Source: Vectrevirus T205P5. Taken from it: DNA of 43,663 nucleotides. A program made the position numbers and the translations under genes. Position 1 is the stretch's first letter. Every line of letters starts with the position of its first letter. The stretch lies in the sequence record OZ035792.1; one strand, 5' to 3'. This document shows positions 1-43,663 of the stretch, one piece after another. The notes under the pieces were generated by a model. The model made no database searches, had not been told where the DNA came from, and saw only the letters and a list, made by a program, of their open reading frames with translations.

Positions 1-29
1 TAATAAGTTCAAGATTTGGAGGGAGAAGC

Positions 30-329
30 GTGAGCGTACACAATAAACATGCAGCTACAGAGGATGAGGTTGGCATTCTGCATGGGGCTATTACCAAAAT
101 CTTCAATAAGAAAGCACAGGCAATACTGGACACTATAGAAGAAGACCCTGATGCAGCATTACATTTAGTGTCTGGTAAGGATATTGGTGCGATGTGTAAG
201 TGGGTTCTTGATAACGGCATTACCGCCACACCTGCTGCACAGCAGGAAGAGTCCAAGTTATCTAAGCGCCTCAAGGCTATCCGAGAGGCATCCAGTGGTA
301 AGATAATTCAATTCACTAAGGAGGATTGA
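30..329 (+). CDS. Terminase small subunit (T7 gp18-like), GTG start
   Basis: 99-aa ORF directly upstream of and overlapping (ATGA) the large terminase; GGAGGG RBS at 18-23; position and size match T7-group small terminase. Sequence similarity to T7 gp18 is only weak, from memory. Confidence 0.6.
   Translation: MSVHNKHAATEDEVGILHGAITKIFNKKAQAILDTIEEDPDAALHLVSGKDIGAMCKWVLDNGITATPAAQQEESKLSKRLKAIREASSGKIIQFTKED
121..144 (+). promoter_or_regulatory. SP6-type phage RNAP promoter embedded in the small terminase coding sequence
   Basis: ACTGGACACTATAGAAGAAG matches the 20-nt core of the promoter family found at 13 other sites in the window; upstream ATTT replaced by CAAT. Confidence 0.5.
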
Positions 330-2227
330 TGGCTAAGGCAAGAGAATCACAAGCGGAGGCTCTTGCCAGATGGGAGATGCTACAGGAGTTACAGCAGACC
401 TTTCCTTACACAGCGGAAGGTTTGCTTCTCTTTGCAGATACAGTTATTCATAACTTAATTGCAGGCAACCCTCATCTGATTCGTATGCAGGCTGATATCT
501 TGAAGTTCCTATTTTACGGACACAAGTACCGCCTCATCGAAGCGCCTCGTGGTATCGCTAAGACAACACTATCAGCAATCTATACGGTATTCCGTATTAT
601 TCATGAACCGCATAAGCGTATCATGGTTGTGTCCCAAAACGCCAAGCGAGCAGAGGAAATCGCAGGTTGGGTAGTTAAAATCTTCCGTGGCTTAGACTTT
701 CTTGAGTTTATGCTGCCGGATATCTACGCTGGGGACCGTGCATCCGTTAAGGCGTTTGAGATTCATTACACCCTCCGTGGTAGTGATAAGTCTCCTTCTG
801 TATCCTGTTACTCAATCGAAGCAGGTATGCAGGGTGCTCGTGCTGATATTATTCTAGCGGATGACGTAGAGTCGATGCAGAATGCTCGTACGGCAGCGGG
901 CCGTGCCTTGCTTGAGGAACTGACTAAGGAGTTTGAATCTATCAACCAGTTTGGGGATATCATTTACCTTGGTACACCTCAGAACGTAAACTCTATCTAC
1001 AACAACCTACCTGCTCGTGGTTACTCTGTTCGTATCTGGACTGCGCGTTACCCTTCAGTAGAGCAAGAGCAATGTTATGGCGACTTCCTTGCACCTATGA
1101 TTGTTCAAGATATGAAGGACAACCCAGCACTTCGCTCAGGGTACGGGTTGGATGGTAATAGTGGTGCACCTTGTGCCCCTGAAATGTATGATGATGAAGT
1201 CCTGATTGAGAAGGAAATCTCTCAGGGTGCTGCTAAGTTCCAGCTTCAGTTCATGCTTAACACTCGCATGATGGATGCTGACAGATACCCATTACGCCTG
1301 AACAATCTAATCTTCACCTCGTTTGGTACAGAGGAAGTCCCTGTGATGCCTACGTGGAGTAATGATTCCATAAACATCATTGGTGATGCACCTAAGTATG
1401 GTAACAAGCCTACGGATTTCATGTACAGACCTGTAGCTCGCCCATACGAATGGGGTGCTGTCTCCCGCAAGATTATGTATATTGACCCTGCGGGTGGTGG
1501 TAAGAATGGGGACGAGACGGGTGTAGCCATCGTATTCCTGCACGGCACATTCATTTATGTGTATCAGTGCTTTGGTGTACCTGGCGGATACCGAGAATCG
1601 TCCCTGAATCGCATTGTGCAGGCCGCAAAGCAGGCTGGTGTTAAAGAGGTATTCATTGAGAAGAACTTTGGTCATGGCGCGTTTGAGGCGGTAATTAAGC
1701 CGTACTTTGAACGAGAGTGGCCTGTAACTCTGGAAGAGGATTACGCCACCGGACAGAAAGAGTTGCGTATCATTGAGACGCTGGAGCCGCTCATGGCAGC
1801 CCATAGGCTTATCTTCAATACAGAGATGGTGAAGTCAGACTTTGAGTCGGTACAGCACTATCCGCTTGAACTACGCATGTCCTACAGTCTTTTCAATCAA
1901 ATGTCGAACATAACGATTGAGAAGAACAGCCTCCGGCACGATGACCGCCTAGACGCCCTGTATGGTGCTATACGGCAATTAACTTCTCAGATAGACTATG
2001 ACGAGGTTACACGGATTAATCGCCTCAGAGCGCAGGAGATGCGCGATTACATCCATGCTATGAACACACCTCATCTACGCAGGGCAATGCTATATGGAGA
2101 TTACGGTACTGAGCGAAGAGTGACCAACACTTCCGTAGCGATGCAGCAGCGAGTTTACGGGCAGAACTACCGAAATAAATCGGCAAGCAGAAATACACTT
2201 TCTGCAAGGATTTCAAGGGCTTATTAA
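329..2227 (+). CDS. Terminase large subunit (T7 gp19-like)
   Basis: 632 aa; Walker A-like RGIAKTT; size and position typical of T7-group large terminase; AGGAGG RBS; start overlaps the small terminase stop. Confidence 0.9.
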   Translation: MAKARESQAEALARWEMLQELQQTFPYTAEGLLLFADTVIHNLIAGNPHLIRMQADILKFLFYGHKYRLIEAPRGIAKTTLSAIYTVFRIIHEPHKRIMVVSQNAKRAEEIAGWVVKIFRGLDFLEFMLPDIYAGDRASVKAFEIHYTLRGSDKSPSVSCYSIEAGMQGARADIILADDVESMQNARTAAGRALLEELTKEFESINQFGDIIYLGTPQNVNSIYNNLPARGYSVRIWTARYPSVEQEQCYGDFLAPMIVQDMKDNPALRSGYGLDGNSGAPCAPEMYDDEVLIEKEISQGAAKFQLQFMLNTRMMDADRYPLRLNNLIFTSFGTEEVPVMPTWSNDSINIIGDAPKYGNKPTDFMYRPVARPYEWGAVSRKIMYIDPAGGGKNGDETGVAIVFLHGTFIYVYQCFGVPGGYRESSLNRIVQAAKQAGVKEVFIEKNFGHGAFEAVIKPYFEREWPVTLEEDYATGQKELRIIETLEPLMAAHRLIFNTEMVKSDFESVQHYPLELRMSYSLFNQMSNITIEKNSLRHDDRLDALYGAIRQLTSQIDYDEVTRINRLRAQEMRDYIHAMNTPHLRRAMLYGDYGTERRVTNTSVAMQQRVYGQNYRNKSASRNTLSARISRAY

Positions 2228-2252
2228 TTACTGGACACTATAGAAGGAAGGC
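2227..2252 (+). promoter_or_regulatory. SP6-type phage RNAP promoter
   Basis: AATTACTGGACACTATAGAAGGAAGG directly after the terminase stop; transcription start predicted at the G of TATAG. Confidence 0.8.
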
Positions 2253-2382
2253 CCAGATAATAAGATAAAATAATAGGTAATATAGGTTAACCTAGGTTAT
2301 ATAGGTACACCTTAGTATGGGTGTACTCCTGTACACCCTATTCCTTACTACCTTACTATATTTACATAATAGGAGAGAGACA

Positions 2383-2661
2383 ATGGCTAATGATTATAGT
2401 AGTCAACCATTAACAGGTAAGTCTAAGAGAAAGCAGGTACAACCTGTAAGTGAAGAACTAATGCTTCCGGTACTCAAAAAAGAGGAAGTTAGTAAGAAAA
2501 GCAATGTTATTAATGATGCCACCAAATCAGGTAAACAGAAAGGGGCCATGGTGTGCCTTGAAGTGGAAGGTGGTGTATTGAAGATTGCTATCGCGGTTGA
2601 TGGCAAAGAAGATTCAGAGTGGAAGTTATTAACAGTGGAACCAACTGTTAACCCAGTTTAA
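2383..2661 (+). CDS. Hypothetical protein, paralog A of a tandem pair
   Basis: AGGAGAGAG RBS 6 nt before the ATG (internal Met of ORF 2317-2661); shares an SGKQKGAMVxLE...IAxA core with the next gene. Confidence 0.5.
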   Translation: MANDYSSQPLTGKSKRKQVQPVSEELMLPVLKKEEVSKKSNVINDATKSGKQKGAMVCLEVEGGVLKIAIAVDGKEDSEWKLLTVEPTVNPV

Positions 2662-2679
2662 GATAAGGAGGAAGATTAC

Positions 2680-2970
2680 ATGGCTAAATATGGTACTACA
2701 GGTTCTGTTACGGGTCAGGCTTTTCGAGTGAAAGCAGTACAAACTATTGCAACGGCAATTCCTATGCCTGTTGTTAAGGAAGCAGACCTTAAGAAGAAAG
2801 ACCACCCTATCAACATCAAGCATTTATCAGGTAAACAGAAAGGTGCAATGGTTGCTCTTGAGAAAGGTGACACAACCTTACATATTGCTGTTGCACGTGG
2901 TAGTGAACCCACAGACCCTTGGGATGTAACTGGTATGGAAGAGGACGCTGTTACTCCAGCAGGGGAATAA
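2680..2970 (+). CDS. Hypothetical protein, paralog B of a tandem pair
   Basis: AAGGAGG RBS; contains LSGKQKGAMVALE...LHIAVA, paralogous to 2383-2661. Confidence 0.5.
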   Translation: MAKYGTTGSVTGQAFRVKAVQTIATAIPMPVVKEADLKKKDHPINIKHLSGKQKGAMVALEKGDTTLHIAVARGSEPTDPWDVTGMEEDAVTPAGE

Positions 2971-2975
2971 TAATA

Positions 2976-3320
2976 ATGCTTAATAAATACTTCAAGCGTA
3001 AAGAGTTTGCTTGCCGTTGTGGCTGCGGTACATCCACTGTTGATGCTGAATTACTACAGGTAGTCACAGATGTGCGTGAGCACTTTGGTTCTCCTGTAGT
3101 TATCACTTCGGGGCACCGCTGTGCTAAGCACAATGCTAATGTAGGAGGAGTTAAGAACTCCATGCATCTTACTGGTAAGGCTGCTGACATTAAGGTACGA
3201 GGCATCTTACCTTCTGATGTACATAAGTATCTTACTGATAAGTACCAAGGCAAATATGGGATTGGTAAGTATAACTCCTTTACTCATATTGATGTACGTG
3301 ACGGGTGTGCACGATGGTAG
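2976..3320 (+). CDS. Endolysin, peptidase M15 family (zinc peptidoglycan peptidase)
   Basis: SGHRCAKHN...D...FTHID gives the H-x-D ... H zinc-binding signature of M15 peptidases; about 114 aa; next to the spanin genes. Start taken at an internal ATG. Confidence 0.7.
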   Translation: MLNKYFKRKEFACRCGCGTSTVDAELLQVVTDVREHFGSPVVITSGHRCAKHNANVGGVKNSMHLTGKAADIKVRGILPSDVHKYLTDKYQGKYGIGKYNSFTHIDVRDGCARW

Positions 3321-3428
3321 GTTGTGTTGCATGGTGTGAACGCATGGTTGCTAAGGCTTCAGAGGAAGGCAACTATGAAGATTGGCAGAACTACTCAACT
3401 TTATTAGCTCAATGGAAAGGGAGATGCA

Positions 3429-3578
3429 ATGAAAAAGCTGTTCAAATCTAAGAAGGTTGTAGGTGCACTAGTTGCATTGGCAATTGCTCTTGTTTCTGTA
3501 GGTCTTGGTATAGACCTTGGCTCTGGCACGGAATCCTCTGTGACAGATGTGGTCTGCCAAGTGATCACCTGTGAATAA
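3429..3578 (+). CDS. Small membrane protein (49 aa), possible holin or antiholin-like lysis accessory
   Basis: AAGGGAGA RBS; single hydrophobic helix VVGALVALAIALVSVGLGI; lies between endolysin and spanins. Shorter than the 60-aa cutoff of the ORF track. Confidence 0.4.
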   Translation: MKKLFKSKKVVGALVALAIALVSVGLGIDLGSGTESSVTDVVCQVITCE

Positions 3579-3792
3579 GTTTCTAGAAGTGCTGGCAGGT
3601 CTTATTGGCCTGCTTGTCTCTGCTAAGAAGAAACAAGAAGAGAAGGAGGCACAAAGTGAAGCGAATCATGTTAGTGACAACCCTTCTGATTGGTTCGCTG
3701 ACCACTTCCGGGTGTCAGACGGCGTTACCAGAGAGTCCAAAGGTAAAGCCTCTGAGGCCGACGTTGACGGAAGTTTACGAGGTAGACGATAA
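3571..3792 (+). CDS. i-spanin (Rz-like)
   Basis: N-terminal transmembrane segment FLEVLAGLIGLLVSA followed by a charged domain; contains the embedded o-spanin gene in the +1 frame. Confidence 0.5.
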   Translation: MNKFLEVLAGLIGLLVSAKKKQEEKEAQSEANHVSDNPSDWFADHFRVSDGVTRESKGKASEADVDGSLRGRR

Positions 3793-3865
3793 GGTCTGCT
3801 TTAGTAAGCCTGACGCTACAAAATTAGGTTTGTATATTCTTTCGCTAGAACGCGGATATAATTAA
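3668..3865 (+). CDS. o-spanin (Rz1-like outer-membrane lipoprotein), nested in the +1 frame of the i-spanin
   Basis: Signal peptide with lipobox MLVTTLLIGSLTTSGC, then a proline-rich mature part; classic overlapped Rz/Rz1 layout. Confidence 0.5.
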   Translation: MLVTTLLIGSLTTSGCQTALPESPKVKPLRPTLTEVYEVDDKVCFSKPDATKLGLYILSLERGYN

Positions 3866-3892
3866 TACATAGCTTTATGTATCAGTGTCTTA

Positions 3893-3918
3893 CGATTTAC
3901 TGGACACTATAGAAGAGG
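3893..3918 (+). promoter_or_regulatory. SP6-type phage RNAP promoter upstream of the tailspike genes
   Basis: CGATTTACTGGACACTATAGAAGAGG, about 80 nt upstream of the tailspike 1 start. Confidence 0.8.
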
Positions 3919-3996
3919 TAAGATAGCGCCGTTCTTTTGAGCGGCCTATTACTAGCCAATCTTCATAGGGAGGGTTGGAAAGTAATAGGAGATAGC

Positions 3997-5895
3997 ATGG
4001 CTAAATTAACCAAACCTAATACTGAAGGAATCTTGCATAAAGGACAATCTTTGTATGAGTACCTTGATGCGAGAGTTTTAACATCAAAGCCGTTTGGTGC
4101 TGTAGGTGACGCCACTACTGATGATACGGAGGTTATAGCTGCTTCATTAAACTCTCAGAAAGCTGTCACAATCTCAGACGGTGTATTCTCTAGCTCTGGT
4201 ATTAATAGTAATTACTGTAACTTAGACGGTAGAGGTAGTGGGGTGCTAAGTCACCGTTCCAGTACAGGTAACTACTTAGTATTTAACAATCCACGTACAG
4301 GTCGCTTAAGTAATATTACGGTAGAAAGTAATAAGGCGACTGATACAACTCAGGGACAGCAGGTATCTCTTGCCGGTGGAAGTGATGTTACTGTAAGTGA
4401 CGTTAACTTCTCAAACGTTAAAGGTACTGGTTTCAGTTTAATCGCATACCCTAATGATGCGCCACCTGATGGACTTATGATTAAAGGCATTCGAGGTAGC
4501 TATTCCGGCTATGCTACTAATAAGGCAGCCGGATGCGTACTTGCTGACTCCTCAGTTAACTCCCTCATAGATAACGTCATTGCTAAGAACTACCCTCAGT
4601 TCGGAGCAGTAGAGTTGAAAGGTACAGCCAGTTACAACATAGTCAGTAATGTTATAGGGGCAGATTGCCAGCATGTAACTTACAACGGCACCGAAGGGCC
4701 AATAGCTCCTTCTAATAACCTTATCAAGGGGGTGATGGCTAATAACCCTAAGTATGCAGCGGTTGTTGCAGGCAAAGGAAGTACGAACTTAATCTCAGAC
4801 GTGCTTGTAGATTACTCAACTTCTGATGCTAGGCAGGCTCATGGTGTTACCGTAGAAGGGTCTGATAACGTCATAAATAATGTGCTTATGTCAGGATGTG
4901 ATGGTACTAACTCTTTAGGACAAGGGCAGACCGCTACAATTGCACGCTTTATAGGTACAGCTAATAACAACTATGCGTCTGTATTTCCTAGCTACAGTGC
5001 TACAGGTGTTATTACTTTCGAATCCGGCTCTACCCGTAACTTCGTAGAGGTAAAGCACCCTGGCAGGAGAAACGACCTTCTCAGTTCTGCTAGTACTATT
5101 GACGGTGCAGCTACTATTGACGGCACTAATAATAGTAACGTAGTACACGCACCTGCATTAGGGCAGTACATAGGTAGTATGTCAGGTAGGTTCGAATGGC
5201 GGATTAAGTCCATGTCACTCCCTTCAGGCGTTCTTACTTCTGCTGATAAGTACAGAATGCTTGGGGATGGTGCTGTATCATTAGCTGTAGGTGGGGGTAC
5301 TTCTTCTCAAGTTCGCCTATTTACTTCTGATGGTACTTCTCGGACAGTGGCCCTCACCAACGGTAACGTGCGTCTTTCTACCAGTAGCACAGGCTATTTG
5401 CAGTTAGGTGCTGATGCAATGACCCCAGATAGTACTGGTACATACGCATTAGGTTCCGCCAGTCGAGCATGGTCTGGCGGTTTTACTCAAGCAGCATTCA
5501 CTGTTACCTCAGATGCTAGGTGTAAAACAGAACCTCTTACTATCTCAGATGCCTTACTGGATGCTTGGTCTGAAGTTGACTTTGTGCAGTTTCAGTATTT
5601 GGATCGTGTTGAGGAGAAGGGTGCAGACTCAGCTAGATGGCACTTTGGCATCATCGCTCAGCGAGCTAAGGAGGCTTTCGAACGTCACGGTATAGATGCA
5701 CATCGCTATGGCTTCTTGTGCTTCGACAGTTGGGATGATGTATACGAGGAAGATGCCAATGGCTCTCGTAAACTGATTACACCAGCAGGTTCCCGCTACG
5801 GTATTCGTTACGAGGAAGTGCTGATATTAGAGGCTGCGTTGATGCGGAGGACTATTAAGCGTATGCAGGAAGCACTAGCTTCCCTGCCTAAGTAA
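3997..5895 (+). CDS. Tailspike 1: right-handed beta-helix polysaccharide lyase-like depolymerase with C-terminal self-cleaving intramolecular chaperone domain (K5-lyase/KflA-like)
   Basis: AGGAGA RBS before the internal ATG (MAKLTKPNTEG); pectate-lyase-type N-terminal motif FGAVGDATTDDTEVIAAS; C-terminus matches the peptidase S74 chaperone domain of endosialidase-type tailspikes. KflA assignment is from recall, not a search. Confidence 0.85.
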   Translation: MAKLTKPNTEGILHKGQSLYEYLDARVLTSKPFGAVGDATTDDTEVIAASLNSQKAVTISDGVFSSSGINSNYCNLDGRGSGVLSHRSSTGNYLVFNNPRTGRLSNITVESNKATDTTQGQQVSLAGGSDVTVSDVNFSNVKGTGFSLIAYPNDAPPDGLMIKGIRGSYSGYATNKAAGCVLADSSVNSLIDNVIAKNYPQFGAVELKGTASYNIVSNVIGADCQHVTYNGTEGPIAPSNNLIKGVMANNPKYAAVVAGKGSTNLISDVLVDYSTSDARQAHGVTVEGSDNVINNVLMSGCDGTNSLGQGQTATIARFIGTANNNYASVFPSYSATGVITFESGSTRNFVEVKHPGRRNDLLSSASTIDGAATIDGTNNSNVVHAPALGQYIGSMSGRFEWRIKSMSLPSGVLTSADKYRMLGDGAVSLAVGGGTSSQVRLFTSDGTSRTVALTNGNVRLSTSSTGYLQLGADAMTPDSTGTYALGSASRAWSGGFTQAAFTVTSDARCKTEPLTISDALLDAWSEVDFVQFQYLDRVEEKGADSARWHFGIIAQRAKEAFERHGIDAHRYGFLCFDSWDDVYEEDANGSRKLITPAGSRYGIRYEEVLILEAALMRRTIKRMQEALASLPK

Positions 5896-5903
5896 GCAAC
5901 AGG

Positions 5904-5924
5904 CAGTGCGTAAGCACTGCTTTT
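5904..5924 (+). terminator. Hairpin plus T-tract in the 85-nt gap between the two tailspike genes
   Basis: GCAGTGC-gtaa-GCACTGC followed by TTTT. Confidence 0.4.
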
Positions 5925-5980
5925 CACGCAACTTTTCTTAAAGGTTATCATGGTGGTAGCCTTTCAGAAAAGGAGGTTAC

Positions 5981-7639
5981 ATGCTACAACGATTAAGTTC
6001 TTCACTAGTGAAGCACAAGAGCAAGCTAATAGGCGCTACCTATAGGCTGCTTGGTGATAAGCTTTTAGAGCTAAATAGTGTATCAGATTTTGGTGCAATA
6101 CCAAATCTTGAAACAGATAGTACTAATTCCATTCAAGCTGCAATTGATGCGACCCCGTCTGGTGGTACTCTAGGCTTCTATGGTGGGCCTTATAGATTTG
6201 GTACTGTTACAGTGGATAAACCAATTACACTAGTTGGAGATGCAGATTTGCAGTTTGAGTGCATTCGTATCAAGACAAGTAAGTTTCGTAGTTTCTTGAC
6301 AGGAACACTAACTGCTGCGAGATACGACAGTGCATGTCGTGCATTTCAAATCTTAGCCTATGAAGATGGGCAAGACTATGAGGACATCAAAGTACATGGT
6401 GCACGTTTCGAGGGTTTCTTCTATAACACAGACTTCCGAGGTCGTTCTTACGATGCGTCAGAAAGTGATCCTGCTAACCGAGTAGTTCGGGACACCTCTA
6501 TTATGGGCTGTACTTCAGTTCAACCTAAAGATGGTAAAGACAGAGGGCACTTTCAACACGTAGGTGTTACCAATGCCAAGTGCATAGGTAACTCAACGTA
6601 TGGTGGTAAGAATGCTACTTCTTATAACTTCATTAATGGTAATGGTTCTTTGGTGGTTATGGGTAACTATGACCATGACAATGAATATGGTTCCTTAGAG
6701 ATTGAGAATAACAAGATAAGCTACGGTGTTGTTACTGGTAATATCTTCCATAAACAGCTATGGATAGATGATACTAGCAACATTAACGTAACAGGTAACA
6801 CCTGCACAGATAGGATTTACATTACTGCACAATCTAACAACTCTGAGAACGTATCAGTAGTGGGAAACAATGTACCACGCATCTACGTCAGTAAGTTTGG
6901 TCAAAGCCCAACAGGGCGTCACCGTAACTTGACTATACGTGGTAATCATGTCACGGGCAAGGATGTTCCTAATTGTATATTCTTAGATGATTCTGTTGAT
7001 TCCGCTTCTATTGAAGGTAATGATTGTTATGGTGTGTCTGGTGTTAAAGGCATAGCCATTACTCGTCATGCAGATGCTAACCATACAGTGCGTCATAATA
7101 ACTTACATGGCACTAACTTACTCTTTAGTGGTTCGGGCGGAAAAGTTTATAGTTATGACAACTTTGATGTTGGAGTTGATGAATCCCCTGTGGCAGACAG
7201 AACTGACGCAGTGCACATTGACAACCTTCTTCGTGTAAATGATGAGTACCTTGATTTGCCAGGAAAGTACCTATACAAATCTAAGTATACAAGAGACATT
7301 ACACAAGGTGGCTCAACCACTATTGAGTTACCTGTAACCACAAGTGGTTCTTTGGCTTTTCGTGGTATTAGTTTATGGGTTCTTATCCGTAACACTTCTA
7401 CGGGGAACTTGTCTTCTTATCGTGTAGATGGAAGACATGCAGTAAGTGGTTCTTCTGTGACTGTTAGCTTTGGAGAGAAGTATGGGGTATTAGGAGTGAA
7501 TACTGGTGATGTTACTGTTAGTAATGATGCCTCTACGACTAATCTTATTCGTATCAAGGTAAGCAATGAGCATGTAAGTCAGACAATGCAGGTTACAGTT
7601 GTACCAGAGGTAACAAGCAGATTAGGGACTGAAGAGTAA
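5981..7639 (+). CDS. Tailspike 2: beta-helix depolymerase of unknown specificity
   Basis: AAGGAGG RBS; N-terminal motif SDFGAIPN...TDSTNSIQAAIDA; Asn/Gly/Thr/Val-rich repeats typical of parallel beta-helix tailspikes; no C-terminal chaperone domain and no sialidase Asp-boxes. Confidence 0.8.
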   Translation: MLQRLSSSLVKHKSKLIGATYRLLGDKLLELNSVSDFGAIPNLETDSTNSIQAAIDATPSGGTLGFYGGPYRFGTVTVDKPITLVGDADLQFECIRIKTSKFRSFLTGTLTAARYDSACRAFQILAYEDGQDYEDIKVHGARFEGFFYNTDFRGRSYDASESDPANRVVRDTSIMGCTSVQPKDGKDRGHFQHVGVTNAKCIGNSTYGGKNATSYNFINGNGSLVVMGNYDHDNEYGSLEIENNKISYGVVTGNIFHKQLWIDDTSNINVTGNTCTDRIYITAQSNNSENVSVVGNNVPRIYVSKFGQSPTGRHRNLTIRGNHVTGKDVPNCIFLDDSVDSASIEGNDCYGVSGVKGIAITRHADANHTVRHNNLHGTNLLFSGSGGKVYSYDNFDVGVDESPVADRTDAVHIDNLLRVNDEYLDLPGKYLYKSKYTRDITQGGSTTIELPVTTSGSLAFRGISLWVLIRNTSTGNLSSYRVDGRHAVSGSSVTVSFGEKYGVLGVNTGDVTVSNDASTTNLIRIKVSNEHVSQTMQVTVVPEVTSRLGTEE

Positions 7640-7788
7640 TGCCATTAATCAAATCAGTTAAGCAAAGTGCTGTACGCCAGAACACAGAAGAACTCATCAA
7701 GTCAGGACGTGACCCTAAGCAGGCTTATGCCATTGCCAAGGATGTACAACGTCGTGCCTTGAAGAAACCTTCTGCATCTTCTGCGTAA
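7639..7788 (+). CDS. Small basic protein (49 aa), hypothetical
   Basis: ATG overlaps the tailspike 2 stop; weak RBS; not in the ORF track because it is under 60 aa. Confidence 0.3.
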   Translation: MPLIKSVKQSAVRQNTEELIKSGRDPKQAYAIAKDVQRRALKKPSASSA

Positions 7789-7858
7789 GCAGGTTAATAT
7801 CTTAGTATAAACAAGGGCAGACTTAGGTTTGTCCTTAGTGTATTCCAAAGGAGGTAAC

Positions 7859-7987
7859 ATGCTGAAAGATGGTTGGGTTTCATATGACCCTACAGACCCT
7901 AAGAATTGGCTACAGGTTATCGCTATAGCTTGTGCAGGTAGCCTATTGGCTGCCCTGATGTATTCATTATGGATGTACACAAAGTAA
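7859..7987 (+). CDS. Small membrane protein (42 aa), hypothetical
   Basis: Strong AAGGAGG RBS 6 nt upstream; hydrophobic helix LQVIAIACAGSLLAALMYSLWMY. Confidence 0.4.
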   Translation: MLKDGWVSYDPTDPKNWLQVIAIACAGSLLAALMYSLWMYTK

Positions 7988-8154
7988 CCAAAGTCAAAAT
8001 TTTGATGTAGGCGTGTGTCAGCTCTCTCGCCCTCGCCCTCGCCGGGTTGCCCCCCATAGGGTGGCCTGAGGGAATCCGTCTTCGACGGGCAGGGCTGATG
8101 TACTCCTTCGCTAGTACAAGGGAGGCGGAGGGAGCGCCTAGGGAGGCCTAGGAA

Positions 8155-8445
8155 TGGCTTAGTGGTGGACAAGGTGATTACCTTAGTGAAGCCTCTTAGT
8201 GCATTCCTGAGGCCATTCAGGGCGTTTATGAGGTATTGACAGGGTGGATGGGCGTGGGCTATCTGTTCGTTTCGTTCACTCCGCTTGCGCTCCGTTCACT
8301 CGCTCACGTGTACCTTAGGTTATTACTTGATGGATAGCTTAGGTTAACCTTAGTGGAATGCCTTAGTTAAAGACTTAGTGCTTATCTTAGTAACAGCTTA
8401 GTAGTGTACCTTAGTTGGTCTTAGTGAATAGCCTTAGTGATTGCA
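8155..8445. repeat. Array of CTTAGT(G) short direct repeats in the genome-terminus region
   Basis: At least 13 copies of (C)CTTAG(T/G) at about 10-14 bp spacing (densest 8313-8440), in non-coding sequence between the right-end and early genes; resembles the CCTAAAG repeat array near the T7 left end. Confidence 0.7.
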
Positions 8446-8635
8446 CATGCAAGCATGTAAGATGCCAATAGGTCGCGGTCGGTAGACCGCTAAAGAAAGA
8501 GAATAGTAATAAGATGCAGTAGGAGGAACACCAGAAACCTAGCCAACCTAGCCTATCCTAGCTCTGTATCTATTGCTTTTCCTTAGTCTAACATGTGAGA
8601 CAACCTAGATTTATCTTAGTGATGATATCTTAGTG

Positions 8636-8664
8636 TTGACAAGGCCATCTCAATATAATACTAT
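8636..8664 (+). promoter_or_regulatory. Candidate host sigma70 early promoter
   Basis: TTGACA, 17-nt spacer, TACTAT; about 140 nt upstream of the first early gene. Confidence 0.3.
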
Positions 8665-8807
8665 TCATCACGTAGGCAGCACTGAGGTGCTTAGTAGCCA
8701 GCTAGTAAGGCATACGAAGAGACTAGCGCTTACATTGCTCTTTAACAATTTGCTTAGTGTAACCTATGTATGCCGTGGTTAATTACTTATTGAATGAGGG
8801 ATTAACT

Positions 8808-8987
8808 ATGACATTAAACAACCGTGAACTATCCGTTCTCTTCACTCTGTTGTGCTACATGATTCGTAACAACGAATTGCTTACAGATGACGAGTTGGCA
8901 CTGTATCACCGCTTTCTTAACGAAGGTTGGACCGATACAGTTAATCAATACCGTAACATGATAGATGAGTTGAGGGAGGGTAAATAA
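8808..8987 (+). CDS. Early hypothetical protein
   Basis: GAGGGA RBS before the internal ATG of ORF 8766-8987; first gene after the terminal region. Confidence 0.4.
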   Translation: MTLNNRELSVLFTLLCYMIRNNELLTDDELALYHRFLNEGWTDTVNQYRNMIDELREGK

Positions 8988-9211
8988 TGTATCAACATGA
9001 GGTATTCTTTGAATCAGCTAGCGAAGCTATTCGCTTCCGTGATGATATGATGCAAGCTGGTGTAGGCGTTGATGTGTATCACTATTTGATAGATTACGAC
9101 ACTGAATATCACCGAGTTACCTTAGTATCTGAGTATGACAACCAAGTCATTACTGAGTATCTAGGCAGTGAAGATTACGATTACGATGAAGTAATCACGA
9201 CAAATCTCTAA
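8987..9211 (+). CDS. Early acidic protein (74 aa), hypothetical
   Basis: GGAGGG RBS; start overlaps the upstream stop; strongly acidic, ending SEDYDYDEVITTNL. Confidence 0.45.
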   Translation: MYQHEVFFESASEAIRFRDDMMQAGVGVDVYHYLIDYDTEYHRVTLVSEYDNQVITEYLGSEDYDYDEVITTNL

Positions 9212-9219
9212 ATTAACTG

Positions 9220-9248
9220 TTGACAGCCACGGCATACAAGGTTACATT
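9220..9248 (+). promoter_or_regulatory. Candidate host sigma70 early promoter
   Basis: TTGACA, 17-nt spacer, TACATT, in an early intergenic region. Confidence 0.3.
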
Positions 9249-9340
9249 AAGCATCAAGACGGCGACGTCTTTAAACATCCTGCTCTTTAACAATACGGTT
9301 TGTGTCTTGATAGGCTAACTAACTAACTAAGGTAATTATC

Positions 9341-9451
9341 ATGAAAGGTTTAATTTGTGTAGAACGTATGGTCAATGGTAAACTTGAAATATTACCACTG
9401 GAAAACCAATCTAGCTTCAAAGAGTGGTATGGCTGTTTCTCACTGATTTAA
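9341..9451 (+). CDS. Small early ORF (36 aa), hypothetical
   Basis: TAAGGT RBS; fills an early intergenic gap; no homology recognised. Confidence 0.25.
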   Translation: MKGLICVERMVNGKLEILPLENQSSFKEWYGCFSLI

Positions 9452-9602
9452 GGTAAAGGCTGGCACTAGTCAGCCTATCAAGGCGCAAACCAAGCTCTTT
9501 AACAATTTGGATGGTAGCTTCTTAGTCTGGATAGGTTAAACCTAGGAGATTCTCTTGAGTCTCCTATAATGTAACCTAACTAACTAAATGAGGATTAATA
9601 AC

Positions 9603-9959
9603 ATGGCTATGTCTAATATGACTTACTCTCAGGTTTACAACACCGCTCATGCTGCATTAGTTGAACGTATCTGGAATGATGCTATTGAGTGTATCGATAA
9701 CGCACATGATGCAATCCATGAGGTAGCGGACAGTGCTGTACCAATTTATTATGCTGACATCTTCTCAGTGATGGCGAGTGAAGGCATTGATCACTTCTTC
9801 GAAGACTCCGGCCTGATGCCAGATACTAGGGATGTAACGGTCGTACTACAAGCCCGTATTTATGAACAACTCACCATTGATTTATGGGAACGTGTTCAAG
9901 ATATGATTGTTGCGTACACCAATTACGCTGAGGATTCAGAAGAAGAAGAGGAAGAATAA
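9603..9959 (+). CDS. ocr: Ocr (gp0.3-like) DNA-mimic anti-restriction protein
   Basis: [47 protein letters not shown] closely matches T7 Ocr as recalled; polyacidic C-terminus; GAGGA RBS before the ATG at 9603. Confidence 0.88.
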
Positions 9960-10065
9960 GGATGGAAAAGCAATATAACTTTATCTTTTCAGACGGTGTA
10001 ACCCTGAAGTGTTCCCTACGATTCGCACAAATTCGTGAGGAAGTACTAGGCACTACATACAAACT

Positions 10066-10090
10066 ATTTAGCTGACACTATAAGAGAAGG
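10066..10090 (+). promoter_or_regulatory. Variant SP6-type promoter-like sequence (TATAAGAG) in the early region
   Basis: ATTTAGCTGACACTATAAGAGAAGG; A replaces G at the predicted start site. Confidence 0.35.
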
Positions 10091-10151
10091 CTTAACAAGG
10101 CGTTGCTACGGTAGCGCCTGATTAAACTTTCACTTACTAGAGGTTAAGATT

Positions 10152-10277
10152 ATGAAACTATCGCCATCCGCTAAAGGCCTCATTGCAGAACTTAAAGACT
10201 CTTTGAGGAATCCAATCATTTGGGCACTTATCTACATACCTTATGGTATCTACCTATTTCACCTCATCACTGAGTAG
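10152..10277 (+). CDS. Small membrane protein (41 aa), hypothetical
   Basis: GAGG RBS; hydrophobic IIWALIYIPYGIYLFHLI. Confidence 0.3.
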   Translation: MKLSPSAKGLIAELKDSLRNPIIWALIYIPYGIYLFHLITE

Positions 10278-10311
10278 CTAGCCTATAGCCTACCTGAGTG
10301 GGCTATGTGAT

Positions 10312-10333
10312 ATTTACTTACACTATAAGGTGA
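10312..10333 (+). promoter_or_regulatory. Variant SP6-type promoter-like sequence (TACACTATAAGG)
   Basis: ATTTACTTACACTATAAGGTGA directly upstream of the 294-aa early gene; deviates from the consensus at two positions. Confidence 0.3.
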
Positions 10334-10338
10334 TTAAT

Positions 10339-11223
10339 ATGACTACTGAAAACATCCTTCTGTCTGTTCGTGAAGCTGCAACCGCTGAAATCAAGCAGCA
10401 CTTAGACAATATCGGCACTTCTTACATCAAAGTTGGCGCTTGTCTGAATGAATTACGCGGTGATTTCGAAGGTCAAAAAGACTTTTTAGCTTATGTAGAA
10501 TCAGAGTTCGGCATCAAGAAGGCACAATGCTACAAGCTGATGAGTGTAGCCCGTGTCTTTGAAGGAGACGAACGCTTTAAAGGTGTGGCTATGCGTGTAA
10601 TGCTGGCGCTTGTTCCTTTCGCTGATGAAAATATCATCATGGAGAAAGCCGCAGAACTTGCCGCAGCGGGCAAGCTGGACACTAACGCCGTGAACGCCCT
10701 GATTGAGCCTAAGAAAGAGCCAAAGTCTGAGACGGTACAATCCAAGGCTGAGCCTGTAAAACCGCAGGAGAACGCGACTGCGGCCGCAGAATCCCAGGAA
10801 ACGCAAGCGCCGCAGGAAGTGCCGCCAGCAAGTGAGTCGGATGACGACAAATCAGCACCGTGGGAAGAGGAAAGCAAGCCGGAAGCGCCAAAGGCCGCGC
10901 CACTGGACAACACGGCTAACACTGAAAACGCCGCTATGGCTGGCCTACTGGCACAAATTAAGGCACTGACTGAGCAATTACAGGCAGCTAACGACCGCAT
11001 CGCCGCCCTAACCAGTGCACGTGAAAGCAAGAAGGCAGCCGCGCCTATGCTTCCCCAATTCAAATCTAAATGTTTCTATGCTCGCTTGGGTTTAAGCGCT
11101 GAGGAGGCAACGAAGAAAACAGCAGTTAACAAGGTACGCCGCGAACTGGTTAAGCTAGGCTATGGTGAAGGCCATGAAGCATGGGCCTTAATCTCTGAGG
11201 CAGTAGAAGAATTAACTAAGTAA
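10339..11223 (+). CDS. Early protein (294 aa) of unknown function, in the gp0.7 position
   Basis: AAGGTGA RBS; globular N-terminal domain, acidic Pro/Ala/Glu-rich linker, C-terminal coiled coil; directly precedes the RNAP gene; no kinase motifs seen. Confidence 0.6.
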   Translation: MTTENILLSVREAATAEIKQHLDNIGTSYIKVGACLNELRGDFEGQKDFLAYVESEFGIKKAQCYKLMSVARVFEGDERFKGVAMRVMLALVPFADENIIMEKAAELAAAGKLDTNAVNALIEPKKEPKSETVQSKAEPVKPQENATAAAESQETQAPQEVPPASESDDDKSAPWEEESKPEAPKAAPLDNTANTENAAMAGLLAQIKALTEQLQAANDRIAALTSARESKKAAAPMLPQFKSKCFYARLGLSAEEATKKTAVNKVRRELVKLGYGEGHEAWALISEAVEELTK

Positions 11224-11286
11224 CCTTATCGGTGGCATCTTCTTAGGTGTCACCTATTAAGGTTTCTTTCACTAGGAGTAAACAAG

Positions 11287-13914
11287 ATGCAAGACTTACA
11301 CGCTATTCAACTTCAACTTGAAGAAGAAATGTTTAACGGCGGTATCCGTCGCTTTGAAGCGGACCAACAGCGCCAGATTGCATCCGGTAATGAATCAGAC
11401 ACGGCATGGAATCGCCGCTTATTGTCCGAGTTAATCGCGCCAATGGCTGAAGGTATTCAGGCATACAAGGAAGAGTATGAAGGTAAAAGAGGCCGTGCAC
11501 CGCGTGCATTAGCTTTCATTAACTGCGTAGAAAACGAAGTGGCAGCATATATCACGATGAAAATCGTTATGGATATGCTGAACACGGATGTAACCTTGCA
11601 GGCTATAGCCATGAATGTAGCTGACCGCATTGAGGACCAAGTACGTTTTAGCAAGCTGGAAGGTCACGCCGCCAAATACTTTGAAAAAGTTAAGAAGTCA
11701 CTTAAGGCAAGTAAGACTAAATCATATCGCCATGCGCACAACGTAGCGGTAGTGGCTGAGAAGTCAGTAGCTGACCGTGACGCTGATTTCTCCCGCTGGG
11801 AGGCATGGCCTAAAGACACCTTGCTGCAAATTGGGATGACCTTGCTTGAAATCTTAGAGAATAGCGTATTCTTCAACGGGCAACCTGTCTTCCTCCGCAC
11901 CTTGCGCACTAATGGCGGCAAACATGGTGTTTACTACCTACAGACTAGTGAACACGTAGGTGAGTGGATAACTGCATTTAAAGAACATGTAGCGCAACTT
12001 AGTCCAGCCTATGCACCTTGCGTTATTCCTCCGCGTCCGTGGGTATCACCCTTTAACGGTGGGTTTCATACTGAGAAAGTAGCAAGCCGTATTCGTCTGG
12101 TAAAAGGCAATCGTGAGCACGTCCGCAAGCTGACCAAAAAGCAAATGCCAGCGGTTTACAAGGCTGTTAACGCTTTGCAGGCGACTAAGTGGCAGGTTAA
12201 TAAAGAGGTTTTACAGGTTGTGGAGGACGTTATACGTCTAGACCTCGGCTATGGTGTACCTTCCTTTAAACCACTCATCGACCGTGAGAACAAGCCAGCT
12301 AATCCGGTGCCGTTAGAGTTCCAGCACCTGCGAGGCCGTGAACTGAAAGAAATGCTTACGCCGGAACAATGGCAAGCCTTTATCAACTGGAAAGGTGAAT
12401 GTACTAAGCTGTACACCGCTGAAACTAAGCGCGGAAGCAAATCGGCGGCAACCGTTCGCATGGTTGGTCAGGCCCGTAAATATAGCCAGTTCGACGCAAT
12501 CTACTTCGTGTATGCACTGGACAGCCGCAGCCGTGTATACGCGCAATCTAGCACACTCTCACCGCAATCAAATGACTTGGGCAAGGCCTTGCTCCGTTTT
12601 ACCGAAGGGCAGCGTCTTGATAGCGCTGAGGCGCTTAAGTGGTTTTTGGTGAACGGGGCTAATAACTGGGGTTGGGATAAGAAAACTTTTGACGTGCGCA
12701 CCGCTAACGTGCTGGATAGTGAATTTCAAGACATGTGCCGCGACATTGCAGCGGATCCGCTGACCTTCACTCAATGGGTAAATGCCGATTCCCCTTATGG
12801 CTTCCTTGCATGGTGCTTTGAATATGCGCGTTATCTGGATGCACTGGATGAAGGCACGCAAGACCAATTCATGACGCACCTACCCGTCCATCAAGACGGC
12901 AGTTGCTCTGGTATTCAGCACTATAGCGCGATGTTACGCGATGCAGTAGGTGCGAAAGCAGTAAACCTTAAGCCTTCTGACTCTCCTCAAGATATTTATG
13001 GTGCCGTTGCGCAGGTAGTAATTCAGAAGAATTATGCATACATGAATGCAGAGGATGCGGAAACCTTCACTTCTGGCAGCGTGACTTTAACAGGTGCGGA
13101 GCTGCGTAGTATGGCTAGTGCGTGGGATATGATAGGAATCACTCGCGGCCTGACCAAAAAGCCCGTAATGACACTACCTTATGGCAGCACACGTCTAACC
13201 TGCCGTGAGTCAGTGATTGATTATATCGTTGATTTAGAAGAAAAAGAGGCCCAACGGGCTATTGCGGAAGGGCGTACCGCCAATCCTGTACACCCTTTTG
13301 ATAATGACCGTAAGGACAGCCTGACACCTAGCGCAGCTTATAACTATATGACAGCTTTAATCTGGCCTTCTATTTCGGAAGTGGTTAAAGCTCCTATAGT
13401 GGCAATGAAAATGATTCGTCAGCTTGCACGTTTCGCAGCTAAAAGGAATGAAGGCTTAGAGTACACCTTGCCTACTGGCTTCATCTTGCAACAAAAGATA
13501 ATGGCGACAGATATGCTCCGCGTATCTACTTGCTTGATGGGAGAAATCAAGATGAGTCTACAGATTGAAACGGACGTAGTGGATGAAACGGCTATGATGG
13601 GCGCTGCTGCCCCTAACTTTGTGCACGGTCATGATGCCAGTCACCTTATCTTAACGGTCTGCGACCTTGTTGATAAAGGGATTACATCTATCGCAGTAAT
13701 TCATGATTCTTTTGGCACTCATGCAGGTCGCACCGCAGACCTACGTGATAGTCTAAGGGCAGAAATGGTGAAGATGTATCAAGGCCGTAACGCTCTGCAA
13801 AGCCTGTTAGATGAGCATGAAGAACGCTGGTTAGTAGACACCGGAATCCAAGTGCCAGAGCAAGGAGAGTTTGACCTTAACGAAATCTTAGTATCTGACT
13901 ATTGCTTCGCATAA
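11287..13914 (+). CDS. Single-subunit DNA-dependent RNA polymerase (T7 gene 1 family)
   Basis: 875 aa; matches T7 RNAP motifs as recalled (PWxxxx[25 protein letters not shown]-terminal DYCFA). Confidence 0.97.
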
Positions 13915-13922
13915 TATTAATA

Positions 13923-13953
13923 GGCCATTCCTTAGGGAGTGGCCTTTTCTTTT
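13923..13953 (+). terminator. Intrinsic terminator after the RNAP gene (early terminator, TE-like)
   Basis: GGCCATTCC-ttag-GGAGTGGCC stem-loop followed by TTTTCTTTT. Confidence 0.6.
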
Positions 13954-13988
13954 ACCTATTACCTGTAACATTTAATTAACATAACCGT

Positions 13989-14004
13989 GTCTCACACGTG
14001 AGAC
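13989..14004 (+). repeat. Conserved palindrome GTCTCAC-AC-GTGAGAC, copy 1 of 6
   Basis: Identical 7-bp arms shared with the copies at 14171, 16381, 17526, 22622 and 39188; sits immediately upstream of a phage promoter. Confidence 0.8.
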
Positions 14005-14027
14005 TTATTTACCGGACACTATAGGAT
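14005..14027 (+). promoter_or_regulatory. SP6-type phage RNAP promoter, first after the RNAP gene
   Basis: TTATTTACCGGACACTATAGGAT. Confidence 0.7.
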
Positions 14028-14030
14028 AAC

Positions 14031-14160
14031 CGTCGGAGACGGAAAGAAAGGGAAGATAAAGGATATAAAAGGAAGTAATAGGTATTAAAGGTTATATAGG
14101 TTTACCTAGGAATACCTATTACCTTCTTCCTTCCTCTTATTACTACTTAGAGGAAGGGCA
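14031..14160. other. AT-rich structured spacer between tandem promoters, candidate primary origin of replication
   Basis: Purine-rich arm (GGAAAGAAAGGGAAGATAAAGG...GGAAGTAATAGGTA) and complementary pyrimidine-rich arm (TACCTATTACCTTCTTCCTTCC) flank an AT-rich core; the location after the RNAP gene with flanking phage promoters parallels the T7 primary origin. Confidence 0.4.
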
Positions 14161-14170
14161 GACCTAAGTT

Positions 14171-14186
14171 GTCTCACATGTGAGAC
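14171..14186 (+). repeat. Conserved palindrome GTCTCAC-AT-GTGAGAC, copy 2 of 6
   Basis: Exact arms; followed by a degenerate promoter. Confidence 0.8.
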
Positions 14187-14190
14187 TTCG

Positions 14191-14216
14191 TATTTACCGG
14201 ACAGTATAGATAAGAC
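14191..14216 (+). promoter_or_regulatory. Degenerate SP6-type promoter (CAGTATAGAT)
   Basis: TATTTACCGGACAGTATAGATAAGAC; the upstream half is perfect, the core has C-to-G and spacing changes. Confidence 0.3.
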
Positions 14217-14239
14217 TAACTTACTTTGGAGATTTAACC

Positions 14240-14368
14240 ATGCGTAACTTTGAGAAGATGACCCGTAAAGCTAACCGTTTTGACATGGAAGAAGGGCAGA
14301 CGAAAGGCAAGAAGCTGAATAAACCTGTCCGTGACCGTGCATCTAAACGCGCTGCGTGGGAGTTCTAA
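14240..14368 (+). CDS. gp1.1-like small basic protein (42 aa)
   Basis: MRNFEKMTRKANRF...KGKKLNK...RDR.SKR..WE resembles T7 gp1.1 as recalled; GGAG RBS; under 60 aa so absent from the ORF track. Confidence 0.65.
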   Translation: MRNFEKMTRKANRFDMEEGQTKGKKLNKPVRDRASKRAAWEF

Positions 14369-14371
14369 GTT

Positions 14372-16360
14372 ATGGCTATTATTCAGAATGTACCGTGTCC
14401 TGCCTGTCAAAAGAATGGACATGATATTACTGGCAACCATCTTATGATATTTGAGGATGGCGCTGGTTACTGTAACCGTGGTCACTTCCATGATAATGGG
14501 AAGCCTTATTACCATAAGCCAGAGGGTGGTATCGAGATAACCGAATTGCCTATTACTGGCAATATCAAATATACACCCTCTCAATTCAAAGAAATGGAGA
14601 AGGAAGGGAAGATAAGCGACCCTAAGCTACGCGCCATCGCACTTGGTGGTATGCGTATGAAAGACCGTTGGGAGGTTATGAATGAGCAAGAAAGGGCAGA
14701 CCAAGAAGCAGAGTGGAAACTTGATGTTGAATGGTTCCTCACGCTTAAGCGTAAGAACCTTGTATCCCGTCACATTCGAGGTGACATCGCAGCAATGTAC
14801 GATGTGCGCGTTGGACACGATGAAGAGGGAAGAGTCAACCGTCACTATTATCCACGATATGAAAAGGGTGTGCTTGTTGGAGCAAAATGCCGGACGTTGC
14901 CGAAGGATTTTAAGTTCGGACACCTAGGTAAACTCTTTGGTATGCAAGACCTTTTCGGTATGAACACTTTGTCTCACGTGTTAGACAAGGGGAGACGAAA
15001 GGATTGCTTGCTTATTGTAGGCGGTGAACTTGATGCACTAGCAGCGCAGCAGATGCTCCTTGATTCTGCCAAGGGTACTAAGTGGGAGGGTCAGCCATAC
15101 CATGTATGGTCTGTCAACAAAGGCGAGTCTTGCCTTGAAGAGATAGTGCAGAACCGCGAGCATATCGCCCAATTCAAGAAGATTATATGGGGTTTTGATG
15201 GAGATGAGGTAGGGCAGAAGCAGAATCAGCAAGCGGCTCGCCTGTTTCCTGGCAAATCCTATATCCTTGAATATCCCTCTGGTTGCAAAGATGCTAACAA
15301 GGCATTGATGGCTGGCAAGGCTAAAGAGTTTGTAGATGCATGGTTTAATGCCAAGTCATCTGATGAAGTCTTTGGTAGCCAGATTAAATCTATCGCATCT
15401 CAAAGGGATAAGCTCAAGGCTGCACGTCCAGAGCAAGGACTATCATGGCCTTGGCCTAAGCTGAACAAGGTAACGCTAGGTATTCGTAAGAATCAGCTTA
15501 TCATTGTAGGTGCAGGGTCTGGTGTAGGTAAGACTGAGTTCCTTCGTGAAGTAGTTAAGCACCTCATTGAAGAACACGGTGAATCTGTAGGCATCATTTC
15601 TACAGAAGACCCGATGGTCAAGGTGTCCCGTGCTTTTATCGGCAAGTGGATTGATAAGCGTATTGAGTTACCGCCAACCAACGACCCGAAAGAAGATGGA
15701 TACCGTGAGGTGTTCGACTACACCGAGGAAGAAGCTAACGCCGCCATTGATTATGTAGCTGATACAGGTAAGCTGTTTGTAGCTGACCTAGAGGGTGACT
15801 ATTCGATGGAAAAGGTAGAGCAAACTTGCCTAGAGTTTGAGGCTATGGGCATTTCTAATATCATCATTGATAACTTAACGGGGATTAAATTAGATGAGCG
15901 TGCTTTTGGTGGGAAGGTTGGTGCACTTGATGAATGCGTCAAGCGGATTGGTACTATCAAAGACCGACACCCGGTTACTATATTCCTTGTATCACACCTT
16001 ACACGTCCTCCGGCAAACCGTACCCAACACGAAGAAGGTGGCGAAGTTATCCTTTCTGACTTCCGAGGCTCAGGCGCTATCGGATTCTGGGCATCTTACG
16101 CCTTGGGGATTGAGCGTAATACAAGAGCTGAAACGCTTGACGAAAGGACTACCACGTACATCTCATGTGTCAAAGACCGCGACCAAGGTATCTGGACTGG
16201 AACCAAGGTCATGCTTAAGGGTGACATTCAAACCGGACGTTTAATGGAACCACAAGCCCGTACTAAGTCATTTGACACCGGCGAAGCAAGGCAACAAGAA
16301 GTACCGGATTTACCGGACACTATAGAAGAGACTAACTTCGATGAAGAAAGTGAGTTCTGA
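14372..16360 (+). CDS. DNA primase/helicase (T7 gp4-like)
   Basis: N-terminal Cys4 zinc ribbon (CPACQ...CNRGH), TOPRIM-like VGGELDALA, Walker A GAGSGVGKTEF, acidic C-terminal tail ending EESEF. Confidence 0.95.
   Translation: MAIIQNVPCPACQKNGHDITGNHLMIFEDGAGYCNRGHFHDNGKPYYHKPEGGIEITELPITGNIKYTPSQFKEMEKEGKISDPKLRAIALGGMRMKDRWEVMNEQERADQEAEWKLDVEWFLTLKRKNLVSRHIRGDIAAMYDVRVGHDEEGRVNRHYYPRYEKGVLVGAKCRTLPKDFKFGHLGKLFGMQDLFGMNTLSHVLDKGRRKDCLLIVGGELDALAAQQMLLDSAKGTKWEGQPYHVWSVNKGESCLEEIVQNREHIAQFKKIIWGFDGDEVGQKQNQQAARLFPGKSYILEYPSGCKDANKALMAGKAKEFVDAWFNAKSSDEVFGSQIKSIASQRDKLKAARPEQGLSWPWPKLNKVTLGIRKNQLIIVGAGSGVGKTEFLREVVKHLIEEHGESVGIISTEDPMVKVSRAFIGKWIDKRIELPPTNDPKEDGYREVFDYTEEEANAAIDYVADTGKLFVADLEGDYSMEKVEQTCLEFEAMGISNIIIDNLTGIKLDERAFGGKVGALDECVKRIGTIKDRHPVTIFLVSHLTRPPANRTQHEEGGEVILSDFRGSGAIGFWASYALGIERNTRAETLDERTTTYISCVKDRDQGIWTGTKVMLKGDIQTGRLMEPQARTKSFDTGEARQQEVPDLPDTIEETNFDEESEF
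16307..16330 (+). promoter_or_regulatory. SP6-type phage RNAP promoter embedded in the 3' end of the primase/helicase gene
   Basis: GATTTACCGGACACTATAGAAGAG; encodes PDLPDTIEE. Confidence 0.7.
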
Positions 16361-16380
16361 TTAGTGTATTTATCAGGGCT

Positions 16381-16396
16381 TGTCTCACATGTGAGA
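16381..16396 (+). repeat. Conserved palindrome GTCTCAC-AT-GTGAGAC, copy 3 of 6 (extended stem 16377-16402)
   Basis: Flanks extend pairing to about 11 bp with one G-U wobble; lies after the helicase stop. Confidence 0.8.
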
Positions 16397-16436
16397 CAGG
16401 CTCTTATTAAGTACATTAAATAACTGGAGATTGATT

Positions 16437-17120
16437 ATGTATAACTTAGTGTTGAATGTAGGTGACTTTGTACGCAACATCAAGAAAGATTCAAGTCGCT
16501 ATCTTTGCCGTGGTGTTGTAACCTTTGTAGATGAGAACCTGTATTATGTAGAATATCGCAGTGGTGTTAAGCAATATTACCACAAGAAGACAGCACATAA
16601 ATATCTTGAAAAGATTGTAGAGATAAACAATCAATGTAAGTGCATACATGATGAGGTTTGCGATAAATGTGCTCGCCAGATGCTTAAGAATTTCCTAGCT
16701 CCTCTTTATTATGGTGCTGGTCCTCAAACACTAGCAGAGTACATGGCAGAAAAGAAAACCACACTCAAGAAAGAGCGTCGCAATGTAATCACTGGTAAGA
16801 CTCAAAGTGAGATGATTAAGCAATGTGGCACTGCATTAGGTGTTACACAGTTTAATACTCGTGCATTGGGTAAATCCACAGGACAAGCTATGGTAAAGAT
16901 TGGAGAAGCCATGATGCATCCAAATGTACCTGTACGAATCATGGATGTTGACCATGCAATCACAGAACACGGTACGCAACGACGTGTAATTAATAAGCAT
17001 TTTGCCGACACTATAGAAGGTATTATTCGTAAGCAAGAGTTGAAAGGTCTTCACATCTTGAATGGTGAAGAGTTACTGTACCTACCTATCGTTACTGAAG
17101 AAACATACGTGAATATCTAA
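16437..17120 (+). CDS. Hypothetical protein (228 aa) with Cys-rich segment
   Basis: GGAG RBS before the ATG at 16437; CKCIHDEVCDKC motif; contains an internal promoter. Confidence 0.55.
   Translation: MYNLVLNVGDFVRNIKKDSSRYLCRGVVTFVDENLYYVEYRSGVKQYYHKKTAHKYLEKIVEINNQCKCIHDEVCDKCARQMLKNFLAPLYYGAGPQTLAEYMAEKKTTLKKERRNVITGKTQSEMIKQCGTALGVTQFNTRALGKSTGQAMVKIGEAMMHPNVPVRIMDVDHAITEHGTQRRVINKHFADTIEGIIRKQELKGLHILNGEELLYLPIVTEETYVNI
16998..17020 (+). promoter_or_regulatory. SP6-type phage RNAP promoter embedded in coding sequence
   Basis: CATTTTGCCGACACTATAGAAGG; core GACACTATAGAAG is perfect; encodes FADTIEGI. Confidence 0.55.
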
Positions 17121-17130
17121 GGAGTTAATC

Positions 17131-17349
17131 ATGACTAAGGTATTAATTTATATGCGTGGACCTCATAAATGCTATGCAGTTGTAGCACCAAATGGTGTTA
17201 AGCCCTATAGAACTTCAAAAAGATTGGCATTAGTAGGTGCTAGTAGTAGTGCAAGTTTCCAAATGGAACTTTTTGGTCATTGGACTGAACGGCAATTCCG
17301 TGAGGATTTTAAAGTCATTGGCAGCTTCATGGTGAAACATGCAGAGTAA
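17131..17349 (+). CDS. Hypothetical protein (72 aa)
   Basis: AAGGAG RBS; ORF-track ORF in a coding-dense region. Confidence 0.5.
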   Translation: MTKVLIYMRGPHKCYAVVAPNGVKPYRTSKRLALVGASSSASFQMELFGHWTERQFREDFKVIGSFMVKHAE

Positions 17350-17516
17350 ACATAGTCTTAAAATGTTCGATGGTCATGAAGACCTGCAAGCCAAGATTAC
17401 TAACCAAGCCTTCCTGTTTGCACAGTTAACTATGGCTGAAGCAAAGAAGAATAGCCTGACGCGTGAACAGGTTATCAAGGAAAGTGAAGTGAAACGTAAG
17501 ATTCGCAGTCGATAAG
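17339..17516 (+). CDS. Small hypothetical protein (59 aa)
   Basis: ATG overlaps the previous gene end; terminates just before palindrome copy 4. Confidence 0.3.
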
Positions 17517-17525
17517 TCAAGGGTT

Positions 17526-17541
17526 GTCTCACGTGTGAGAC
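17526..17541 (+). repeat. Conserved palindrome GTCTCAC-GT-GTGAGAC, copy 4 of 6 (extended stem 17521-17545)
   Basis: Exact arms; flanks pair with one G-U wobble. Confidence 0.8.
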
Positions 17542-17567
17542 AGCCTTTCATCATATTGATTGGAGGT

Positions 17568-17675
17568 GCATTATGCCACGTGATTATGATTCTGATTGGG
17601 ACTATTATGACTCAATGAATCCAAAACCCGAACGTTCAGATGATTACTACGAAACAGAGGCAATGTATGAATACT
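17568..17675 (+). CDS. Small acidic ORF (35 aa), hypothetical
   Basis: GGAGGT RBS; overlaps the DNA polymerase start. Confidence 0.3.
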
Positions 17676-20213
17676 ATTGATTGGAAGAAGGAAGCGGAAG
17701 GGCGGATCCTAGTTATGGACGCCGAAGCAAAAGGCTTGCTTGATGCCATACGCTATGGTCATCGTGAAGATGTGCACATCATTTGCTGCATGGATTTACT
17801 CACCACTGAGGAGTTCCTATTCTTCGACCCATATGAGATGCGTGACCCTGAGGCAAGGGAGCGCCTGAAGGAGTGGGAAGGCCATCAAGACGGAACCTTG
17901 GTTGATGGTGTTAACTTCCTGAAGCATTGTGAAGCTATTGTGTCACAGAACTTCCTAGGGTATGACGGACTTCTCTTTGAGAAAGCATTCCCTGATATTT
18001 GGAAAGGCTTTAACTATACCGAGAAGCGCGGTAAGGGCAGACTCCGTGCTGACCTGTGTCCGGTGCGAGTCATGGATACGCTGGTGATGAGTCGCCTGTT
18101 AAACCCCGATAGACGCCTCCCTCCGCAAGCATATGCCAAAGGTATGGGTAACGTCGCCCCTCACTCAATTGAGGCGCACGGCATCCGTATAGGCCGCTAT
18201 AAACCGGAGAACGAGGACTGGTCTAAACTAACTGACCACATGGTTCACCGTGTACGTGAGGACGTGGCGATTGGTCGTGACTTGTTCCTCTGGCTCTTTA
18301 ACGGGGAATGGATGGAGCACAAACGCCGTGGCGTGAATAAACGCACTGGCCTAGGTATTGAGACAGCCTTCCACATGGAGTCCATTGTGGCGCTGGAGAT
18401 GAGCCGTCAGGCAGAGCGTGGATTCCGTCTGGATATTGACAAAGCTTTGGCCCGATGCGAAGAATTGGACGCTAAGATTGATGAGACAGTCGCAGCGTTC
18501 CGCCCTCACATGCCTATGCGTATCAAGTCTAAACCTTTTAAACCGGAAGAAAAGAATGAAGTATGCCAACGCGCAAATGAGTATGGAGCTAGCAACAATA
18601 TACCTACTGTCCTTGACCCCTCACACTTTCTTCATGCCGAGAGACGAGGAGATCGCAAGACAGTATGGAGTGTCACTACTAAGTCTGGTGATTGGTCGGC
18701 TAGTGTCAAGAAAGACTTTCCTCACCTTAGAGGAAACCGTAATGACACGCCAAGCATCAAGTGGATTGGCGCTTACTCGCCTGTTACTTTCGAAGAGATT
18801 CCCTTGGGTAACAGGGATACAGTTAAGCAAGTGCTCTATGATTATGGATGGAAAGGTGTTGAATTTAACGATACCGAGCAAGCGCATCTCGATGAGTATG
18901 GCGTATTACCAAAACCTTGGAGTGGAAAGATAAATGAAAAGTCTCTTACTTTATGGCAAGAGAGAGCCGCACGTGAAGGTAAAACAGTACCCGATTGGTG
19001 CTTGGGTATCGCTGCATGGTACATACTCGTATCCCGTCGTGGTCAGATACTTAACCGTGGTGACGTTGAAGCCTTCAACGAGAAGGGAACGTGGCCCTCG
19101 CAGGCTGGTGTACGAAAGTGTCGCGGCCTTGTACCTGTAGCATTCAACAAGGAGCTAGGAATCAATGCGCAGCAATACTACGAAAGGTACGGATGCTGGC
19201 CTACGTCAGACAAGGATGACGGGGAGTGGCGTGTTCCAGCTGTTGCTATTAGCATTGGCACTTCTACGTTCCGTATGCGTCATCGTAACGTGGTTAATAT
19301 TCCTGCCCGTGGCTTGTATCCTTTACGTGATTTATTCATAGCAGGTAAAGGCAAGCTAATCCTTGGTTGTGACGGTGCAGGTCTTGAACTGCGCGTCCTG
19401 TCTCACTTCATGAATGACCCTGAGTACCAAGAGATTGTATTGCATGGTGACATCCATACACATAACCAGATGAAGGCTGGTCTTCCTAAGCGTGACATGG
19501 CGAAGACGTTTATATACGCTTTCCTCTATGGCTCTGGTATAGCTAACCTTGCAGCAGTCTGCGGTGTTACTGAGGAAGAAATGAAGGAAGTTGTGGCAAG
19601 ATTCGAGATTGAACTACCGTCTCTTGCACGTCTTCGTGAGAATGTTATCGCACAAGGTAACAAGTTTGGCTACCTGCAAGCACCTGATGGGCATTGGGGT
19701 CGCATCCGCATGTCTGGTGGTGAACTTAAAGAGCACACGATGCTTAACGTATTACTCCAGATGACTGGCTCTTTGTGTATGAAATATGCATTAGTCAAGG
19801 CATTTGCAGTAATGCGCAAGGAAGGTGTAGCTTTGGATGCTATGGGAAATCCTTGTGGTGTGGCTAACGTGCATGATGAAATCCAGATGGAAGTTCCTGA
19901 AGAGGAGGTCTTGTATCTTAACTACGACCTACCTTTCACCTTAGATGGGTTCGAAACAGAGAAGGCTGCCGTGCAAGCAGTGTTCGATGCAGAGGAGAAA
20001 CGTGTTCATGTGGATTCTGAAGGACGTATGTGGTCCGCTGCAAACCTCGTTAGTGTTGATGCTGATGCTGGTGTATTGCATTGCCAGCGCCGTTATCACC
20101 GTGCAGGTCATATCATTGCCGACGCCATGACTTGGGCAGGGCAGTATCTGAAGATGCGTTGCCCGATGGCAGGCGAATATAAGATTGGCGCAAGTTGGAA
20201 GGAAACACACTGA
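17667..20213 (+). CDS. DNA polymerase, family A, with N-terminal 3'-5' exonuclease domain
   Basis: Motif A DGAGLELRVLSHF, motif B RDMAKTFIYAFLYGSG, motif C VHDE; AGAGG RBS before the internal ATG at 17667. Confidence 0.9.
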   Translation: MNTIDWKKEAEGRILVMDAEAKGLLDAIRYGHREDVHIICCMDLLTTEEFLFFDPYEMRDPEARERLKEWEGHQDGTLVDGVNFLKHCEAIVSQNFLGYDGLLFEKAFPDIWKGFNYTEKRGKGRLRADLCPVRVMDTLVMSRLLNPDRRLPPQAYAKGMGNVAPHSIEAHGIRIGRYKPENEDWSKLTDHMVHRVREDVAIGRDLFLWLFNGEWMEHKRRGVNKRTGLGIETAFHMESIVALEMSRQAERGFRLDIDKALARCEELDAKIDETVAAFRPHMPMRIKSKPFKPEEKNEVCQRANEYGASNNIPTVLDPSHFLHAERRGDRKTVWSVTTKSGDWSASVKKDFPHLRGNRNDTPSIKWIGAYSPVTFEEIPLGNRDTVKQVLYDYGWKGVEFNDTEQAHLDEYGVLPKPWSGKINEKSLTLWQERAAREGKTVPDWCLGIAAWYILVSRRGQILNRGDVEAFNEKGTWPSQAGVRKCRGLVPVAFNKELGINAQQYYERYGCWPTSDKDDGEWRVPAVAISIGTSTFRMRHRNVVNIPARGLYPLRDLFIAGKGKLILGCDGAGLELRVLSHFMNDPEYQEIVLHGDIHTHNQMKAGLPKRDMAKTFIYAFLYGSGIANLAAVCGVTEEEMKEVVARFEIELPSLARLRENVIAQGNKFGYLQAPDGHWGRIRMSGGELKEHTMLNVLLQMTGSLCMKYALVKAFAVMRKEGVALDAMGNPCGVANVHDEIQMEVPEEEVLYLNYDLPFTLDGFETEKAAVQAVFDAEEKRVHVDSEGRMWSAANLVSVDADAGVLHCQRRYHRAGHIIADAMTWAGQYLKMRCPMAGEYKIGASWKETH

Positions 20214-20329
20214 TGGATAGGCTTGACATTGTTTACCTATTCTTCACTTTCTTTCTTACACTCCTTATGCTTGCTTGTTATGGGAGTATGAGACTAGATA
20301 TACCTGATGAAGAAGAGGGTTACGACTAA
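20213..20329 (+). CDS. Small membrane protein (38 aa), hypothetical
   Basis: ATG overlaps the polymerase stop; hydrophobic VYLFFTFFLTLLMLACYG. Confidence 0.3.
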   Translation: MDRLDIVYLFFTFFLTLLMLACYGSMRLDIPDEEEGYD

Positions 20330-20427
20330 TGCAAACTGCTTTTATTATTCTTGGTATCATATTATTTATGGTAGTATTCTGGGCTTTCTCTGGCATTGAC
20401 CCAGATTGTGATGGTAACTACGACTGA
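20329..20427 (+). CDS. Small membrane protein (32 aa), hypothetical
   Basis: Start overlaps the upstream stop; hydrophobic FIILGIILFMVVFWAF. Confidence 0.25.
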   Translation: MQTAFIILGIILFMVVFWAFSGIDPDCDGNYD

Positions 20428-20486
20428 GTTATACTCAAGGTCACTTACGAGTGGCCTTTATGAATAACTTAACTGGAGGAAATATA

Positions 20487-21044
20487 ATGGATGAACTGAA
20501 CACTAAGATGCTCAAGAAAGTTTATAATCTTGTATATAGTATCACGGGCCTACAATTCTACCCTGTAGGCGGTGCGGTTCGTGACACCCTGTACGGATTA
20601 ACACCTAAAGACTATGATATGGTGTTGCCTGTAGGGTCTATGGCAGATTCTCAGGCGCACGAAATCATGGAAAATATCTCTGAAGAGATGGCAATTATGG
20701 GATTTAGTACCAAACTCTACCAATCATACGGTATCAATTTAGGTTATGAAATCAACCCTACCTCTTTTCAGGCTATGTTCCTTAGCTGCATGAAAGTGCA
20801 GATGCGTAATTGCCAACTTGATTTGCTTCTTTCTAAGGCTGAAACCATCCAAGATCATGTACGTAAGCACGATTGCAATATGAATATGGTGTGGTTCGAT
20901 GGTAAAGATATCAAGTGGGAGCACGGCGGTGTTACTCCTTTCGTTCCTGTGTTAGAGTTCAACCCTGACGGATGTGATCGTCGCATTGCTTACATGGACA
21001 AGAAGCGCCATGAACTTATCCGTCACAAATTAATGCATCTTTGA
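20487..21044 (+). CDS. Nucleotidyltransferase, CCA-adding/poly(A) polymerase head-domain family (pol beta superfamily)
   Basis: YPVGGAVRDTLYGLTPKDYDMVL matches the catalytic head motif of class II tRNA nucleotidyltransferases (E. coli CCA: [23 protein letters not shown]); only about 185 aa, so head domain only; GGAGGA RBS before the internal ATG. Confidence 0.6.
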   Translation: MDELNTKMLKKVYNLVYSITGLQFYPVGGAVRDTLYGLTPKDYDMVLPVGSMADSQAHEIMENISEEMAIMGFSTKLYQSYGINLGYEINPTSFQAMFLSCMKVQMRNCQLDLLLSKAETIQDHVRKHDCNMNMVWFDGKDIKWEHGGVTPFVPVLEFNPDGCDRRIAYMDKKRHELIRHKLMHL

Positions 21045-21068
21045 TTTACCGGACACTATAGAAGGAAG
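21043..21068 (+). promoter_or_regulatory. SP6-type phage RNAP promoter
   Basis: GATTTACCGGACACTATAGAAGGAAG; followed by an AT-rich TAGGT-repeat leader. Confidence 0.8.
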
Positions 21069-21130
21069 TCCTAGGTAATCTAGGTTTATAAGGTAGTATA
21101 GGTAATTAAGTAAATATAGGAGATATAAAC

Positions 21131-21508
21131 ATGTCTATGGTAACTACTCTGGTATTTGTAGCTCAATACTTTCGTGGTCTGGCTAATAAGTTCAAGTCCA
21201 AGGCTATCAAAGCTATTGAGTCTCGCATCGAGGCAGTACAGGCAGAGCAAGTTAAAGTTGAAGAACATCGTAGTTCTCAAATGATTGACTGCCATAACCG
21301 CTACTATGCATCTCGTGATGACCTTAATGCACGCCAAGTCAAAGAGGTTGAAGAGATGCTGGCACGTCACCAGCAAGAGCGCGACAGCCTGAAAGCTGAA
21401 TTTGAAGAGAACAAGGCATCCATCGCCCTTGTACATCAAGCCGCATCTGACAACCTGAAGAAAGAGATTGTTATGCTGGAAATTGAGTTAGACAACCTGA
21501 CCAAATAA
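21131..21508 (+). CDS. Hypothetical coiled-coil protein (125 aa)
   Basis: AGGAGA RBS; heptad-like charged sequence. Confidence 0.55.
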   Translation: MSMVTTLVFVAQYFRGLANKFKSKAIKAIESRIEAVQAEQVKVEEHRSSQMIDCHNRYYASRDDLNARQVKEVEEMLARHQQERDSLKAEFEENKASIALVHQAASDNLKKEIVMLEIELDNLTK

Positions 21509-21530
21509 TTACTGGACACTATAGAACAAT
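21507..21530 (+). promoter_or_regulatory. SP6-type phage RNAP promoter (TATAGAAC variant)
   Basis: AATTACTGGACACTATAGAACAAT. Confidence 0.7.
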
Positions 21531-21585
21531 AGGTCGGCTTAGTTCGGCCTATGATTGTGTAGTGTAACAATAGGAGACTAAATAA

Positions 21586-22392
21586 ATGGCACGTGGTGAT
21601 TTTGATTTTGGTGCTCAGGTTACTAAAGCTGAAGGTAAGGTTTTTAAGAACCCTGAAGTTGGTGATCATGAAGCAGTAATCTCTGGCATCATTCATGTGG
21701 GTTCCTTCCAAGATATCTTTAAGAAAGGTAATACCACTGAAGTTAAGAAGCCAGCAAACTTTGTTCTTGTTAAGATTGTACTGATGGGTGACGATGACAA
21801 GAACGAAGATGATTCTCGCATGGAACAGTGGATGGCTGTGCCTCTTAAGTCTGGTGACAAGGCAACCTTGACTAAGTTCCTGAATGCAGTTGACCCTAAA
21901 GAGCTGCTTGGTGGTTTCGATGACTTCATCGGTGAATGCCTGACTGCAACTATGGTTGGCTCTGGAGACAAGAATGATGATGGTACTTTCAAGTATGTTA
22001 ACTGGAAAGGCTTTGGCGGTATGCCTGATAAGTTGAAGAAGCTTGTACTGGCTCAGGTAGAAGAGGAAGGTCTGTCTATGACAGGTCATATCACCTTCGA
22101 CAAGCTGACCAAAGAAATCCTTGATGACATCCCAGCTAACTTGGTGCGTCAATACTTCCTTAATGAAACACCTCGTGGTAAGAACCTGTCTGTTGCTGGT
22201 TCTCACGTAGAAGCAATCATTAAAGCTGCTCGTGAAGAAGACCCAGAATGGAAGAAGGCTAAGAAGAAAGATGACGAGGATGCTACTCCAGCTAATCGTA
22301 AATCTCTGGATACTGGTGAGTCTGTTCCACAGGAAGTACCTGAAGCAGAAGACACTCCTGCACCGGAGATGGATGAGGACGCGGAATATTAA
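21586..22392 (+). CDS. Acidic-tailed protein (268 aa), possible single-stranded DNA-binding protein
   Basis: High-expression codon usage; C-terminal acidic tail ending EMDEDAEY, like the polymerase-docking tails of T7 gp2.5 and gp4; no direct sequence match recognised. Confidence 0.4.
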   Translation: MARGDFDFGAQVTKAEGKVFKNPEVGDHEAVISGIIHVGSFQDIFKKGNTTEVKKPANFVLVKIVLMGDDDKNEDDSRMEQWMAVPLKSGDKATLTKFLNAVDPKELLGGFDDFIGECLTATMVGSGDKNDDGTFKYVNWKGFGGMPDKLKKLVLAQVEEEGLSMTGHITFDKLTKEILDDIPANLVRQYFLNETPRGKNLSVAGSHVEAIIKAAREEDPEWKKAKKKDDEDATPANRKSLDTGESVPQEVPEAEDTPAPEMDEDAEY

Positions 22393-22401
22393 GGAGAAAG
22401 G

Positions 22402-22620
22402 ATGAAAGTACAAATCGTAACCCTGCACTGCAAGAAAGGTATCACAACGCTCGGAGGTGGCACTTTCCACTCTTTCTCCGAAGGGGAGATTTATGCTGAC
22501 CTGCACTACATCTGGCGCGACGGACAGCACGTGGTGAACTACAGCGACCCAGCTACGGGGAAACGCCACGGCGTATCGCTTCCGGCGCATGACATTGCTC
22601 AGGTGAACACAGTTTTATAA
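22402..22620 (+). CDS. Hypothetical protein (72 aa)
   Basis: AAGGAGA RBS; ORF-track ORF. Confidence 0.5.
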   Translation: MKVQIVTLHCKKGITTLGGGTFHSFSEGEIYADLHYIWRDGQHVVNYSDPATGKRHGVSLPAHDIAQVNTVL

Positions 22621-22621
22621 A

Positions 22622-22637
22622 GTCTCACGTGTGAGAC
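22622..22637 (+). repeat. Conserved palindrome GTCTCAC-GT-GTGAGAC, copy 5 of 6
   Basis: Exact arms; directly after a stop codon and 15 nt upstream of a strong promoter. Confidence 0.8.
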
Positions 22638-22652
22638 AAATCGGTGTCCGGT

Positions 22653-22676
22653 ATTTACTGGACACTATAGAAGAGA
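22653..22676 (+). promoter_or_regulatory. SP6-type phage RNAP promoter (consensus)
   Basis: TATTTACTGGACACTATAGAAGAG. Confidence 0.85.
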
Positions 22677-22725
22677 AGAATTTTAATCGGCGATAATGCC
22701 ATAACCAACAAAAGGAGAATTTAAT

Positions 22726-23097
22726 ATGTTCAAGATTGAAACTATCGTAAACCGTGTTGTTAAAGGTGCTGCTCTGGTATCCGTTGAGTCTTTCATTATC
22801 GTCGATGAAGCTGATCAACTGGTAGCTGGTACTAAGGCTTACGATACCCGTGAAGAGGCTCAGGCTAAGATTGACAGCATGGGTAACTTCGCTGCTGGTC
22901 TGGAGTTCGCTCGTGCTTGCTTCCCTGAGCAGGCTGACAAAGCTCAGATTGGTAAGGCTAATATCGTAGCTGAATATCTGGATTGGGTTGCTGCTGGTAA
23001 ACCAGTGAAAGAAGTTAAGGCTGCTGAAGAAGCTGAAGCTCCAGCAGAAGAAGTAGCTGCACCGGAAACTCCGGTAAGCGAAGAGGAAGAATTTTGA
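22726..23097 (+). CDS. Highly expressed small acidic-tail protein (123 aa), unknown function
   Basis: AAGGAG RBS; strong codon bias; own consensus promoter upstream and terminator downstream; C-terminus ends VSEEEEF. Confidence 0.65.
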   Translation: MFKIETIVNRVVKGAALVSVESFIIVDEADQLVAGTKAYDTREEAQAKIDSMGNFAAGLEFARACFPEQADKAQIGKANIVAEYLDWVAAGKPVKEVKAAEEAEAPAEEVAAPETPVSEEEEF

Positions 23098-23156
23098 TAA
23101 TAGCAGGTGTTGCCTCTGTTAGTCCTGGTTGACTATCACGCTCACCTCATCTAATG

Positions 23157-23190
23157 CCCTGTCTGCCTTAGTGTAGGCAGGGTCTTTTGC
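23157..23190 (+). terminator. Tphi-like terminator hairpin with U-tract
   Basis: CCCTGTCT...AGGCAGGG stem followed by TCTTTTG; paralogous in sequence to the terminator after the capsid gene. Confidence 0.55.
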
Positions 23191-23214
23191 GTAATAGTTA
23201 TTGGAGAATGAATT

Positions 23215-23454
23215 ATGCCGACTATTGAAGAACGTATCGTTTTGGACACTTACTTTGACTATAAGACCCTTATGCATGTCGGAGTTGCGTATGACTTTAA
23301 TAGCCATGAGGTGTATGTAAGGGTGGAGCAAAGAGATAAATCTCGCCTCATGCAGAACTTATACGAGAAAGTGTCCTCCTTAATGAAGGGGTGGCCTACA
23401 TGTCAAGACCAAACTTCAACTTCGGAGCTACAGTCTCGGAGGACAGCAATTTAA
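23215..23454 (+). CDS. Hypothetical protein (79 aa)
   Basis: GGAGAA RBS; its 3' end overlaps the exonuclease start in another frame. Confidence 0.3.
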   Translation: MPTIEERIVLDTYFDYKTLMHVGVAYDFNSHEVYVRVEQRDKSRLMQNLYEKVSSLMKGWPTCQDQTSTSELQSRRTAI

Positions 23455-24431
23455 TATTGTGGCCGACTGAGGGTAATCGAATCGCTTTAATAGATGCCGA
23501 TATGTTACCTTACATCGTCGGGTATACAATCAGTGACATGACTTATGTACGAGCCACAACTCGTGTTAAGTCAGGACAAGTCCCATCAATCAAAGATACC
23601 CCTGAGTGTAAGCAAGCGTGTGACCGTGTGAACTCCTTGCTTAACTCTTGGGTGTATGCAGCAGAGTGTGATGCAGCTAAGTTATTCATGACGAAATCAG
23701 AAGCTAACTTCCGTGTTCGCCTAGCCTTCACCAAGCCTTATAAAGGTCAACGTAAGACCGAGAAGCCTCCGTTCTTCTATGAATTGCGAGAGCATCTCTT
23801 AGAGGTTCATGGTGCAATCTTGGCAGATGGAGAAGAGGCTGATGACCTCATGAGCATTGCACAATGGGACAGCCACCGCCGCTTCCAGCAAGATACAGGT
23901 AACGAGTTCCCTATCGGTAGTCCAGAGCATAAAGCATTCTCTGATACTTGCATCGTTTCCTTGGATAAGGATTTGATGATTGTTCCCGGTTGGCACCTTC
24001 AGCCGGGACAAGAGAAGAAATGGGTAGAGCCTATGGGTTGGCTTGAGTTACGCCGTAAGGCTAATGGTCAGGTTAAAGACCTTAAAGGTGCTGGCCTCAT
24101 GTTTCATTATGCACAGATGATTATCGGTGATGATATTGATAACTATGCTGGCATACCTGGACGTGGTGCTAAATACGCCTATGACCTTCTCAAAGATTGT
24201 AAGACAGAGAAAGAGTTGTACATGGCAGTGCTTGGTGCTTACAAGGCTAAGTTCGGACATGGACAAGTTAAGATTAAGAATTACCGAGGTGGTTATCGTA
24301 TCGGCAAGGCTTTTGACCTGATGCTCGAATGTGGTCGCCTAGCTCACATGGCAAGATTCAAAGGTGATATATGGCGAGCCGATAAGAACCCAATCTTGTG
24401 GGGAGATGATGCGGAATGGTTAGTAAATTAA
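23400..24431 (+). CDS. 5'-3' exonuclease (T7 gp6-like, FEN family)
   Basis: LIDADMLPYIVGY and GEEADDLMSI acidic metal-binding clusters typical of FEN/T7 gp6 exonucleases; start could instead be the GTG at 23391. Confidence 0.8.
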   Translation: MSRPNFNFGATVSEDSNLILWPTEGNRIALIDADMLPYIVGYTISDMTYVRATTRVKSGQVPSIKDTPECKQACDRVNSLLNSWVYAAECDAAKLFMTKSEANFRVRLAFTKPYKGQRKTEKPPFFYELREHLLEVHGAILADGEEADDLMSIAQWDSHRRFQQDTGNEFPIGSPEHKAFSDTCIVSLDKDLMIVPGWHLQPGQEKKWVEPMGWLELRRKANGQVKDLKGAGLMFHYAQMIIGDDIDNYAGIPGRGAKYAYDLLKDCKTEKELYMAVLGAYKAKFGHGQVKIKNYRGGYRIGKAFDLMLECGRLAHMARFKGDIWRADKNPILWGDDAEWLVN

Positions 24432-24826
24432 AATCATCGGAGGTAGCAGCTTATAAGAGGGAATTGCTAGAGAAGCAAGGATGGAAGTGCCCCCTATGTG
24501 GCGGCAGTCTCAAGGCTGTTACTCCTATAAACCGTGTACTTGACCATGACCATGAGACAGGATTCTGCCGCGCTGTTGTATGTCGAGGTTGCAATGGTGC
24601 AGAAGGAAAGATTAAGGGTGTTATCTCTGGTTATGGTAAGGCTGGTAACAACCGTTACTTTCAGCTTCAATGGTTAGAGCGACTATATGAATACTGGAAG
24701 TTACATAGTACGCCTCAGACAGATAAGTTATATCACAAACATCAAACGGAGGCAGAGAAGCGCGAGGCTAAGAACCGTAAGGCACGCCTTGCTTATGCAA
24801 GAAAGAAGGAGGTTAAAGTTGGGTAA
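24416..24826 (+). CDS. Endonuclease VII-type Holliday junction resolvase
   Basis: CPLCGG...LDHDHETG...CRGCNGAEG...WLERLYEY matches T4 endonuclease VII (CLICQ...LDHDHE...CNLCNAAEG...WLENL) as recalled. Confidence 0.85.
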   Translation: MVSKLKSSEVAAYKRELLEKQGWKCPLCGGSLKAVTPINRVLDHDHETGFCRAVVCRGCNGAEGKIKGVISGYGKAGNNRYFQLQWLERLYEYWKLHSTPQTDKLYHKHQTEAEKREAKNRKARLAYARKKEVKVG

Positions 24827-25826
24827 GCTTCGCAGCTTGTACAAAGACTCCGAGGTACTTGATGCAATCGAGCAAGCTACCGACGAGAAAGGTAATGTTA
24901 ATTACAATGAGATGGCACGTGTATTATCGTGTCACCCTGTGGGTAAGAAGATTACCCGCCAGTTGGCTCGATACTGGCATGGTCAATTCAAGAAGACCAA
25001 GAAGAATGGTGATTATTACCAGACCCTTCTGCAAGAAGATAAGCGTATCAAAGAAGAGCGTAAGCTCAGGACTCCTGACCGCTACGAGGATTTGGCTATT
25101 GTTCCATTGCCTGACTCGCCTCATCGAAGTGTACTGGTGATACCTGATACTCATGCACCTTATGAGCACCCAGATACCCTAGAGTTCCTTGCAGCCGTGG
25201 CAGCACGTTACCGTCCAGACACAGTGGTACACCTAGGAGATGAGGCAGACAAACATGCCTTGTCATTCCACGATTCGGACCCAAATCTGGATAGTGCTGG
25301 CATGGAGTTAGAGAAGGCTCGTATCTTCATGCACAAATTGCACAAGATGTTCCCTGTGATGCGCCTGTGTCACTCCAACCACGGCTCTATGCACTTCCGT
25401 AAGGCAAGCGCCAAGGGCATCCCTGTGCAATACCTGCGCACCTACCGTGAAGTTTTCTTCCCGCAGGGAGGTGGCGACCAGTGGGATTGGCAGCATACGC
25501 ACGTCCTTGAGTTGCCGAATGGTGAACAAGTGGCATTCAAGCATCAACCTGCTGGCTCTGTCCTAGCAGATGCAGCGCATGAGCGTATGAACCTGGTGTG
25601 TGGTCACTTGCACGGTAAGATGTCTGTGGAGTACGCACGTAATACACATGAACAGTATTGGGCTGTGCAGGGTGGCTGCTTAATTGATGAGTCATCCCGT
25701 GCATTTGCCTATGGGCGTGAGTCTAAATACAAGCCAGCATTAGGTTGTGTGGTTATTCTGGAAGGTGTGCCTCATATTGTCCCGATGCAAACCAATAGCG
25801 ACAACCGTTGGATTGGCAAGATTTAG
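24819..25826 (+). CDS. Calcineurin-like metallophosphoesterase (Ser/Thr phosphatase family)
   Basis: Motifs PDTHAP, HLGDEADKH, SNHG, GHLHG; probable TTG start 6 nt after AGGAGG, overlapping the endonuclease VII stop. The start is uncertain; internal ATGs exist. Confidence 0.75.
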   Translation: MGKLRSLYKDSEVLDAIEQATDEKGNVNYNEMARVLSCHPVGKKITRQLARYWHGQFKKTKKNGDYYQTLLQEDKRIKEERKLRTPDRYEDLAIVPLPDSPHRSVLVIPDTHAPYEHPDTLEFLAAVAARYRPDTVVHLGDEADKHALSFHDSDPNLDSAGMELEKARIFMHKLHKMFPVMRLCHSNHGSMHFRKASAKGIPVQYLRTYREVFFPQGGGDQWDWQHTHVLELPNGEQVAFKHQPAGSVLADAAHERMNLVCGHLHGKMSVEYARNTHEQYWAVQGGCLIDESSRAFAYGRESKYKPALGCVVILEGVPHIVPMQTNSDNRWIGKI

Positions 25827-25846
25827 TTGACACTATAGAACAAAGG
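25821..25846 (+). promoter_or_regulatory. SP6-type phage RNAP promoter (ATTTAGTTGACACTATAGAAC)
   Basis: ATTTAGTTGACACTATAGAACAAAGG, close to the canonical SP6 promoter ATTTAGGTGACACTATAGAAG. Confidence 0.75.
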
Positions 25847-25926
25847 GCTAGGTAAGACTTTATCGGCTGGCGTATCCAAATGATATTGCACTAGCCCTTG
25901 ATTGTATAGTGAATGGAGGATTCAAT

Positions 25927-26430
25927 ATGTCACACTATGAATGTAAGAAGTGTCATAAGCGTTATGATTACTGTACTTGTGGTCAAGAGAAAACATCTTT
26001 TAAAGTTGGAGACAAGGTATTTCGTAATGAAAAAGATTCTATTCCTTGGAATCAATACTGCAAAGAAGCTGGTATTGACCCTGATAGCCCTGTAACCATA
26101 GATGATATTGATGGCATTAACTTGTGCTTTCGTGAGGTGAGGGGTACAGGTTGGGATTCCAAAAAATTCAAACTTGCATCTGATAAGTTAGACAACAATA
26201 TGGTAACTCAGCCTAAGCACTACGAGTTCTTTGATGGTGTAGAGGCAATCACTATCATTGCCCGCAGTATGACTGAAAAGCAATTCGCTGGGTACTGCAT
26301 GGGTAATGCCCTTAAGTATCGCCTGCGTGCAGGTAAGAAGTTCAATACTGAAGAAGACTTGAAGAAGGCAGACTATTATAAAGAGTTATTCCAGAAGCAT
26401 CGTCACGAATGTATTGATGAGGATATTTAA
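25927..26430 (+). CDS. Hypothetical protein with N-terminal zinc-ribbon-like CxxC...CxC
   Basis: GGAGGA RBS; YECKKCHKRYDYCTCG motif. Confidence 0.55.
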   Translation: MSHYECKKCHKRYDYCTCGQEKTSFKVGDKVFRNEKDSIPWNQYCKEAGIDPDSPVTIDDIDGINLCFREVRGTGWDSKKFKLASDKLDNNMVTQPKHYEFFDGVEAITIIARSMTEKQFAGYCMGNALKYRLRAGKKFNTEEDLKKADYYKELFQKHRHECIDEDI

Positions 26431-26431
26431 T

Positions 26432-26605
26432 ATGGAAGGTAAACTGTATAGAGGGTACTTCGGTAACTTATATAAAGTAAGCTCTCGCGGTTTTGTATTG
26501 ACCTCTGATGATGAAGGTGCAATGTGGCACCTAAGTGCATATGGTTCTAACTTAGCATACTTTAAAGAGGCAATAGTCAAAGGTGTGATGAAGGAGGTGA
26601 AATGA
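26432..26605 (+). CDS. Small hypothetical protein
   Basis: GAGGA RBS; translationally coupled between neighbouring genes. Confidence 0.4.
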   Translation: MEGKLYRGYFGNLYKVSSRGFVLTSDDEGAMWHLSAYGSNLAYFKEAIVKGVMKEVK

Positions 26606-27549
26606 ACATCTTCCAATTCCTAGGTCTTCCAGAAGACCACCGCAATCATCCATTCATGCTGGTGAAGCATCGCGGTGAAGTTCCTGAGAAGAAACTTACT
26701 TTTCCATGTTATGCACAGGTGAAACGAGATGGAATATTCAGTGCTGTTGTGGTGCGCAATGATGGTGCTGTTGCCGTCTTTGGTCGTACTGGTAAGAAGC
26801 TCGCAAATGTTGAAGCCTTGGAAAAGACATTTAGTGTATTTCCTGTCGGGTTGTATCTTGGTGAGTTGCAATCTATGGCTGTTGATGTTTATCTTGAAGC
26901 TCTGTCAGGAGTGGTAAACCCTAATCGTACAGAGCCACTTGACTTCATAGGCCAGCAGATTAAAGACAACCTGTATATCGACTTCTTCGATATGTTAACT
27001 ATTAAGGCATTCCATGATGGATTCACTGATGTTTCTTATCTCAAACGTTACGATGCTTTACATCGTCGTATCGGCACTCATCTTAGCGGGTGCAACGCTA
27101 TCCTTCCTATCACTCCTTGCCATAATGAGCGAGAAGTTGAAGCGTTTGCGCAAGAGCAAATAGATGCAGGACGTGAGGGTGCTGTATTCAAACTGGACTG
27201 CGATTATGAAGCAGGACACAAAGGTTATCGTCAGACTAAAGAAGTCCGTAAGGTAACTTATGACCTTACTTGTATTGGCTTTGAAGAAGGTAAAGGTAAA
27301 TACAAAGGTAAGGTAGCTAACCTCATTTTCAAGTGGAAAGGGGGCAAGACAATCAAAGCTATGCTCGGTAAAGGGTGGACTCATGCAGATGCAGAACAGA
27401 TGTTCCACGACATTAAACATGGTGGACGATTGAATGTCATTGGTAAAATCTTTGAAGTCAAAGGTCTTCAGGATTCAAGCAAGGGCAACATTCGTCTGCC
27501 CAAAGCGGGAGAATTAAGACATGACAAAGATGAACCAGATTTCTTTTGA
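26602..27549 (+). CDS. ATP-dependent DNA ligase (T7 gp1.3-like)
   Basis: Motif I KRDG in CYAQVKRDGIFSAVVV, motif IV-like EGAVFKL, C-terminal OB-domain motif LPKAGELRHDK. Confidence 0.8.
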   Translation: MNIFQFLGLPEDHRNHPFMLVKHRGEVPEKKLTFPCYAQVKRDGIFSAVVVRNDGAVAVFGRTGKKLANVEALEKTFSVFPVGLYLGELQSMAVDVYLEALSGVVNPNRTEPLDFIGQQIKDNLYIDFFDMLTIKAFHDGFTDVSYLKRYDALHRRIGTHLSGCNAILPITPCHNEREVEAFAQEQIDAGREGAVFKLDCDYEAGHKGYRQTKEVRKVTYDLTCIGFEEGKGKYKGKVANLIFKWKGGKTIKAMLGKGWTHADAEQMFHDIKHGGRLNVIGKIFEVKGLQDSSKGNIRLPKAGELRHDKDEPDFF

Positions 27550-27736
27550 TAGCATGAAGGCAACTCGTGCAGTTGAGGTAGCAGAAGCTATCTTTGAAAC
27601 TTTATCCTGTGGCATGGAAGTGCCATATACTTTACTTGCTGATGCAGAAGAACTTGGTCTTTCTGTAGAAGCTATCCAAGAGAAGGTTGACGAATTATAT
27701 GGTACAGACGAAGAAGAAACCGACGATTTCATTTGA
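27521..27736 (+). CDS. Small acidic hypothetical protein (71 aa)
   Basis: GGGAGAA RBS; overlaps the ligase 3' end; acidic C-terminus EEETDDFI. Confidence 0.4.
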   Translation: MTKMNQISFDSMKATRAVEVAEAIFETLSCGMEVPYTLLADAEELGLSVEAIQEKVDELYGTDEEETDDFI

Positions 27737-27746
27737 AGGAATGGAG

Positions 27747-27869
27747 ATGCTTGAGATGATTCTCAAGCCTTCTTCTCCGAAGGTGACTAAGACTCATGAA
27801 GAGTTAATCGTTGATGAAGTGAAGCGTTACATCATGGATTGTGTCAGAGCACAACTGGTGGTCCAATGA
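27747..27869 (+). CDS. Small hypothetical protein (40 aa)
   Basis: AGGA RBS; its stop overlaps the GNAT start (ATGA). Confidence 0.3.
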   Translation: MLEMILKPSSPKVTKTHEELIVDEVKRYIMDCVRAQLVVQ

Positions 27870-28327
27870 TACGTCCAGCTTCCTTCCTAGATATTCCTGA
27901 GATTATAAACCTTGGGAATAAATATGTGGAAGAGGAAGTCAAGGTAGTGGCCCATCACTCAGCCTCATGGAATGCAGAACAAAGCGCACATAACCTTTGC
28001 GCATCTCTTAGTAGGGAAGATTTATTCCTATGGGTTGCTGTAGATGAAGGGCGGATTGTAGGGTTCCTGTGGGCTGGCTATCACGAGTTGGCCCCTTGGA
28101 CACCTGTAAGGGTTGCCTCTGACATTCTCTTTTATATTATACCAGAGAAGCGAGGAACACTACTTGGTATGCGTCTCATCAAAGCCCTAAAGCAATGGGC
28201 TAGTGATAATGAATGCTCTGAGGTTCGCCTGTCTATCGCCTCTGGTATTAATGAAGAACGTGTCGGACGTATGTATAAGCGACTTGGCTTTGAACCGTTT
28301 GGCACTGTGTATAACCTGAAGTTCTAA
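27866..28327 (+). CDS. GNAT-family N-acetyltransferase
   Basis: IVGFLWA...ILFYIIPEKRGTLLGMRLIKAL...VRLSI...RMYKRLGFEP contains the acetyl-CoA-binding motif of the GNAT fold; about 153 aa. Confidence 0.75.
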   Translation: MIRPASFLDIPEIINLGNKYVEEEVKVVAHHSASWNAEQSAHNLCASLSREDLFLWVAVDEGRIVGFLWAGYHELAPWTPVRVASDILFYIIPEKRGTLLGMRLIKALKQWASDNECSEVRLSIASGINEERVGRMYKRLGFEPFGTVYNLKF

Positions 28328-28336
28328 GGAGACAAC

Positions 28337-28546
28337 ATGGGTGTTGTAAAGAAAGCATTTAAGGCTATCGGTCTTGCTCAAGATGCACCACGTATTGAAG
28401 CCAAAGTCCCAGCACAGCAGCTTGAGCGTAAGCCTGAGACTGAAGCTGAAGATATTCAAATTGGTGCAGGTGGTGATGATGCGACTGCATCTGCAAAAGG
28501 TAAGCGCGGCCTTGTCCGTCCGGTAGCTTCTAGCTTGAAGGTGTAA
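28337..28546 (+). CDS. Small virion-associated protein candidate (gp6.7/gp7.3-like)
   Basis: AAGGAGA RBS; immediately precedes the portal gene; charged and Gly/Ala-rich like T7 gp6.7 and gp7.3. Confidence 0.4.
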   Translation: MGVVKKAFKAIGLAQDAPRIEAKVPAQQLERKPETEAEDIQIGAGGDDATASAKGKRGLVRPVASSLKV

Positions 28547-28547
28547 T

Positions 28548-30098
28548 ATGAAACAGAGCACAGATTTGGAGTATGGAGGTAAGCGGTCTAAGATACCTAA
28601 GCTATGGGAGAAGTTCTCCACTAAACGTAGCTCTTTCCTTGATAGGGCGAAGCATTACTCCAAATTAACCTTGCCCTATCTGATGAATGACAAAGGTGAT
28701 AACGAGACTTCGCAGAATGGATGGCAAGGTGTAGGTGCTCAGGCAACTAATCATCTAGCCAACAAGCTAGCGCAAGTACTATTCCCTGCACAGCGTTCCT
28801 TCTTCCGTGTAGACTTAACTGCACAAGGTGAGAAGGTTCTTAATCAGCGTGGCCTGAAGAAGACAGAGCTAGCTACCATCTTCGCTCAAGTGGAAACACG
28901 GGCAATGAAAGAGTTAGAGCAACGTCAATTCCGGCCTGCTGTAGTGGAAGCATTCAAGCATCTTATTGTTGCTGGTAGCTGTATGCTATACAAGCCGAGC
29001 AAAGGTGCAATCAGTGCTATCCCAATGCATCACTACGTAGTTAACCGTGATACCAATGGCGACCTGTTAGACATTATCTTGCTACAAGAGAAAGCCTTAC
29101 GTACCTTTGACCCAGCTACACGTGCTGTAGTAGAGGTTGGCCTGAAAGGTAAGAAGTGCAAGGAAGATGACAGCGTTAAGCTGTACACACATGCTAAGTA
29201 TCTTGGTGATGGATTTTGGGAACTCAAGCAATCTGCTGATGATATTCCTGTAGGTAAGGTTAGTAAGATCAAATCAGAAAAGCTACCTTTCATCCCATTA
29301 ACTTGGAAGAGAAGCTATGGTGAGGATTGGGGTCGCCCTCTTGCAGAGGATTACTCCGGTGACTTATTCGTTATCCAATTCTTATCTGAAGCAGTTGCCC
29401 GTGGTGCTGCACTGATGGCAGATATTAAGTACCTGATTCGTCCGGGTGCTCAAACTGATGTTGACCACTTTGTTAACTCTGGCACTGGTGAAGTTGTCAC
29501 TGGTGTAGAAGAAGATATCCATATTGTACAGTTAGGTAAGTATGCAGACCTCACACCTATTAGCGCGGTTCTAGAGGTATACACTCGCCGTATCGGTGTT
29601 GTCTTCATGATGGAGACAATGACACGCCGTGACGCCGAACGTGTTACTGCTGTAGAAATCCAGCGAGATGCGTTAGAGATTGAGCAGAACATGGGTGGGG
29701 TATACTCCCTCTTTGCTACTACTATGCAATCGCCAGTAGCGATGTGGGGTCTGCTGGAGGCAGGGGAGTCCTTCACTAGTGACTTAGTGGACCCTGTGAT
29801 TATCACAGGTATTGAAGCTTTAGGACGCATGGCTGAGTTGGATAAACTGGCTAACTTTGCTCAGTATATGTCACTGCCATTACAATGGCCTGAGCCTGTC
29901 CTAGCTGCTGTGAAATGGCCTGACTATATGGATTGGGTGCGTGGTCAAATCTCTGCTGAACTGCCGTTCCTTAAATCAGCTGAAGAGATGGCACAAGAAC
30001 AGGAAGCACAGATGCAAGCACAGCAAGCACAGATGCTTGAAGAAGGTGTGGCTAAGGCCGTGCCGGGTGTAATTCAACAAGAACTTAAGGAGGCGTAA
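28548..30098 (+). CDS. Portal (head-to-tail connector) protein, T7 gp8-like
   Basis: 516 aa; matches T7 gp8 as recalled (GVGA..NHLANKL..LFP, VEAFKHLIVAGS, YTHAKYL, RVTAVEIQR, GGVYS). Confidence 0.9.
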   Translation: MKQSTDLEYGGKRSKIPKLWEKFSTKRSSFLDRAKHYSKLTLPYLMNDKGDNETSQNGWQGVGAQATNHLANKLAQVLFPAQRSFFRVDLTAQGEKVLNQRGLKKTELATIFAQVETRAMKELEQRQFRPAVVEAFKHLIVAGSCMLYKPSKGAISAIPMHHYVVNRDTNGDLLDIILLQEKALRTFDPATRAVVEVGLKGKKCKEDDSVKLYTHAKYLGDGFWELKQSADDIPVGKVSKIKSEKLPFIPLTWKRSYGEDWGRPLAEDYSGDLFVIQFLSEAVARGAALMADIKYLIRPGAQTDVDHFVNSGTGEVVTGVEEDIHIVQLGKYADLTPISAVLEVYTRRIGVVFMMETMTRRDAERVTAVEIQRDALEIEQNMGGVYSLFATTMQSPVAMWGLLEAGESFTSDLVDPVIITGIEALGRMAELDKLANFAQYMSLPLQWPEPVLAAVKWPDYMDWVRGQISAELPFLKSAEEMAQEQEAQMQAQQAQMLEEGVAKAVPGVIQQELKEA

Positions 30099-31018
30099 TG
30101 TCTTTCTCATTTACTGAACCGTCAACCACTCACCCTACTGCTGAAGAGGGTCCGGTAGAAACCAAGGAGGTAACAACTGATGCTGCTACTACTGATGCTC
30201 CTGCTGACGCTGGCACTGCTGTACAAGATGACAATGCTGGTGCACAACCTACTGAAGACACCGGAGGAGAAGCTTCTGGACAGCCTTCAGAAAAAGGAGA
30301 CAATGGCGGAGAGAATGGTGAACCTAAGCCAGATGATACCGCGACCGACACTGAGGAAGTGCAATACTTCTTCGGAGAACACGAAGTAACAGTAGACATC
30401 CCACAGGATGTAACTGACAGCCTTAAAGAGAAAGGCATTGATGCCAAGCAGGTTGCCAAGGAACTCTATTCCAAAGGTGGCAAGTTTGAACTGTCAGATG
30501 CAACCAAGCAGAAATTGTATGATGCTTTTGGCAAGTTTGCGGTAGATGCTTACCTGTCAGGTCTAAAGGCTCAAAATGAAGCCTTCTTCCTGAAAGAAGC
30601 CAACGCAGCTAAAGAGTTGGAAGCAGCTAACACCCAACGCTTCTCTGATGTTTCTAAGGAAATTGGTGGCGAAGAAGGTTGGTCCCGTCTTGAGGAGTGG
30701 GCACTTGAAGCGCTGTCTGATGACGAACTAATGGCATTCAATGCGGTGATGGAGTCTGGCAACCAGTACCTCCAGCAGTACGCTGTGCGTGAACTGGAGA
30801 GCCGCCGTAAGGCTGCACAGGGTGATGATAAGCCGTCCCTGATTGAGCCATCAGCACCTGCTAAGGCTAATGAAGAGAATGGCCCACTGACGCGAGATCA
30901 GTACGTTCAAGCAATCGCAACTCTTAGCCAGAAGTACGGCAATGACCGTAAAGCTATGGCAGAAGCTCAGGCTAAACTGGACGCCCGTCGCCGTGCTGGC
31001 ATGGCTCGCGGTATCTAA
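30098..31018 (+). CDS. Capsid assembly (scaffolding) protein, gp9-like
   Basis: 306 aa, acidic and low-complexity at the N-terminus, helical at the C-terminus; between portal and major capsid genes. Confidence 0.7.
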   Translation: MSFSFTEPSTTHPTAEEGPVETKEVTTDAATTDAPADAGTAVQDDNAGAQPTEDTGGEASGQPSEKGDNGGENGEPKPDDTATDTEEVQYFFGEHEVTVDIPQDVTDSLKEKGIDAKQVAKELYSKGGKFELSDATKQKLYDAFGKFAVDAYLSGLKAQNEAFFLKEANAAKELEAANTQRFSDVSKEIGGEEGWSRLEEWALEALSDDELMAFNAVMESGNQYLQQYAVRELESRRKAAQGDDKPSLIEPSAPAKANEENGPLTRDQYVQAIATLSQKYGNDRKAMAEAQAKLDARRRAGMARGI

Positions 31019-31023
31019 TTCAG

Positions 31024-31048
31024 TATTTACTGGACACTATAGAAGGGA
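31024..31048 (+). promoter_or_regulatory. SP6-type phage RNAP promoter (consensus) upstream of the major capsid gene
   Basis: TATTTACTGGACACTATAGAAGGGAG. Confidence 0.85.
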
Positions 31049-31097
31049 GAAAAGTTCTCCCTAGTTATCAATTTGATTTATAAGGAGATTATAATAC

Positions 31098-32306
31098 ATG
31101 TCTACACCGAATACTCTGACTAACGTTGCTGTATCTGCATCCGGTGAGGTTGACAGCCTTCTCATTGAGAAGTTTAATGGTAAGGTCAATGAGCAGTACC
31201 TGAAAGGTGAGAACATTCTGTCCTACTTTGATGTACAAACTGTTACTGGAACTAACACAGTGAGCAACAAATATTTGGGCGAAACTGAGTTGCAGGTGCT
31301 AGCACCGGGTCAGTCTCCTAATGCCACCCCTACTCAGGCGGATAAAAACCAGTTGGTAATTGATACCACTGTCATTGCTCGTAACACTGTGGCTCACATC
31401 CACGATGTACAAGGTGACATCGATAGCCTGAAACCAAAACTGGCTATGAACCAAGCCAAGCAACTGAAACGTCTGGAAGACCAGATGGCAATTCAGCAGA
31501 TGCTGTTAGGCGGTATTGCTAACACCAAGGCCAAACGTAACAAGCCGCGTGTTAAAGGGCATGGCTTCTCTATCAACGTTAACGTAACTGAGAGTGAAGC
31601 ACTGGCTAACCCTCAGTATGTTATGGCTGCGGTAGAGTATGCTCTGGAGCAACAGCTTGAGCAGGAAGTGGACATCTCTGATGTAGCTATCATGATGCCG
31701 TGGAAGTTCTTCAATGCTCTGCGTGATGCAGACCGAATTGTAGATAAGACTTACACTATCAGCCAGTCTGGTGCAACCATTAATGGCTTCGTTCTCTCTT
31801 CTTATAACTGCCCTGTGATCCCGTCTAACCGATTCCCTACCTTCGCTCAGAATCAGGCTCACCACCTGTTGTCTAATGAAGATAACGGATACCGTTATGA
31901 CCCTATCGCAGAGATGAATGGTGCAGTTGCTGTTCTGTTCACTGCCGACGCACTGCTGGTGGGTCGTACCATTGAAGTGACTGGTGACATCTTCTATGAG
32001 AAGAAAGAGAAGACTTATTACATTGACACCTTCATGGCTGAGGGTGCAATCCCTGACCGTTGGGAAGCAGTGTCTGTAGTTACCACTAAACGTAATGCAA
32101 CTTCTGGTGCTGCTGAAGGTTCTGGTGATGATCACGCAACCGTACTGGCTCGTGCACAGCGTAAGGCTGTATATGTCAAAACCGAAGGTGCTGCGGCTGC
32201 ATTCTCTGCTGCCCCAGCAGGTATCCAAGCGGAAGACCTTGTAGCGGCGGTACGTGCTGTAATGGCAAATGACATTAAGCCGACTGCAATGAAACCTACT
32301 GAGTAA
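31098..32306 (+). CDS. Major capsid protein
   Basis: 402 aa; strong codon bias; consensus promoter upstream and Tphi-like terminator downstream; position after the scaffold gene. Confidence 0.85.
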   Translation: MSTPNTLTNVAVSASGEVDSLLIEKFNGKVNEQYLKGENILSYFDVQTVTGTNTVSNKYLGETELQVLAPGQSPNATPTQADKNQLVIDTTVIARNTVAHIHDVQGDIDSLKPKLAMNQAKQLKRLEDQMAIQQMLLGGIANTKAKRNKPRVKGHGFSINVNVTESEALANPQYVMAAVEYALEQQLEQEVDISDVAIMMPWKFFNALRDADRIVDKTYTISQSGATINGFVLSSYNCPVIPSNRFPTFAQNQAHHLLSNEDNGYRYDPIAEMNGAVAVLFTADALLVGRTIEVTGDIFYEKKEKTYYIDTFMAEGAIPDRWEAVSVVTTKRNATSGAAEGSGDDHATVLARAQRKAVYVKTEGAAAAFSAAPAGIQAEDLVAAVRAVMANDIKPTAMKPTE

Positions 32307-32313
32307 CACCTAT

Positions 32314-32350
32314 GCCCTATCTACCTTGCGTAGGTAGGGTTCTTTTTGTT
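32314..32350 (+). terminator. Tphi-like terminator after the major capsid gene
   Basis: CCCTATCTA-ccttgcg-TAGGTAGGG hairpin with one G-U wobble, followed by TTCTTTTTGTT. Confidence 0.65.
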
Positions 32351-32360
32351 AGGAGGATTC

Positions 32361-33098
32361 ATGCCTGTAATTAGACAAACCAGTAAATTAGGACATATGA
32401 TGGAAGATGTGGCCTTCCAGATTATTGATAGTAAGCTGGAAGCGGTAAACTTGTGTATGCGAGCTATTGGTCGTGAGGGTGTGGATTCCCTCGACTCAGG
32501 GGACTTGGACGCAGAAGATGCAAGCAAAATGATCGACATCGTATCCCAGCGGTTCCAGTACAACAAAGGAGGTGGCTGGTGGTTCAATCGTGAACCAAAC
32601 TGGCAACTTGCACCAGACACTAACGGTGAAGTTAATTTACCTAACAACTGCCTAGCAGTATTGCAGTGTTATGCTTTAGGTGAAAAGAAAGTACCTATGA
32701 CTATGCGAGCAGGTAAGCTCTACTCTACTTGGAGTCACACCTTTGATATGCGTAAGCATGTTAATGCTAATGGTATGATTCGTCTTACCTTACTCACCTT
32801 ACTACCCTACGAGCATCTACCTACAAGTGTAATGCAGGCTATTGCCTATCAAGCTGCTGTAGAGTTTATTGTGTCTAAGGATGCAGATCAGACTAAGCTA
32901 GCCACTGCGCAGCAGATAGCCACTCAGCTTCTTATGGATGTACAATCTGAGCAAATGTCACAGAAGCGATTAAACATGCTGGTACATAACCCCACTCAGC
33001 GTCAGTTTGGTATCATGGCTGGTGGCTCTCAGAATGTACCTGCTTACTCTCATTCACCTTATGAGAGTTGGGCGCTCCGTCCGTGGGAGGATCGTTAA
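32361..33098 (+). CDS. Tail tubular protein A (gp11-like)
   Basis: AGGAGGA RBS before the ATG at 32361; position between capsid and tail tube B. Confidence 0.7.
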   Translation: MPVIRQTSKLGHMMEDVAFQIIDSKLEAVNLCMRAIGREGVDSLDSGDLDAEDASKMIDIVSQRFQYNKGGGWWFNREPNWQLAPDTNGEVNLPNNCLAVLQCYALGEKKVPMTMRAGKLYSTWSHTFDMRKHVNANGMIRLTLLTLLPYEHLPTSVMQAIAYQAAVEFIVSKDADQTKLATAQQIATQLLMDVQSEQMSQKRLNMLVHNPTQRQFGIMAGGSQNVPAYSHSPYESWALRPWEDR

Positions 33099-35500
33099 TG
33101 GAAGTACAAGGTTCATTAGGTAGACAAATCCAAGGGATTAGCCAGCAGCCGCCAGCGGTACGCTTGGATGGTCAGTGCACAGCTATGGTTAATATGATAC
33201 CTGATGTAGTGAATGGTACTCAATCACGCATGGGTACAACTCATATTGCAAAGATACTTGATGCGGGGACTGATGACATGGCTACTCATCATTATCGCAG
33301 AGGTGATGGTGATGAAGAGTATTTCTTCACGTTGAAGAAAGGACAAGTTCCTGAGATATTTGATAAGTATGGGCGCAAATGTAATGTGACTTCACAAGAT
33401 GCACCTATGACCTACCTCTCTGAGGTTGTTAATCCAAGGGAAGATGTGCAATTCATGACGATAGCTGATGTTACTTTCATGCTTAATCGTAGGAAAGTAG
33501 TTAAAGCTAGTAGCAGGAAGTCACCTAAAGTTGGAAACAAAGCCATTGTGTTTTGTGCGTATGGTCAATATGGTACATCTTATTCCATTGTAATTAATGG
33601 GGCCAACGCTGCTAGTTTTAAAACACCGGATGGTGGAAGTGCAGACCATGTTGAACAAATTCGAACTGAACGTATCACTTCTGAATTGTACTCTAAGTTG
33701 CAGCAATGGAGCGGTGTGAGTGACTATGAAATACAAAGAGACGGTACTAGTATATTTATCGAGAGACGGGATGGTGCTAGCTTTACAATAACAACCACCG
33801 ATGGTGCAAAAGGTAAGGACTTAGTGGCTATCAAGAATAAAGTTAGCTCTACTGACCTACTCCCTTCTCGTGCGCCTGCTGGTTATAAAGTACAAGTGTG
33901 GCCTACTGGCAGCAAACCTGAGTCTCGTTACTGGCTGCAAGCTGAGCCTAAAGAGGGAAACCTTGTGTCTTGGAAAGAAACAATAGCTGCTGATGTATTA
34001 CTTGGGTTTGATAAAGGCACAATGCCTTACATTATTGAACGTACAGATATCATCAACGGCATAGCTCAATTCAAGATAAGACAAGGTGATTGGGAAGATC
34101 GTAAAGTAGGGGATGACTTGACTAACCCTATGCCCTCTTTTATTGATGAGGAAGTACCCCAGACAATAGGTGGAATGTTCATGGTGCAGAACCGCCTATG
34201 CTTTACAGCAGGTGAAGCGGTTATTGCTTCTCGTACATCATACTTCTTCGATTTCTTTCGTTATACGGTTATCTCTGCATTGGCAACTGACCCCTTTGAT
34301 ATTTTCTCAGATGCTAGTGAAGTTTACCAGCTAAAACATGCAGTGACCTTAGATGGCGCTACCGTGTTGTTCTCTGATAAGTCACAATTCATACTGCCAG
34401 GCGATAAGCCTTTAGAGAAGTCAAATGCACTGCTTAAGCCTGTTACAACATTTGAAGTGAACAATAAAGTGAAGCCAGTAGTAACTGGTGAATCGGTAAT
34501 GTTTGCCACTAATGATGGTTCTTACTCTGGTGTACGAGAGTTCTATACAGACTCTTATAGTGACACTAAGAAGGCACAAGCAATCACAAGTCATGTGAAT
34601 AAACTCATCGAAGGTAACATTACCAACATGGCAGCAAGCACCAATGTCAACAGGTTACTTGTCACTACCGATAAGTATCGTAACATAATCTACTGCTACG
34701 ATTGGTTATGGCAAGGAACAGACCGTGTACAATCAGCATGGCATGTATGGAAGTGGCCTATAGGTACAAAGGTGCGAGGTATGTTTTATTCTGGTGAATT
34801 ACTTTACCTGCTCCTTGAGCGAGGAGATGGCGTGTATCTGGAGAAGATGGACATGGGTGATGCACTAACCTACGGTTTGAATGACCGCATCAGAATGGAT
34901 AGGCAAGCAGAGTTAGTCTTCAAGCATTTCAAAGCAGAAGATGAATGGGTATCTGAGCCGCTCCCTTGGGTTCCTACTAACCCAGAACTTTTAGATTGCA
35001 TCTTAATCGAGGGTTGGGATTCATATATTGGCGGCTCTTTCTTATTCAAGTACAACCCTAGTGACAATACTTTGTCTACAACCTTTGATATGTATGATGA
35101 CAGCCATGTAAAGGCGAAGGTTATTGTTGGTCAGATTTACCCTCAAGAGTTTGAACCTACGCCTGTGGTTATCAGAGACAATCAAGACCGTGTATCCTAC
35201 ATTGATGTACCAGTTGTAGGATTGGTTCACCTTAATCTTGACATGTACCCCGATTTCTCCGTAGAAGTTAAGAATGTGAAGAGTGGTAAAGTACGTAGAG
35301 TATTAGCGTCAAACCGTATAGGTGGTGCTCTCAATAATACAGTAGGCTATGTTGAACCGAGAGAAGGTGTCTTCAGATTTCCACTGAGAGCTAAGAGCAC
35401 GGATGTTGTTTATCGTATTATTGTAGAGTCACCTCACACATTCCAGCTTCGTGATATTGAGTGGGAGGGGAGCTACAATCCAACCAAAAGGAGGGTCTAA
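33098..35500 (+). CDS. Tail tubular protein B (gp12-like)
   Basis: About 800 aa; N-terminal GISQQP motif as in T7 gp12; GGGAGGA RBS; start overlaps the upstream stop. Confidence 0.85.
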   Translation: MEVQGSLGRQIQGISQQPPAVRLDGQCTAMVNMIPDVVNGTQSRMGTTHIAKILDAGTDDMATHHYRRGDGDEEYFFTLKKGQVPEIFDKYGRKCNVTSQDAPMTYLSEVVNPREDVQFMTIADVTFMLNRRKVVKASSRKSPKVGNKAIVFCAYGQYGTSYSIVINGANAASFKTPDGGSADHVEQIRTERITSELYSKLQQWSGVSDYEIQRDGTSIFIERRDGASFTITTTDGAKGKDLVAIKNKVSSTDLLPSRAPAGYKVQVWPTGSKPESRYWLQAEPKEGNLVSWKETIAADVLLGFDKGTMPYIIERTDIINGIAQFKIRQGDWEDRKVGDDLTNPMPSFIDEEVPQTIGGMFMVQNRLCFTAGEAVIASRTSYFFDFFRYTVISALATDPFDIFSDASEVYQLKHAVTLDGATVLFSDKSQFILPGDKPLEKSNALLKPVTTFEVNNKVKPVVTGESVMFATNDGSYSGVREFYTDSYSDTKKAQAITSHVNKLIEGNITNMAASTNVNRLLVTTDKYRNIIYCYDWLWQGTDRVQSAWHVWKWPIGTKVRGMFYSGELLYLLLERGDGVYLEKMDMGDALTYGLNDRIRMDRQAELVFKHFKAEDEWVSEPLPWVPTNPELLDCILIEGWDSYIGGSFLFKYNPSDNTLSTTFDMYDDSHVKAKVIVGQIYPQEFEPTPVVIRDNQDRVSYIDVPVVGLVHLNLDMYPDFSVEVKNVKSGKVRRVLASNRIGGALNNTVGYVEPREGVFRFPLRAKSTDVVYRIIVESPHTFQLRDIEWEGSYNPTKRRV

Positions 35501-36222
35501 TGGCTATAGGTTCAGCCGTTATGGCTGGTATGTCTTCTATTGGTAGCATGTTTGCAGGCAGTGGTGCAGCAGCCGCTGCTGGAGGTGCTGCCGCAGGTGG
35601 CGGAGGTTTGCTAGGTTCACTAGGTGGATTCCTAAGTGGCTCTACTGCTGGTTTCTCTAATGCTGGCCTTCTTGGTGCTGGCCTTCAAGGGTTAGGCTTG
35701 ATTGGTGATCTATTTGGTGGAAGTGATGAAGCCAAGGCGATGAAGAAAGCACAAGAAGAGCAATGGCGGCAGCAGCTTATTGCTACACAAGAGGCGTACA
35801 AGACAGTGGCAGACGCAGAACGTTCTGCTGCTAAACAATATCATGCAGATGCAATCAGCAATCAGGCTTCACTGCTACAGCAGCGAGCACAGGTTGCATT
35901 ACTTGCTGGGGCTACTGGTACTGGTGGTAACTCTGTGTCTTCTATGCTGAATGACTTAGCAGCAGAAGGCGGAAGGAACCAGAGTACAATTATCGATAAC
36001 TATGAGAATCAGAAGATTAACTTCACAAACCAGCTTAAGTCCATCCAACGTGGTGGTCAGGTGCAGATGCGTGAGTTTAAGAAACCTTCTGCCGTGAGCA
36101 CCTTGGTGCAAGGTATACCGAGTCTGGCATCTGCCTATGTAACAGGTAGTAAGTCCGGCATGGCTTTAGGTAAAGCTTTAACTGATTCTCGTACATATTC
36201 ATCTGGAACAAGAGGTATTTAA
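35500..36222 (+). CDS. Internal virion protein (gp14-like), Gly/Ala-rich
   Basis: AAGGAGGG RBS; Gly/Ala-rich N-terminal half; between tail tube B and the large internal virion proteins. Confidence 0.6.
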   Translation: MAIGSAVMAGMSSIGSMFAGSGAAAAAGGAAAGGGGLLGSLGGFLSGSTAGFSNAGLLGAGLQGLGLIGDLFGGSDEAKAMKKAQEEQWRQQLIATQEAYKTVADAERSAAKQYHADAISNQASLLQQRAQVALLAGATGTGGNSVSSMLNDLAAEGGRNQSTIIDNYENQKINFTNQLKSIQRGGQVQMREFKKPSAVSTLVQGIPSLASAYVTGSKSGMALGKALTDSRTYSSGTRGI

Positions 36223-39170
36223 TGGCAATTGAGCGACAAGCAGTACAAGGTCTGCCACAAGTGCAGGCCACTTCTCCTAATGTCATGACCTTTGCACCTC
36301 AGCAAGTTGGAGGTGTGGAGGCTGGCGTAGCTTCTACCTCCGGTAGTCGATTTATCGAAGACCTTATTCGAGCAGCCAGTAGTGTAGCTGATGTAACCAC
36401 TGGTATCCTTAATCAAAAGATTGAGGAAGATAAGGTTGTTCAAATGGAACGGGCATATAACGGATTAATGCCCTCTGAGGATGCAACTCGTGGTGGCGCT
36501 CGTGCTAACATGCTTGTCAAAGCTCAACTGCTAGCTAATGATGAAGCAGCACGAATGAAAGACATGGCTACTCGTTTCCAAGGAACGGATGACGAGTGGA
36601 CACAACTTATGGTTGACTCTCGTAATGAGATGCAGAATAAGCTGTTCCAGCAATACCCTGAGTTGCAAGGTGACAAAGATACCATGCGTATGGTCACTAA
36701 TGTCTTCCAAGAACAGCAGCCTCAGATTTGGGCTACACGAACCCAGCATAAACTTGACCGTGAACAAGCAGACCGTGAGGATACCTTTGACGGGCGAGTG
36801 GCTTCTACTTGGGATTCTAATATTGACCCTGAAGCCTCTGGCTATGCTTTACAGGAACGAATCCGCGAAGGTCTTACTCAAGGATTACTACCTGAACAGA
36901 TGCACAAGAAGTTAGTCCAGCGAGCAATTTCACTTGCACAAGGCGGTGATGTTAGCATGGCTGAAGCCTTGAAGTATGTGAAGGACGATAAGGGTGTTTC
37001 TGTTTATGCTAAGAATCCACAGCTTATCACAGCCATCACTAGTGGTAATGCAGTTTGGGCTAGGAATAATGTAGCTGATGTAACTCGTATGTCTTTCGAA
37101 GTTAAAGAATCATACCTTGCAGGTGATTTAACTGATGAAGAATTGTTGGAACGAGCACAGCACATTAATAATCTGACAGGTAATTCTGTCTTCTCTAACC
37201 CAGAACTAGAGGCACTGATGCGCCAACGAGCTAAGCAGAATGCAGAGCTAGGTGCAATGCAGGATATGCGCCGTGAGCTTTACTCCGACCGCCTGACTGG
37301 CTTCCAAGGTAAGACTGATAAAGAGAAGAAGGCTTACATTGATGTTATCAAACAAGATAGCCAACTTTATGCAGACCAGCAAATCAAACAACGTGGCTTG
37401 GACCCTTACAGTCAAGAGGCTGAAGCTATTCGTGGTGCAGTGGAAGTGCAGCGCCTGCAATTCATGAACTCCAAAGGCTTAGTGGATGATACCTTTGAGT
37501 CTCGTATCAAAGCCATGGAATCTATGCTATCGCCTGAGCACTTTGCCAAGGGCGAACCACAGGAGTTGATGACTATTCGCCAGTTGTGGGAACAGTTGCC
37601 AGAAGAGAGCCGAGGTGTCTTTGGTGACACGGTGAATGGCTACATGGATAACTACAACACTGCACTACAAATGGGAGAGACACCTTTGCAGGCTGCAAGG
37701 TTTGCGCGTGAAGCACAGCAGAAATTCTCTCGTACTGAGAAGGAAACCAAGAAGTTCAACTCAGCTATTGGAGATGCACTGGATGAGGTATCTGGTGCTG
37801 GCTGGTTTGATGGTAAAACCGAAGTGTCAGACTTAGGTAAAGCTATTGCGGAAGAAGAGTTACGAGCTAAGGCCAATATGTTGTGGTCTAGTGGTATGCG
37901 TAACATGGATTCTATCAAGAAGGCTTTAATTACTTGGGGCAATAAACGCTACACTCAAACAGAGGATGCAAAGACTTCCGGTGGCTATTTCATTAAAGGT
38001 GATTACACTTCTGCATCTGATATGCTTATGTCAGTTGGGAAAGGCGTAAACCCTACCGATGTACCTCTGGCGCTTGGTAGGTATGTAGAAACACAGATGC
38101 CAGAATTGAAGAAGGAGCTTCAAGAGTGGGAAACTAAAGATGATATATACATTGATTACAATGAACAGAAAGGTACTTTCGTGATTCGTGCTGGTGCAGC
38201 AGGTCGCCCTCTTTCTGGAGTAATCCCTGTAACCTCTTTAGATACCACTTCACTACTAGATTCTGCCTATCAGAAGAAAGTAGAGGAACGAGATAAAGGC
38301 GAGTATGTTCACCCTTATCGTACAGATATTGGTGCACAAGAGCCTATGCCAGCTAAACCAACTGCCAAAGATATTGGTAAATTTGGACTAGCTAACTTCC
38401 TCATGTCTTCTGCTTTTGCTTCTGGTGAGAATCTGCCTTCTAACTTCGAGATTAACTATCGAGGTAATATGCAACAATTCTATGACAAGCTAGCTATGGA
38501 TGAGAATAAAGATAAAGTTGGCTTTAATAAGGCAACTGGAACCTTTACTCCATATAAAGATGCTCACGGTGAGTCTATCGGTTACGGTCATTTCTTAACG
38601 GAAGAAGAGAAGCGAAACGGGTATATTAAGATTGGTGATGAACTAGTTCCCTATCGAGGGTCTATGTCTCAGCTTACAGAGAGCAAGGCTCGCGCTCTTA
38701 TGGAGCAAGATGCCAAGAAGCATGTGCCTCCTACTCGTGACTGGAAGATTCCGTTTGACCAGATGCATCCTGCACAGCAACGTGGCTTGATGGATTTAAC
38801 CTACAATTTAGGTAAAGGTGGAATCCAGAACTCACCGCGTGCTCTTGCTGCATTCAAAGCTGGTAAGCTTACGGAAGGCTTTATCGAAATGCTGGGCACT
38901 GCATCAAGTGAAGGTAAGCGTATCCCTGGTCTACTGAAGCGACGCGCTGAGGCATACAATATGGCATCTGCTGGTGGTGTGCCTAAGATTACCGAAGTGG
39001 AGACTCGTGAAGATGGCTCCATGTGGGTTAGGTTTGGTGGACCTATGCCAGCAGGTTCTGTCTCGGCATGGATTCATAAACGTATTGGTGCGGATGGTTG
39101 GTATCAGGTTTATGAGGCTGCACCTACCAAGTTAGCTAAAGGTTCTAAGGTAGGTAAATTTAAGTTGTAG
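36222..39170 (+). CDS. Internal virion protein with C-terminal lysozyme-like (GH24-type) peptidoglycan hydrolase domain
   Basis: 982 aa; the C-terminal region contains YKDAHGESIGYGH, resembling the T4 lysozyme motif YKDTEGYYTIGIGH. Confidence 0.7.
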   Translation: MAIERQAVQGLPQVQATSPNVMTFAPQQVGGVEAGVASTSGSRFIEDLIRAASSVADVTTGILNQKIEEDKVVQMERAYNGLMPSEDATRGGARANMLVKAQLLANDEAARMKDMATRFQGTDDEWTQLMVDSRNEMQNKLFQQYPELQGDKDTMRMVTNVFQEQQPQIWATRTQHKLDREQADREDTFDGRVASTWDSNIDPEASGYALQERIREGLTQGLLPEQMHKKLVQRAISLAQGGDVSMAEALKYVKDDKGVSVYAKNPQLITAITSGNAVWARNNVADVTRMSFEVKESYLAGDLTDEELLERAQHINNLTGNSVFSNPELEALMRQRAKQNAELGAMQDMRRELYSDRLTGFQGKTDKEKKAYIDVIKQDSQLYADQQIKQRGLDPYSQEAEAIRGAVEVQRLQFMNSKGLVDDTFESRIKAMESMLSPEHFAKGEPQELMTIRQLWEQLPEESRGVFGDTVNGYMDNYNTALQMGETPLQAARFAREAQQKFSRTEKETKKFNSAIGDALDEVSGAGWFDGKTEVSDLGKAIAEEELRAKANMLWSSGMRNMDSIKKALITWGNKRYTQTEDAKTSGGYFIKGDYTSASDMLMSVGKGVNPTDVPLALGRYVETQMPELKKELQEWETKDDIYIDYNEQKGTFVIRAGAAGRPLSGVIPVTSLDTTSLLDSAYQKKVEERDKGEYVHPYRTDIGAQEPMPAKPTAKDIGKFGLANFLMSSAFASGENLPSNFEINYRGNMQQFYDKLAMDENKDKVGFNKATGTFTPYKDAHGESIGYGHFLTEEEKRNGYIKIGDELVPYRGSMSQLTESKARALMEQDAKKHVPPTRDWKIPFDQMHPAQQRGLMDLTYNLGKGGIQNSPRALAAFKAGKLTEGFIEMLGTASSEGKRIPGLLKRRAEAYNMASAGGVPKITEVETREDGSMWVRFGGPMPAGSVSAWIHKRIGADGWYQVYEAAPTKLAKGSKVGKFKL

Positions 39171-39187
39171 TATCTAACTCAAGGCTT

Positions 39188-39203
39188 GTCTCACATGTGA
39201 GAC
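39188..39203 (+). repeat. Conserved palindrome GTCTCAC-AT-GTGAGAC, copy 6 of 6 (extended stem 39182-39208)
   Basis: Exact arms; between the two large internal virion protein genes. Confidence 0.8.
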
Positions 39204-39234
39204 AGGTCTTTATGATAGGCACTATGGAGGAATT

Positions 39235-42200
39235 ATGGAACAAGACATTAAGACTAATTGGGCTGGATATGTCCAGTCTACTCCTGAGCCGTTTTCTATT
39301 GAGGCGGCTCCGGTATCGGCTCCTACGATACGCCAGCGTAATGAGTTACAAGAGCAAGTTCTTGAAGCTAAAGCTGATGCTGATATCTTAGGTGCTGTAG
39401 GTGCTGCCTTCCAGAATGAGTGGTTGGCATTCGGAGGCAAGCGGTGGTATGACCGTGCCACTGCTGATTTCACACCTCAACCAGACTTCGAGATACAACC
39501 TGAGCAACGTGAAGCACTACGTTTCAAATATGGTACAGATATGATGCAGACAATCACTGAGGGTGTTCGTTCTGAGGATGAATTGAACTTCCGTATTCAG
39601 AATGCTGATGAAGACCTTGAGCGCAATAAGCGCATTGCTCAGGCTGGCTGGGTTGGCTCTGTGGCGACGATTGGCGCTGCTGTGCTTGACCCTGTGGGAT
39701 GGGTTGCCTCTATTCCAACCGGTGGTGCCGCTAAAGTTGGACTCGTAGGCCGTGCTGTGCGTGGCGCTATCGCCGCTGGCGTAAGTAATGCCGCTATTGA
39801 ATCCGTATTGGTCCAAGGTGACATGACTCGTGATTTAGATGACATTATGGTAGCACTAGGCTCCGGTATGGCTATGGGTGGCGTTATTGGAGCTGTAGCG
39901 CGTGGTAGGGCCACTAAGCTCAGTGAGCAAGGAGATGACAGGGCTGCGAGCATTGTGCGCAGTGCAGACGCAGGGGACCGCTATGTGCGTGCTGTTGCTG
40001 ATGATAGTATCGGTGCGATGCGTGTTAAGGGTGAAGAGGTACTCACTGAGGGTGCATTTGATATCTCTAGCAAAGGTGAAGATTTGCTGAAAACCCTACA
40101 GCGGGAAGGTAATGCAATTGATATGACCCCTCGCCGCTGGGCCGGAACTCTGTCTGCCCTTGGTACTGTCGTACATTCCTCTCAGGATGCAAGTGTACGC
40201 GGCCTTGGTGCTCGCCTGTTTGAGTCCCCCCAAGGCTTAGGTATGCAGAAGGCATCTGCTAGTCTCATGCAGAATACTAACTTGAACCGTCTGAAATCTG
40301 CTGATATGAATCGTTTCAACGATGGGTTCGATTTATGGCTCAAAGAGAATAATATCAATCCGGTTGCAGGTCATACTAACTCTCACTATGTGCAGCAATA
40401 TAATGAGAAGGTATGGGAAGCTGTACGCATCGGTATGGATGAGTCTACGCCTAAGTCTATCCGTATGGCAGCAGAGGGGCAGCAAGCTATGTATCGTGAA
40501 GCATTAGCATTACGTCAACGCTCTGGTGAATCTGGGTTTGAAAAGGTTAAAGCAGATGATAAGTACATGCCTGATATTTTTGACAGTATGAAGGCTCGTC
40601 GTCAATTCAGTATGCACGATAAAGAGGACATCATTGAGTTATTCTCTCGTGCATACCAGAATGGTTCTCGTAAGGTTCCAAAGGAAGTGGCTGATGATAT
40701 TGCACGAGCACAAGTAAACCGCGTTGCTGATGCCACCTTGACCGGACAGCTTAGCTTTGAAAAGGCTATGTCTGGTCAAACCAAAGCAGAATATGAAGCA
40801 CTAATGCGCAAAGCAGGCTTTAGTGATGAAGAGATTGAAAAGATGGTAGAAGCTCTGGATAATAAAGAAACCAGAGATAATATCTCTAACCGAGCTAAGA
40901 TGAGTTTAGGCTTAGATGTTACTCAAGAGTACAATGGCATTCGTATGCGTGACTTTATGAACACTAACGTGGAAGAGTTAACAGATAACTACATGAAGGA
41001 AGCGGCAGGTGGTGCTGCCTTGGCTCGTCAAGGTTTCTCTACCTATCAGGCTGCACTTAATGCAATTGATCTTGTAGAGCGAAATGCACGAAATGCAGCT
41101 AAAGATACAAAAGCACACGCACAATTTGAAGCGGAGTCGGCTAAGATCCGTCAATCAGAGCCTGATTACAAGAAGGCACAAGAGAAGATTGAAGAGTTAA
41201 AGAAGCGACTTAAATTGAAAGAGAAAGATGAAGCAGCTGGTCTGGCTATTGATGAAGAAATCCGTCAGATGCGAGAAGGGCTTCGCTTGATTATGGGTAA
41301 ATCTATTGATTCAAACCCACAAGATTTGTCTACTAAAATGCTGCGTCGTGGGCGTGACATTACAGGTGTACTTCGCTTAGGTCAGATGGGCTTCGCACAG
41401 CTAGGTGAACTTGCTAACTTCATGGGTGAGTTTGGTATTGCTGCCACCACTATGGCTTTAGGTAAGCAATTCCGCTTCACCTCTAAGGCGTTGCGTAATG
41501 GCGATGGCTTCTTTCGAGATAAGAATTTAGCTGAGGTTGAGCGAATGGTAGGTTACATCGGTGAGGATAACTGGCTGACAACTAAGGGTGCGCGTCCCGA
41601 TGAGTTTGGTGATGTAACCACAGTGCGAGGTATGATGGCCCATTTTGACCAGTCCATGAACTCTATACGACGTGCTCAGACAAACCTATCCCTCTTCCGC
41701 ATGGCACAGGGTTCTCTGGAGCGAATGACCAATAGGCAAATAGCTTTGTCTTTCATTGACCACCTTGAAGGCAAGAAGATTATTCCTCAGAAGAAACTGG
41801 AGGAACTTGGTCTTACTCAGGAGTTCATGACTAACCTACAGAAGCACTATGATGCTAACTCTAAAGGTTCTGGCTTGCTTGGCTTTGATACAATGCCTTA
41901 TGCCATGGGTGAAACTTTAGCTAATGCTATTCGTCGTAAGTCAGGTCTAATTATCCAACGTAACTTCATTGGTGATGAAGGTATCTGGATGAACAAAGCA
42001 CTAGGTAAGACATTTGCACAGCTTAAGTCATTCTCTCTTGTATCTGGTGAGAAGCAATTTGGTCGAGGGATTCGCCACGATAAAATTGGTCTTGCTAAGA
42101 AGACAGCTTATGGTTTTGCTTTGGGTTCAATAGTGTATGCGGCAAAAGCCTATGTGAACTCTATTGGTCGAGAAGACCAAGATGAATATTTGGAAGAGAA

Positions 42201-42543
42201 GTTATCGCCTAAAGGGTTGGCCTTTGGTGCAATGGGTATGATGAGTACAACTGCTGTATTTAGTCTAGGTGGAGATTTCTTAGGTGGCCTAGGTGTTCTA
42301 CCTTCTGAGTTAGTACAATCCCGTTATGAGGCTGGCTTTCAGACTAAGGGTTTGATAGACCAAATACCACTAGTAGGTGTTGGTCAAGATGCATATCGTT
42401 TAGCAGATTCTATAACTAAATACGCAGAGGGTGATACAGAAGGTGTAGATGTGGCACGTAGGGCTTTACGCTTAGTGCCTCTAGCTAATGTAATAGGAAT
42501 CCAGAACGCATTGCGTTATGGCTTAGATGAACTGGAGGATTAA
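39235..42543 (+). CDS. Large internal virion (core) protein, gp16-like
   Basis: 1102 aa; GGAGG RBS; final and largest gene of the internal virion protein block. Confidence 0.75.
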   Translation: MEQDIKTNWAGYVQSTPEPFSIEAAPVSAPTIRQRNELQEQVLEAKADADILGAVGAAFQNEWLAFGGKRWYDRATADFTPQPDFEIQPEQREALRFKYGTDMMQTITEGVRSEDELNFRIQNADEDLERNKRIAQAGWVGSVATIGAAVLDPVGWVASIPTGGAAKVGLVGRAVRGAIAAGVSNAAIESVLVQGDMTRDLDDIMVALGSGMAMGGVIGAVARGRATKLSEQGDDRAASIVRSADAGDRYVRAVADDSIGAMRVKGEEVLTEGAFDISSKGEDLLKTLQREGNAIDMTPRRWAGTLSALGTVVHSSQDASVRGLGARLFESPQGLGMQKASASLMQNTNLNRLKSADMNRFNDGFDLWLKENNINPVAGHTNSHYVQQYNEKVWEAVRIGMDESTPKSIRMAAEGQQAMYREALALRQRSGESGFEKVKADDKYMPDIFDSMKARRQFSMHDKEDIIELFSRAYQNGSRKVPKEVADDIARAQVNRVADATLTGQLSFEKAMSGQTKAEYEALMRKAGFSDEEIEKMVEALDNKETRDNISNRAKMSLGLDVTQEYNGIRMRDFMNTNVEELTDNYMKEAAGGAALARQGFSTYQAALNAIDLVERNARNAAKDTKAHAQFEAESAKIRQSEPDYKKAQEKIEELKKRLKLKEKDEAAGLAIDEEIRQMREGLRLIMGKSIDSNPQDLSTKMLRRGRDITGVLRLGQMGFAQLGELANFMGEFGIAATTMALGKQFRFTSKALRNGDGFFRDKNLAEVERMVGYIGEDNWLTTKGARPDEFGDVTTVRGMMAHFDQSMNSIRRAQTNLSLFRMAQGSLERMTNRQIALSFIDHLEGKKIIPQKKLEELGLTQEFMTNLQKHYDANSKGSGLLGFDTMPYAMGETLANAIRRKSGLIIQRNFIGDEGIWMNKALGKTFAQLKSFSLVSGEKQFGRGIRHDKIGLAKKTAYGFALGSIVYAAKAYVNSIGREDQDEYLEEKLSPKGLAFGAMGMMSTTAVFSLGGDFLGGLGVLPSELVQSRYEAGFQTKGLIDQIPLVGVGQDAYRLADSITKYAEGDTEGVDVARRALRLVPLANVIGIQNALRYGLDELED

Positions 42544-43505
42544 TGAGTTATACTTTCACAGAACATATAGCCAACGGTACGCAAGTAACCTATCCCTTTA
42601 GCTTTGCTGGTAGGGATAAAGGTTATCTTCGTGCCTCAGATGTGATAGTGGAGTCTCTTCAAGGTAACACTTGGATTGAGGTTACATCTGGCTGGCAACT
42701 AACTGGCACGCACCAGATTACTTTTGATGTAGCACCAGTTGCAGGTTTGAAGTTCCGTATTAGAAGGGAAGTACAAAAGGAGTATCCATACGCTGAGTTT
42801 GACCGTGGTGTTACCTTGGATATGAAGTCTTTAAATGGTTCTTTCATTCATATACTGGAGATTACACAGGAGTTACTTGACGGGTTTTATCCAGAAGGAT
42901 ACTTCATTAAACAGAATGTAAGCTGGGGCGGCAATAAGATTACTGATTTGGCTGATGGCACAAATCCGGGAGATGCAGTAAATAAAGGGCAGCTTGATGC
43001 CATCGACAAGAAGCATACAGATTGGAACGCCAAACAGGACATTGAGATTGCTGGCCTTAAGGCTGGTATGACTTCTGGTATTGCGCACAGAACTGTTCCT
43101 TGGTACACGATAGCCCAAGGTGGTGAGATTTCCGTAAAACCACCTTATGAATTTCAAGATGCACTAGTTTTCCTTAATGGGGTGTTGCAGCACCAAATTG
43201 TAGGCGCATACTCTATAAGCAACAACACTATCACTTTCGCAGAGCCGCTTGTGGCTGGTACAGAGGTGTATGTGCTGATTGGTAGTCGTGTGGCTACATC
43301 TGAACCTAATATTCAGTTAGAGTTGAACTTTGACTTAGTAGAAGGCCAACAAGTAGTACAGATTGGCTCTGCATTTAAGTACATTGAGGTCTACCTTGAT
43401 GGATTATTACAACCTAAACTTGCTTATCAGGTAGACGGTGACATTGTTACTTTCTCAGAGGGAGTGCCAGAATGCCGGATGACTGCTAAGATTATCACAG
43501 CATAA
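42543..43505 (+). CDS. Tail-fibre adaptor protein (T7 gp17 N-terminal domain-like), anchor for the tailspikes
   Basis: 320 aa resembling the N-terminal tail-attachment domain of T7 gp17, with no distal receptor-binding part; the two tailspikes encoded at 3997-7639 lack this domain. Confidence 0.7.
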   Translation: MSYTFTEHIANGTQVTYPFSFAGRDKGYLRASDVIVESLQGNTWIEVTSGWQLTGTHQITFDVAPVAGLKFRIRREVQKEYPYAEFDRGVTLDMKSLNGSFIHILEITQELLDGFYPEGYFIKQNVSWGGNKITDLADGTNPGDAVNKGQLDAIDKKHTDWNAKQDIEIAGLKAGMTSGIAHRTVPWYTIAQGGEISVKPPYEFQDALVFLNGVLQHQIVGAYSISNNTITFAEPLVAGTEVYVLIGSRVATSEPNIQLELNFDLVEGQQVVQIGSAFKYIEVYLDGLLQPKLAYQVDGDIVTFSEGVPECRMTAKIITA

Positions 43506-43514
43506 GGAGGTAGG

Positions 43515-43663
43515 ATGATTAACTCCGAACTGGTAGATAGTGGTGTGAAGCTTGCGCCACCTGCACTCGTATCAGGTGGGTACTTCCTCGGTATCAGTTG
43601 GGATAATTGGGTGTTAATAGCAACATTCATTTATACCGTGTTGCAAATTGGGGACTGGTTTTA
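43515..43663 (+). CDS. Class II holin (T7 gp17.5-like), 3'-truncated at the window end
   Basis: AGGAGG RBS; LVSGGYFLGISWDNWVLIATFIYTVLQIG resembles T7 gp17.5; the frame continues into positions 1-46 if the window is circularly joined. Confidence 0.6.
   Translation, partial: MINSELVDSGVKLAPPALVSGGYFLGISWDNWVLIATFIYTVLQIGDWF

Follow-up and report, generated by a model that had tools for sequence, protein, structure and literature searches.

The region at 3893-7639 of the window (the whole 43,663-nt stretch of DNA analysed, with all features described here on its forward strand) encodes two tailspikes, and raises the question of how both are mounted on one phage tail and which host polysaccharide each of them attacks. 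The source DNA is a circularly permuted, K1-5-like Vectrevirus genome; across 3893-6033 its nucleotide identity is 97-98% with K1-5, with phage K5 and with numerous Vectrevirus records. The counterpart of the 234-bp K1-5 terminal repeat lies at 8027-8261, approximately 400 nt past the two-spike module. This mapping shows the permutation, and the statement in an earlier note that the module lies at the right end of the genome is true biologically, although it occupies 4-7.6 kb here. Both spike open reading frames are present as described in that note, at a distance from the adaptor gene at 42543-43505, and each part of its reading that lent itself to checking was upheld. The order beside the right genome end is promoter, spike gene 1, a spacer of about 85 nt, spike gene 2 and gp48. 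The module is the well-known host-recognition layout of K1-5/SP6-type phages; here spike 1 is a solved protein and spike 2 has been swapped into the standard slot. This combination of an adaptor with two spikes is not new, being the published K1-5/K1E/SP6 system, for which Leiman 2007 and Latka 2019 may be consulted; the adaptor-based dual-tailspike system of K1-5 is also summarised in PMC6872550. An overall model of the K1-5/SP6 type, with an exchanged and probably active depolymerase as spike 2, is considered highly probable.

Both spike genes would be transcribed from one phage-polymerase promoter of the SP6/K1-5 type (ATTTACTGGACACTATAGAAGAGG, 3895-3918), recognised by its sequence and by the core count. 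The core, GGACACTATAGAAG, is present in 11 copies in the window at two or fewer mismatches, against 0.28 expected by chance, and a promoter is annotated at the equivalent site in the phage K5 record Y10025.2. The core scan found no copy between the spike genes. The start coordinate of 3893 in the earlier note falls at this upstream promoter and not at the start of spike 1.

The tail adaptor (42543-43505, 320 aa) is the orthologue of K1-5 gp37, with 99.4% amino acid identity. The Pfam domain Phage_T7_tail (PF03906) covers its residues 3-153 (27.2 bits, cutoff 25.2) and the protein matches the 'tail adaptor protein' 7y22_e in the PDB (E 1.2e-81), bearing out the claim that the gp17 N-terminal domain is encoded alone in this gene; a Pfam search at E <= 0.01 found no Phage_T7_tail domain in either spike. 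The adaptor is predicted to combine a T7 gp17-like N-terminal tail-binding domain, through which it would hold the tail, with docking sites for both spikes, and to lack a receptor-binding domain of its own. Residues 1-7 of spike 1 (MAKLTKP) match the published slot-1 heptapeptide exactly, and residues 1-11 of spike 2 (MLQRLSSSLVK) agree at 9 of 11 positions with the published slot-2 undecapeptide MIQRLGSSLVK, both peptides being reported for K1-5, K1E and SP6 in PMC6872550, which cites Leiman 2007. The 99% identity of adaptor and docking peptides to K1-5, together with published cryo-EM work, suggests that each spike would trimerise and dock through its N-terminal peptide onto a trimeric gp37 adaptor. 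The gp37/gp46/gp47 system of K1-5 has the same promoter, 85-nt spacer, docking peptides, gp48 and place by the right terminal repeat; papers by Scholl in 2001 and Leiman in 2007 are said to lie behind it.

Tailspike 1 (3997-5895, 632 aa) is, on the evidence of its sequence, the K5 (heparosan) lyase KflA. Its start is the ATG at 3997 (MAKLTKP), with a ribosome-binding site AGGAG at 3987-3991; the TTG at 3937, taken as the start by the ORF lister, was rejected. The protein matches PDB 2x3h over residues 1-505 (E = 0) and phrog_14895 over its full length, and is 98.7% identical to K1-5 gp46 and 99.1% identical to the phage K5 lyase. Residues 1-505 correspond to the mature beta-helix lyase and residues 506-632 to a C-terminal intramolecular chaperone, with a Pfam Peptidase_S74 match (PF13884) at residues 505-565 (54.4 bits) and a self-cleavage motif, TS505DARCK510 (Ser505/Lys510). 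The chaperone-domain structures 3gud and 3gw6 match from residues 505 and 439, respectively. The earlier comparison with KflA, as a beta-helix joined to a self-cleaving chaperone, has therefore held, and the search against K5 lyase on which it hinged produced the match. With 99% identity to a solved enzyme, spike 1 would cleave the heparosan K5 capsule through beta-elimination, and its chaperone domain would be cut off at Ser505 once the trimer has folded. Only a handful of substitutions separate it from the KflA of K5A (PDB 2x3h), and no functional difference is expected.

The spacer between the spike genes is exactly 85 nt long (5896-5980), as had been claimed, and folds into two hairpins (MFE -35.1 kcal/mol, z = -6.45, with 0 of 200 shuffles as stable), although the T-tract also proposed there amounts to just 4 U. 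Hairpin 1 (5901-5922) is terminator-like, with a 9-bp stem and a GUAA loop followed by UUUUC; a terminator is annotated at this place in the LL11 record, and the hairpin is a candidate leaky terminator or 3' stabiliser. Hairpin 2 (5932-5972) has a 7-bp lower stem, a 1x1 mismatch, an 11-bp upper stem and a UGG loop; its 3' arm extends over 3 nt at the start of the Shine-Dalgarno sequence of tailspike 2 (AAGGAGG, 5970-5976), and would partly mask that ribosome-binding site. Covariation in the hairpins is 0.179 versus 0.093 in shuffles, none of 500 shuffles being as high, and no Rfam family matched within 3600-8600. The spacer is found in 109 phage records from Vectrevirus, Zindervirus, Acadevirus and Axomammavirus, regardless of the flanking spikes, and a similar element lies 3' of a tail gene in the phi92-like myovirus alia. 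The 49-aa ORF that follows it there, alia gp024, was ruled out as a gp48 homologue.

This spread across four genera and into a myovirus, with cassette breakpoints just beyond the spacer, would suit an element kept mainly as a recombination linker for cassette exchange and not as a regulator of the spike 1/spike 2 ratio. The same is suggested by hairpin 2, which is conserved at the sequence level, beyond structure: its 18 pairs (98.3% of cells paired) show one-sided, wobble-compatible changes only, and its sequence is near-invariant across genera. However, hairpin 1 carries compensatory double changes in 4 of 9 pairs across SP6, PM93, CrRp3 and POP72 (96.7% of cells paired), which indicates that the RNA structure, and not sequence homology, is under selection, and hairpin 2 overlaps the ribosome-binding site; a role mainly as linker is possible, but falls somewhat short of probable. 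The earlier note gave the hairpin and T-tract a possible part in setting the expression ratio; given that the element persists in different genera next to any spikes, termination or stabilisation, masking of the RBS, RNA processing and service as a homology arm in cassette exchange are equally possible roles. It is probable that the two hairpins work at the level of the bicistronic mRNA and also offer such a homology arm.

Nucleotide homology to K1-5 extends over 3600-6024, is then lost and returns at 7639, and these breakpoints delimit an exchanged cassette (6025-7638) in which the spike 2 body replaces the K1-5 endosialidase body. Whereas slot 2 of K1-5 holds that endosialidase, here it holds an unrelated beta-helix body without a C-terminal chaperone domain. 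The cassette is lower in GC than the genome (41.1% and 45.2%, respectively). Recombination in conserved sequence on either side probably brought about the exchange: on the 5' side this sequence comprises the last part of spike gene 1, the spacer and roughly 15 codons at the start of spike 2, and on the 3' side it is gp48. The gp48 orthologue (7639-7788; a 49-aa ORF with 92% amino acid identity to K1-5 gp48 and a match to phrog_2423) has a start that overlaps the tailspike 2 stop (TAATG), and is present in 122 phage records. Spike 2 (98-99% identity) follows four different slot-1 genes in public contigs: the K5 lyase gene, a frameshifted version of it, and genes for a 474-aa Phage_RBD_prop protein and for a pectate-lyase-like protein of 583 aa. 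The spacer before spike 2 is 84-85 nt in every case, and the change of partners demonstrates directly that the spikes are swappable, as the earlier note had proposed. Other phages and prophages carry the spike 2 body on at least five kinds of anchor (P22 head-binding, T7 gp17 N-terminus, Tail_spike_N, tail-collar and G7C gp66-type).

According to PMC11162368, it is common for Vectreviruses to pair K5 lyase with a second spike that varies. LL11, vKMB14, vKMB47 and other Vectreviruses share the architecture and spacer, with K5 lyase and a non-sialidase second spike, but their slot-2 bodies are unrelated to spike 2; in LL11 the similarity (31% identity) is confined to the N-terminal 176 residues. 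The whole module was found in only one record of the phage collection, the unannotated Vectrevirus T205P4 (OZ035727.1), a sister isolate with 98.5% nucleotide identity over 3893-7639 and a spike 2 that is 98.7% identical at the amino acid level; no mention of the host or serotype of T205P4 was found in the literature.

Tailspike 2 (5981-7639, 552 aa; defined by its ORF, an AF2 model and homologues) consists of the docking peptide, a conserved linker (residues 12-55), a right-handed beta-helix (approximately 60-395) and a C-terminal beta-sandwich (420-547). Identity to the K1-5 gp47 N-terminus is 51% over residues 1-55, and the remainder is unrelated. The AF2 model is a beta-helix (pLDDT 85.7) and Pfam found neither an endosialidase nor an S74 chaperone domain, in agreement with the earlier description of a 552-aa beta-helix protein without sialidase motifs or chaperone. 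A K1 endosialidase (GH58) was ruled out, given that the similarity to gp47 is confined to residues 1-55, that S74 is absent and that the model is not a beta-propeller. Nor was a characterised or solved close relative found. When the catalytic core was compared with solved structures, as a single sequence, as a family profile and as isolated residues 150-320, only the N-terminal cap matched; the Pfam match is likewise confined to this cap, below the gathering score (23 vs 27 bits). The earlier note had set a match to a known endorhamnosidase among the outcomes that would refute it. A P22/Sf6-type endorhamnosidase was rejected, the sole sequence similarity being a marginal one (E 0.013) to the Sf6 spike, limited to its N-terminal cap, and in Foldseek the model resembles P22/Sf6-type spikes at the level of a generic beta-helix (TM 0.3-0.4).

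Six residues, H190, H193, D231, E242, D263 and D264, are invariant among spike 2 homologues from E. coli to Arthrobacter phages (34-37% identity), and lie on rungs 188-267 of the predicted structure. Judged by this conservation, they are candidate active-site residues. The lack of a motif of a defined CAZy family, and the sub-threshold Pfam match noted above, could be read as signs of a fibre that only binds its receptor and has no enzymatic activity. However, invariant His/Asp/Glu residues stand on consecutive rungs in homologues from Gram-negative and Arthrobacter phages alike, and since these phages cannot share a receptor, the cluster fits catalysis better than specific binding; a binding-only spike is very improbable. 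Spike 2 is most likely an active depolymerase for a non-K1, non-K5 surface polysaccharide of E. coli, which would use this cluster and would add a second, independent host specificity.

By chemistry, such an enzyme may be a hydrolase or a lyase. Compared with the A-module of the AlgE4 mannuronan C5-epimerase (2pyg) and CASH-type enzymes, spike 2 has 20% identity, a core relation that is not detectable by sequence, and has not kept the catalytic motif. An attack on an acidic capsule by a lyase- or epimerase-like mechanism, in place of hydrolysis of O-antigen, is rather unlikely: in the fold comparison the scores of GH87, GH28 and GH110 hydrolases and of hydrolase tailspikes are nearly as good, the AlgE4/AlgG-type YG(F/I)DPH(D/E) or DPHD motif is absent from tailspike 2, the catalytic Lys/Arg of PL6 is not conserved, and PGAP names the homologues as GH28- or GH55-related.

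The only lead to the glycan of spike 2 is a near-identical module in the N4-like Gamaleyavirus St11Ph5, which was isolated on the uropathogenic E. coli (UPEC) strain up11 (O5ab). Residues 400-945 of St11Ph5 gp66 are 87% identical to spike 2 over 546 residues, rising to approximately 95% in the beta-helix part, and the beta-helix and beta-sandwich of spike 2 match the corresponding family, phrog_20231 (E 1e-281). The ORF after gp66 is a 49-aa gp48-like one (88% amino acid identity), and nucleotide identity to St11Ph5 is 90.3% over 6076-7825. St11Ph5 is of another phage family, however, and its module sits on an anchor of the G7C gp66 type, 400 residues long. Sharing of both spikes with St11Ph5 was rejected, as its other spike, the gp63.1 analogue, has no significant similarity to K5 lyase. 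A scan of 5,426 complete E. coli genomes, meant to read off the host serotype, found only short 67-73% nucleotide matches to spike 2 and no close copy.

Spikes of P22-like phages usually target O-antigen. Spike 2 has homologues (46% identity) among the tailspikes of P22-like prophages of E. coli, with the head-binding domain PF09008, and these, with the isolation of St11Ph5 on an O5ab strain, would agree with two spikes acting in sequence on one host, the K5 lyase stripping the capsule and spike 2 degrading the O-antigen beneath. Such sequential action is nevertheless distinctly unlikely, as spike 2 also occurs with partners other than K5 lyase and with a frameshifted K5 lyase, and so does not depend on K5 lyase, and the two K1-5 spikes serve alternative hosts, according to PMC6872550. 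Moreover, St11Ph5-resistant mutants of up11 retain their O-antigen with an unchanged LPS ladder, and St11Ph5 weakly attacks rough mutants (PMC6393563), findings that point away from a simple O-antigen receptor. An intact ladder would follow if the module targets an acidic capsule. A fuller proposal, that spike 2 is an AlgE4-like beta-helix depolymerase of a mechanistic type and specificity new to coliphages, acting through the His/Asp/Glu site on an acidic capsule of up11/O5-type UPEC, which are hard to infect, and not on O-antigen, and that the module and gp48 moved together from a Vectrevirus to an N4-like phage, is unlikely to be correct in its entirety.

Conceptually, nothing changes, since the architecture, the K5 lyase and the adaptor were already characterised; the practical value is modest and novelty is limited to the specificity of spike 2. 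This spike, a depolymerase or a module for receptor binding, is in circulation among sewage Vectreviruses and also occurs in an N4-like phage of a notoriously phage-resistant UPEC strain. Its glycan, if assigned, would be one more entry for genome-based prediction of coliphage host range, and possibly a reagent against such UPEC. The two independently exchangeable spike slots, with defined conserved flanks, provide a clean natural example that is useful for retargeting K1-5/SP6-type phages.

By its ORF map and nucleotide searches, the window is a K1-5-like podovirus genome (Vectrevirus, Autographiviridae) that is complete and circularly permuted. The K1-5 terminal repeat of 234 bp falls at 8027-8261 and marks the physical ends of the linear genome; the two-tailspike module therefore adjoins the physical right end, as the earlier note had placed it, despite a window position of 4-7.6 kb. 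This K1-5-type repeat is present in a single copy and lies within a local GC peak of 0.53. In LL11 and one Logan relative (L009 7988-8449 and L012 4335-4799 among the records compared) an HNH/NUMOD4 homing endonuclease gene directly follows gp48, the small ORF after the second spike; compared with these two records, the gene is absent from the window at 7789-8027. A nucleotide search with 3893-7639 matched 104 phage records. Over the first 57% of this query (to about 6033), identity to K1-5, phage K5, LL11, VEc3 and many others is 96-99%; a single record, that of the unannotated Vectrevirus T205P4, spans the query in full (98.5%).

Tailspike 1 is encoded at 3997-5895 (632 aa), the TTG at 3937 chosen by the ORF lister being an upstream extension and not the true start. 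Its resemblance to the K5 lyase KflA, which the earlier note had proposed, proved correct: residues 1-505 match the solved KflA structure (2x3h, E=0), and amino-acid identity reaches 99.1% with the phage K5 lyase and 98.7% with K1-5 gp46. The C-terminal self-cleaving chaperone was likewise recovered as a Pfam Peptidase_S74 match at residues 505-565 (54 bits), with further matches to the chaperone domains of 3gud and 3gw6, and the TS505DARCK510 motif coincides with the end of the crystallised mature protein. By sequence, tailspike 1 is thus an already known protein. A solved 843-aa "tail spike protein" (PDB 9vvr_A) carries the K5 lyase body and chaperone domain at residues 242-842, but differs from tailspike 1 in having a long additional N-terminal part before the lyase body; here the lyase module is anchored directly, in an architecture that does without an adaptor. 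The lyase DNA was also matched by four Kayfunavirus records in the nucleotide search.

The adaptor gene (42543-43505) lies apart from the spike genes, with the holin, terminase, endolysin and spanin genes in between. Its product shares 99.4% identity with K1-5 gp37 and matches the solved structure of a "tail adaptor protein" (7y22_e, E 1e-81). The T7 gp17 N-terminal domain (PF03906) is present in the adaptor above the gathering score and was found in neither spike by Pfam search, in agreement with the claim that this domain is encoded apart from the spikes. In the passages of Latka et al. (2019, PMC6872550) that summarise Leiman et al. (2007), the K1-5 lyase is described as docking on gp37 via MAKLTKP and the endosialidase via MIQRLGSSLVK, and both peptides are given there as conserved in K1E and SP6. 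Spike 1 here begins with MAKLTKP and spike 2 with MLQRLSSSLVK, peptides of the published type; the modular, swappable spike system that had been suggested is therefore borne out, as an architecture that is already published. A solved 668-aa "phage tail fiber" (PDB 7y5s_A) has the slot-2 N-terminal docking and linker sequence in common with tailspike 2 (residues 3-61, compared over window 5981-6140), and the C-terminal chaperone domain in common with tailspike 1. To judge from these sequences it is probably the slot-2 spike of another SP6-like phage, and 7y5s_A and the adaptor 7y22 perhaps come out of one study.

Tailspike 2 (5981-7639, 552 aa) resembles K1-5 gp47 only over residues 1-55 (51%), and beyond residue 55 sequence comparison showed no relation to the endosialidase, phage K5 ORF-P or the second spike of LL11, which agrees with the proposed lack of a sialidase. 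The sole Pfam match is a sub-threshold, pectate-lyase-like N-terminal cap (PF12708), and no solved structure was matched past the N-terminus with the single sequence, the family profile or the isolated core as queries. The AlphaFold model (pLDDT 85.7, 22 homologues) places a right-handed beta-helix at about 60-395 and a C-terminal beta-sandwich at 420-547, joined by a linker of low confidence, and its Foldseek matches are phage tailspikes, among them those of Sf6, HK620 and Acinetobacter phages. From the model and these matches, the predicted beta-helix fold class, also expected in the earlier note, can be regarded as certain and the reaction class cannot. Among E. coli, Aeromonas and Arthrobacter phage homologues (34-88% identity), H190, Q192, H193, Y215, N216, N221, Y230, D231, E242, N243, W261, D263, D264 and N267 are invariant. 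Since all 14 of these polar residues sit on consecutive rungs, they are considered to form a putative catalytic groove.

Homology to K1-5 ends at 6024 and picks up again at 7639, delimiting an exchanged body of 1.6 kb with a lower GC content (41.1% vs 45.2% for the genome). In public assemblies, among them a scaffold from a global-sewage metagenome, the same spike 2 (98-99% identity) follows four slot-1 genes: a K5 lyase in intact form (L012), a K5 lyase frameshifted by +1 G near codon 79 (L004-L006, three runs), a 474-aa Phage_RBD_prop protein (L014 992-2416, also L015) and a 583-aa pectate-lyase-like protein (L017 664-2415), the last two starting MAKLTR. In all four arrangements slot 1 starts MAKLT(K/R) and is followed by a spacer of 84-85 nt, with gp48 after spike 2. 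This is direct evidence of slot-wise exchange. The frameshifted lyase gene (L004 2016-3915, also L005 and L006; Logan runs ERR3857031, ERR3857069 and ERR3857067) reads AGGGGGT vs A-GAGGT and is split into ORFs of 80 and 550 aa, possibly because the first spike was lost naturally, as it was in K1E, or possibly through an assembly error common to all three. The body family of spike 2 also occurs fused to P22 head-binding, T7 gp17, Tail_spike_N and tail-collar anchors.

Outside Vectrevirus, tailspike 2 is most closely related to the 546 C-terminal residues of gp66 from the N4-like phage St11Ph5, at 87% identity overall and about 95% within the helix. Nucleotide homology to St11Ph5 (90.3%) extends over 6076-7825 and takes in a 49-aa ORF at 7639-7788, which is K1-5 gp48 (92% aa, phrog_2423) and has a start that overlaps the stop of tailspike 2 (TAATG). 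An 88%-identical gp48 copy follows St11Ph5 gp66, so gp48 was carried along when the spike body crossed between phage families. Because gp48 is almost confined to SP6-like phages (122 phage records), the latest transfer was most likely from Vectrevirus to the St11Ph5 lineage. The other St11Ph5 spike is unrelated to the K5 lyase, with no significant similarity on sequence comparison. St11Ph5 was isolated on UPEC up11 (O5ab) (PMC5764931). Its resistant mutants retain an unchanged LPS ladder and rough mutants are weakly attacked (PMC6393563); the O5 O-antigen is therefore just a weak lead as the spike 2 target, and its target may just as well be a capsule.

The 85-nt spacer (5896-5980), in which a hairpin and T-tract had been noticed, folds into two hairpins (MFE -35.1, z -6.45). 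Hairpin 1 (5901-5922) has a GUAA loop, is followed by UUUUC and shows compensatory double changes at four of its nine pairs in SP6, Proteus PM93, Citrobacter CrRp3 and Pectobacterium POP72. In hairpin 2 (5932-5972) the sequence itself is conserved, and the only changes are wobble-compatible. In the alignment 97.8% of cells are paired, vs 37-58% with partners slid, and the covariation score exceeds all 500 shuffles; no Rfam family matched within 3600-8600. These comparisons indicate that the hairpin structures are real. No phage promoter core was found between the two spike genes in the window, and spike 2 therefore depends on read-through. Hairpin 1 is annotated as a terminator in LL11, the 3' arm of hairpin 2 extends over the three leading bases of the Shine-Dalgarno sequence of spike 2, and the hairpins may tune the ratio of the spikes; equally, they may serve in mRNA stabilisation or processing. 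Found in 109 records from four genera, the element may persist mainly as a recombination arm. An unexpected, 87% identical copy is present in Escherichia phage alia, a 147-kb phi92-like myovirus (L024 4001-4077), directly after tail protein gp023, with both hairpins kept and a degenerate RBS; it suggests past spike-cassette exchange between podoviruses and phi92-like phages.

The observation in the earlier note is thus confirmed and its interpretation supported. Spike 2 is already in public records, unannotated or as "tail fiber protein". Vectreviruses with a K5 lyase and a variable second spike are a frequent arrangement (Markuskova et al. 2024, PMC11162368), and the module is a K1-5-type apparatus of the textbook kind, whose lyase and adaptor are both known and in which spike 2 fills a known slot with a new allele.

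Follow-up and report, generated by a model that had tools for sequence, protein, structure and literature searches.

The genome ends of K1-5, K1E and SP6, and those of T7 and T3, are the closest described counterparts of the locus analysed here. In T7 a natural copy of the class II pause/termination signal sits at the concatemer junction; the signal is defined by HATCTGTT, read on the non-template strand, with a T-rich run behind it, and the literature on it speaks of 'phage RNA polymerases' generally (bioRxiv 10.1101/2021.01.11.426313; PMC11347151). At the T7 junction the signal lacks a T run, and it has been called a pauser/terminator. Terminal repeats of T7-like phages are deleted or collapsed by assemblers, and are sometimes left mid-contig (PMC10438801).

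We analysed a stretch of 43,663 nucleotides from Vectrevirus T205P5 (OZ035792.1), the whole of which is called the window below. K1-5 (AY370674, Vectrevirus, Molineuxvirinae) could be aligned over all 43,663 bp of it, at 89–98% identity, in circular permutation: base 1 of the window corresponds to K1-5 35368, and base 43663 to K1-5 35367. The small-terminase gene begins just after the window start (ORF 30–329; PF11123, the gp18 family; phrog_891), and is followed by a T7-type large terminase (ORF 329–2227; PF22530 and PHROG terminase families). A single-subunit RNA polymerase is encoded at 11287–13914 (PF00940, PF14700). The window is thus a complete genome, a circularised assembly rotated to the conventional small-terminase start, so that the genome ends would fall mid-sequence.

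An earlier note on this DNA, made from its sequence alone, had proposed that the physical ends and a direct terminal repeat (DTR) lie in a non-coding region of about 770 bp (7990–8760), by analogy with the left end of T7. Homology bore out this placement, with the repeats of five relatives found at the orthologous place, and the analogy agreed feature by feature with the T7 record. The region is most probably the concatemer junction and left-end control region of a T7-supergroup phage (Autographiviridae, Molineuxvirinae, Vectrevirus) with its DTR copies collapsed into one, and we put the probability of this reading at roughly 0.9. On alignment the element is an approximately 95% identical orthologue of the published ends of K1-5, K1E and SP6; T7, SP6 and K1-5 had already established this architecture. 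The features are listed in Table 1.

Table 1. Features of the junction and left-end region, in window coordinates
Feature	Position	Strand	Remarks
Words left of the DTR (CTTAGT 7801, CTTAGG 7822, CTTAGT 7834)	7801–7839	+	Between gp48-like and gp49-like ORFs
Unique sequence left of the cut, AAAGTCAAAATTTTGATGTAGGCGTGTGTCAGC	7988–8022	+	Identity to relatives 0.93
Predicted left physical terminus	8023–8027	+	Inside (TC)3 run; record starts of relatives
(CTCGCC)x3, then C6ATAGGG	8026–8061	+	Identity to relatives 0.88
DTR, one collapsed copy	8027–8261	+	Exact 234-bp K1-5 DTR aligns from both K1-5 ends
Words inside the DTR (CTTAGT 8158, 8182, 8195)	8158–8200	+	T7/T3 likewise have 4–5 own words inside the repeat
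TTGACA near the DTR right edge	8236–8241	+	Invariant in 10/10 aligned sequences
Class II pause/termination signal, T-ATCTGTT and T-rich run, CGTTTCGTT	8260–8276	+	DTR right end at A8261; identity 0.95
Variable spacer with duplicated CGTTCACTC	8271–8313		Least conserved in the region; identity 0.16–0.66 per 10 nt
Main array, ten CTTAG(T/G) words	8314–8439	+	Single orientation, about 12 nt apart
Two-hairpin module	8441–8535	+	Identity 0.91, reaching 1.00 at 8470–8479
Three words before P1 (8582, 8615, 8629)	8582–8635	+	Last adjoins the P1 -35 hexamer
P1, sigma-70-like early promoter, TTGACA-17 nt-TACTAT	8636–8664	+	Promoter scan, 10/12 matches
boxA-like GCTCTTTAACAA in the gene 1 leader	8737–8748	+	Kept in K1-5 and SP6
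First early gene, K1-5 gene 1 homologue	8808–8987	+	phrog_9275, E = 2e-40; K1-5 annotation

The sequence at this locus is 94.6% identical to bases 1–1500 of K1-5 and 96.6% identical to its right end. Features in common with K1-5, K1E and SP6 are the boundaries of the repeat, the C-run/ATAGGG motif, the offsets of the CTTAGT array, the module with its hairpins, P1 and the boxA-like 12-mer. The window differs from K1-5 in a 40-nt segment just right of the repeat, where the window has the CGTTCACTC duplication, and from all three in holding a single repeat copy, the assembly being circularised. Overall sequence similarity to T7 and T3 is absent, but the elements follow in the same order: a start with TCTC (common to SP6, K1E, T7 and T3), a C-run/ATAGG motif 24–29 nt in, ATCTGTT on the right boundary, a one-orientation array after the repeat with 12–13 nt spacing and few copies inside and to the left, strong sigma-70 promoters 500–750 nt in, and an identical GCTCTTTAACAA ahead of the first gene. 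The main array is the counterpart of the left-end short repeats of T7 (SRL), and the words left of the DTR are that of its right-end short repeats (SRR), T7 and T3 having 4–5 of their own words left of the repeat. Unlike the junction of T7, to which phiOR and phiOL adjoin, that of the window has no adjoining phage promoter, and T7 has no two-hairpin module.

The terminal repeat and its boundaries

The window holds one copy of the DTR, as the earlier note had expected of a collapsed repeat. Its length is 235 bp if defined as in K1-5 and up to 239 bp if defined as in SP6; a single extra C in a C-run of the window accounts for the difference from the 234 bp of K1-5. Exact repeats are present at the orthologous locus in coliphage K1-5 (234 bp), Salmonella phage SP6 (174 bp), K1E (288 bp), Lelliottia phage phD2B (262 bp) and Klebsiella phage K1-ULIP33 (163 bp), the SP6 and K1-5 lengths being read off the sequence records themselves. 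The comparison with the ends of SP6 and K1-5 that had been suggested as a check placed both repeats at the orthologous position. In addition, the record of AAPEc6 ends at window 8261 and that of EC120 starts at 8262. The proposed extent has to be reduced: the ends do lie inside the 770-bp region, but only some 235 bp of it are repeat, and its last 320 bp or so are early promoter and leader. Once the second repeat copy is counted, the virion DNA is predicted to be about 43,898 bp long. The exact cut positions in this isolate are likewise predicted from the records of its relatives. Conservation peaked at both cut sites (0.88–0.96), compared with 0.44–0.57 in the flanking small genes.

At the left end, the records of relatives differ in their starts by up to 4 nt. 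When mapped to the window, that of SP6 begins at 8023, those of K1E and EEc4 at 8025, those of phD2B, ULIP33, VEc3 and mutPK1A2 at 8026, and that of K1-5 at 8027. The unique sequence immediately to the left (7988–8022) was detectable in Proteus, Klebsiella and Lelliottia phages in which the remaining sequence was not recognisable, and probably belongs to the signal for cleavage and recognition. The span crossing the left cut, 7988–8067, was the most widely recognisable part in other genera, with identities of 0.88–0.93 among relatives. When viral contigs were scanned with the AT-rich 16-mer from the left side of the cut, most matches were non-specific, and only 8 of 120 stretches were true junctions.

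The GC-rich island at 8010–8160 described earlier, with its tandem motif, was confirmed: it has 65.6% G+C against 45.2% genome-wide, and the DTR as a whole has 59.6%. The tandem motif is (CTCGCC)x3 at 8026–8043, and the motif CCCCCCATAGGG, also reported before, is present at 8050–8061. A C-run followed by (A/G)TAGG starts 24–29 nt from the left end in the window, K1-5, K1E, SP6, ULIP33, phD2B, Era103, T7, gh-1 and phiKMV, and T3 has the variant C8ATAGCCCC. The distance of the C-run/ATAGG motif from the left end is thus constant across three subfamilies.

The right boundary reads GGGCTA/TCTGTT in K1-5, SP6 and K1E (the slash marks the boundary), with the variants GGCGGTA/TCTGTT in phD2B and GGGCTA/TCTATT in ULIP33; identity among relatives is 0.90–0.96. 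In the window genome, TATCTGTT at 8260–8267 is the sole HATCTGTT on the plus strand. The opposite strand has four copies; chance alone would give about three per strand. The plus strand of K1-5 likewise has a single copy, at the boundary. ATCTGTT is found at the repeat boundary in T7, T3, SP6, K1-5, K1E and phD2B, in T7 and T3 in the form CCCT/ATCTGTT. ULIP33 (ATCTATT) and Era103 (ATCTATC) depart from it and phiKMV is without such a motif, so a class II signal at the boundary is not universal. Downstream of the heptamer, the tract in CGTTTCGTT has 6 T in 9 nt and is interrupted; a downstream T-rich tract is needed for release and not for the pause. From these features we infer that the polymerase of this phage may pause at 8260–8267; a literature search returned no direct report of an SP6-type polymerase pausing at this site. 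For the right end itself, it should be noted that run-off sequencing of ends can add a non-templated A.

Two other elements overlap or lie close to this boundary. A hairpin terminator matched by the scan at 8242–8268 was rejected: it has only 3 G-C pairs, G-T being allowed in the stem, and it coincides with the class II signal. The TTGACA near the right edge of the DTR resembles a -35 hexamer, and its distance to TATCTG shifts by 2–4 nt in two relatives.

SP6-type promoter cores occur at 12 sites on the plus strand of the window. The core at 3903 is the last before the junction, and no plus-strand terminator-like site was found from there to 8260, so that late transcripts can reach the pause site in a concatemer. 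The SP6-type promoter consensus had no match in the non-coding region (the nearest cores are at 3903 and 10074), and an equivalent of phiOL is therefore absent. In T7 the pause is strengthened by the gp3.5 lysozyme. No gp3.5 homologue was detected here, a tblastn search against the window giving only noise (E ≥ 1.1), and a remote homologue or another partner is possible.

The CTTAGT words and the two-hairpin module

CTTAGT occurs 53 times in the whole window, compared with 29.3 ± 4.7 in shuffles. Sixteen copies fall in 7990–8760, all on the plus strand, where about 0.26 per strand would be expected in 771 nt (Poisson P ~1e-23); the 32 copies beyond 7800–8760 are near chance expectation. Together with CTTAGG variants at 8314 and 8338, the words in 7990–8760 number 18. 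The earlier count of 'at least 13' was therefore right about there being many copies but too low. Three words lie left of the DTR, three inside it, ten in the main array and five more between there and gene 1. The array is real, but most of it lies outside, to the right of the repeat, and is not the repeat itself. It also lies outside any conserved gene. In the core array (8338–8433) successive words are 10–13 nt apart, with a mean of 11.9 ± 1.05 nt, and the corresponding spacing is 12.9 nt in T7 and 11.8 nt in phD2B. The regularity that had been noticed is thus present, with a period of about 12 nt rather than the 10.5 nt of one helical turn. Almost no words are found here on the reverse strand.

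The words were compared across 17 distinct relatives, comprising Vectrevirus, Zindervirus, one Klebsiella phage and Proteus phage PM85. Identity was 93% in word columns and 52–57% in spacer columns (P ~1e-12), which indicates that selection acts on the word itself. Among these relatives the copies keep their orientation and their offsets from a downstream anchor. Copy number right of the repeat ranges between relatives from 7 to 15. The three words left of the repeat are the same in K1-5 and SP6.

More distant phages carry other words at the same place: CCTAAAG in T7 and T3 (against CTTAGT(G) in the window), CCATAGG in gh-1, CTTATG in Era103 and CATGATG in phD2B, which has none of its own words left of the repeat. 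The array word was lineage-specific in every group examined. Counting CTTAGT, Autographiviridae have seen at least five changes of word, in the course of which its position, its orientation and a register of about 12 nt were retained. T7 and K1-5 share the host E. coli and differ in the word, which argues for a reader of the words that is encoded by the phage rather than a host factor.

At the packaging site of lambda, the R sites of cosB form a recognition array for the small terminase. Like them, the words are several short same-sense sites beside a cleavage site, an arrangement that suits cooperative oligomer binding; they differ in being putative sites only, in being shorter and more numerous, and in lying mostly on one side of the junction. 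Tentatively, and at somewhat less than even odds, we take the words to be putative binding sites for a phage-encoded maturation or packaging protein, marking the left-end side of the junction. A literature search turned up no experiment giving the array a function, and searches for CCTAAAG and CTTAGTG returned primer sequences and unrelated papers only.

The array is bordered by two segments of very different conservation. In the spacer before it, the duplicated CGTTCACTC that had been pointed out earlier is present, at 8273–8281 and 8293–8301. As it is sited in the least conserved segment, it is probably not a functional element. Immediately after the array, the two-hairpin module consists of HP1 (8445–8458), HP2 (8475–8490), two copies of TAAGATGC (at 8458 and 8510) and a purine-rich tract between. 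In HP1, four of the six pairs show compensatory changes, and 95% of cells are paired, compared with 72% in shuffles and at most 40% in slid controls. The stem of HP2 has been swapped for different complementary sequences in PM85 and phD2B. An Rfam scan of 7500–9500 at E ≤ 1 gave a single chance snoRNA match, and the module is therefore not a described RNA family. Two simpler identities were considered and rejected. As a promoter, the module fails in that no sigma-70-like site was found in the array or module and the two TAAGAT hexamers have no -35 by eye; as an intrinsic terminator, HP2 lacks a following T run on either strand. It is possible, though less likely than not, that the one-orientation array and the pair of covarying hairpins after it form one cis-acting module, which outconserves the neighbouring genes and would be read by a putative phage-encoded protein.

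The early promoter and other readings of the words

No convincing ORF had been reported for the region, and this held. The four largest ORFs overlapping it (33–156 aa) had no PHROG match, while the flanking gp48-like and gp1-like genes did, and each of the five ORFs of at least 30 aa is interrupted by stops or frameshifts in most, if not all, of the nine aligned relatives. Judged by its reading frames, the region is non-coding, and it ends where gene 1 starts, at 8808. The distance of P1 from the left end is about 610 nt, comparable to that of A1–A3 in T7, which lie at 498–750; there is one early promoter before gene 1 here, with P2 following gene 2, in contrast to the three in the T7 leader. 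The boxA-like 12-mer GCTCTTTAACAA is identical in T7 (at 822–833, upstream of gene 0.3), and a second copy is found at 9282–9293, after P2. Its position downstream of a host promoter and in a leader fits a boxA of the rrn/T7 type, with a putative role in antitermination.

The words around P1 suggest another function. They could be operators for early transcription, at which a bound phage protein shuts off or tunes P1 and left-end transcription, and would then have no part in packaging. One word directly adjoins the promoter, and CTTAGTGTTGACA is invariant in the aligned relatives except for one with TTTAGTGTTGACA; further words flank P1 on both sides (8582, 8615, 8690 and 8753), the two downstream ones being at 8690 and 8753. 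By reading the sequences, we found that the CATGATG word of phD2B overlaps a TTGCAT-17-TACATT site, and that CTTAAAG in T7 overlaps the -35 and spacer of A1. The copies are, moreover, strongly skewed to the left-end side. These points make the operator function a serious rival, but the main array lies 200–320 nt upstream of P1, words are also found inside and left of the repeat, remote from any early promoter, and no regulator is known that would act at them. We consider operators in place of packaging sites unlikely, at about one chance in five, although the two roles could hold together.

In T7, phiOL acts as a secondary origin. The array and the hairpin module could similarly be a replication or priming element, made up of iteron-like sites or a left-end origin: after short direct repeats in one orientation come hairpins that are conserved and covary, together with a purine/A-rich tract, and T7 has phiOL at the equivalent position. 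T7 origins depend on a phage promoter, however, and here none lies within 1.4 kb; the words are also far shorter than typical iterons, and no initiator protein is known for such an element. An origin is thus improbable, and more so than operators. Slippage can generate short tandem-like units, and the variation in copy number right of the repeat between relatives would suit neutral duplication products without function, but the greater conservation of words than spacers, and the retention of orientation and register across genera and across lineages with other words, make this origin of the repeats very improbable. Least probable of all is that the physical ends lie elsewhere or that packaging is headful, the region being merely intergenic and regulatory: the window by itself, with one copy and no ends, would permit this, but five relatives have exact repeats at this locus and none maps its termini elsewhere, the terminase is of the T7 type, and several independent records start or end at 8025–8027 or 8261/8262.

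A possible route to the genome ends

The packaging reading of the locus can be set out by analogy with T7 and T3, starting from what is observed: where the repeat lies and that it occurs once, the conservation of the signals at its boundaries, the purifying selection that acts on the words, and the genes for polymerase and terminase. Replication would yield head-to-tail concatemers with one repeat per junction. Late transcription by the phage RNA polymerase would run rightward across the tail genes, enter the repeat and pause at T-ATCTGTT (8260–8267), and polymerase paused at the right edge of the repeat may aid recruitment of the T7-type terminase (30–329 and 329–2227). Two cuts by the terminase would follow, one on the right boundary (8260/8261) and one at the left site (8023–8027), where the cut is flanked by the conserved 7988–8022 sequence and the (CTCGCC)3/C6ATAGGG motif. 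Duplication of the repeat during processing would leave a copy at both virion ends. The CTTAGT words may be bound by a phage maturation or packaging protein, thereby marking the left-end side of the junction. At infection this end would enter the cell first, and host RNA polymerase would start at P1 (8636).

For annotators, the genome should be opened and oriented at 8023–8027 (left) and 8260/8261 (right), and a second repeat copy of about 235 bp added, which brings it to about 43.9 kb. Small ORFs are called here by some pipelines; they should stay unannotated. For the biology of these phages the finding is correct but ordinary, with nothing new in kind. The pause heptamer, the C-run/ATAGG motif, the words and the covarying hairpins nevertheless show which bases to mutate for dissecting end formation of the T7 type. 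The specificity of DNA packaging that distinguishes T3 from T7 is reported to reside in sequences no further than 5% from the termini (PMC3276506). If the words set the specificity of a phage for packaging its own DNA, the role of the T7 short repeats would be directly testable by word swapping.

The hairpin module and its surroundings

The two-hairpin module to the right of the word array is more conserved than the adjacent genes, and the stems of both hairpins, HP1 and HP2, show covariation between genera. Within the module, TAAGATGC is found at 8458 and again at 8510. Comparison of the module with Rfam families, promoter patterns and terminator patterns yielded no match.

Features of the window
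Feature	Position	Remark
Perfect SP6-type promoter core GACACTATAGAAG	129-141	inside small-terminase gene
Perfect SP6-type promoter core GACACTATAGAAG	2234-2246	just past large-terminase gene
Two-hairpin module	8441-8535
HP1	8445-8458
HP2	8475-8490
P1, sigma-70-like promoter	8636-8664
boxA-like GCTCTTTAACAA	8737-8748	~73 nt past P1 -10 hexamer
P2, sigma-70-like promoter	9220-9248
boxA-like GCTCTTTAACAA	9282-9293	~34 nt past P2 -10 hexamer

Several other short motifs were noted in this part of the window. CCTAGC occurs three times in 8538-8562 at a spacing of 9-10 nt, CCTAG appears a fourth time near 8604, and CCTAGG occurs twice within the terminal repeat, at 8137 and 8147. The sequence TATCTATTGCTTT at 8567-8579, which most relatives conserve at an identical offset, consists of a copy of the class II pause signal of phage RNA polymerases with one mismatch, together with a T run. 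In T7 the pause at the junction is strengthened by a partner of the polymerase, the lysozyme gp3.5, whereas no homologue of gp3.5 was detectable across the whole window.

The 8 nt directly left of the terminal repeat cut were compared between window positions 8015-8026 and loci L007, L010, L012, L015, L018 and L099. Among these close relatives the segment takes two forms, CAGCTCTC or G(G/A)GGTGTC, while its flanks stay conserved.

Words and early promoters

The word CTTAGTG immediately adjoins the -35 hexamer of the first early promoter, P1, and the sequence spanning both, CTTAGTGTTGACA (8629-8641), is invariant in nearly all relatives aligned. In phD2B and T7, likewise, the lineage's own word overlaps the first early promoter. 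At the T7 right end, a variant of the T7 word left of the repeat (CCTAAGG) is the reverse complement of the variant word CCTTAGG at 8313-8319 in the window; a relationship between the words of the two phages, in opposite orientation, is possible. Divergent from P1 and directly behind it, on the minus strand, is a leftward sigma-70-like site, TTGTCA-18-TAAGAT (8642-8613), which recalls the annotated leftward A0 promoter of T7 and T3.

Both P1 and P2 are followed by the boxA-like GCTCTTTAACAA, which is identical to T7 822-833. Its presence downstream of both promoters suggests that host antitermination factors may act on the early transcripts of this phage.

Gene content

In the records of several relatives, 3-8 small ORFs are annotated across the equivalent non-coding region, and in phD2B a 'hypothetical protein' (164-394) straddles the terminal repeat's right edge. 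These small ORFs are probably over-annotation.

The second tailspike gene (5981-7639) encodes an unrelated 552-aa tail protein (phrog_20231) in place of the K1 endosialidase found in K1-5, while a K5-lyase-like gene is retained at about 3937-5895. This replacement predicts a capsule host range different from that of K1-5.

Follow-up and report, generated by a model that had tools for sequence, protein, structure and literature searches.

The early region of Vectrevirus T205P5, an SP6/K1-5-like phage that is about 95% identical to K1-5 and LI10P5 and is not T7, raises the question of why one 13-nucleotide sequence, GCTCTTTAACAAT, should be repeated ahead of its early genes. An earlier note on this DNA (43,663 nucleotides, the whole of which is referred to here as the window) had placed the 13-mer at 8737, 9282 and 9494, and an exact-match scan confirmed this. 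There are three exact copies (8737-8749, 9282-9294 and 9494-9506), all on the + strand and all in non-coding gaps preceding early genes, and no further copy was found on either strand of the window with up to two mismatches allowed. About 0.002 copies of any given 13-mer would be expected in the window from base composition. A shuffle test at up to two mismatches (three found against 1.57 expected) was not significant, and the signal is the presence of three exact copies rather than the mismatch-tolerant count. The 13-mers present at least three times in the window fall into a few sequence families, including GCTCTTTAACAAT itself, the phage-polymerase promoters and the palindrome GTCTCACATGTGAGAC, which occurs eight times. 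An Rfam scan of positions 7900-11000 at a permissive threshold gave chance-level miRNA and snoRNA matches only, none of them at the motif. Two ORFs (8633-8782 and 9220-9318) span the first and second copies, and a coding reading of these was rejected because the ORF starts sit inside promoter hexamers, upstream of the predicted transcription starts. The three copies, designated boxA1 to boxA3, are arranged with their neighbours as follows.

8636-8664, + strand: P1, a predicted sigma-70 early promoter (TTGACA-17-TACTAT; 10/12 consensus matches; start near 8671)
8737-8749, + strand: boxA1, GCTCTTTAACAAT, at about +66 from the predicted P1 start
8751-8778, + strand: 5' arm of stem 1, starting 2 nt past boxA1 (repeats I3 and I4)
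8808-9211, + strand: cargo of stem 1, two small early ORFs, 8808-8987 and 8987-9211 (phrog_9275, phrog_6403)
9220-9248, + strand: P2, a predicted sigma-70 promoter (TTGACA-17-TACATT; consensus match)
9225-9253, + strand: 3' arm of stem 1, overlapping the spacer and -10 of predicted P2
9256-9271, + strand: small hairpin AAGACG-GCGA-CGTCTT, 10 nt 5' of boxA2 and at the 5' end of the predicted P2 transcripts
9282-9294, + strand: boxA2, GCTCTTTAACAAT, at about +28 from the predicted P2 start
9297-9321, + strand: 5' arm of stem 2, starting 3 nt past boxA2 (repeat I1; 25 nt, 88% complementary)
9341-9451, + strand: cargo of stem 2, a 36-codon ORF
9467-9491, + strand: 3' arm of stem 2, ending 3 nt before boxA3
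9494-9506, + strand: boxA3, GCTCTTTAACAAT, an exact match
9522-9587, + strand: local hairpin, a candidate RNase III site of T7 R0.3 type (z -3.9; repeat I10)
9603-9959, + strand: ocr, a gene 0.3-like anti-restriction protein (phrog_2568, E 1e-47)

The phage RNA polymerase gene follows at 11287, and no family match was found for the 36-codon ORF. In being placed ahead of ocr and of the polymerase gene, the motif agrees with the arrangement of the T7 early region. The sigma-70-like promoters predicted at 8636-8664 and 9220-9248 lie upstream of boxA1 and boxA2 respectively; both are consensus matches only, and such matches are no more numerous in the region than in shuffles. The P1 module is also present in K1-5, and TTGAC is invariant in alignment A2. 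The small hairpin at 9256-9271 is kept in K1-5, ACG-C91 and mutPK1A2, and in CrRp3 its loop is GGGA.

The identity of the motif is given by comparison with the ribosomal operons of the host. All three copies share 13 of 13 positions with the boxA of the E. coli rrnB leader (317-329 of the rrnB sequence L002) and are likewise identical to the single boxA of T7, which lies at T7 813-825 between promoter A3 and gene 0.3. GCTCTTTAACAAT also fits the published boxA consensus, GYTCTTTAANA (PMC5725501). The T7 boxA is described as an anti-termination element whose mutation renders Gp2 dispensable (Savalia 2010, as summarised in PMC3709561). Each of the 14 relatives examined carries one to three copies in its early region, with the boxA core invariant and on the + strand; these relatives span at least six host genera, and the upstream flanks of boxA among them are variable and unrelated. 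The relative P433.1 has neither a boxA nor a hairpin ahead of ocr, and the element is thus not indispensable. Taken as a whole, we consider it probable that the 13-mer is an rrn-type boxA acting in nascent early transcripts of the host RNA polymerase. The protein-binding role that the earlier note had offered as one possibility would then survive in a specific form, as binding of the RNA motif by NusB-S10, which is suggested by its sequence identity with boxA, and on the same footing we infer a Nus-factor role for the copies.

The same note had also proposed a host-promoter role. More broadly, the motif might act as DNA, whether by contributing to a host promoter or by serving as the operator through which a DNA-binding protein of the phage or the host controls early transcription; its copies are found near early promoters, and the eight copies of GTCTCACATGTGAGAC show that this phage does possess repeated DNA sites. 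However, in all the phages examined every copy follows the -10 and the start site, and all are on one strand. In T205P5 the motif lies downstream of both sigma-70-like promoters, 28-66 nt beyond the predicted starts, and occupies no -35 or -10 position; it is non-palindromic, and the promoter scan gave no site that uses it. Identity to rrn RNA across phages of many enterobacterial hosts is, moreover, hard to square with a phage-specific DNA-binding protein. The host-promoter proposal is therefore abandoned, and action as DNA in general is very unlikely.

If the 13-mer is read as an RNA boxA, the sequences that adjoin it become important. Complementarity between the arms extends to 27 of 28 positions in stem 1 (8751-8778 with 9227-9253) and to 22 of 25 in stem 2 (9297-9321 with 9467-9491). 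Stem 1 encloses the ORFs at 8808-9211 and stem 2 the ORF at 9341-9451, so that there is one cassette per duplex, and the next boxA follows each 3' arm, boxA2 at 29 nt past that of stem 1 and boxA3 at 3 nt past that of stem 2. The duplex energies are -48.1 kcal/mol for stem 1 and -40.7 kcal/mol for stem 2, compared with a median of -26.6 and a minimum of -39.3 for 150 random arms drawn from the window; the value for stem 1 is beyond all 150, and that for stem 2 has one random control arm, at -39.3, close to it. Both stems appear in the minimum-energy and in the centroid fold of the whole 932-nt transcript (z -7.0); part of the 3' arm of stem 2 could instead pair in a local hairpin at 9457-9476. 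In the fold of this transcript boxA1 is unpaired, and boxA2 and boxA3 show some pairing in the minimum-energy structure and less in the centroid.

Further evidence for the stems came from covariation. In stem 1, 97.3% of alignment cells are paired, with compensatory changes in 13 of 29 pairs, and in stem 2, 95.4% are paired, with compensatory changes in 12 of 24 pairs, although these percentages are inflated because the alignments include some IMG/VR sequences chosen for their duplex energy. Values as high as those observed arose in none of 500 shuffles, and with shifted pairings 20-43% of cells were paired. Energy played no part in the choice of the 14 GenBank relatives, and the stems are present in all 14. 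The motif falls outside every conserved duplex. The same design of boxA plus stem, built from unrelated arm sequences, was seen in the T5-like phage My1 and in two IMG/VR contigs, L115 and L033, neither of which gave a match by megablast against GenBank phages.

These stems also account for the short inverted repeats that the earlier note had described around the first and third copies. The repeats exist (GGCATAC at 8709-8715 with GTATGCC at 8768-8774, and CCTATC at 9474-9479 with GATAGG at 9530-9535) but they had been assigned the wrong partners. GTATGCC is part of the 8751-8778 arm, whose partner is 9227-9253; CCTATC is part of the 9467-9491 arm, whose partner, 9297-9321, lies upstream; and GATAGG pairs downstream, within the hairpin at 9522-9587. 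The local partner GGCATAC is absent from most relatives, whereas the long-range partner is kept in all. Structure prediction of the single gaps, the check that the note had put forward, gave weak z-scores for gaps 1 and 2 (-1.1 to +1.3), and the hairpin ahead of ocr has a z of -3.9. In view of the weak gap folds and of the loss of the copy-1 partner in relatives, the local repeats were rejected as functional pairs in favour of the long-range partners.

The third copy is followed by a different structure. The best partner for the arm downstream of boxA3 (-26.0, against the random median of -26.6) is within the random range, and no long-range partner beyond that range was found. Instead, some 15 nt on from boxA3 and just before ocr, there is the local hairpin at 9522-9587, in which an internal loop separates a lower stem from a 10-bp upper stem, TAGGAGATTC/GAGTCTCCTA. 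Per-sequence folds showed this architecture to be common to 10 relatives, with compensated upper stems. These folds replaced an RNAalifold analysis of the raw MAFFT alignment of the pre-ocr hairpins, in which the consensus was poor (-2.9 kcal/mol) because the unrelated upper stems had been misaligned. The region downstream of the T7 boxA folds in a similar manner. An intergenic position with a lower stem, internal loop and upper stem is the layout of T7-type RNase III sites; the hairpin at 9522-9587 has it and the 13-mer does not, which makes the hairpin a candidate R0.3-type RNase III site.

This bears on the suggestion that the three motifs are RNase III processing sites. If the 13-mer were itself the site of recognition or cleavage, its placement between early genes, as for the RNase III sites of T7, and the short inverted repeats around copies 1 and 3 would be accounted for. 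RNase III requires about two turns of duplex, however, and the motif is outside the conserved duplexes, with boxA1 unpaired; its sequence is that of an RNA element known to bind protein in single-stranded form; most relatives lack the local repeat at copy 1; and the halves of the repeat at copy 3 have better, conserved partners elsewhere. Recognition or cleavage at the 13-mer itself is extremely improbable. Each copy is nevertheless adjoined by a duplex or a hairpin, and the RNase III idea was partly right: processing is likely to take place next to the motif rather than at it. To judge from their length (22-29 bp), stems 1 and 2 would in principle be good RNase III substrates, and so would the hairpin ahead of ocr.

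An rrn-type boxA with adjoining duplexes suggests a mechanism in which NusB-S10 would bind each boxA and, together with NusA, NusG and SuhB, modify the host polymerase as on rrn operons. The modified polymerase would be fast and resistant to Rho and to terminators, and would pass through the leaders and tiny ORFs to the phage RNA polymerase gene at 11287. With boxA tethered to the polymerase, the adjoining 5' arm would be kept near until the 3' arm emerges, and formation of the long-range duplex may be favoured because the tether holds the 5' arm close. RNase III could then cut the 22-29 bp duplexes and the pre-ocr hairpin, freeing the cassette mRNAs in a manner comparable to the release of pre-16S rRNA. 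A new boxA after each 3' arm and internal promoter would let the complex reload, and reloading at each would explain why there are three copies; the boxA of the rrn spacer, beyond the 16S stem, is similarly placed.

The distances between boxA and the start codons bear on another possibility, that the main task of Nus factors bound at boxA is to control translation of the following gene, through a suhB-like occlusion of its ribosome-binding site. From boxA1 to the ATG at 8808 there are about 58-59 nt, from boxA2 to the ATG at 9341 about 46-47 nt, and from boxA3 to the ocr ATG at 9603 about 96-97 nt, so that boxA2 and boxA1 are within or near the suhB-type range (PMC5725501). boxA3, however, ends 96 nt ahead of ocr; the conserved partner of boxA in the relatives is a duplex arm and not a ribosome-binding site; and the phenotype of the T7 boxA mutant, as PMC3709561 summarises it, concerns read-through by host polymerase. 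Control of translation as the main role is, we think, decidedly unlikely.

The blocks of boxA plus arm might alternatively be mainly recombination joints for the swapping of early genes, without a function in RNA. CrRp3 lacks exactly the 212-bp boxA2-boxA3 cassette, and its junction is at boxA; the order of cassettes in SP6 differs, and the cassette type is found also in K30 (Przondovirus), MR4 and Peggy; and the cargo between identical arms varies among relatives. Linker homology would nevertheless leave unexplained the compensatory changes that keep the arms complementary within genomes, the identity to the host rrn boxA, and the constancy of the geometry in My1, L115 and L033, where the arms are unrelated. 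Joints as the main function are unlikely; recombination at the blocks is more likely a by-product and is compatible with the RNA reading.

Taking the boxA reading further, we put forward tentatively, and at somewhat less than even confidence, that SP6/K1-5-like early operons are chains of rrn-operon mimics, perhaps arisen independently in the pre-early region of the T5-like My1 and in other phages. The unit would be a sigma-70 promoter, a boxA, a 5' arm, cargo ORFs, a 3' arm and the next boxA. A polymerase carrying Nus factors and SuhB would tether boxA and present the 5' arm to the emerging 3' arm, RNase III would excise the cassettes co-transcriptionally, and the boxA repeats would serve in addition as joints at which cassettes are gained, lost or exchanged.

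The motif alone is ordinary, since boxA is known and one copy was already known in T7. Less ordinary are the bracketing of coding cassettes by covarying long-range duplexes whose 5' arm abuts boxA, and the occurrence of boxA three times in 0.9 kb. A full-text literature search found no description of boxA or of long-range stems in SP6-like phages, and subscription journals could hold one. At rrn operons it is debated whether the Nus factors serve mainly in antitermination or mainly in co-transcriptional RNA folding by looping; for rRNA, antitermination in vivo has been reported to proceed largely without them (PMC4807359). With a small, genetically tractable phage operon on the rrn plan, boxA and arm mutants could put this debate directly to the test and, if the proposal is true, the phages would offer a compact, readily mutated natural system in which to examine the looping (RNA chaperone) model of the rrn transcription complex. 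On the practical side, these features bear on the annotation of early regions in SP6-like therapeutic phages, on the probable ends of early mRNAs and on the mosaicism of early cassettes.

Comparison with lambda shows both a likeness and a clear difference. The nut sites of lambda likewise place a boxA in an early phage transcript, where it serves processive antitermination by recruiting NusB-S10 to the host polymerase. Lambda uses a shorter variant of boxA, CGCTCTTA, followed by a boxB hairpin that is read by the N protein, whereas T205P5 uses the full rrn sequence. No boxB hairpin was found 3' of the phage boxA copies; boxA1 and boxA2 are followed by a long-range arm, boxA3 by unpaired sequence until the large hairpin, and the small hairpins lie 5', as in rrn.

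T7 has the identical boxA on the same strand, with host promoters before it and a local hairpin and ocr after it, and this layout is reproduced by boxA3, the hairpin at 9522-9587 and ocr. The hairpin that follows the T7 boxA, which we take to be the RNase III site R0.3, cut near nt 890 (Dunn and Studier, 1983), carries no annotation in the T7 records consulted. T7 differs in having one boxA after three promoters, where T205P5 has three copies and long-range stems at two of these; the best long-range partner found for the T7 boxA arm (-29.1) was close to the random range, and there was no inverted repeat. The hairpin at 9522-9587 shares with T7-type RNase III hairpins its layout, its place before ocr and its compensated upper stems. 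Stems 1 and 2 are unlike such sites in being long-range and nearly perfect, as are the rRNA processing stems, and they would probably be cut on both strands.

The E. coli rrn leader and the phage units have the identical 13-mer in common. In both, a 5' arm that begins 0-3 nt downstream of boxA forms a duplex exceeding 20 bp with a 3' arm on the far side of the cargo, another boxA comes after that 3' arm (the spacer boxA of rrnB is at 2323 of the rrnB sequence L002), and a small hairpin lies just 5' of boxA, where boxB sits. When the identical search was applied to rrn as a control it recovered the known 16S stem, from the last base of boxA (-53.2), at an offset of 0 nt. No boxC-like identity was seen between phage and rrn beyond a GT-rich arm. 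The two differ in their cargo and their economy: the rrn duplex encloses 1.5 kb of rRNA and the phage duplexes 0.1-0.4 kb of protein-coding mRNA, and the phage, unlike rrn, fits three units into about 0.9 kb, with the 3' arm of the first doubling as the spacer and -10 of the next promoter.

The 13-mer GCTCTTTAACAAT occurs in three exact copies in the 43,663-base window, all on the plus strand and each in a gap before an early gene; the window search thus confirmed what had been read from the sequence. No fourth copy was found on either strand of the whole window with up to two mismatches allowed. From base composition approximately 0.002 occurrences of any given 13-mer are expected in the window, and only a few families of 13-mers are present at least three times, including the phage-polymerase promoters, a palindrome and GCTCTTTAACAAT itself. 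The copies (boxA1 to boxA3) and the features around them are:

8636-8664: P1, predicted sigma-70-like promoter (TTGACA-17-TACTAT) preceding boxA1
8737, + strand: boxA1, in a non-coding gap, 59 nt 5' of the ATG at 8808
8751-8765 with 9239-9253, and 8767-8778 with 9227-9238: stem 1, 27 of 28 positions complementary, one bulge
9220-9248: P2, predicted sigma-70-like promoter (TTGACA-17-TACATT) preceding boxA2
9282, + strand: boxA2, in a non-coding gap, 47 nt 5' of the ATG at 9341
9297-9321 with 9467-9491: stem 2, 25 nt, 88% complementary
9494, + strand: boxA3, in a non-coding gap, 97 nt 5' of the ATG at 9603 of ocr, the gene 0.3-like anti-restriction gene
9522-9587: local hairpin after boxA3, z -3.9

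The genome that carries the motif is that of an SP6/K1-5-like Vectrevirus (approximately 95% identity to K1-5 and LI10P5) and not T7; the window is permuted, with the early region beginning near 8000. The 13-mer matches, base for base, boxA of the E. coli rrnB leader (L002, 317-329, inside cacTGCTCTTTAACAATTTatc) and T7 nt 813-825, between the early promoter A3 (750) and gene 0.3 (925), and it fits the gamma-proteobacterial boxA consensus GYTCTTTAANA (PMC5725501). The T7 element has been described as a boxA anti-termination element 3' of the early promoters, mutation of which removes the need for Gp2, the inhibitor of host polymerase (Savalia et al. 2010, as cited in PMC3709561). boxA is a known class of element and its T7 copy is already known; the phage motif alone is a further member of that kind. 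Neither a triple boxA in SP6-like phages nor long-range boxA-adjacent duplexes around phage mRNA cassettes were mentioned in the literature searched, which did not extend to the primary genome papers of SP6 and K1-5, so that either may have been described earlier.

The predicted starts would place boxA1 near +66 of the P1 transcript and boxA2 near +28 of the P2 transcript. This position downstream of the transcription starts, together with the strict strand bias of boxA, disfavours a DNA-level promoter or operator, including the host promoter suggested in the earlier note. A 16-bp perfect palindrome, GTCTCACATGTGAGAC, occurs eight times in the window at up to two mismatches (8586-8601, 13989, 14171, 14971, 16382, 17526, 22622 and 39188) against 0.04 expected, with one copy 35 nt 5' of the P1 -35; it resembles a DNA-binding site or a hairpin in repeated copies.

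When 8600-9620 was searched for repeats, each of the strongest inverted repeats began beside a boxA. The 5' arms start 2 nt past boxA1 (stem 1) and 3 nt past boxA2 (stem 2), and the 3' arm of stem 2 ends 3 nt 5' of boxA3; stem 1 encloses the ORFs at 8808-9211 and stem 2 the small ORF at 9341-9451. Duplex energies are -48.1 kcal/mol for stem 1 and -40.7 kcal/mol for stem 2, whereas an identical search with 150 arms of 36 nt, drawn at random from the window, gave a median of -26.6, a first percentile of -36.2 and a minimum of -39.3 kcal/mol. The arm after boxA3 reached -26.0 kcal/mol in the long-range search, close to the random median, and boxA3 is therefore without a long-range partner. Because the 3' arm of stem 1 overlaps the spacer and -10 of P2, both of its arms would be present only in P1 transcripts. 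When the 932-nt P1 transcript was folded, both stems and a third, local hairpin appeared in the minimum-energy and centroid structures alike (z = -7.0; 0/20 shuffles folded equally well).

The 13-mer had itself been proposed as an RNase III processing site; this was rejected, as the motif stands outside the duplexes and has exactly the sequence of an RNA element that binds protein. The short inverted repeats described around it have better partners elsewhere. GTATGCC lacks its local partner GGCATAC in most relatives but has its long-range partner in all. Both halves of CCTATC/GATAGG have other partners: CCTATC is part of the stem 2 3' arm, with its partner upstream, and GATAGG, which is kept even in relatives without CCTATC, is part of the lower pre-ocr hairpin stem, with its partner downstream.

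Fourteen early regions, not chosen by structure, were compared: K1-5, ACG-C91, mutPK1A2, P433.1, Citrobacter CrRp3, SP6, Salmonella phages Kenya-K30 and BP12B, Klebsiella phages cp4 and VR702, Proteus phage Pm5460, Przondovirus K30, Cronobacter phage Peggy and MR4. All 14 carry one to three copies of the core GCTCTTTAACAA (or GTTCTTTAACAA), on the transcribed strand every time; K1-5 has three boxA copies, as in the window, and SP6 two exact copies plus GATCTTTAACAAT before ocr. Upstream flanks are often unrelated, and downstream flanks fall into three recurring types. Every relative has at least one boxA with an arm at +1 to +3 whose pairing with a sequence 200-970 nt further downstream yields -33 to -53 kcal/mol (next-best matches, -22 to -35), and among the SP6-like relatives each boxA but the last, pre-ocr one has such an arm. 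The conserved partner of boxA is the arm and not a ribosome-binding site, which argues against suhB-like translational control at boxA1 and boxA2, a possible reading that their distances would allow.

Alignments of distinct sequences, some from an IMG/VR scan, showed compensatory changes in 13 of the 29 pairs of the stem 1 family (97.3% of cells paired) and in 12 of the 24 pairs of the stem 2 family (95.4%), the percentages being inflated by selection of the IMG/VR rows on duplex energy. For both families 0/500 shuffles came up to the observed figures, and with the pairing shifted only 20-43% of cells were paired. Examples of compensated arms are GTATGCC/GGCATAC in the window against GTAAGCC/GGCTTAC in SP6, and TGGTTAGGTGTATTC/GAATACACTTAACCA in the Proteus phage against TGCTTAGTGTAACCT/AGGTTACATTAAGCA in the window. 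In CrRp3 (L007, 3119) the upstream flank of boxA2 is fused to the downstream flank of boxA3, so that the 212-bp cassette between them (window 9282-9506) is exactly missing with its junction at boxA, and in SP6 the cassette types stand in altered order; this suggests that cassettes are gained and lost by recombination across boxA repeats. Were the boxA blocks recombination joints only, the CrRp3 junction, the SP6 order and the cassette type common to K30, MR4 and Peggy would be accounted for, but the compensatory changes within genomes would not, and such recombination appears real as a side effect.

In the hairpin at 9522-9587 the lower stem pairs UUAGUCUGGAUAGGUUA with UAACCUAACUAACUAA; above it come an internal loop and an upper stem of 10 bp. 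Ten relatives share the fold, with the lower stem conserved and the upper stems variable in sequence yet still compensated. The T7 stretch from boxA to gene 0.3 has the same layout, and boxA3, hairpin and ocr therefore reproduce the T7 arrangement. We take the T7 hairpin to be the RNase III site R0.3 of Dunn and Studier (1983); the T7 sequence records examined do not annotate R0.3 there. The Vectrevirus relative P433.1 (L013, 2960-3160) has neither boxA nor an R0.3-like hairpin before ocr and carries a different leader with another TTGACA; the pre-ocr boxA can thus be lost. The stem 1 arms share one sequence family with the lower stem of the hairpin before ocr (8755-8766/9567-9578 and 9239-9249/9531-9551; TAGTGTAACCTA and TAATGTAACCTA, AGGTTACATTA and ATAGGTTAAACC), so that alternative cross-pairing between the domains is possible.

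The IMG/VR scan and its follow-up identified the boxA-stem design at several further sites, where the arms are unrelated in sequence:

L126 5804, 6108 and 6587, - strand (JX195166 6105-7155): boxAs of the T5-like Pectobacterium phage My1
L115 4207-5540 and L033 2973-3800 (IMG/VR contigs): repeated units of sigma-70-like promoter, boxA, 5' arm, ORF, 3' arm and next promoter
L055, L093, L036, L022 and others; SfIV, NC_022749 approximately 27.5-28.5 kb (L137): lambdoid prophage-type sequences with boxA

The My1 boxAs, three of rrn type, lie in the left terminal repeat (pre-early region); two have an arm at +1, mostly unrelated in sequence to the window arms, and form long-range duplexes (-44.9 and -37.8 kcal/mol) that enclose small ORFs. 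The duplexes of L115 and L033, neither of which had a match among GenBank phages, reach -46.9 and -38.9 kcal/mol; a tRNA-like stretch is also part of the L115 cargo. The SfIV-type lambdoid phages share the design more weakly: a hairpin is followed by an rrn-type boxA adjoining a cI-like repressor, and TCTGGATATCC... after boxA is complementary to ...GGGGATATCCAGAT 420-760 nt downstream, in a shorter duplex (approximately 14-17 bp) nearer background energies.

By analogy with rrn operons, each boxA would be bound by NusB-S10 and, with NusA, NusG and SuhB, the host polymerase would be modified to run fast and termination-resistant through the leaders and very short ORFs on the way to the phage polymerase gene at 11287. 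By its tether, boxA may hold the adjoining 5' arm close to the polymerase until the 3' arm has been transcribed, after which the 22-29 bp duplexes and the hairpin would be cut by RNase III. The complex would be reloaded at the next boxA, one of which follows each 3' arm and each internal promoter, and this would explain the three copies. A phage-polymerase-promoter-like sequence, gctgacactataagagaagg, lies 3' of ocr and a 37-codon ORF and is followed by a GC-rich hairpin, aaggcgttgctacggtagcgcct (both within 10063-10115); the window search found no boxA beyond this site, which may be the point where the phage polymerase takes over.

T7 differs from the window in that its boxA arm lacks a long-range partner (-29.1 at best, and no inverted repeat). 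In the rrnB control the same search recovered the known 16S processing stem (L002 329-364 with 2012-2049, -53.2 kcal/mol), the 5' arm of which begins at the last base of boxA, and a second boxA, GCTCTTTAAAAAT, lies at L002 2323, downstream of the 3' arm. The phage units resemble this leader in their succession of boxA, immediate upstream arm, cargo, downstream arm and another boxA, and therefore have rrn leader geometry.

Follow-up and report, generated by a model that had tools for sequence, protein, structure and literature searches.

Phages of the SP6/K1-5 group are the source of a standard laboratory RNA polymerase and are used therapeutically against K1 E. coli, and apparently no replication origin has been mapped in the group so far. 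A search of the literature found no replication data for it, and a paper on a relative of SP6 (PMC4837284) attributes to Dobbins et al. (2004) the suggestion that gene 14 is the origin of SP6. The closest described system is that of T7, where replication begins at phi1.1A/phi1.1B and where a T7 promoter is required by every origin (PMC8373140). Replication of the T7 type needs no initiator protein, and R-loop priming has been discussed for plasmids carrying a T7 origin (PMC8373140).

Here we describe the corresponding locus in Vectrevirus T205P5 (OZ035792.1). The window, that is, the whole stretch of DNA analysed, is 43,663 nucleotides long and holds a complete, circularly permuted genome of a K1-5/K1E-like phage of the SP6 supergroup. 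A first-pass annotation, made from the letters of the sequence, had proposed that the non-coding DNA following the RNA polymerase gene is the primary replication origin. What it observed in this DNA is confirmed by the present analysis, and its interpretation as an origin is supported in part. The features of the region and of its flanking genes are the following.

11287-13914, + strand: phage single-subunit RNA polymerase gene, the T7 gene 1 equivalent (875-aa ORF; matching records are annotated as RNA polymerase)
13922-13954, + strand: intrinsic terminator from a terminator scan (10-bp stem, 4-nt loop, U tract)
13955-13988, + strand: conserved non-coding block ACCTATTACCTGTAACATTTAATTAACA... 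between terminator and palindrome 1, from the clade comparison
13989-14004, + strand: palindrome/stem-loop copy 1, GTCTCACACGTGAGAC (16 bp; ends 2 nt before P1)
14007-14024, + strand: phage promoter P1, identical to the 18-nt consensus ATTTACCGGACACTATAG (0 mismatches)
14030-14042, + strand: hairpin A, CCGUCGGAGACGG, a 5' stem-loop at +7 to +19 of the P1 transcript
14043-14108, + strand: purine-rich, AT-rich arm (GC 27%, purine 73%) with six [A/T]AGG[T/A] motifs
14069-14128, + strand: long hairpin B (18-nt arms at 14069-14086 and 14111-14128, 24-nt apical part)
14129-14157, + strand: hairpin C, CCUUCCUCU ... AGAGGAAGG, a fold of which most clades have one with a different sequence
14171-14186, + strand: palindrome/stem-loop copy 2, GTCTCACATGTGAGAC (ends 5 nt before P2)
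14192-14209, + strand: phage promoter P2, ATTTACCGGACAGTATAG (1 mismatch, ACAGTATAG)
14240-14368, + strand: 42-aa basic protein, T7 gp1.1 homologue (BLASTP and phrog_2490 match)
14372-16360, + strand: DNA primase/helicase gene (ORF; in-frame stem-loop copy at 14971-14986)

The ORF at 14240-14368 is 59% identical to T7 gp1.1 (BLASTP, E=1e-13) and matches phrog_2490 (E=8e-18). Since the gp1.1 homologue lies 3' of it, the region occupies the same intergenic slot as T7 phi1.1A and phi1.1B, and it is the gene 1-gene 1.1 intergenic control region of an SP6/K1-5-type phage. Non-coding identity across the region is 93-98% within the genus and about 70% to SP6 and to Klebsiella phages, and the series of terminator, palindrome, P1, hairpin A, repeats, long hairpin and P2 is kept in six clades. 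The architecture is thus conserved while the sequence drifts. A search of viral contigs with the pattern of a promoter followed by hairpin A returned 108 loci, and the right context occurred only in contigs already included.

The region opens with the early terminator, which ends transcription of the early genes by the host RNA polymerase. Its stem (13922-13945) comprises 10 pairs, 6 of them G-C, and is followed by TTTCTTTT; the first-pass annotation had placed it at 13923-13953, within 1-2 nt of the present coordinates. A hairpin and T run are kept in all clades with differing stem sequences, a terminator 3' of the RNA polymerase gene has been reported in the SP6 relative UAB_Phi78 (PMC4837284), and the record of Vibrio phage AS51 also annotates one after its RNA polymerase gene. 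The block that follows (13955-13988) is near-identical in the Vectrevirus, Zindervirus and Klebsiella-phage clades and is missing from more distant ones. It contains TACCTATTAC, which is complementary to 14075-14084, and a search of the block for a sigma-70-like promoter found none.

Transcription of the DNA-metabolism genes, first the gp1.1 homologue and next the primase/helicase, starts at two tandem phage promoters. The strong promoter described earlier at 14005-14027 is indeed a perfect consensus (P1), and the window as a whole holds 12 matches to this consensus with at most 3 mismatches, where chance would give 0.03. By analogy with SP6 promoters, we take the +1 positions to be the G at 14024 for P1 and 14209 for P2. 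The second promoter had been called degenerate; it does carry one mismatch, but not through random decay, as a second promoter is retained in all clades and its non-consensus form is conserved in every clade examined. Most of the related genera examined also have tandem promoters 3' of the RNA polymerase gene, and the AS51 record annotates them. The exceptions are Erwinia phage phiEa1H and Pantoea phage Nifs112, in which a palindrome truncates the first promoter copy and one intact promoter remains.

The DNA between the two promoters is AT-rich and has complementary arms, as was first described, with a length of 146 bp (14025-14170) instead of the roughly 130 bp then given. GC makes up 37% of this spacer and 31% of its core (14045-14145), against 45% for the genome, and the 60-bp GC minimum of the spacer ranks among the lowest 0.15% of genome windows. 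The most purine-rich 60-mer of the genome starts at 14035, and the purine arm of hairpin B (14069-14086) is 89% complementary to its pyrimidine arm (14111-14128) over 18 nt.

A scan of duplex stability singles out this spacer together with two other loci. The three least stable 60-bp windows in the genome are those at 2258 and 21072, tied for lowest, and then 14062; they start 11-38 nt after phage transcription starts, the last of them 38 nt after the +1 of P1. In T7, used as a control, phiOL, phi1.1B, phi6.5 and phiOR are each followed, after 8-19 nt, by one of the four least stable 60-80-bp windows. The three equivalent loci again head the stability list in K1-5 and KpnP_VR702, rank 1st, 2nd and 6th in phD2B, and rank 1st, 3rd and 5th in SP6, where other top windows (12255 and 12438) fall just downstream of gene 14. 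AT-rich leaders are common anyway because intergenic DNA is AT-rich. Among the 12 promoter leaders of the window, that of P1 is the richest in purine (0.74), and its nearest-neighbour balance, calculated with hybrid-stability parameters, is the one that most favours a hybrid.

From the homology of position and of replication proteins with T7, we predict that the region doubles as a T7-style transcription-primed replication origin, a proposition to which we give about an even chance. The phage RNA polymerase starting from P1 would open the AT-rich spacer, and its purine-rich transcript would remain hybridised to the pyrimidine-rich template strand. The phage DNA polymerase could then extend the hybridised RNA rightward, and loading of the primase/helicase onto the displaced strand would give rise to a leftward fork. 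Raw GC skew is positive across the whole genome, and the minimum of the detrended cumulative skew falls at 14590 in the window and at 6690 in SP6. The same minimum in the T7 control falls at 9537, 3.6 kb away from the true origin at about 5.9 kb, so GC skew is uninformative here, or weak evidence at most.

The other two unstable windows belong to promoter modules that share the repeats of the spacer.

2226-2330, + strand: module 3' of the large terminase gene, corresponding in position to T7 phiOR; promoter (2226-2243) and an AT-rich leader containing four TAGGT repeats
21044-21130, + strand: module in the region that follows the DNA polymerase gene; consensus promoter (21044-21061) and an AT-rich leader containing TAGGT repeats

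In SP6, the equivalent of the first module is found at 37773, where the terminase large-subunit gene ends. Both promoters had been put forward, at 2227 and 21043, as candidate secondary origins, and this proposal gains from the finding that their leaders are among the three weakest duplex windows. By analogy with T7 phiOR, phiOL and phi6.5, the two modules would be alternative or secondary origins. Their leaders are slightly less stable than that of P1, so the status of the P1 region as the primary origin derives only from the T7 analogy. The 12-mer GGTTATATAGGT, said to be common to the leaders, is found at 2295 and at 14090, and a copy with one mismatch lies at 2276. The leader of the promoter at 21044 lacks this 12-mer and shares the TAGGT repeats only.

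In the spacer, the [A/T]AGG[T/A] motifs start at 14059, 14069, 14079, 14088, 14097 and 14107, and the same 9-10 nt spacing, that of helical-phase tandem repeats, is seen in each of the nine clade representatives and, within the window, at three loci. The run varies in length from 2-3 motifs (L018, L020 and L021) up to 6-7 (SP6 group and PM85 group). The leaders of the 2226 and 21044 modules are not significantly folded (z=-0.4 and +0.4), and we therefore rejected the idea that the TAGGT arrays are merely one arm of a hairpin. The arrays could instead be the mark of an iteron-type origin, in which a putative phage or host protein would bind them at the three loci, bend or melt the DNA and recruit the helicase, so that initiation would depend on a protein and not only on a transcript. 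The constant spacing in nine clade representatives and in both other leaders would fit such a protein, as would the coincidence of the arrays with the weakest duplex regions, and T7 origins have only loose CTTAAG/CTTAAA repeats. We nevertheless regard this as improbable: it comes without a candidate repeat-binding protein, all arrays are transcribed so that the repeats could equally work in RNA, they could be slippage products of the TATAGG promoter core, and replication of the T7 type works without an initiator protein (PMC8373140).

The transcribed spacer also folds. Self-folding of the spacer RNA competes with hybrid formation, and it also gives a purely RNA-level reason for conservation. 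Hairpin A is 100% paired in 16 distinct sequences, with one pair taking the forms G-C, A-U, C-G and U-A. A long imperfect hairpin is present at the site of hairpin B in 8/8 clade representatives (z -1.9 to -4.9); it is not alignable column by column between clades, and the single changes seen within the genus are uncompensated. Across clades, RNAalifold retains only hairpin A, palindrome 2 and an apical helix of small size. With its 18-nt arms and apical helix, hairpin B attains the approximately two helical turns of RNase III sites; E. coli RNase III substrates typically have about this length, an internal loop being frequent, and can be as short as 34 nt (PMC1540722).

These folds bear on the main alternative to an origin, namely that the region serves transcriptional and post-transcriptional control alone and that replication starts elsewhere, for instance in the leader after the DNA polymerase gene. 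P1 and P2 would then be middle-class promoters, hairpin A would stabilise the 5' end of the P1 transcript, hairpin B would be a putative RNase III-type site like T7 R1.1, and the stem-loops would mark 3' ends or attenuate read-through. The covariation of hairpin A, with four pair types and none broken, and the recurrence of the long hairpin in every clade representative argue for this, and leader hairpins follow most other promoters in the window. Dunn and Studier reportedly placed R1.1, in 1983, between phi1.1A and phi1.1B of T7, the same position between tandem promoters. Both R1.1 and hairpin B are hairpins between two tandem promoters after gene 1, the 10-mer ACCTTCTTCC is common to the hairpin region and to the 3' arm of R1.1, and the two folds are of comparable significance (z -3.2 against -2.5). 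They differ in that hairpin B is longer, richer in A-U and not alignable between clades, and cleavage here is hypothetical. The gene 14 suggestion for SP6 (cited in PMC4837284) also sits well with replication starting elsewhere.

Several observations weigh on the other side. T7 combines processing and origin functions at this very region, so a control function is compatible with an origin and does not exclude one. Hairpin B resists alignment between clades and shows no compensation of single changes within the genus, and the TAGGT arrays also occur at the two unfolded leaders. A pure control region further leaves unexplained the coincidence of the three least stable windows with promoter starts, a coincidence that T7 origins show as well. 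We consider it quite possible, short of an even chance, that control is the only function.

The palindromes in front of P1 and P2 had been presented as a pair and as parts of the origin. Both copies are present, but the window holds 8 rather than two, and they are members of a dispersed RNA stem-loop family and not origin parts. One further copy follows the primase/helicase gene.

16382-16397, + strand: stem-loop family copy after the primase/helicase gene (on the + strand alone, the stem gains 7 pairs, two being G.U)

The remaining copies are at 8586, 14971, 17526, 22622 and 39188. The family, of the form GUC-NN-AC-RY-GU-N'N'-GAC, counts 7-10 copies per genome at syntenic sites and is common to Erwinia and Vibrio Autographiviridae. 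Compensatory changes affect the fourth and fifth pairs of the core (stem positions 4/13 and 5/12), G.U-containing stem extensions of 5-8 pairs are found on the + strand only, and the + strand shows a U.G pair in 6/9 SP6 copies. Most genomes have a 2-nt centre, PM85 and AS51 one of 3 nt. This variable centre and the G.U asymmetry of the + strand led us to reject a double-stranded DNA operator for a dimeric protein. A switch in the specificity of a trans-acting factor between clades is weakened by K1-5, which has one SP6-type core among those of its own type, and stem-loops on the lagging-strand template that flip orientation at the origin are unsupported, as the left-end copies of KpnP_VR702 and phD2B keep the + strand wobble. 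A literature search on the palindrome sequences found nothing. Palindromes 1 and 2 probably cap or attenuate transcripts coming from upstream.

Palindrome 2 scores as terminator-like (a hairpin with a U-rich tail), which raises the alternative that P1 makes a non-coding RNA of about 165 nt that ends there and works in trans, titrating for instance a host RNA-binding protein. The P1 transcript is non-coding, structured, purine-rich and conserved, as this would predict. The terminator-like score, however, is due to the T-rich promoter edge, the hairpin has just 6 pairs and a poor U tract, and palindrome 2 is missing from distant clades; the SP6 group has GTCYAACGTGTTGGAC at its site. The conserved feature is moreover AGGU and not GGA, for which reason we dropped a CsrA sponge, and Rfam gave zero matches across the whole window. 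A trans-acting RNA thus appears most improbable.

Taking the two recurrent elements together, it is conceivable, though on balance unlikely, that origins of the SP6 group are marked by TAGGT arrays after three promoters, which T7 does not have, and read by a putative protein, the GUC...GAC stem-loop being separately a signal for a putative RNA-processing or RNA-binding factor. The transcription-primed origin that we favour yields three precise and ranked candidates, each a promoter with a melt-prone leader, from a stability scan validated on T7. The phased TAGGT arrays and the dispersed RNA stem-loop are two defined, conserved non-coding elements that genome engineers had best leave intact for the time being.

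Among known systems, R-loop-primed origins (ColE1 RNA II and T7-origin plasmids) resemble the candidate described here, at which a promoter-driven transcript would likewise serve as primer and the purine-rich RNA favours a persistent hybrid. They differ in that RNase H processing and a defined RNA-to-DNA transition point are hypothetical at this locus.

The parallel drawn earlier with the T7 primary origin is made stronger by the gp1.1 homologue 3' of the region, and it stands for the tandem promoters and the unstable leader. The two loci share the slot between the RNA polymerase gene and the gp1.1 homologue, two tandem phage promoters, an exceptionally unstable AT-rich stretch right after a promoter, and the same type of replication proteins encoded nearby. 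The parallel fails for the AT-rich block, which follows the second promoter in T7 and lies between the promoters here, in the position of R1.1. The promoters are 185 bp apart as compared to 75 bp in T7, and a host terminator lies directly upstream, whereas the T7 TE comes after gene 1.3. T7 lacks the phased TAGGT repeats of this region, its long purine/pyrimidine inverted repeat and its flanking stem-loops. Origin activity is demonstrated in T7; here it is predicted from sequence.

The two further modules differ from the T7 secondary origins in sharing a phased TAGGT repeat, and the third module follows the DNA polymerase gene and not the exonuclease gene, with no left-end equivalent seen. As at phiOR, phiOL and phi6.5, one of the least stable windows of the genome comes within about 20 nt after the promoter. 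In T7, phiOR comes after gene 19, and the 2226 module likewise comes after the large terminase gene.

The genome is a complete K1-5-like genome, circularly shifted by about 8.0 kb with respect to the K1-5 record. A stretch of 801 bp surrounding the candidate origin matches 98 phage records, the best being a Vectrevirus (99% identity), and K1-5 and K1E match the same stretch at ~94%. The non-coding gap of 325 bp is laid out as follows.

Features of the gap and its borders (record strand, 5' to 3')
11287-13914, RNA polymerase gene, left border of the gap
13922-13945, terminator stem from the terminator scan, followed by a T run
13989-14004, palindrome 1 (16-mer)
14007-14024, phage promoter P1, no mismatch to the 18-nt consensus
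14030-14042, hairpin A of the P1 transcript
14069-14128, hairpin B
14129-14157, hairpin C
14171-14186, palindrome 2 (16-mer)
14192-14209, phage promoter P2, one mismatch to the consensus
14240-14368, gp1.1-homologue ORF of 42 codons, right border of the gap
14372-16360, primase/helicase gene, the next gene

The 42-codon ORF encodes a protein with 59% identity to T7 gp1.1 (E=1e-13), so that the gap corresponds in position to the T7 gene 1-gene 1.1 spacer. The first-pass annotation had placed here an intrinsic terminator, two palindromes, a strong promoter and complementary purine and pyrimidine arms, all of which were recovered; the arms are 89% complementary over 18 nt, and the promoter consensus matches 12 times in the genome against 0.03 expected. 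The spacer between P1 and P2 (14025-14170) is AT-rich as described (37% GC, 31% in its core, versus 45% genome-wide), but measures 146 bp rather than some 130. P2, described as degenerate, does depart from consensus, yet it is not simply decayed, since every clade retains a P2 of non-consensus sequence. The 12-mer GGTTATATAGGT, attributed to the leader of the promoter at 21044 (then placed at 21043), is absent there. The promoters and terminator of SP6/K1-5-type phages are already on record; calling the gap an origin is a homology-based prediction.

The gap is 93-98% identical within the genus, and its identity to the SP6 group and the Klebsiella phages is ~70%. Across 25 related loci (RNA polymerase identity 70-100%), the sequence drifts while one order of elements recurs: terminator, palindrome, P1, a short stem-loop (+7 to +19), a tract of purine-rich repeats, one rich in pyrimidines, P2, a ribosome-binding site and the gp1.1 homologue. 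The palindrome before P2 is found in the closer clades only. Vibrio phage AS51 has an annotated terminator and two promoters downstream of its RNA polymerase gene.

Other features of the locus were also observed. The 34-bp non-coding block between terminator and palindrome 1 (13955-13988) is almost invariant in the Vectrevirus, Zindervirus and Klebsiella-phage clades; it gave no promoter-like match, and a segment of it is complementary to 14075-14084 in the purine arm. The direct repeat GAAGGGCAGA lies in the spacer after hairpin C (14145-14162) and again in the gp1.1-homologue ORF (14283-14300), where it codes for a conserved EEGQ motif. The 2759-bp record Y00105.1, labelled 'Lederbergvirus Sf6', actually contains the SP6 RNA polymerase gene and the beginning of the post-polymerase intergenic region; its organism label is probably wrong.

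We give roughly an even chance to a dual-purpose region, as in T7, serving both transcription control and replication initiation. The terminator would stop early transcription and P1 and P2 would begin middle transcription; transcription from P1 would open the weakest DNA, and its purine-rich, persistent transcript could then prime rightward DNA synthesis. On this reading the promoter modules with AT-rich leaders at 2226 and 21044 would serve as alternative origins.

GC skew is positive over the whole genome, and its detrended cumulative minimum falls at 14590 here and at 6690 in SP6; we give this little weight because the T7 control reaches its minimum at 9537, 3.6 kb off the true origin. A nearest-neighbour duplex-stability scan performed much better on T7, where the four least stable 60-80-bp windows start 8-19 nt past phiOL, phi1.1B, phi6.5 and phiOR. 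The three least stable windows in the present genome (2258, 21072 and 14062) each start 11-38 nt past a phage transcription start. Their equivalents, after the terminase, DNA polymerase and RNA polymerase genes, lead the list in K1-5 and KpnP_VR702 and rank 1st, 2nd and 6th in phD2B. They rank 1st, 3rd and 5th in SP6, where the other top windows, 12255 and 12438, are just downstream of gene 14; PM85, phiEa1H and AS51 show this ranking less strongly. The P1 leader holds the most purine-rich 60-mer of the genome (82% purine) and, with hybrid and duplex parameters after Sugimoto 1995 and SantaLucia 1998, has the strongest preference among 12 promoter leaders for an RNA:DNA hybrid rather than the DNA duplex. 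These results fit a T7-type origin, with initiation itself only predicted.

The main rival, somewhat less probable in our judgement, holds that all conservation reflects roles of the RNA, as a 5' stabiliser, an RNase III site and attenuators, and that initiation lies elsewhere. According to a secondary source (PMC4837284), Dobbins et al. suggested gene 14 as the SP6 origin. The P1 transcript folds with z=-3.1, and hairpin A is 100% paired in 16 distinct sequences, with G-C, A-U, C-G and U-A all seen at one pair. A long imperfect hairpin, usually with a shorter one after it, is present in 8/8 clade representatives (z from -1.9 to -4.9; T7 R1.1, folded in the same way, -3.2); it could not be aligned between clades, and its single changes within the genus showed no compensation.

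The purine arm also carries the motif [A/T]AGG[T/A] every 9-10 nt in 9/9 clade representatives, in runs of 2-3 (L018, L020, L021) up to 6-7 (SP6 and PM85 groups). The motif recurs in the other two AT-rich leaders of both the present genome and SP6. These two leaders showed no significant folding (z=-0.4 and +0.4), so the TAGGT arrays are a separate element rather than simply one arm of a hairpin. An iteron origin read by a protein would also employ such arrays, and we regard it as unlikely.

The palindrome belongs to a dispersed family. The two copies reported earlier are real, but the genome holds eight (8586, 13989, 14171, 14971, 16382, 17526, 22622 and 39188), with the pattern GUC-NN-AC-RY-GU-N'N'-GAC seen also in SP6 and in the comparison sequences L250-L255. 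In SP6 the form GTCYAAC-RY-GTTGGAC occurs nine times, eight times at gene boundaries shared with the present genome, and whole-genome scans found 7-10 copies each in K1-5, KpnP_VR702, phD2B, PM85, phiEa1H and Vibrio AS51; T7 has none. Among the Autographiviridae examined (SP6-like, Erwinia and Vibrio), copies are syntenic. Several sites combine conserved flanks with compensatory exchange of the fourth and fifth core pairs (stem positions 4/13 and 5/12); three sites per genome extend the stem by 5-8 pairs, including 1-3 G.U, on the + strand only; and the centre, 2 nt long in most genomes, has 3 nt in PM85 and AS51. Such swaps, strand-specific extensions and variable centres argue against a symmetric protein operator and indicate an RNA stem-loop. 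Neither Rfam nor a literature search for the stem-loop sequences identified the element.

At 9570, K1-5 has one SP6-type core, GTCCAACGTGTTGGAC, among cores of its own type, whereas the core at the equivalent site of the present genome (17526) is of the GTCTCAC type with identical flanks; the two types are therefore interchangeable, or were exchanged by recombination. The in-frame copy in the primase/helicase ORF (14971-14986) followed the clade core swap, AAC to CAC (Asn to His) and TTG to TTA (silent), and the sole stop-creating change (TGA) was not made, which implies selection on the motif even inside coding sequence. Given this dispersed family, palindromes 1 and 2 are not specific to an origin. 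The T-rich promoter edge that follows each of them makes both score as weak terminator-like hairpins. That P1 makes a separate non-coding RNA with its end at palindrome 2 is improbable, slightly more so than an iteron origin.

The environmental 44-kb contig IMGVR_UViG_3300005264_000045 has genes for a T7-like RNA polymerase and for a primase/helicase, together with at least five exact 16-mer copies, two of them (L156 2711, L204 7013) directly 5' of the Shine-Dalgarno sequence AAAGGAG. Viral contigs of high GC content, 85 and 129 kb long (L209 2061-2159; L212 964-1019 and 3004), carry the 16-mer core in tandem arrays or within longer perfect palindromes; single matches elsewhere are near chance expectation, and these clusters are not. 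In phiEa1H (L137, ~1655-1700) and Nifs112, the 5' promoter half ATTAACCACCCAG is joined directly to a palindrome copy 3' of the terminator, as if the stem-loop had taken the place of the promoter's initiation part. The physical left end of the circularly permuted genome maps near 7990. The 40-80-nt windows most favouring an RNA:DNA hybrid, hence G-rich, lie at ~8085-8118 (8116; region ~7990-8600), and CCTAGC/ACCTAG repeats occur upstream of the left-end copy at 8586.

With three ranked candidates, a T7-validated control and two conserved non-coding elements, the origin question becomes directly testable. In T7, phi1.1A (5848) and phi1.1B (5923) occupy the same slot as the present gap. The R1.1 RNase III hairpin lies between these promoters, which makes the spacer hairpin its analogue by position. 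The 10-mer ACCTTCTTCC is common to the pyrimidine arm (14121-14130) and the R1.1 3' arm (L027 ~193-205); the match may be a remnant of homology or a coincidence of base composition. About two helical turns is the typical length of E. coli RNase III substrates (PMC1540722). T7 replication begins in the gene 1-gene 1.1 spacer, every T7 origin contains a T7 promoter, and on deletion of the primary site secondary origins such as phiOR and phi6.5 are used (PMC8373140). The module at 2226 resembles phiOR in following the large terminase gene. T7 origins have only loose CTTAAG/CTTAAA repeats where the present genome has phased TAGGT arrays.

Follow-up and report, generated by a model that had tools for sequence, protein, structure and literature searches.

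T7-like phages are textbook systems. Their known means of controlling gene expression are promoters, a terminator or two, RNase III sites, and protein inhibitors of the polymerases, and they are not known to use sequence-specific DNA-binding regulators. The SP6/K1E/K1-5 branch provides therapy phages and is the source of the SP6 and K1E RNA polymerases for biotechnology. In ParB-parS systems, the half-sites of parS are GTTTCAC and GTGAAAC. Short sites read by a dedicated protein are found in these systems (Spo0J, structure 1VZ0; Caulobacter, 6T1F), on the IncP plasmid RK2 (12 OB operators of the ParB family protein KorB; structures 1R71 and 8QA8), and in cluster A mycobacteriophages (stoperators, L5 gp71). 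At the RNA level, T7 carries the RNase III sites R0.3, R0.5, R1.1, R4.7, and R18.5, and for the RNase III-type palindromes of a T7-like vibriophage it has been proposed that they form ssDNA hairpins sensed by Lamassu/PriA (PMC11707656).

The DNA analyzed here (the window) is the complete, circularly permuted, K1E/K1-5-like genome of Vectrevirus T205P5 (OZ035792.1; 43,663 nucleotides). It contains a family of short dispersed palindromes, which, judged from sequence comparisons, look like the binding sites of gp6, a previously uncharacterised early protein.

Palindrome copies in the window

The pattern GTCTCACNNGTGAGAC matches the whole window exactly six times, whereas 0 of 100 dinucleotide-preserving shuffles contained a match (six observed vs zero expected). 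All six copies share the 16-bp form GTCTCAC-NN-GTGAGAC, with the centres AC, AT, AT, GT, GT, and AT in coordinate order. The six palindromes with invariant 7-bp arms and AT, GT, or AC centres that a first-pass annotation had described are thus real, and five of its positions are correct; the third copy starts at 16382, not 16381. Two more copies, at 8586 and 14971, differ by one mismatch. The copies (no strand assigned) and the adjacent phage promoters are:

8586..8601, no strand: degenerate left-end copy GTCTAAC-AT-GTGAGAC; the TTGACA of an early host-type promoter lies 33 nt downstream
13989..14004, no strand: copy 1, GTCTCAC-AC-GTGAGAC; stand-alone, past an early terminator-like hairpin, promoter 14007 lies 2 nt downstream
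14007..14027, + strand: phage promoter just 3' of copy 1
14171..14186, no strand: copy 2, centre AT; stand-alone, promoter 14192 lies 5 nt downstream
14192..14212, + strand: phage promoter just 3' of copy 2
14971..14986, no strand: in-gene copy GTCTCAC-GT-GTTAGAC in the primase/helicase ORF, coding for S-H-V-L-D
16382..16397, no strand: copy 3, centre AT; apex of the RNase III-type hairpin 16361-16423
17526..17541, no strand: copy 4, centre GT; apex of the RNase III-type hairpin 17505-17567
22622..22637, no strand: copy 5, centre GT; stand-alone, gp17 stop 1 nt before, promoter 22653 lies 15 nt downstream
22653..22673, + strand: phage promoter 3' of copy 5
39188..39203, no strand: copy 6, centre AT; apex of the RNase III-type hairpin 39167-39229

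As annotated, three copies precede phage promoters, at distances of 2, 5, and 15 nt. The claim that all copies directly follow stop codons applies to four of them (1 nt at 22622, 10 nt at 17526, 17 nt at 39188, and 21 nt at 16382), but not to copy 13989, which lies 74 nt past the RNAP stop with a terminator-like hairpin in between, nor to copy 14171, which follows no ORF. The latter marks the right edge of an AT/AG-rich stretch that two promoters bracket, and the homologue of T7 gene 1.1 comes after it. Copy 8586 is located at the left end of the genome, upstream of the early host-type promoter, and the primase/helicase gene would acquire an in-frame TGA stop if the right arm of copy 14971 were perfect. 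The supposed degenerate relative at 7812-7835 has the flank AAGGGCAGAC(C/T)TA(A/G)GTT in common with the copies but contains no palindrome. AAGGGCAGAC is a separate over-represented 10-mer of the window (seven copies vs 0.07 expected).

Three copies cap RNase III-type hairpins

The copies at 16382, 17526, and 39188 are extended by the flanks TT…AG, which add the T.G wobble on the + strand that had been noticed in the first reading. In RNAfold predictions, they form an upper stem, an internal loop, and a lower stem of about 20 bp altogether, and their flanks fit the T7 RNase III-site consensus CUCAAGG…CCUUUAU|GAU. They were also scored with a covariance model built solely from T7 RNase III sites (n=6), with ranks that are genome-wide and refer to both strands:

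16361..16423, + strand: T7-type RNase III processing hairpin (RNAfold; 19.5 bits, E 0.067, rank 5)
17505..17567, + strand: T7-type RNase III processing hairpin (RNAfold; 19.7 bits, E 0.06, rank 4)
39167..39229, + strand: T7-type RNase III processing hairpin (RNAfold; 28.7 bits, E 6e-4, rank 2)

Each of the first two matches is borderline when taken alone. Orthologues of the third hairpin in SP6, Proteus, and Klebsiella phages reach 45 bits with the same model. Across 21 sites from eight phages, 95.8% of cells were paired compared with 36-48% when the partner column was slid, a figure that is biased upward by the fitting of this alignment to the model, and double changes were observed in 19 of 19 pairs of the helices. 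These comparisons establish the homology of the three copies with T7 RNase III sites. From alignment to the T7 sites, cleavage is predicted after U16407 (CUCUUAU|UAAG), U17551 (CCUUUCAU|CAU), and U39213 (CUUUAU|GAU); the T7 cleavage coordinates used are corroborated by the folds.

The stand-alone copies 13989, 14171, and 22622 form a mere 6-bp stem of about -5.7 kcal/mol (RNAfold) and do not match the T7 RNase III covariance model; no Rfam family matched anywhere in the window at the gathering threshold. An intrinsic terminator was rejected because the core hairpin reaches just -5.7 kcal/mol and neither in the window nor in relatives are the copies consistently followed by a U run; true terminators adjoin some copies as hairpins of their own. 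The canonical T7-type RNase III sites at 20425 and 5930 have no palindrome core, and in Erwinia the orthologue of the site at 39188 is coreless as well, so RNase III function would not depend on the core.

These data bear on an explanation at the RNA level only, in which every copy would be a + strand transcript hairpin (a processing site, a stabiliser of 3' or 5' ends, or a ribosome binding site insulator) read by RNase III or by a hairpin-specific RNA-binding protein or RNase. Although the homology to T7 sites and the strong covariation speak for it at three copies, the low stability of the stand-alone copies, their lack of a model match, and the core-free sites of the same kind speak against it. 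The RNA-level role proposed in the first-pass annotation can therefore be retained for the three flank-extended copies, on the grounds of fold, consensus, and covariance model, but not for the three promoter-proximal ones.

Arm sequences are conserved lineage by lineage

The palindrome core is present throughout the SP6 supergroup, and its arms differ by lineage (eight variants altogether, including GTCTCAC, GTCCAAC, GTTTCAC, and GTCTACA). Within one genome, nearly all copies carry the same arms, those in the RNAP or primase gene included, and identical arms are found in phages whose proteins are just 36-50% identical. It is thus the sequence, and not pairing alone, that is conserved. The in-gene copies arose through substitutions in the coding sequence without length change and keep the genome's arm type even where pairing is impossible, since a perfect arm there would introduce a TGA stop. 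The left-end copy occurs in nearly all relatives examined (in Shewanella phage phiY2 inside the terminal repeat), and the copy placed after the gp17 homologue and before the promoter of the gp18 homologue recurs in K1-5, SP6, a Proteus phage, phi-A318, and an Edwardsiella phage. Centres of relatives measure 2 or 3 nt, and 16- and 17-bp sites coexist in single genomes of the Proteus phage, L160, and L194. Such mixtures are unusual for rigid dimers and count against reading the palindromes as gp6 operators.

Among relatives, the core mismatches comprise 14 C.A and 24 T.G pairs. Each of the 14 C.A pairs belongs either to the terminal/early region or to the first post-RNAP copy, beyond which the non-Watson-Crick pairs are all T.G (at least 13 vs 0 C.A, many from one lineage); to the left of the RNAP gene, T.G is common too, with about 10 cases. 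The T.G-only mismatches beyond the first post-RNAP copy also fit + strand hairpin selection, and this too counts against an operator of gp6. As evidence on the core, the G.U polarity invoked earlier proved weak, the wobble being part of the RNase III stem and C.A pairs standing at 14 to 24 T.G.

For the explanation by RNA alone, the tolerated 2- or 3-nt centre, the uniform T.G wobbles of the middle and late regions, and the many copies in relatives that directly adjoin a Shine-Dalgarno sequence or a terminator are further arguments. Selection on structure only, however, predicts neither identical arms, nor concerted switches, nor pairing-breaking in-gene arms, and C.A pairs are common (14). 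The left-end copy precedes all early promoters and in phiY2 is part of the terminal repeat; moreover, a copy always occupies the upstream side of an adjacent promoter, so that RNAs started there lack it. Together with the co-variation of gp6, whose modelled fold would bind dsDNA, this makes the RNA-only account unlikely.

Hairpins could instead form in ssDNA during replication and serve as origin elements or as signals for priming, for the helicase, or of the PriA type, with an orientation set by the lagging-strand template. Two copies indeed flank the homologue of the T7 phi1.1A/B primary origin, a promoter pair with an AT-rich region, beside the gene 1.1 homologue; the vibriophage palindromes provide a precedent (PMC11707656), and the restriction of C.A pairs to the terminal/early region and the first post-RNAP copy, with T.G alone further right, fits such an orientation. 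The frequent T.G pairs left of the RNAP gene do not, and at least one C.A copy (8335 in a Klebsiella phage) lies at the physical right end of its genome. A stem of 6-7 bp is marginal as an ssDNA hairpin signal, and co-variation with an HTH recognition helix is left unexplained. The SP6 primase site, reportedly GCA, is not found within the palindrome. We consider this role improbable.

Even less probable are recombination linkers or selfish spread, in which the palindromes would be boundary sequences for module exchange or a small mobile element kept uniform through gene conversion. Their position at gene boundaries would suit this idea, as would the K1E extra gene gp9.5 that adjoins a copy and the K1-5 orthologue of the 17526 site, where a type-B core (GTCCAACGTGTTGGAC) was swapped in cleanly between identical flanks. 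In-gene copies, however, arose from point substitutions rather than insertion, insertions lack duplicated copies at their sides, and dyad symmetry is needless for recombination or mobility; 16 bp is also very short for gene conversion, and the type-A core is kept across subfamilies. K1-5 is otherwise a type-A genome yet tolerates this one type-B core, an observation that counts against the gp6-operator reading.

Co-variation with gp6

10330..11223, + strand: gp6, candidate palindrome-binding protein, early gene shortly before that of the RNAP

From the left end up to the RNAP gene there are no phage promoters, hence gp6 must be an early product of the host RNAP. The protein is predicted to consist of an N-terminal DUF3102 / ParB-KorB-like HTH domain, an acidic/PQ-rich linker, and a C-terminal domain, and its putative recognition helix spans residues 64-77 (KAQCYKLMSVARVF). 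Pfam DUF3102 was matched by 11 of 18 gp6 N-domains (best E 1.2e-6), with that of the window falling below a match. None of the 18 homologues matched a ParB-family Pfam entry, and a ParB N-terminal (CTPase) or ParB/Srx domain was not detectable. On this basis (DUF3102 alone), gp6 should not be classed with the ParB family, and the likeness is limited to the putative fold and mode of action. With a moderately confident model (mean pLDDT 68, from a 6-sequence alignment), Foldseek returned nothing significant, the best match being a ParB-parS complex (E 0.56).

Comparison of the helix with the arm type gave no discordance among 29 distinct helix variants and seven arm types. Helices of the form (A/S)QxYK accompany GTCTCAC in 12 of 12 variants (GTCTCAY in phiY2), QC(Y/F)(N/H) helices accompany GTCCAAC in 8 of 8, and GTTTCAC, GTCTACA, GTCTAGT, GTTCACC, and GTTCGAG each occur with distinct gp6 helices. 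Lys opposite the G of the C5:G pair and Asn/His opposite A5 agree with the usual amino-acid/base pairing rules. In RNAP, helicase, and DNAP, and also in gp6 itself, the type-A window groups within type-B relatives, which requires at least two coincident switches. No type-specific column comparable to that of gp6 was found in RNAP, primase/helicase, or terminase. Protein and palindromes co-occur across the genomes compared; T7 has neither, nor do loci with 27-32% RNAP identity. The copies thus evolve in concert across lineages and co-vary with the gp6 helix, from which we infer that gp6 binds them. The alternative already raised in the first-pass annotation, a sequence-specific protein site, accounts better for the core, whose arms switch in concert and track a residue of the gp6 recognition helix.

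Proposed function and significance

We favour the explanation that the 16-mer is probably a dsDNA operator of gp6, an early protein with a putative DUF3102 / ParB-KorB fold, with binding as a prediction. Each 7-bp arm with its adjoining purine would form the half-site for one gp6 HTH domain, and the predicted target duplex is GTCTCACATGTGAGAC. The long flexible linker would join the DNA-binding domain to the C-terminal, presumably dimerising domain, so that half-sites could be read almost independently, which would account for the tolerance of 2- and 3-bp centres and of changes in a single half-site. Such operators would precede the early promoters, follow the early terminator, immediately precede three phage promoters, fall within the primase coding sequence, and cap three RNase III hairpins in intergenic spacers. 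A palindrome at a hairpin tip would be structurally harmless, and one short spacer could hold both signals.

What gp6 does on these operators is a more tentative matter. By analogy with KorB on its 12 OB sites, it might possibly serve as a roadblock or global regulator, keeping transcription units insulated and restricting early and middle expression once it accumulates. More broadly, the chances seem even that the SP6-supergroup phages (Molineuxvirinae, Colwellvirinae, and relatives) possess an unrecognised regulatory or organising system, in which a ParB/KorB-like gp6 acts on 6-11 lineage-specific, parS-like palindromes located in intergenic spacers, at RNase III hairpin tips, and within the polymerase and primase genes, protein and sites switch specificity together, and the role is transcription-unit insulation, early shut-off, or DNA organisation.

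If this is true, an early HTH protein with co-evolving dispersed operators would add a new control layer to the whole SP6/K1E/K1-5 branch, filling a role that T7 itself fills by quite different means, and a function would be assigned to DUF3102 and to gp6, a conserved gene of so far unassigned role. The natural K/N/H switch in gp6 makes the specificity directly testable. The palindromes may also serve as landmarks for genome engineering, three of them marking predicted sites of mRNA processing, and any of them might set off defences that sense palindromes, such as Lamassu.

Comparison with known systems

Like the T7 RNase III sites, the copies at 16382, 17526, and 39188 are intergenic, form a bipartite hairpin with conserved U.G pairs, and have the flanks CUCAAGG…CCUUUAU|GAU. 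They differ in that the top of the upper stem is an invariant palindrome and measures 13 bp instead of 9-10, and copies 13989, 14171, and 22622 have no RNase III features at all. Like the stoperators of L5 gp71, the palindromes are many near-identical short sites at gene boundaries genome-wide, with a phage-encoded HTH reader (for which gp6 is the candidate) and with sites and protein that co-evolve between lineages. Stoperators, however, are asymmetric 13-mers oriented with transcription that a temperate phage's immunity repressor binds as a monomer, whereas the sites described here are symmetric and the phage is virulent.

The arms are identical to the parS half-site GTTTCAC in the Vibrio Vc1-like locus L160 and one nucleotide off in the window. 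In parS, however, the half-sites abut, while those of the phages are separated by a 2-3 bp spacer, and the phage system lacks a ParA partner, a CTPase domain, and clustering near the origin alone; a virulent phage, moreover, needs no partition. The same spacing and the replicon, a lytic phage of the T7 supergroup, set the system apart from KorB, to which gp6 shows no significant sequence similarity and whose ParB N-terminal (CTPase) domain is not detectable in it. The comparison with KorB concerns the sites and the domain layout, with repression, partners, and action at a distance as candidate properties of gp6. As in RK2, a short palindrome, here a candidate operator, recurs in about 10 copies dispersed over a replicon of 40-60 kb, some directly upstream of promoters and others far away or in genes, and gp6 as modelled shares with KorB the layout of an HTH DNA-binding domain joined by a flexible linker to a C-terminal domain.

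Genome setting and palindrome copies

The window is a complete, circularly permuted genome with 92-97% identity to K1E/K1-5-like Vectrevirus genomes, in which position 1 of K1-5 corresponds to about 8030. All genes are carried by the + strand. Ten phage promoters are of the type ATTTAC(C/T)GGACACTATAG, and the stretch from the left end to the RNAP gene has none of them. Dense short repeats containing CTTAGT(G/A) fill 8300-8650, in the interval from the presumed terminal repeat to the early promoter, and a GC-rich CCCTCGCC repeat is found at about 8030-8050; T7-group genomes typically have such features at their left ends. The ORF at 20451-21044 encodes the head domain of a poly(A) polymerase/CCA-adding-type nucleotidyltransferase, which by tblastn is present in a Klebsiella phage, weak in Achelous, and without a match in K1-5 or SP6. 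An Edwardsiella phage also has an ORF annotated as nucleotidyltransferase.

The palindrome GTCTCAC-NN-GTGAGAC (GTCTCACNNGTGAGAC) has six exact matches in the window and none in 100 shuffled controls.

Palindrome copies and flank words in the window
13989, 14171, 22622: exact copies, stand-alone
16382, 17526, 39188: exact copies, flank-extended
8586: one-mismatch copy, left end
14971: one-mismatch copy within the primase/helicase gene
4922, 7813, 14154, 14292, 14692, 18033, + strand: AAGGGCAGAC
40152, - strand: AAGGGCAGAC

The first-pass annotation is confirmed on the promoter distances (2, 5 and 15 nt) and on the TT…AG flank extension, and its placement of the copies just after stop codons holds for four of the six. 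The proposed degenerate relative at 7812-7835 has in common with the copies the flank motif AAGGGCAGAC alone, and the presence of this over-represented word accounts for it. The 10-mer is independent of the palindrome, with seven copies versus 0.07 expected; all but one are on the + strand, and several fall within genes. It contains GCA, the reported SP6 primase recognition triplet, and may therefore be a preferred priming site. Rfam gave no match in the window, K1-5, SP6, and K1E are annotated in GenBank with CDSs only, and literature searches on the 16-mers, or on SP6-like phages together with RNase III, palindromes or hairpins, returned nothing relevant; Dobbins 2004 and Scholl 2004, on the SP6 and K1-5 genomes, may mention the repeat.

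Arm sequences across relatives

GTCTCAC arms (type A) also occur in Erwinia phiEa100, Vibrio phi-A318 (nine copies, with a centre of 3 nt), Pseudomonas phage Achelous, and Shewanella phage phiY2, as well as in many IMG/VR contigs at 36-50% protein identity to the window. SP6, Proteus, and Klebsiella phages carry GTCCAAC/GTTGGAC arms (type B), and further lineages have GTTTCAC, GTCTACA, GTCTAGT/GTATAGT, GTTCACC or GTTCGAG. No palindromes were found in T7 or in loci with 27-32% RNAP identity. Nearly all copies in any one genome have a single arm type, and the type changes between lineages.

Copies inside genes, for example in the primase gene or in the RNAP gene after the WGWDK motif, match the arm type of their own genome, are gained and lost between lineages, and were made by substitutions that altered the encoded amino acids. 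A GTGAGAC right arm in the gene would introduce an in-frame TGA, and type-A genomes accordingly keep GTTAGAC there; the left arm is still type A, so that pairing is broken. Non-Watson-Crick pairs within the core comprise 24 T.G and 14 C.A. Arm-type uniformity within genomes, the lineage-specific arms, the in-gene copies, and the occurrence of both T.G and C.A pairs point to a sequence-specific factor that evolves with its sites, rather than to selection for RNA pairing alone. An extra RNA-level constraint on the core is plausible, since only T.G wobbles occur 3' of the first post-RNAP copy.

Three further lines of evidence were discarded: isolated half-sites are depleted equally for other arm types, which makes their depletion uninformative, an origin-dependent flip of wobble polarity fitted the data only partially, and for RNA pairing between separate copies no selection for complementary centres was seen in neighboring copies.

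A decayed remnant of an in-gene palindrome, ACCGCTAACGTGCTGGAT, lies at 12700-12717 in the RNAP gene. At the homologous codons, Erwinia, SP6-like (L138, L145, L146), phi-A318, phiY2, and Vc1-like phages have an intact palindrome, which encodes V-S-N/H-V-L-D, the same peptide in the same frame as the primase in-gene copy. Edwardsiella phage WAG25P1 (L006, reverse strand; 5592, 11659, 11959, 14909, 20578) and the related loci L161 and L177 contain two repeat families, GT(A/C)TAGTAYACTA(T/G)AC and GTACTAG-N4-CTAGTAC. The latter often directly adjoins the former before promoters; it may represent either another type of operator or a hairpin associated with promoters.

RNase III hairpins

RNAfold splits the six copies into two classes. 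At 16382, 17526, and 39188 an upper stem of 13 bp is followed by an internal loop and a lower stem of 9-12 bp, and at 13989, 14171, and 22622 the 6-bp core hairpin stands alone (about -5.7 kcal/mol). T7 regions for comparison were chosen by the RNase III cleavage coordinates that Dunn and Studier reportedly gave in 1983. Folds at these coordinates have the classic (A)CUCAAGG[stem-loop]CCUUUAU|GAU architecture, with the same flanks as the extended copies, e.g., AACUCAAGGCUU[core]AGGUCUUUAUGAU at 39188. Six T7 sites were used to build a covariance model, which was searched against the whole window with filters off.

Matches to the T7-site model, in rank order
20425-20475, + strand: 43 bits, E 4e-7, without core
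39167-39229, + strand: 28.7 bits, E 6e-4, with core
5930-5982, + strand: 22.1 bits, E 0.018, without core
17505-17567, + strand: 19.7 bits, E 0.06, with core
16361-16423, + strand: 19.5 bits, E 0.067, with core
9531-9583, 10271-10324, 11217-11273: weaker candidates, E 0.2-0.4

The top five are all intergenic, and the stand-alone copies gave no match in this search. The 39188, 17526, and 16382 copies are thus predicted T7-type RNase III sites, with cleavage expected after U39213, U17551, and U16407, respectively; it is also expected within 20425-20475, and no transcript ends are expected at the stand-alone copies. SP6, Proteus, and Klebsiella phages have an orthologue of the 39188 site that reaches 45 bits, with the palindrome at the tip, and in an Erwinia phage the orthologue scores 30.6 bits without a palindrome; across 21 such sites, pairing is 95.8%, with double changes at 19 of 19 pairs. 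The palindrome is thus an optional apex of these predicted sites, not a defining part. The matches at 20425-20475 and 5930-5982 look like canonical sites without it. The three weaker candidates lie in the early intergenic spacers before the ocr, gp6, and RNAP genes and mirror R0.3, R0.5, and R1 of T7.

gp6 as candidate reader

A reader was sought among alignment columns that are invariant across type-A genomes and differ in every type-B genome. RNAP, primase/helicase, terminase, ligase, and capsid have no such column, and gp6 (10330-11223, + strand), an early gene 5' of the RNAP gene with …FGIKKAQCYKLMSVARVF… in its N-domain, has two. The 62 homologues from the fetched loci represent 29 distinct versions of the putative recognition helix, which partition perfectly by arm type.

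gp6 helix and palindrome arm
(A/S)QxYK: GTCTCAC (GTCTCAY in phiY2), 12 variants in at least 6 lineages
QC(Y/F)(N/H): GTCCAAC, 8 variants
AQASK: GTTTCAC
AYVYR: GTCTACA
AWAYR: GTCTAGT / GTATAGT
TFVYR: GTTCACC
SSVSEWC: GTTCGAG

In RNAP, helicase, DNAP, and gp6 itself, the window and SP6 are nearest to each other, so that K versus N/H in gp6 and TC versus CA in the arms must, judging by these sequences, have switched together at least twice. Pfam DUF3102 is matched by 11 of 18 gp6 N-domains (best E 1.2e-6). The gp6 structure model is of modest quality; homologue searches for gp6 and gp17 in a large protein index yielded next to nothing, which limits the structure predictions.

Other readers were considered. 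The gp17 family (72 aa, directly 5' of the fifth copy) is absent from phiY2 and L194, which both carry the palindrome, and the AF2 model of gp18 (123 aa; pLDDT 50) was unusably poor. Phyletic profiling that counted the Edwardsiella phage as palindrome-negative was invalid because a diverged palindrome family is present there. As for host factors, the sites of LexA, CRP, MetJ, and matS were compared by inspection and differ in half-site or spacing; a host-encoded reader is unlikely, because the arms differ between E. coli and Salmonella phages.

Neighboring features

Between palindrome 22622 and promoter 22653, the promoter core is repeated in inverted orientation (GGTGTCCGGTA-TT-TACTGGACAC, 22643-22666), so that the upstream half of the promoter can pair in a hairpin of 11 bp, which has G.T wobbles on the + strand. 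SP6, the Proteus phage, and phi-A318 show the same layout, each time matching the phage's own promoter sequence.

In 13915-14372, 3' of the RNAP gene, two palindrome-promoter pairs stand on either side of an AT/AG-rich inverted repeat. This interval, which probably corresponds to the region of the primary replication origin in T7, includes the following.

13922-13952: terminator-like hairpin
14240-14368: 42-aa ORF, Pfam Phage_1_1 (T7 gene 1.1)

The acidic tails of gp18 (22726-23097; …SEEEEF) and gp16 (21586-22392; …EDAEY) end in an aromatic residue and resemble the tails by which T7 gp2.5 and gp4 bind the polymerase. By this likeness both are probably replisome components, gp16 probably as SSB; the …SEEEEF tail suggests gp18 as a replisome partner rather than a reader of the palindrome.

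Proposed mechanism and known systems

In the proposed mechanism, gp6 would be made early by host RNAP and would bind the palindromes on duplex DNA, with one HTH domain per half-site. In intergenic spacers that already contain an RNase III hairpin, the hairpin tip would carry the operator. The sites lie before early promoters, past the early terminator, directly 5' of some phage promoters, and within early and middle genes. Such positions suggest that gp6 would act in the manner of KorB, as a global regulator, or as a roadblock; its binding may instead serve to organise the DNA or have a role at an origin. A long acidic linker would tether the HTH domains of gp6 to its C-terminal domain, which would let them tolerate centres of 2 or 3 bp and independent half-site variation, and the same tethered-domain arrangement is found in KorB.

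What the first reader, a model, noticed from the sequence alone, without database searches (positions are those of the whole stretch)
14372..23097. Three proteins share acidic C-terminal tails ending in an aromatic residue
The primase/helicase (...EESEF), the 268-aa protein at 21586-22392 (...EMDEDAEY) and the 123-aa protein at 22726-23097 (...EEEEF) all end this way. In T7 this tail on gp4 and gp2.5 docks onto a basic patch of the DNA polymerase. The shared feature suggests both unknown proteins are replisome partners and that one is the functional SSB, although neither resembles T7 gp2.5 in sequence.
Basis: inference. Interest (0 to 1): 0.45.

Follow-up and report, generated by a model that had tools for sequence, protein, structure and literature searches.

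The report
Shared docking tails on phage replication proteins
In this SP6/K1-5-like phage, the primase-helicase, an unannotated protein that is very probably the phage's single-stranded-DNA-binding protein, and a small unknown protein all end in the same conserved, co-evolving acidic tail with a final aromatic residue, which points to a T7-style docking system with one extra client.

Summary
Three of about 42 genes end in an acidic tail with a terminal F/Y, against 0.1 expected (P about 2e-4). The feature persists in orthologues down to 30% identity and changes in step within lineages.

The window is a permuted genome of a Vectrevirus (SP6/K1-5 group).

- **268-aa protein (K1-5 gene 16).** It is "hypothetical" in every annotated GenBank record listed. 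The model shows an OB-fold core, a helical domain and a disordered linker ending in MDEDAEY. The best structural match is the SSB-like PrgE, followed by ssDNA-binding OB folds. Distant relatives end in DDDIPF, the bacterial SSB tip. It is very probably the phage SSB, and it is not a T7 gp2.5 homologue.
- **123-aa protein (SP6 gp20).** It is not an OB fold and may be YegP/DUF1508-like. Its function is unknown, and its tail tip is invariant among close relatives.
- **Receptor.** It is unproven. T7's front basic patch is absent from this polymerase.

Other findings:
- The helicase and SSB tails are alike over about 31 residues.
- The SSB and the 5'-3' exonuclease share a co-varying N-terminal FDFGA-type peptide.
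- The ligase's similar ending is not conserved.

The parts
14372..16360 (+). Primase/helicase (662 aa), counterpart of T7 gp4
   Evidence: phrog_239 DNA primase/helicase, E 6e-188. Pfam Toprim_2 and DnaB_C.
16265..16357 (+). C-terminal tail module of the primase/helicase (residues 632-662, KSFDTGEARQQEVPDLPDTIEETNFDEESEF)
   Evidence: An acidic tip with a terminal F/Y is kept in almost all orthologues. The module is alike over about 31 aa with the tail of the 268-aa protein: BLOSUM62 local score 69, reached by 0 of 5000 shuffles.
17640..20213 (+). Family A DNA polymerase (857 aa); candidate receptor of the tails by analogy with T7 gp5 (inferred, not shown)
   Evidence: Pfam DNA_pol_A and phrog_17. 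It is 35% identical to T7 gp5 over the palm/fingers. The T7 front basic patch is absent. The thumb segment aligned to the T7 thioredoxin-binding region is 111 aa with net charge +5.
21586..22392 (+). 268-aa protein, the probable phage SSB (K1-5 gene 16; phrog_862, 'unknown function')
   Evidence: AF2 model and fold searches. Family alignment. Labelled hypothetical in every annotated record listed, out of 215 phage records with a match.
21601..21621 (+). N-terminal peptide FDFGAQV of the 268-aa protein (residues 6-12), disordered in the model but conserved
   Evidence: F6, G9 and A10 are invariant. pLDDT is below 50 for residues 1-18. The same motif, co-varying by lineage, sits at the N-terminus of the exonuclease.
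21661..22017 (+). Predicted OB-fold core (residues 26-144)
22300..22389 (+). C-terminal tail module of the 268-aa protein (residues 239-268, KSLDTGESVPQEVPEAEDTPAPEMDEDAEY)
   Evidence: pLDDT is below 50 for residues 229-258 and 266-268. Net charge of residues 229-268 is -13. An E/D-[YF] ending is kept in 27 of 28 family members of A1, with DFS in two of them, and 49 of 77 wider relatives end in an aromatic residue.
22726..23097 (+). 123-aa protein (SP6 gp20 homologue; phrog_4429, 'unknown function'), third carrier of the tail
   Evidence: Homologues are found throughout the SP6-like group. The AF2 model is poor (pLDDT 54): beta-hairpin 3-26 and helices 42-65 and 79-89.
23011..23094 (+). Tail of the 123-aa protein (residues 96-123): variable A/E/P-rich linker plus invariant tip SEEEEF
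   Evidence: The linker varies in length and sequence, while S118 and E120-F123 are invariant in 22 sequences. Net charge is -10. pLDDT is below 50 for residues 91-123.
23391..24431 (+). 5'-3' (FEN-type) exonuclease whose N-terminal extension carries FNFGATV (nt 23415-23435)
   Evidence: phrog_107 exonuclease, E 7e-74. The N-terminal motif is shared with the 268-aa protein in nearly all loci and co-varies with it.

Best explanation
The three tails are real docking peptides of an SP6-type replisome that works on the T7 principle with different parts.

1. The primase/helicase tail is the counterpart of the T7 gp4 tail.
2. The 268-aa protein is the phage's single-stranded-DNA-binding protein. It has an OB-fold core that binds ssDNA, a helical domain, a disordered linker and an acidic tip ending in Tyr. 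A conserved N-terminal peptide may link neighbouring monomers, as in PrgE.
3. The 123-aa protein is a small accessory factor, possibly with a YegP/DUF1508-like domain. It carries the same tip on a flexible linker, so it is recruited to, or competes for, the same acceptor site.

The acceptor is most likely the phage DNA polymerase. It is not the T7 'front basic patch', which is missing here. It may be the basic thumb insertion that occupies the place of T7's thioredoxin-binding domain.

Shown here: the tails, their conservation and co-variation, the OB fold, and the absence of the T7 patch. Inferred: ssDNA binding, the identity of the acceptor, and the role of the 123-aa protein.
For: - **Enrichment.** Three tails are observed against 0.105 expected, P 1.7e-4. 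Non-coding ORFs show none.
- **Conservation.** Orthologues in 42 contigs keep an acidic tip with an aromatic end down to 30% identity.
- **Co-variation.** In L034, L038 and L042 the helicase and the SSB both end in QEF. Same-genome tails are more alike than cross-genome tails: primase/helicase versus 268-aa P 1.5e-4, versus 123-aa P 0.02.
- **Shared tail module.** The helicase and SSB tails are alike over about 31 aa, beyond composition.
- **Published background.** T7 tails bind gp5 (PMC12339929). DUF669/N4-type SSBs have acidic tails, and their phages lack other SSBs (PMC4889955). The tip of the HK620 SSB is needed for partner binding (PMC5928155).
Against: - No binding data of any kind exist for these proteins.
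- The T7 front basic patch (K587, K589, R590, R591) lies in an insertion absent from this polymerase, so the acceptor is a guess.
- The 268-aa family has no significant sequence match to gp2.5, N4 SSB, HK620 SSB, Pfam or PDB.
- The core of the 268-aa protein has net charge -5.
- The 123-aa model is of low confidence, and its tail is lost or altered in some distant lineages (L031, L033, L037).
- The tails of the 268-aa and 123-aa proteins do not co-vary significantly with each other (P 0.15).
- The permutation tests ignore phylogeny and therefore overstate significance.
Confidence: 0.6

Rival explanations
1. The tails act mainly as intramolecular or intermolecular DNA mimics that shield the proteins' own DNA-binding surfaces. 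Their likeness reflects this common electrostatic job, not a shared protein acceptor.
For: From established knowledge, the T7 gp2.5 tail competes with ssDNA for its own binding cleft. The tails here are strongly acidic: -13, -10 and -8.
Against: A pure charge shield does not need a precisely placed aromatic residue, nor a coordinated shift of that residue in all three proteins of one lineage. The core of the 123-aa protein is acidic (-3) and shows no predicted DNA-binding fold. This explanation is not exclusive of the main one.
Confidence: 0.15
2. The tails imitate the host SSB C-terminal tip and recruit or titrate host SSB-interacting proteins, with the 123-aa protein acting as a decoy.
For: Distant relatives of the 268-aa protein end in DDDIPF, DDEIPF or DDEVPF, the bacterial SSB tip. 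The 123-aa protein is a small acidic protein with an exposed tip.
Against: The window's tips (EESEF, EDAEY, EEEEF) lack the I-P-F of the host motif. The tips co-vary with the phage's own primase/helicase tail. That protein is not expected to need host SSB partners.
Confidence: 0.1
3. The 123-aa protein is unrelated to replication, for example an inhibitor of a host nuclease or defence protein, and its tail resembles the other two only by composition.
For: T7 encodes small host-directed proteins at the equivalent position between polymerase and exonuclease (gp5.5, gp5.7, gp5.9). The tail of the 123-aa protein shares only its tip with the others. The tail is missing or changed in L031, L033 and L037.
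Against: SEEEEF is invariant while the linker varies. The terminal residue follows the lineage-specific changes of the helicase tail (Y in L025-27, F shifted in L039 and L041). The gene stays next to the SSB gene from enterobacterial to Vibrio, Marinomonas and Pseudomonas phages.
Confidence: 0.12
4. The pattern is a chance or compositional coincidence with no function.
For: The tails are short and of low complexity. The ligase shows that a similar ending can occur without being conserved.
Against: P is 1.7e-4 within the genome. The feature is conserved to 30% identity, and changes are coordinated.
Confidence: 0.02

Closest known systems
Bacteriophage T7 replisome: acidic, Phe-terminated tails of gp4 (helicase-primase) and gp2.5 (SSB) docking on gp5 DNA polymerase
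   Same: Both are Autographiviridae with homologous primase/helicase and family A polymerase. Both have disordered acidic tails with an aromatic last residue on the helicase and on an OB-fold SSB. In T7 exactly these two proteins carry the feature.
   Different: The SSB is not a gp2.5 homologue. A third protein carries the tail. The helicase and SSB tails share a 31-aa module. The T7 front basic patch is absent from the polymerase. A second, N-terminal motif is shared by the SSB and the exonuclease.
DUF669 / N4-type phage SSBs (N4 gp45, HK620 SSB)
   Same: These are diverged OB-fold phage SSBs with acidic tails ending in an aromatic residue, in phages without another SSB (PMC4889955), and the tip is needed for partner binding (PMC5928155). 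Foldseek links the 268-aa model to DUF669-annotated viral proteins at E about 2e-5.
   Different: There is no significant sequence or profile match to N4 SSB or HK620 SSB or to Pfam DUF669. That Pfam test is insensitive, because HK620 SSB and N4 SSB themselves match no Pfam family in this copy.
PrgE of plasmid pCF10 (PDB 8s4s)
   Different: Identity is 15%. PrgE is only 144 aa. In the window protein, the helical domain, the long acidic linker and the phage replication context lie outside the aligned region.
Bacterial SSB C-terminal tip (DDDIPF) as an interaction hub
   Same: The architecture is the same: OB core, disordered linker and acidic tip with terminal Phe. Distant relatives of the 268-aa protein carry this exact tip.
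   Different: In bacteria one protein presents the tip to many partners. Here three different proteins present similar tips, presumably to one acceptor. The window's tips lack I-P-F.
UPF0339 / DUF1508 (YegP-like) small proteins
   Different: No test reaches significance, and the model is of low confidence. The family has no known function. No UPF0339 member is known to me (from my own knowledge) to carry an acidic aromatic tail.

Membership tests
T7-type tail/polymerase docking system | Disordered acidic C-terminal tail with an aromatic last residue on both the helicase-primase and the SSB | tested here: met
   Conserved across 42 loci.
T7-type tail/polymerase docking system | Front basic patch of the polymerase (T7 K587, K589, R590, R591) as acceptor | tested here: not met
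   MAFFT alignment puts the T7 patch in a T7-only insertion. All 18 SP6-like polymerases have a gap there. The BLAST pairing of R688/R690 falls on the conserved DG..GR.R segment next to the patch; identifying that segment as the generic family A motif rests on my own knowledge.
T7-type tail/polymerase docking system | Basic thumb insertion (thioredoxin-binding domain loops) as second acceptor | tested here: inconclusive
   A 111-aa segment aligns to T7 residues 250-345, and window residues 290-400 have net charge +5. There is no evidence of thioredoxin binding or tail binding.
T7-type tail/polymerase docking system | Physical, aromatic-dependent binding of the tails to the polymerase | not testable with these tools
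   This needs biochemistry or complex prediction.
T7 gp2.5-like SSB (Pfam SBB_T7 / Enc34_ssDNA-bd) | Sequence or profile similarity to gp2.5 | tested here: not met
   hhalign E 0.62. There is no Pfam hit, while gp2.5 itself hits SBB_T7 at 1e-89.
T7 gp2.5-like SSB (Pfam SBB_T7 / Enc34_ssDNA-bd) | Closest fold is gp2.5 / Enc34 SSB | tested here: not met
OB-fold single-stranded-DNA-binding proteins (general) | OB-fold core | tested here: met
OB-fold single-stranded-DNA-binding proteins (general) | Preferential binding of ssDNA | not testable with these tools
   Gel shift or fluorescence anisotropy is needed.
DUF669 / N4-type phage SSB | Match to Pfam DUF669 or to N4 / HK620 SSB profiles | tested here: inconclusive
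   There is no match, but the positive controls HK620 SSB and N4 SSB also match no Pfam family. Fold-level hits to DUF669-annotated BFVD models have E 2.4e-5 and 5.9e-5. There is a weak sub-threshold NCBIfam hit, NF046043, E 9e-4.
DUF669 / N4-type phage SSB | Acidic C-terminal tail, and no other recognisable SSB in the genome | tested here: met
   Tail. None of the 18 other window proteins scanned matches an SSB family. Not every ORF of the window was scanned.
Bacterial SSB-Ct hub | Tip D-D-D-I-P-F | tested here: not met
   The window tips are EESEF, EDAEY and EEEEF. Only distant relatives carry DDDIPF-type tips.
UPF0339 / DUF1508 (YegP-like), for the 123-aa protein | Match to the family profile or fold | tested here: inconclusive

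The most novel reading that the evidence does not exclude
SP6-like phages organise their replisome with two portable short peptides instead of one.

1. An acidic, aromatic C-terminal tip is shared by the primase/helicase, a non-gp2.5 SSB and a small YegP-like protein. That small protein acts as a competitive regulator of the polymerase's docking site.
2. An N-terminal FD[FY]G peptide is shared by the SSB and the 5'-3' exonuclease. With it, the exonuclease docks on SSB filaments by imitating the SSB's own neighbour-contact peptide.

The Pseudomonas phage lineage in which all three tips carry the Phe before the last residue would be a natural re-specification of the acceptor pocket.
Probability: 0.25. 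Interest if true: 0.7.

Novelty: new variant of a known kind. Interest (0 to 1): 0.5.

Why it matters
SP6/K1-5-like phages are widely used: SP6 RNA polymerase is a standard reagent, and K1-specific and Klebsiella phages are candidates for therapy. Even so, their SSB is annotated as "hypothetical" in every annotated GenBank record listed, out of 215 with a match, and in PHROGs.

Assigning gene 16 (K1-5 numbering) as the SSB fills a gap in the replication module. It also provides a second, non-homologous model of the T7 docking principle.

A third tail-bearing protein and a second shared peptide suggest that replisome wiring by short linear motifs is richer than in T7. The natural variants offer ready-made specificity experiments: tips all ending in Y, or all with the F shifted.

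The SSB could also matter for bacterial defence systems that sense phage SSBs.

Tried and rejected
- **Ligase (26602-27549...DEPDFF) as a fourth client: rejected.** The ending follows directly on ...ELRHDK, which from my own knowledge of ATP-dependent ligases is nucleotidyltransferase motif VI. It contains basic residues, and the last residue is V, A, E, Q or aromatic in orthologues.
- **71-aa ORF (27521-27736...DEEETDDFI): rejected.** The end is acidic, but no aromatic residue is conserved there.
- **T7 front basic patch as acceptor: rejected**. An initial BLAST pairing was misleading.
- **Sequence searches for the 268-aa protein.** Searches against Pfam, PDB, NCBIfam, gp2.5, N4 SSB and HK620 SSB gave nothing significant.
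- **Searches for the 123-aa protein.** Searches against PDB, Pfam and PHROGs gave nothing. Its AF2 model is poor, so the fold search is only a lead.
- **Literature.** No paper in the held library deals with the SP6-group SSB or these tails. The SP6 genome paper is not held.
- **Supplement of Kazlauskas et al. 2016.** It is not held, so I could not check whether they had already listed the SP6 protein.
- **Loose motif [FL][DN]xG.** It occurs 20 times in the window's genes and is not specific on its own.


Full report
**What the window is.** The region is 96.7% identical to Escherichia phage vB-Eco-KMB47 and matches many Vectrevirus records. The window is about the size of these 44-45 kb genomes, and its gene order is circularly permuted: the SP6-type RNA polymerase lies at 11287-13914, and all genes are on the + strand. 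The replication module reads as follows:
- primase/helicase, 14372-16360
- 229-aa unknown
- two small ORFs
- family A DNA polymerase, 17640-20213
- nucleotidyltransferase
- 125-aa coiled-coil protein
- 268-aa unknown, 21586-22392
- 72-aa unknown
- 123-aa unknown, 22726-23097
- FEN-type 5'-3' exonuclease, 23391-24431
- endonuclease VII
- phosphoesterase
- nucleotide kinase-like protein
- ATP-dependent ligase, 26602-27549

**Checking the observation.** Only four of the 245 ORFs of at least 40 aa on both strands combine an aromatic last residue with at least 3 acidic residues in the last 8. All four are replication genes. With a stricter motif (no K/R), the frequency of such 8-mers inside the window's own proteins predicts 0.105 C-termini among 42 genes. 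Three are seen, P = 1.7e-4. T7 has exactly two such proteins, gp2.5 and gp4.

**Conservation and co-variation.** A scan of viral contigs with the 268-aa family returned 42 loci with 30-100% identity. In these loci the orthologues of the primase/helicase and of the 268-aa protein keep an acidic tip with a terminal F/Y almost everywhere. The 123-aa protein keeps it wherever BLAST finds a homologue.

The changes are coordinated:
- In L025-27 all three proteins end in Y.
- In L034, L038 and L042 the helicase and the 268-aa protein both end in QEF.

Permutation tests show that tails from the same genome are more alike than tails from different genomes. For primase/helicase versus the 268-aa protein P is 1.5e-4. 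Versus the 123-aa protein it is 0.02. For the 268-aa versus the 123-aa protein it is 0.15. These tests ignore shared ancestry, so they overstate significance. The coordinated shift in one lineage is the stronger argument.

From memory of the T7 literature, the position of the terminal Phe of gp2.5 is critical. That would make a simultaneous shift in three proteins hard to explain without a shared acceptor.

In loci where BLAST missed the 123-aa homologue, a small ORF just downstream of the SSB-like gene aligns with it. It usually carries an acidic tip (ADEDF, EEAETF), but the tip is lost or altered in L031, L033 and L037.

**The 268-aa protein.** It belongs to phrog_862, "unknown function". 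It is "hypothetical protein" in every annotated record listed, out of 215 phage records with a match, and is gene 16 of K1-5. Pfam, PDB sequences and NCBIfam give nothing significant.

Foldseek against BFVD finds uncharacterised proteins of other phages, including Pseudomonas phage P3_CHA, Ralstonia phage RSJ2, Acinetobacter phage vB_AbaP_B3 and Xanthomonas phage Xp10. It also finds DUF669-annotated proteins (E about 2e-5) and one annotated SSB.

A search of 1.84 billion representatives with the family profile finds only 94 relatives. All 77 that were aligned fall in phrog_862, and two weakly match SSB-annotated PHROGs. Of these 77, 49 end in an aromatic residue, and many of the distant ones end in DDDIPF, DDEIPF, DDEVPF or DDDLPF, the bacterial SSB tip.

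One such relative sits in the same synteny: primase/helicase, polymerase, SSB-like gene, small ORF, FEN exonuclease. There the helicase ends DPGF and the SSB-like protein ends DEVPF.

Published work supports this reading:
- Kazlauskas et al. proposed that DUF669/N4-type proteins are diverged OB-fold SSBs with acidic tails, in phages that lack other SSBs (PMC4889955).
- HK620 SSB was confirmed experimentally, and its last six residues are required for partner binding (PMC5928155).
- DUF669-containing proteins were noted in the replication regions of three Aeromonas autographiviruses, one of them SP6-like (PMC9145550).

I could not show membership of DUF669 by sequence. The Pfam test is insensitive, however, because HK620 SSB and N4 SSB themselves match no Pfam family here. 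I conclude that this protein is very probably the phage SSB (about 0.8) and is not a gp2.5 homologue.

**The 123-aa protein.** It is the homologue of SP6 gp20 and belongs to phrog_4429, unknown. Among close relatives the first 95 residues are nearly invariant, the A/E/P-rich linker varies in length and sequence, and the tip SEEEEF is invariant. That is the architecture of a tethered docking peptide.

The AF2 model is poor (pLDDT 54). It shows a beta-hairpin followed by helices and is not an OB fold. Three weak leads point to a YegP/DUF1508 (UPF0339) domain:
- one source names a homologue DUF1508;
- hhalign aligns residues 21-52 with the corresponding part of YegP at E 0.07;

That family has no known function. 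My best guess is an accessory factor that is brought to, or competes for, the acceptor site used by the helicase and the SSB.

**The acceptor.** In T7 the tails bind gp5, at the front basic patch K587, K589, R590 and R591 (PMC12339929) and, from my own knowledge of the T7 literature, at the thioredoxin-binding domain. The window polymerase is 35% identical to gp5 in the palm and fingers. A multiple alignment shows that the T7 patch lies in a T7-only insertion, where all SP6-like polymerases have a gap. The conserved R688 and R690 belong to the conserved DG..GR.R segment, which from my own knowledge I take to be the generic family A motif. The thumb segment that aligns with the T7 thioredoxin-binding region is 111 aa with net charge +5. 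It is a candidate and nothing more.

**Further findings.**
1. The helicase tail (KSFDTGEARQQEVPDLPDTIEETNFDEESEF) and the SSB tail (KSLDTGESVPQEVPEAEDTPAPEMDEDAEY) are alike over about 31 residues. The local score is 69, reached by none of 5000 composition-preserving shuffles. In the SP6-like core group the two tails are therefore a shared module, not just a shared tip.
2. The disordered but conserved N-terminus of the SSB (FDFGAQV...VFKNPEVG) recurs at the N-terminus of the exonuclease (FNFGATV...ILWPTEG). Only these two ORFs in the window have F[DN][FY]G[AG].
   - The two peptides co-vary by lineage. Examples are GFDYGVDKDELPS with GFDYGVAPEELTS, FDYGGEVAETAS with FDYGGEVSEKEV, and FNYGTEE with FNYGCKEE. 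No permutation out of 20,000 reached the observed value.
   - In one distant lineage both peptides are absent, and in another both are changed in parallel.
   - PrgE uses its N-terminal tail to contact the neighbouring monomer on ssDNA (PMC11137577). By analogy, the SSB peptide may mediate filament contacts, and the exonuclease may use a copy of it to dock on SSB. This is speculation.

**Rejected.** The ligase's ...DEPDFF follows directly on ...ELRHDK (by my recollection, ligase motif VI), and its last residue is not conserved. The acidic end of the 71-aa ORF has no conserved aromatic residue.

**Verdict.** This is a new variant of the known T7/SSB-type tail docking system: it has a non-homologous SSB, a third client, a shared 31-aa tail module and a second shared peptide. 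The acceptor site and all binding remain to be shown.

Noticed in passing
window 21601-21621 and 23415-23435: The N-termini of the 268-aa SSB-like protein (FDFGAQV) and of the 5'-3' exonuclease (FNFGATV) share a motif that is conserved and co-varies across 42 loci. In distant lineages it is absent from both proteins or changed in both. It may be a second docking peptide.
   Followed up: partly
window 16265-16357 and 22300-22389: The primase/helicase tail and the SSB tail are alike over about 31 residues (KS[FL]DTGE...QEVP...DExxE[FY]), beyond what composition explains. An FDxG box persists in the helicase C-terminal linker even in distant loci.
   Followed up: partly
This looks like a coordinated re-specification.
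   Followed up: partly
proteins P0195, P0228, P0246, P0251 and others (relatives of window 21586-22392): Distant members of the 268-aa family end in DDDIPF or DDEIPF, the bacterial SSB tip. This suggests that these phages couple to host SSB partners.
   Followed up: partly
window 26602-27549: The ATP-dependent DNA ligase ends ...RHDKDEPDFF, which superficially resembles the tails. The final residue is not conserved in orthologues.
   Followed up: yes
window 27521-27736 and 9588-9959: Two further proteins have very acidic ends without a conserved terminal aromatic residue: a 71-aa unknown (...DEEETDDFI) and the Ocr-like anti-restriction protein (...SEEEEEE).
   Followed up: partly
L010 (SP6 genome, 43769 bp): The SP6 primase/helicase ends ...NTQEFNG, whereas its closest relatives end ...NTQEF. 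This could be a real two-residue extension or a sequence difference at the stop codon.
   Followed up: no
window 21131-21508: PHROGs and some GenBank records call the 125-aa protein a 'polysaccharide chain length determinant'. The match is a weak coiled-coil similarity (NCBIfam 21 bits against a cut-off of 279), so the name is probably wrong.
   Followed up: partly
window 20451-21044: A 197-aa nucleotidyltransferase with a poly(A) polymerase/CCA-adding head domain lies between the polymerase and the SSB gene. Its role in an SP6-like phage is unclear.
   Followed up: no
window 16431-17120: The 229-aa unknown between the helicase and the polymerase ends ...IVTEETYVNI. An acidic stretch with Y near the end is conserved in L025-27 (...VTEEVYVE). 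It was not examined further.
   Followed up: no
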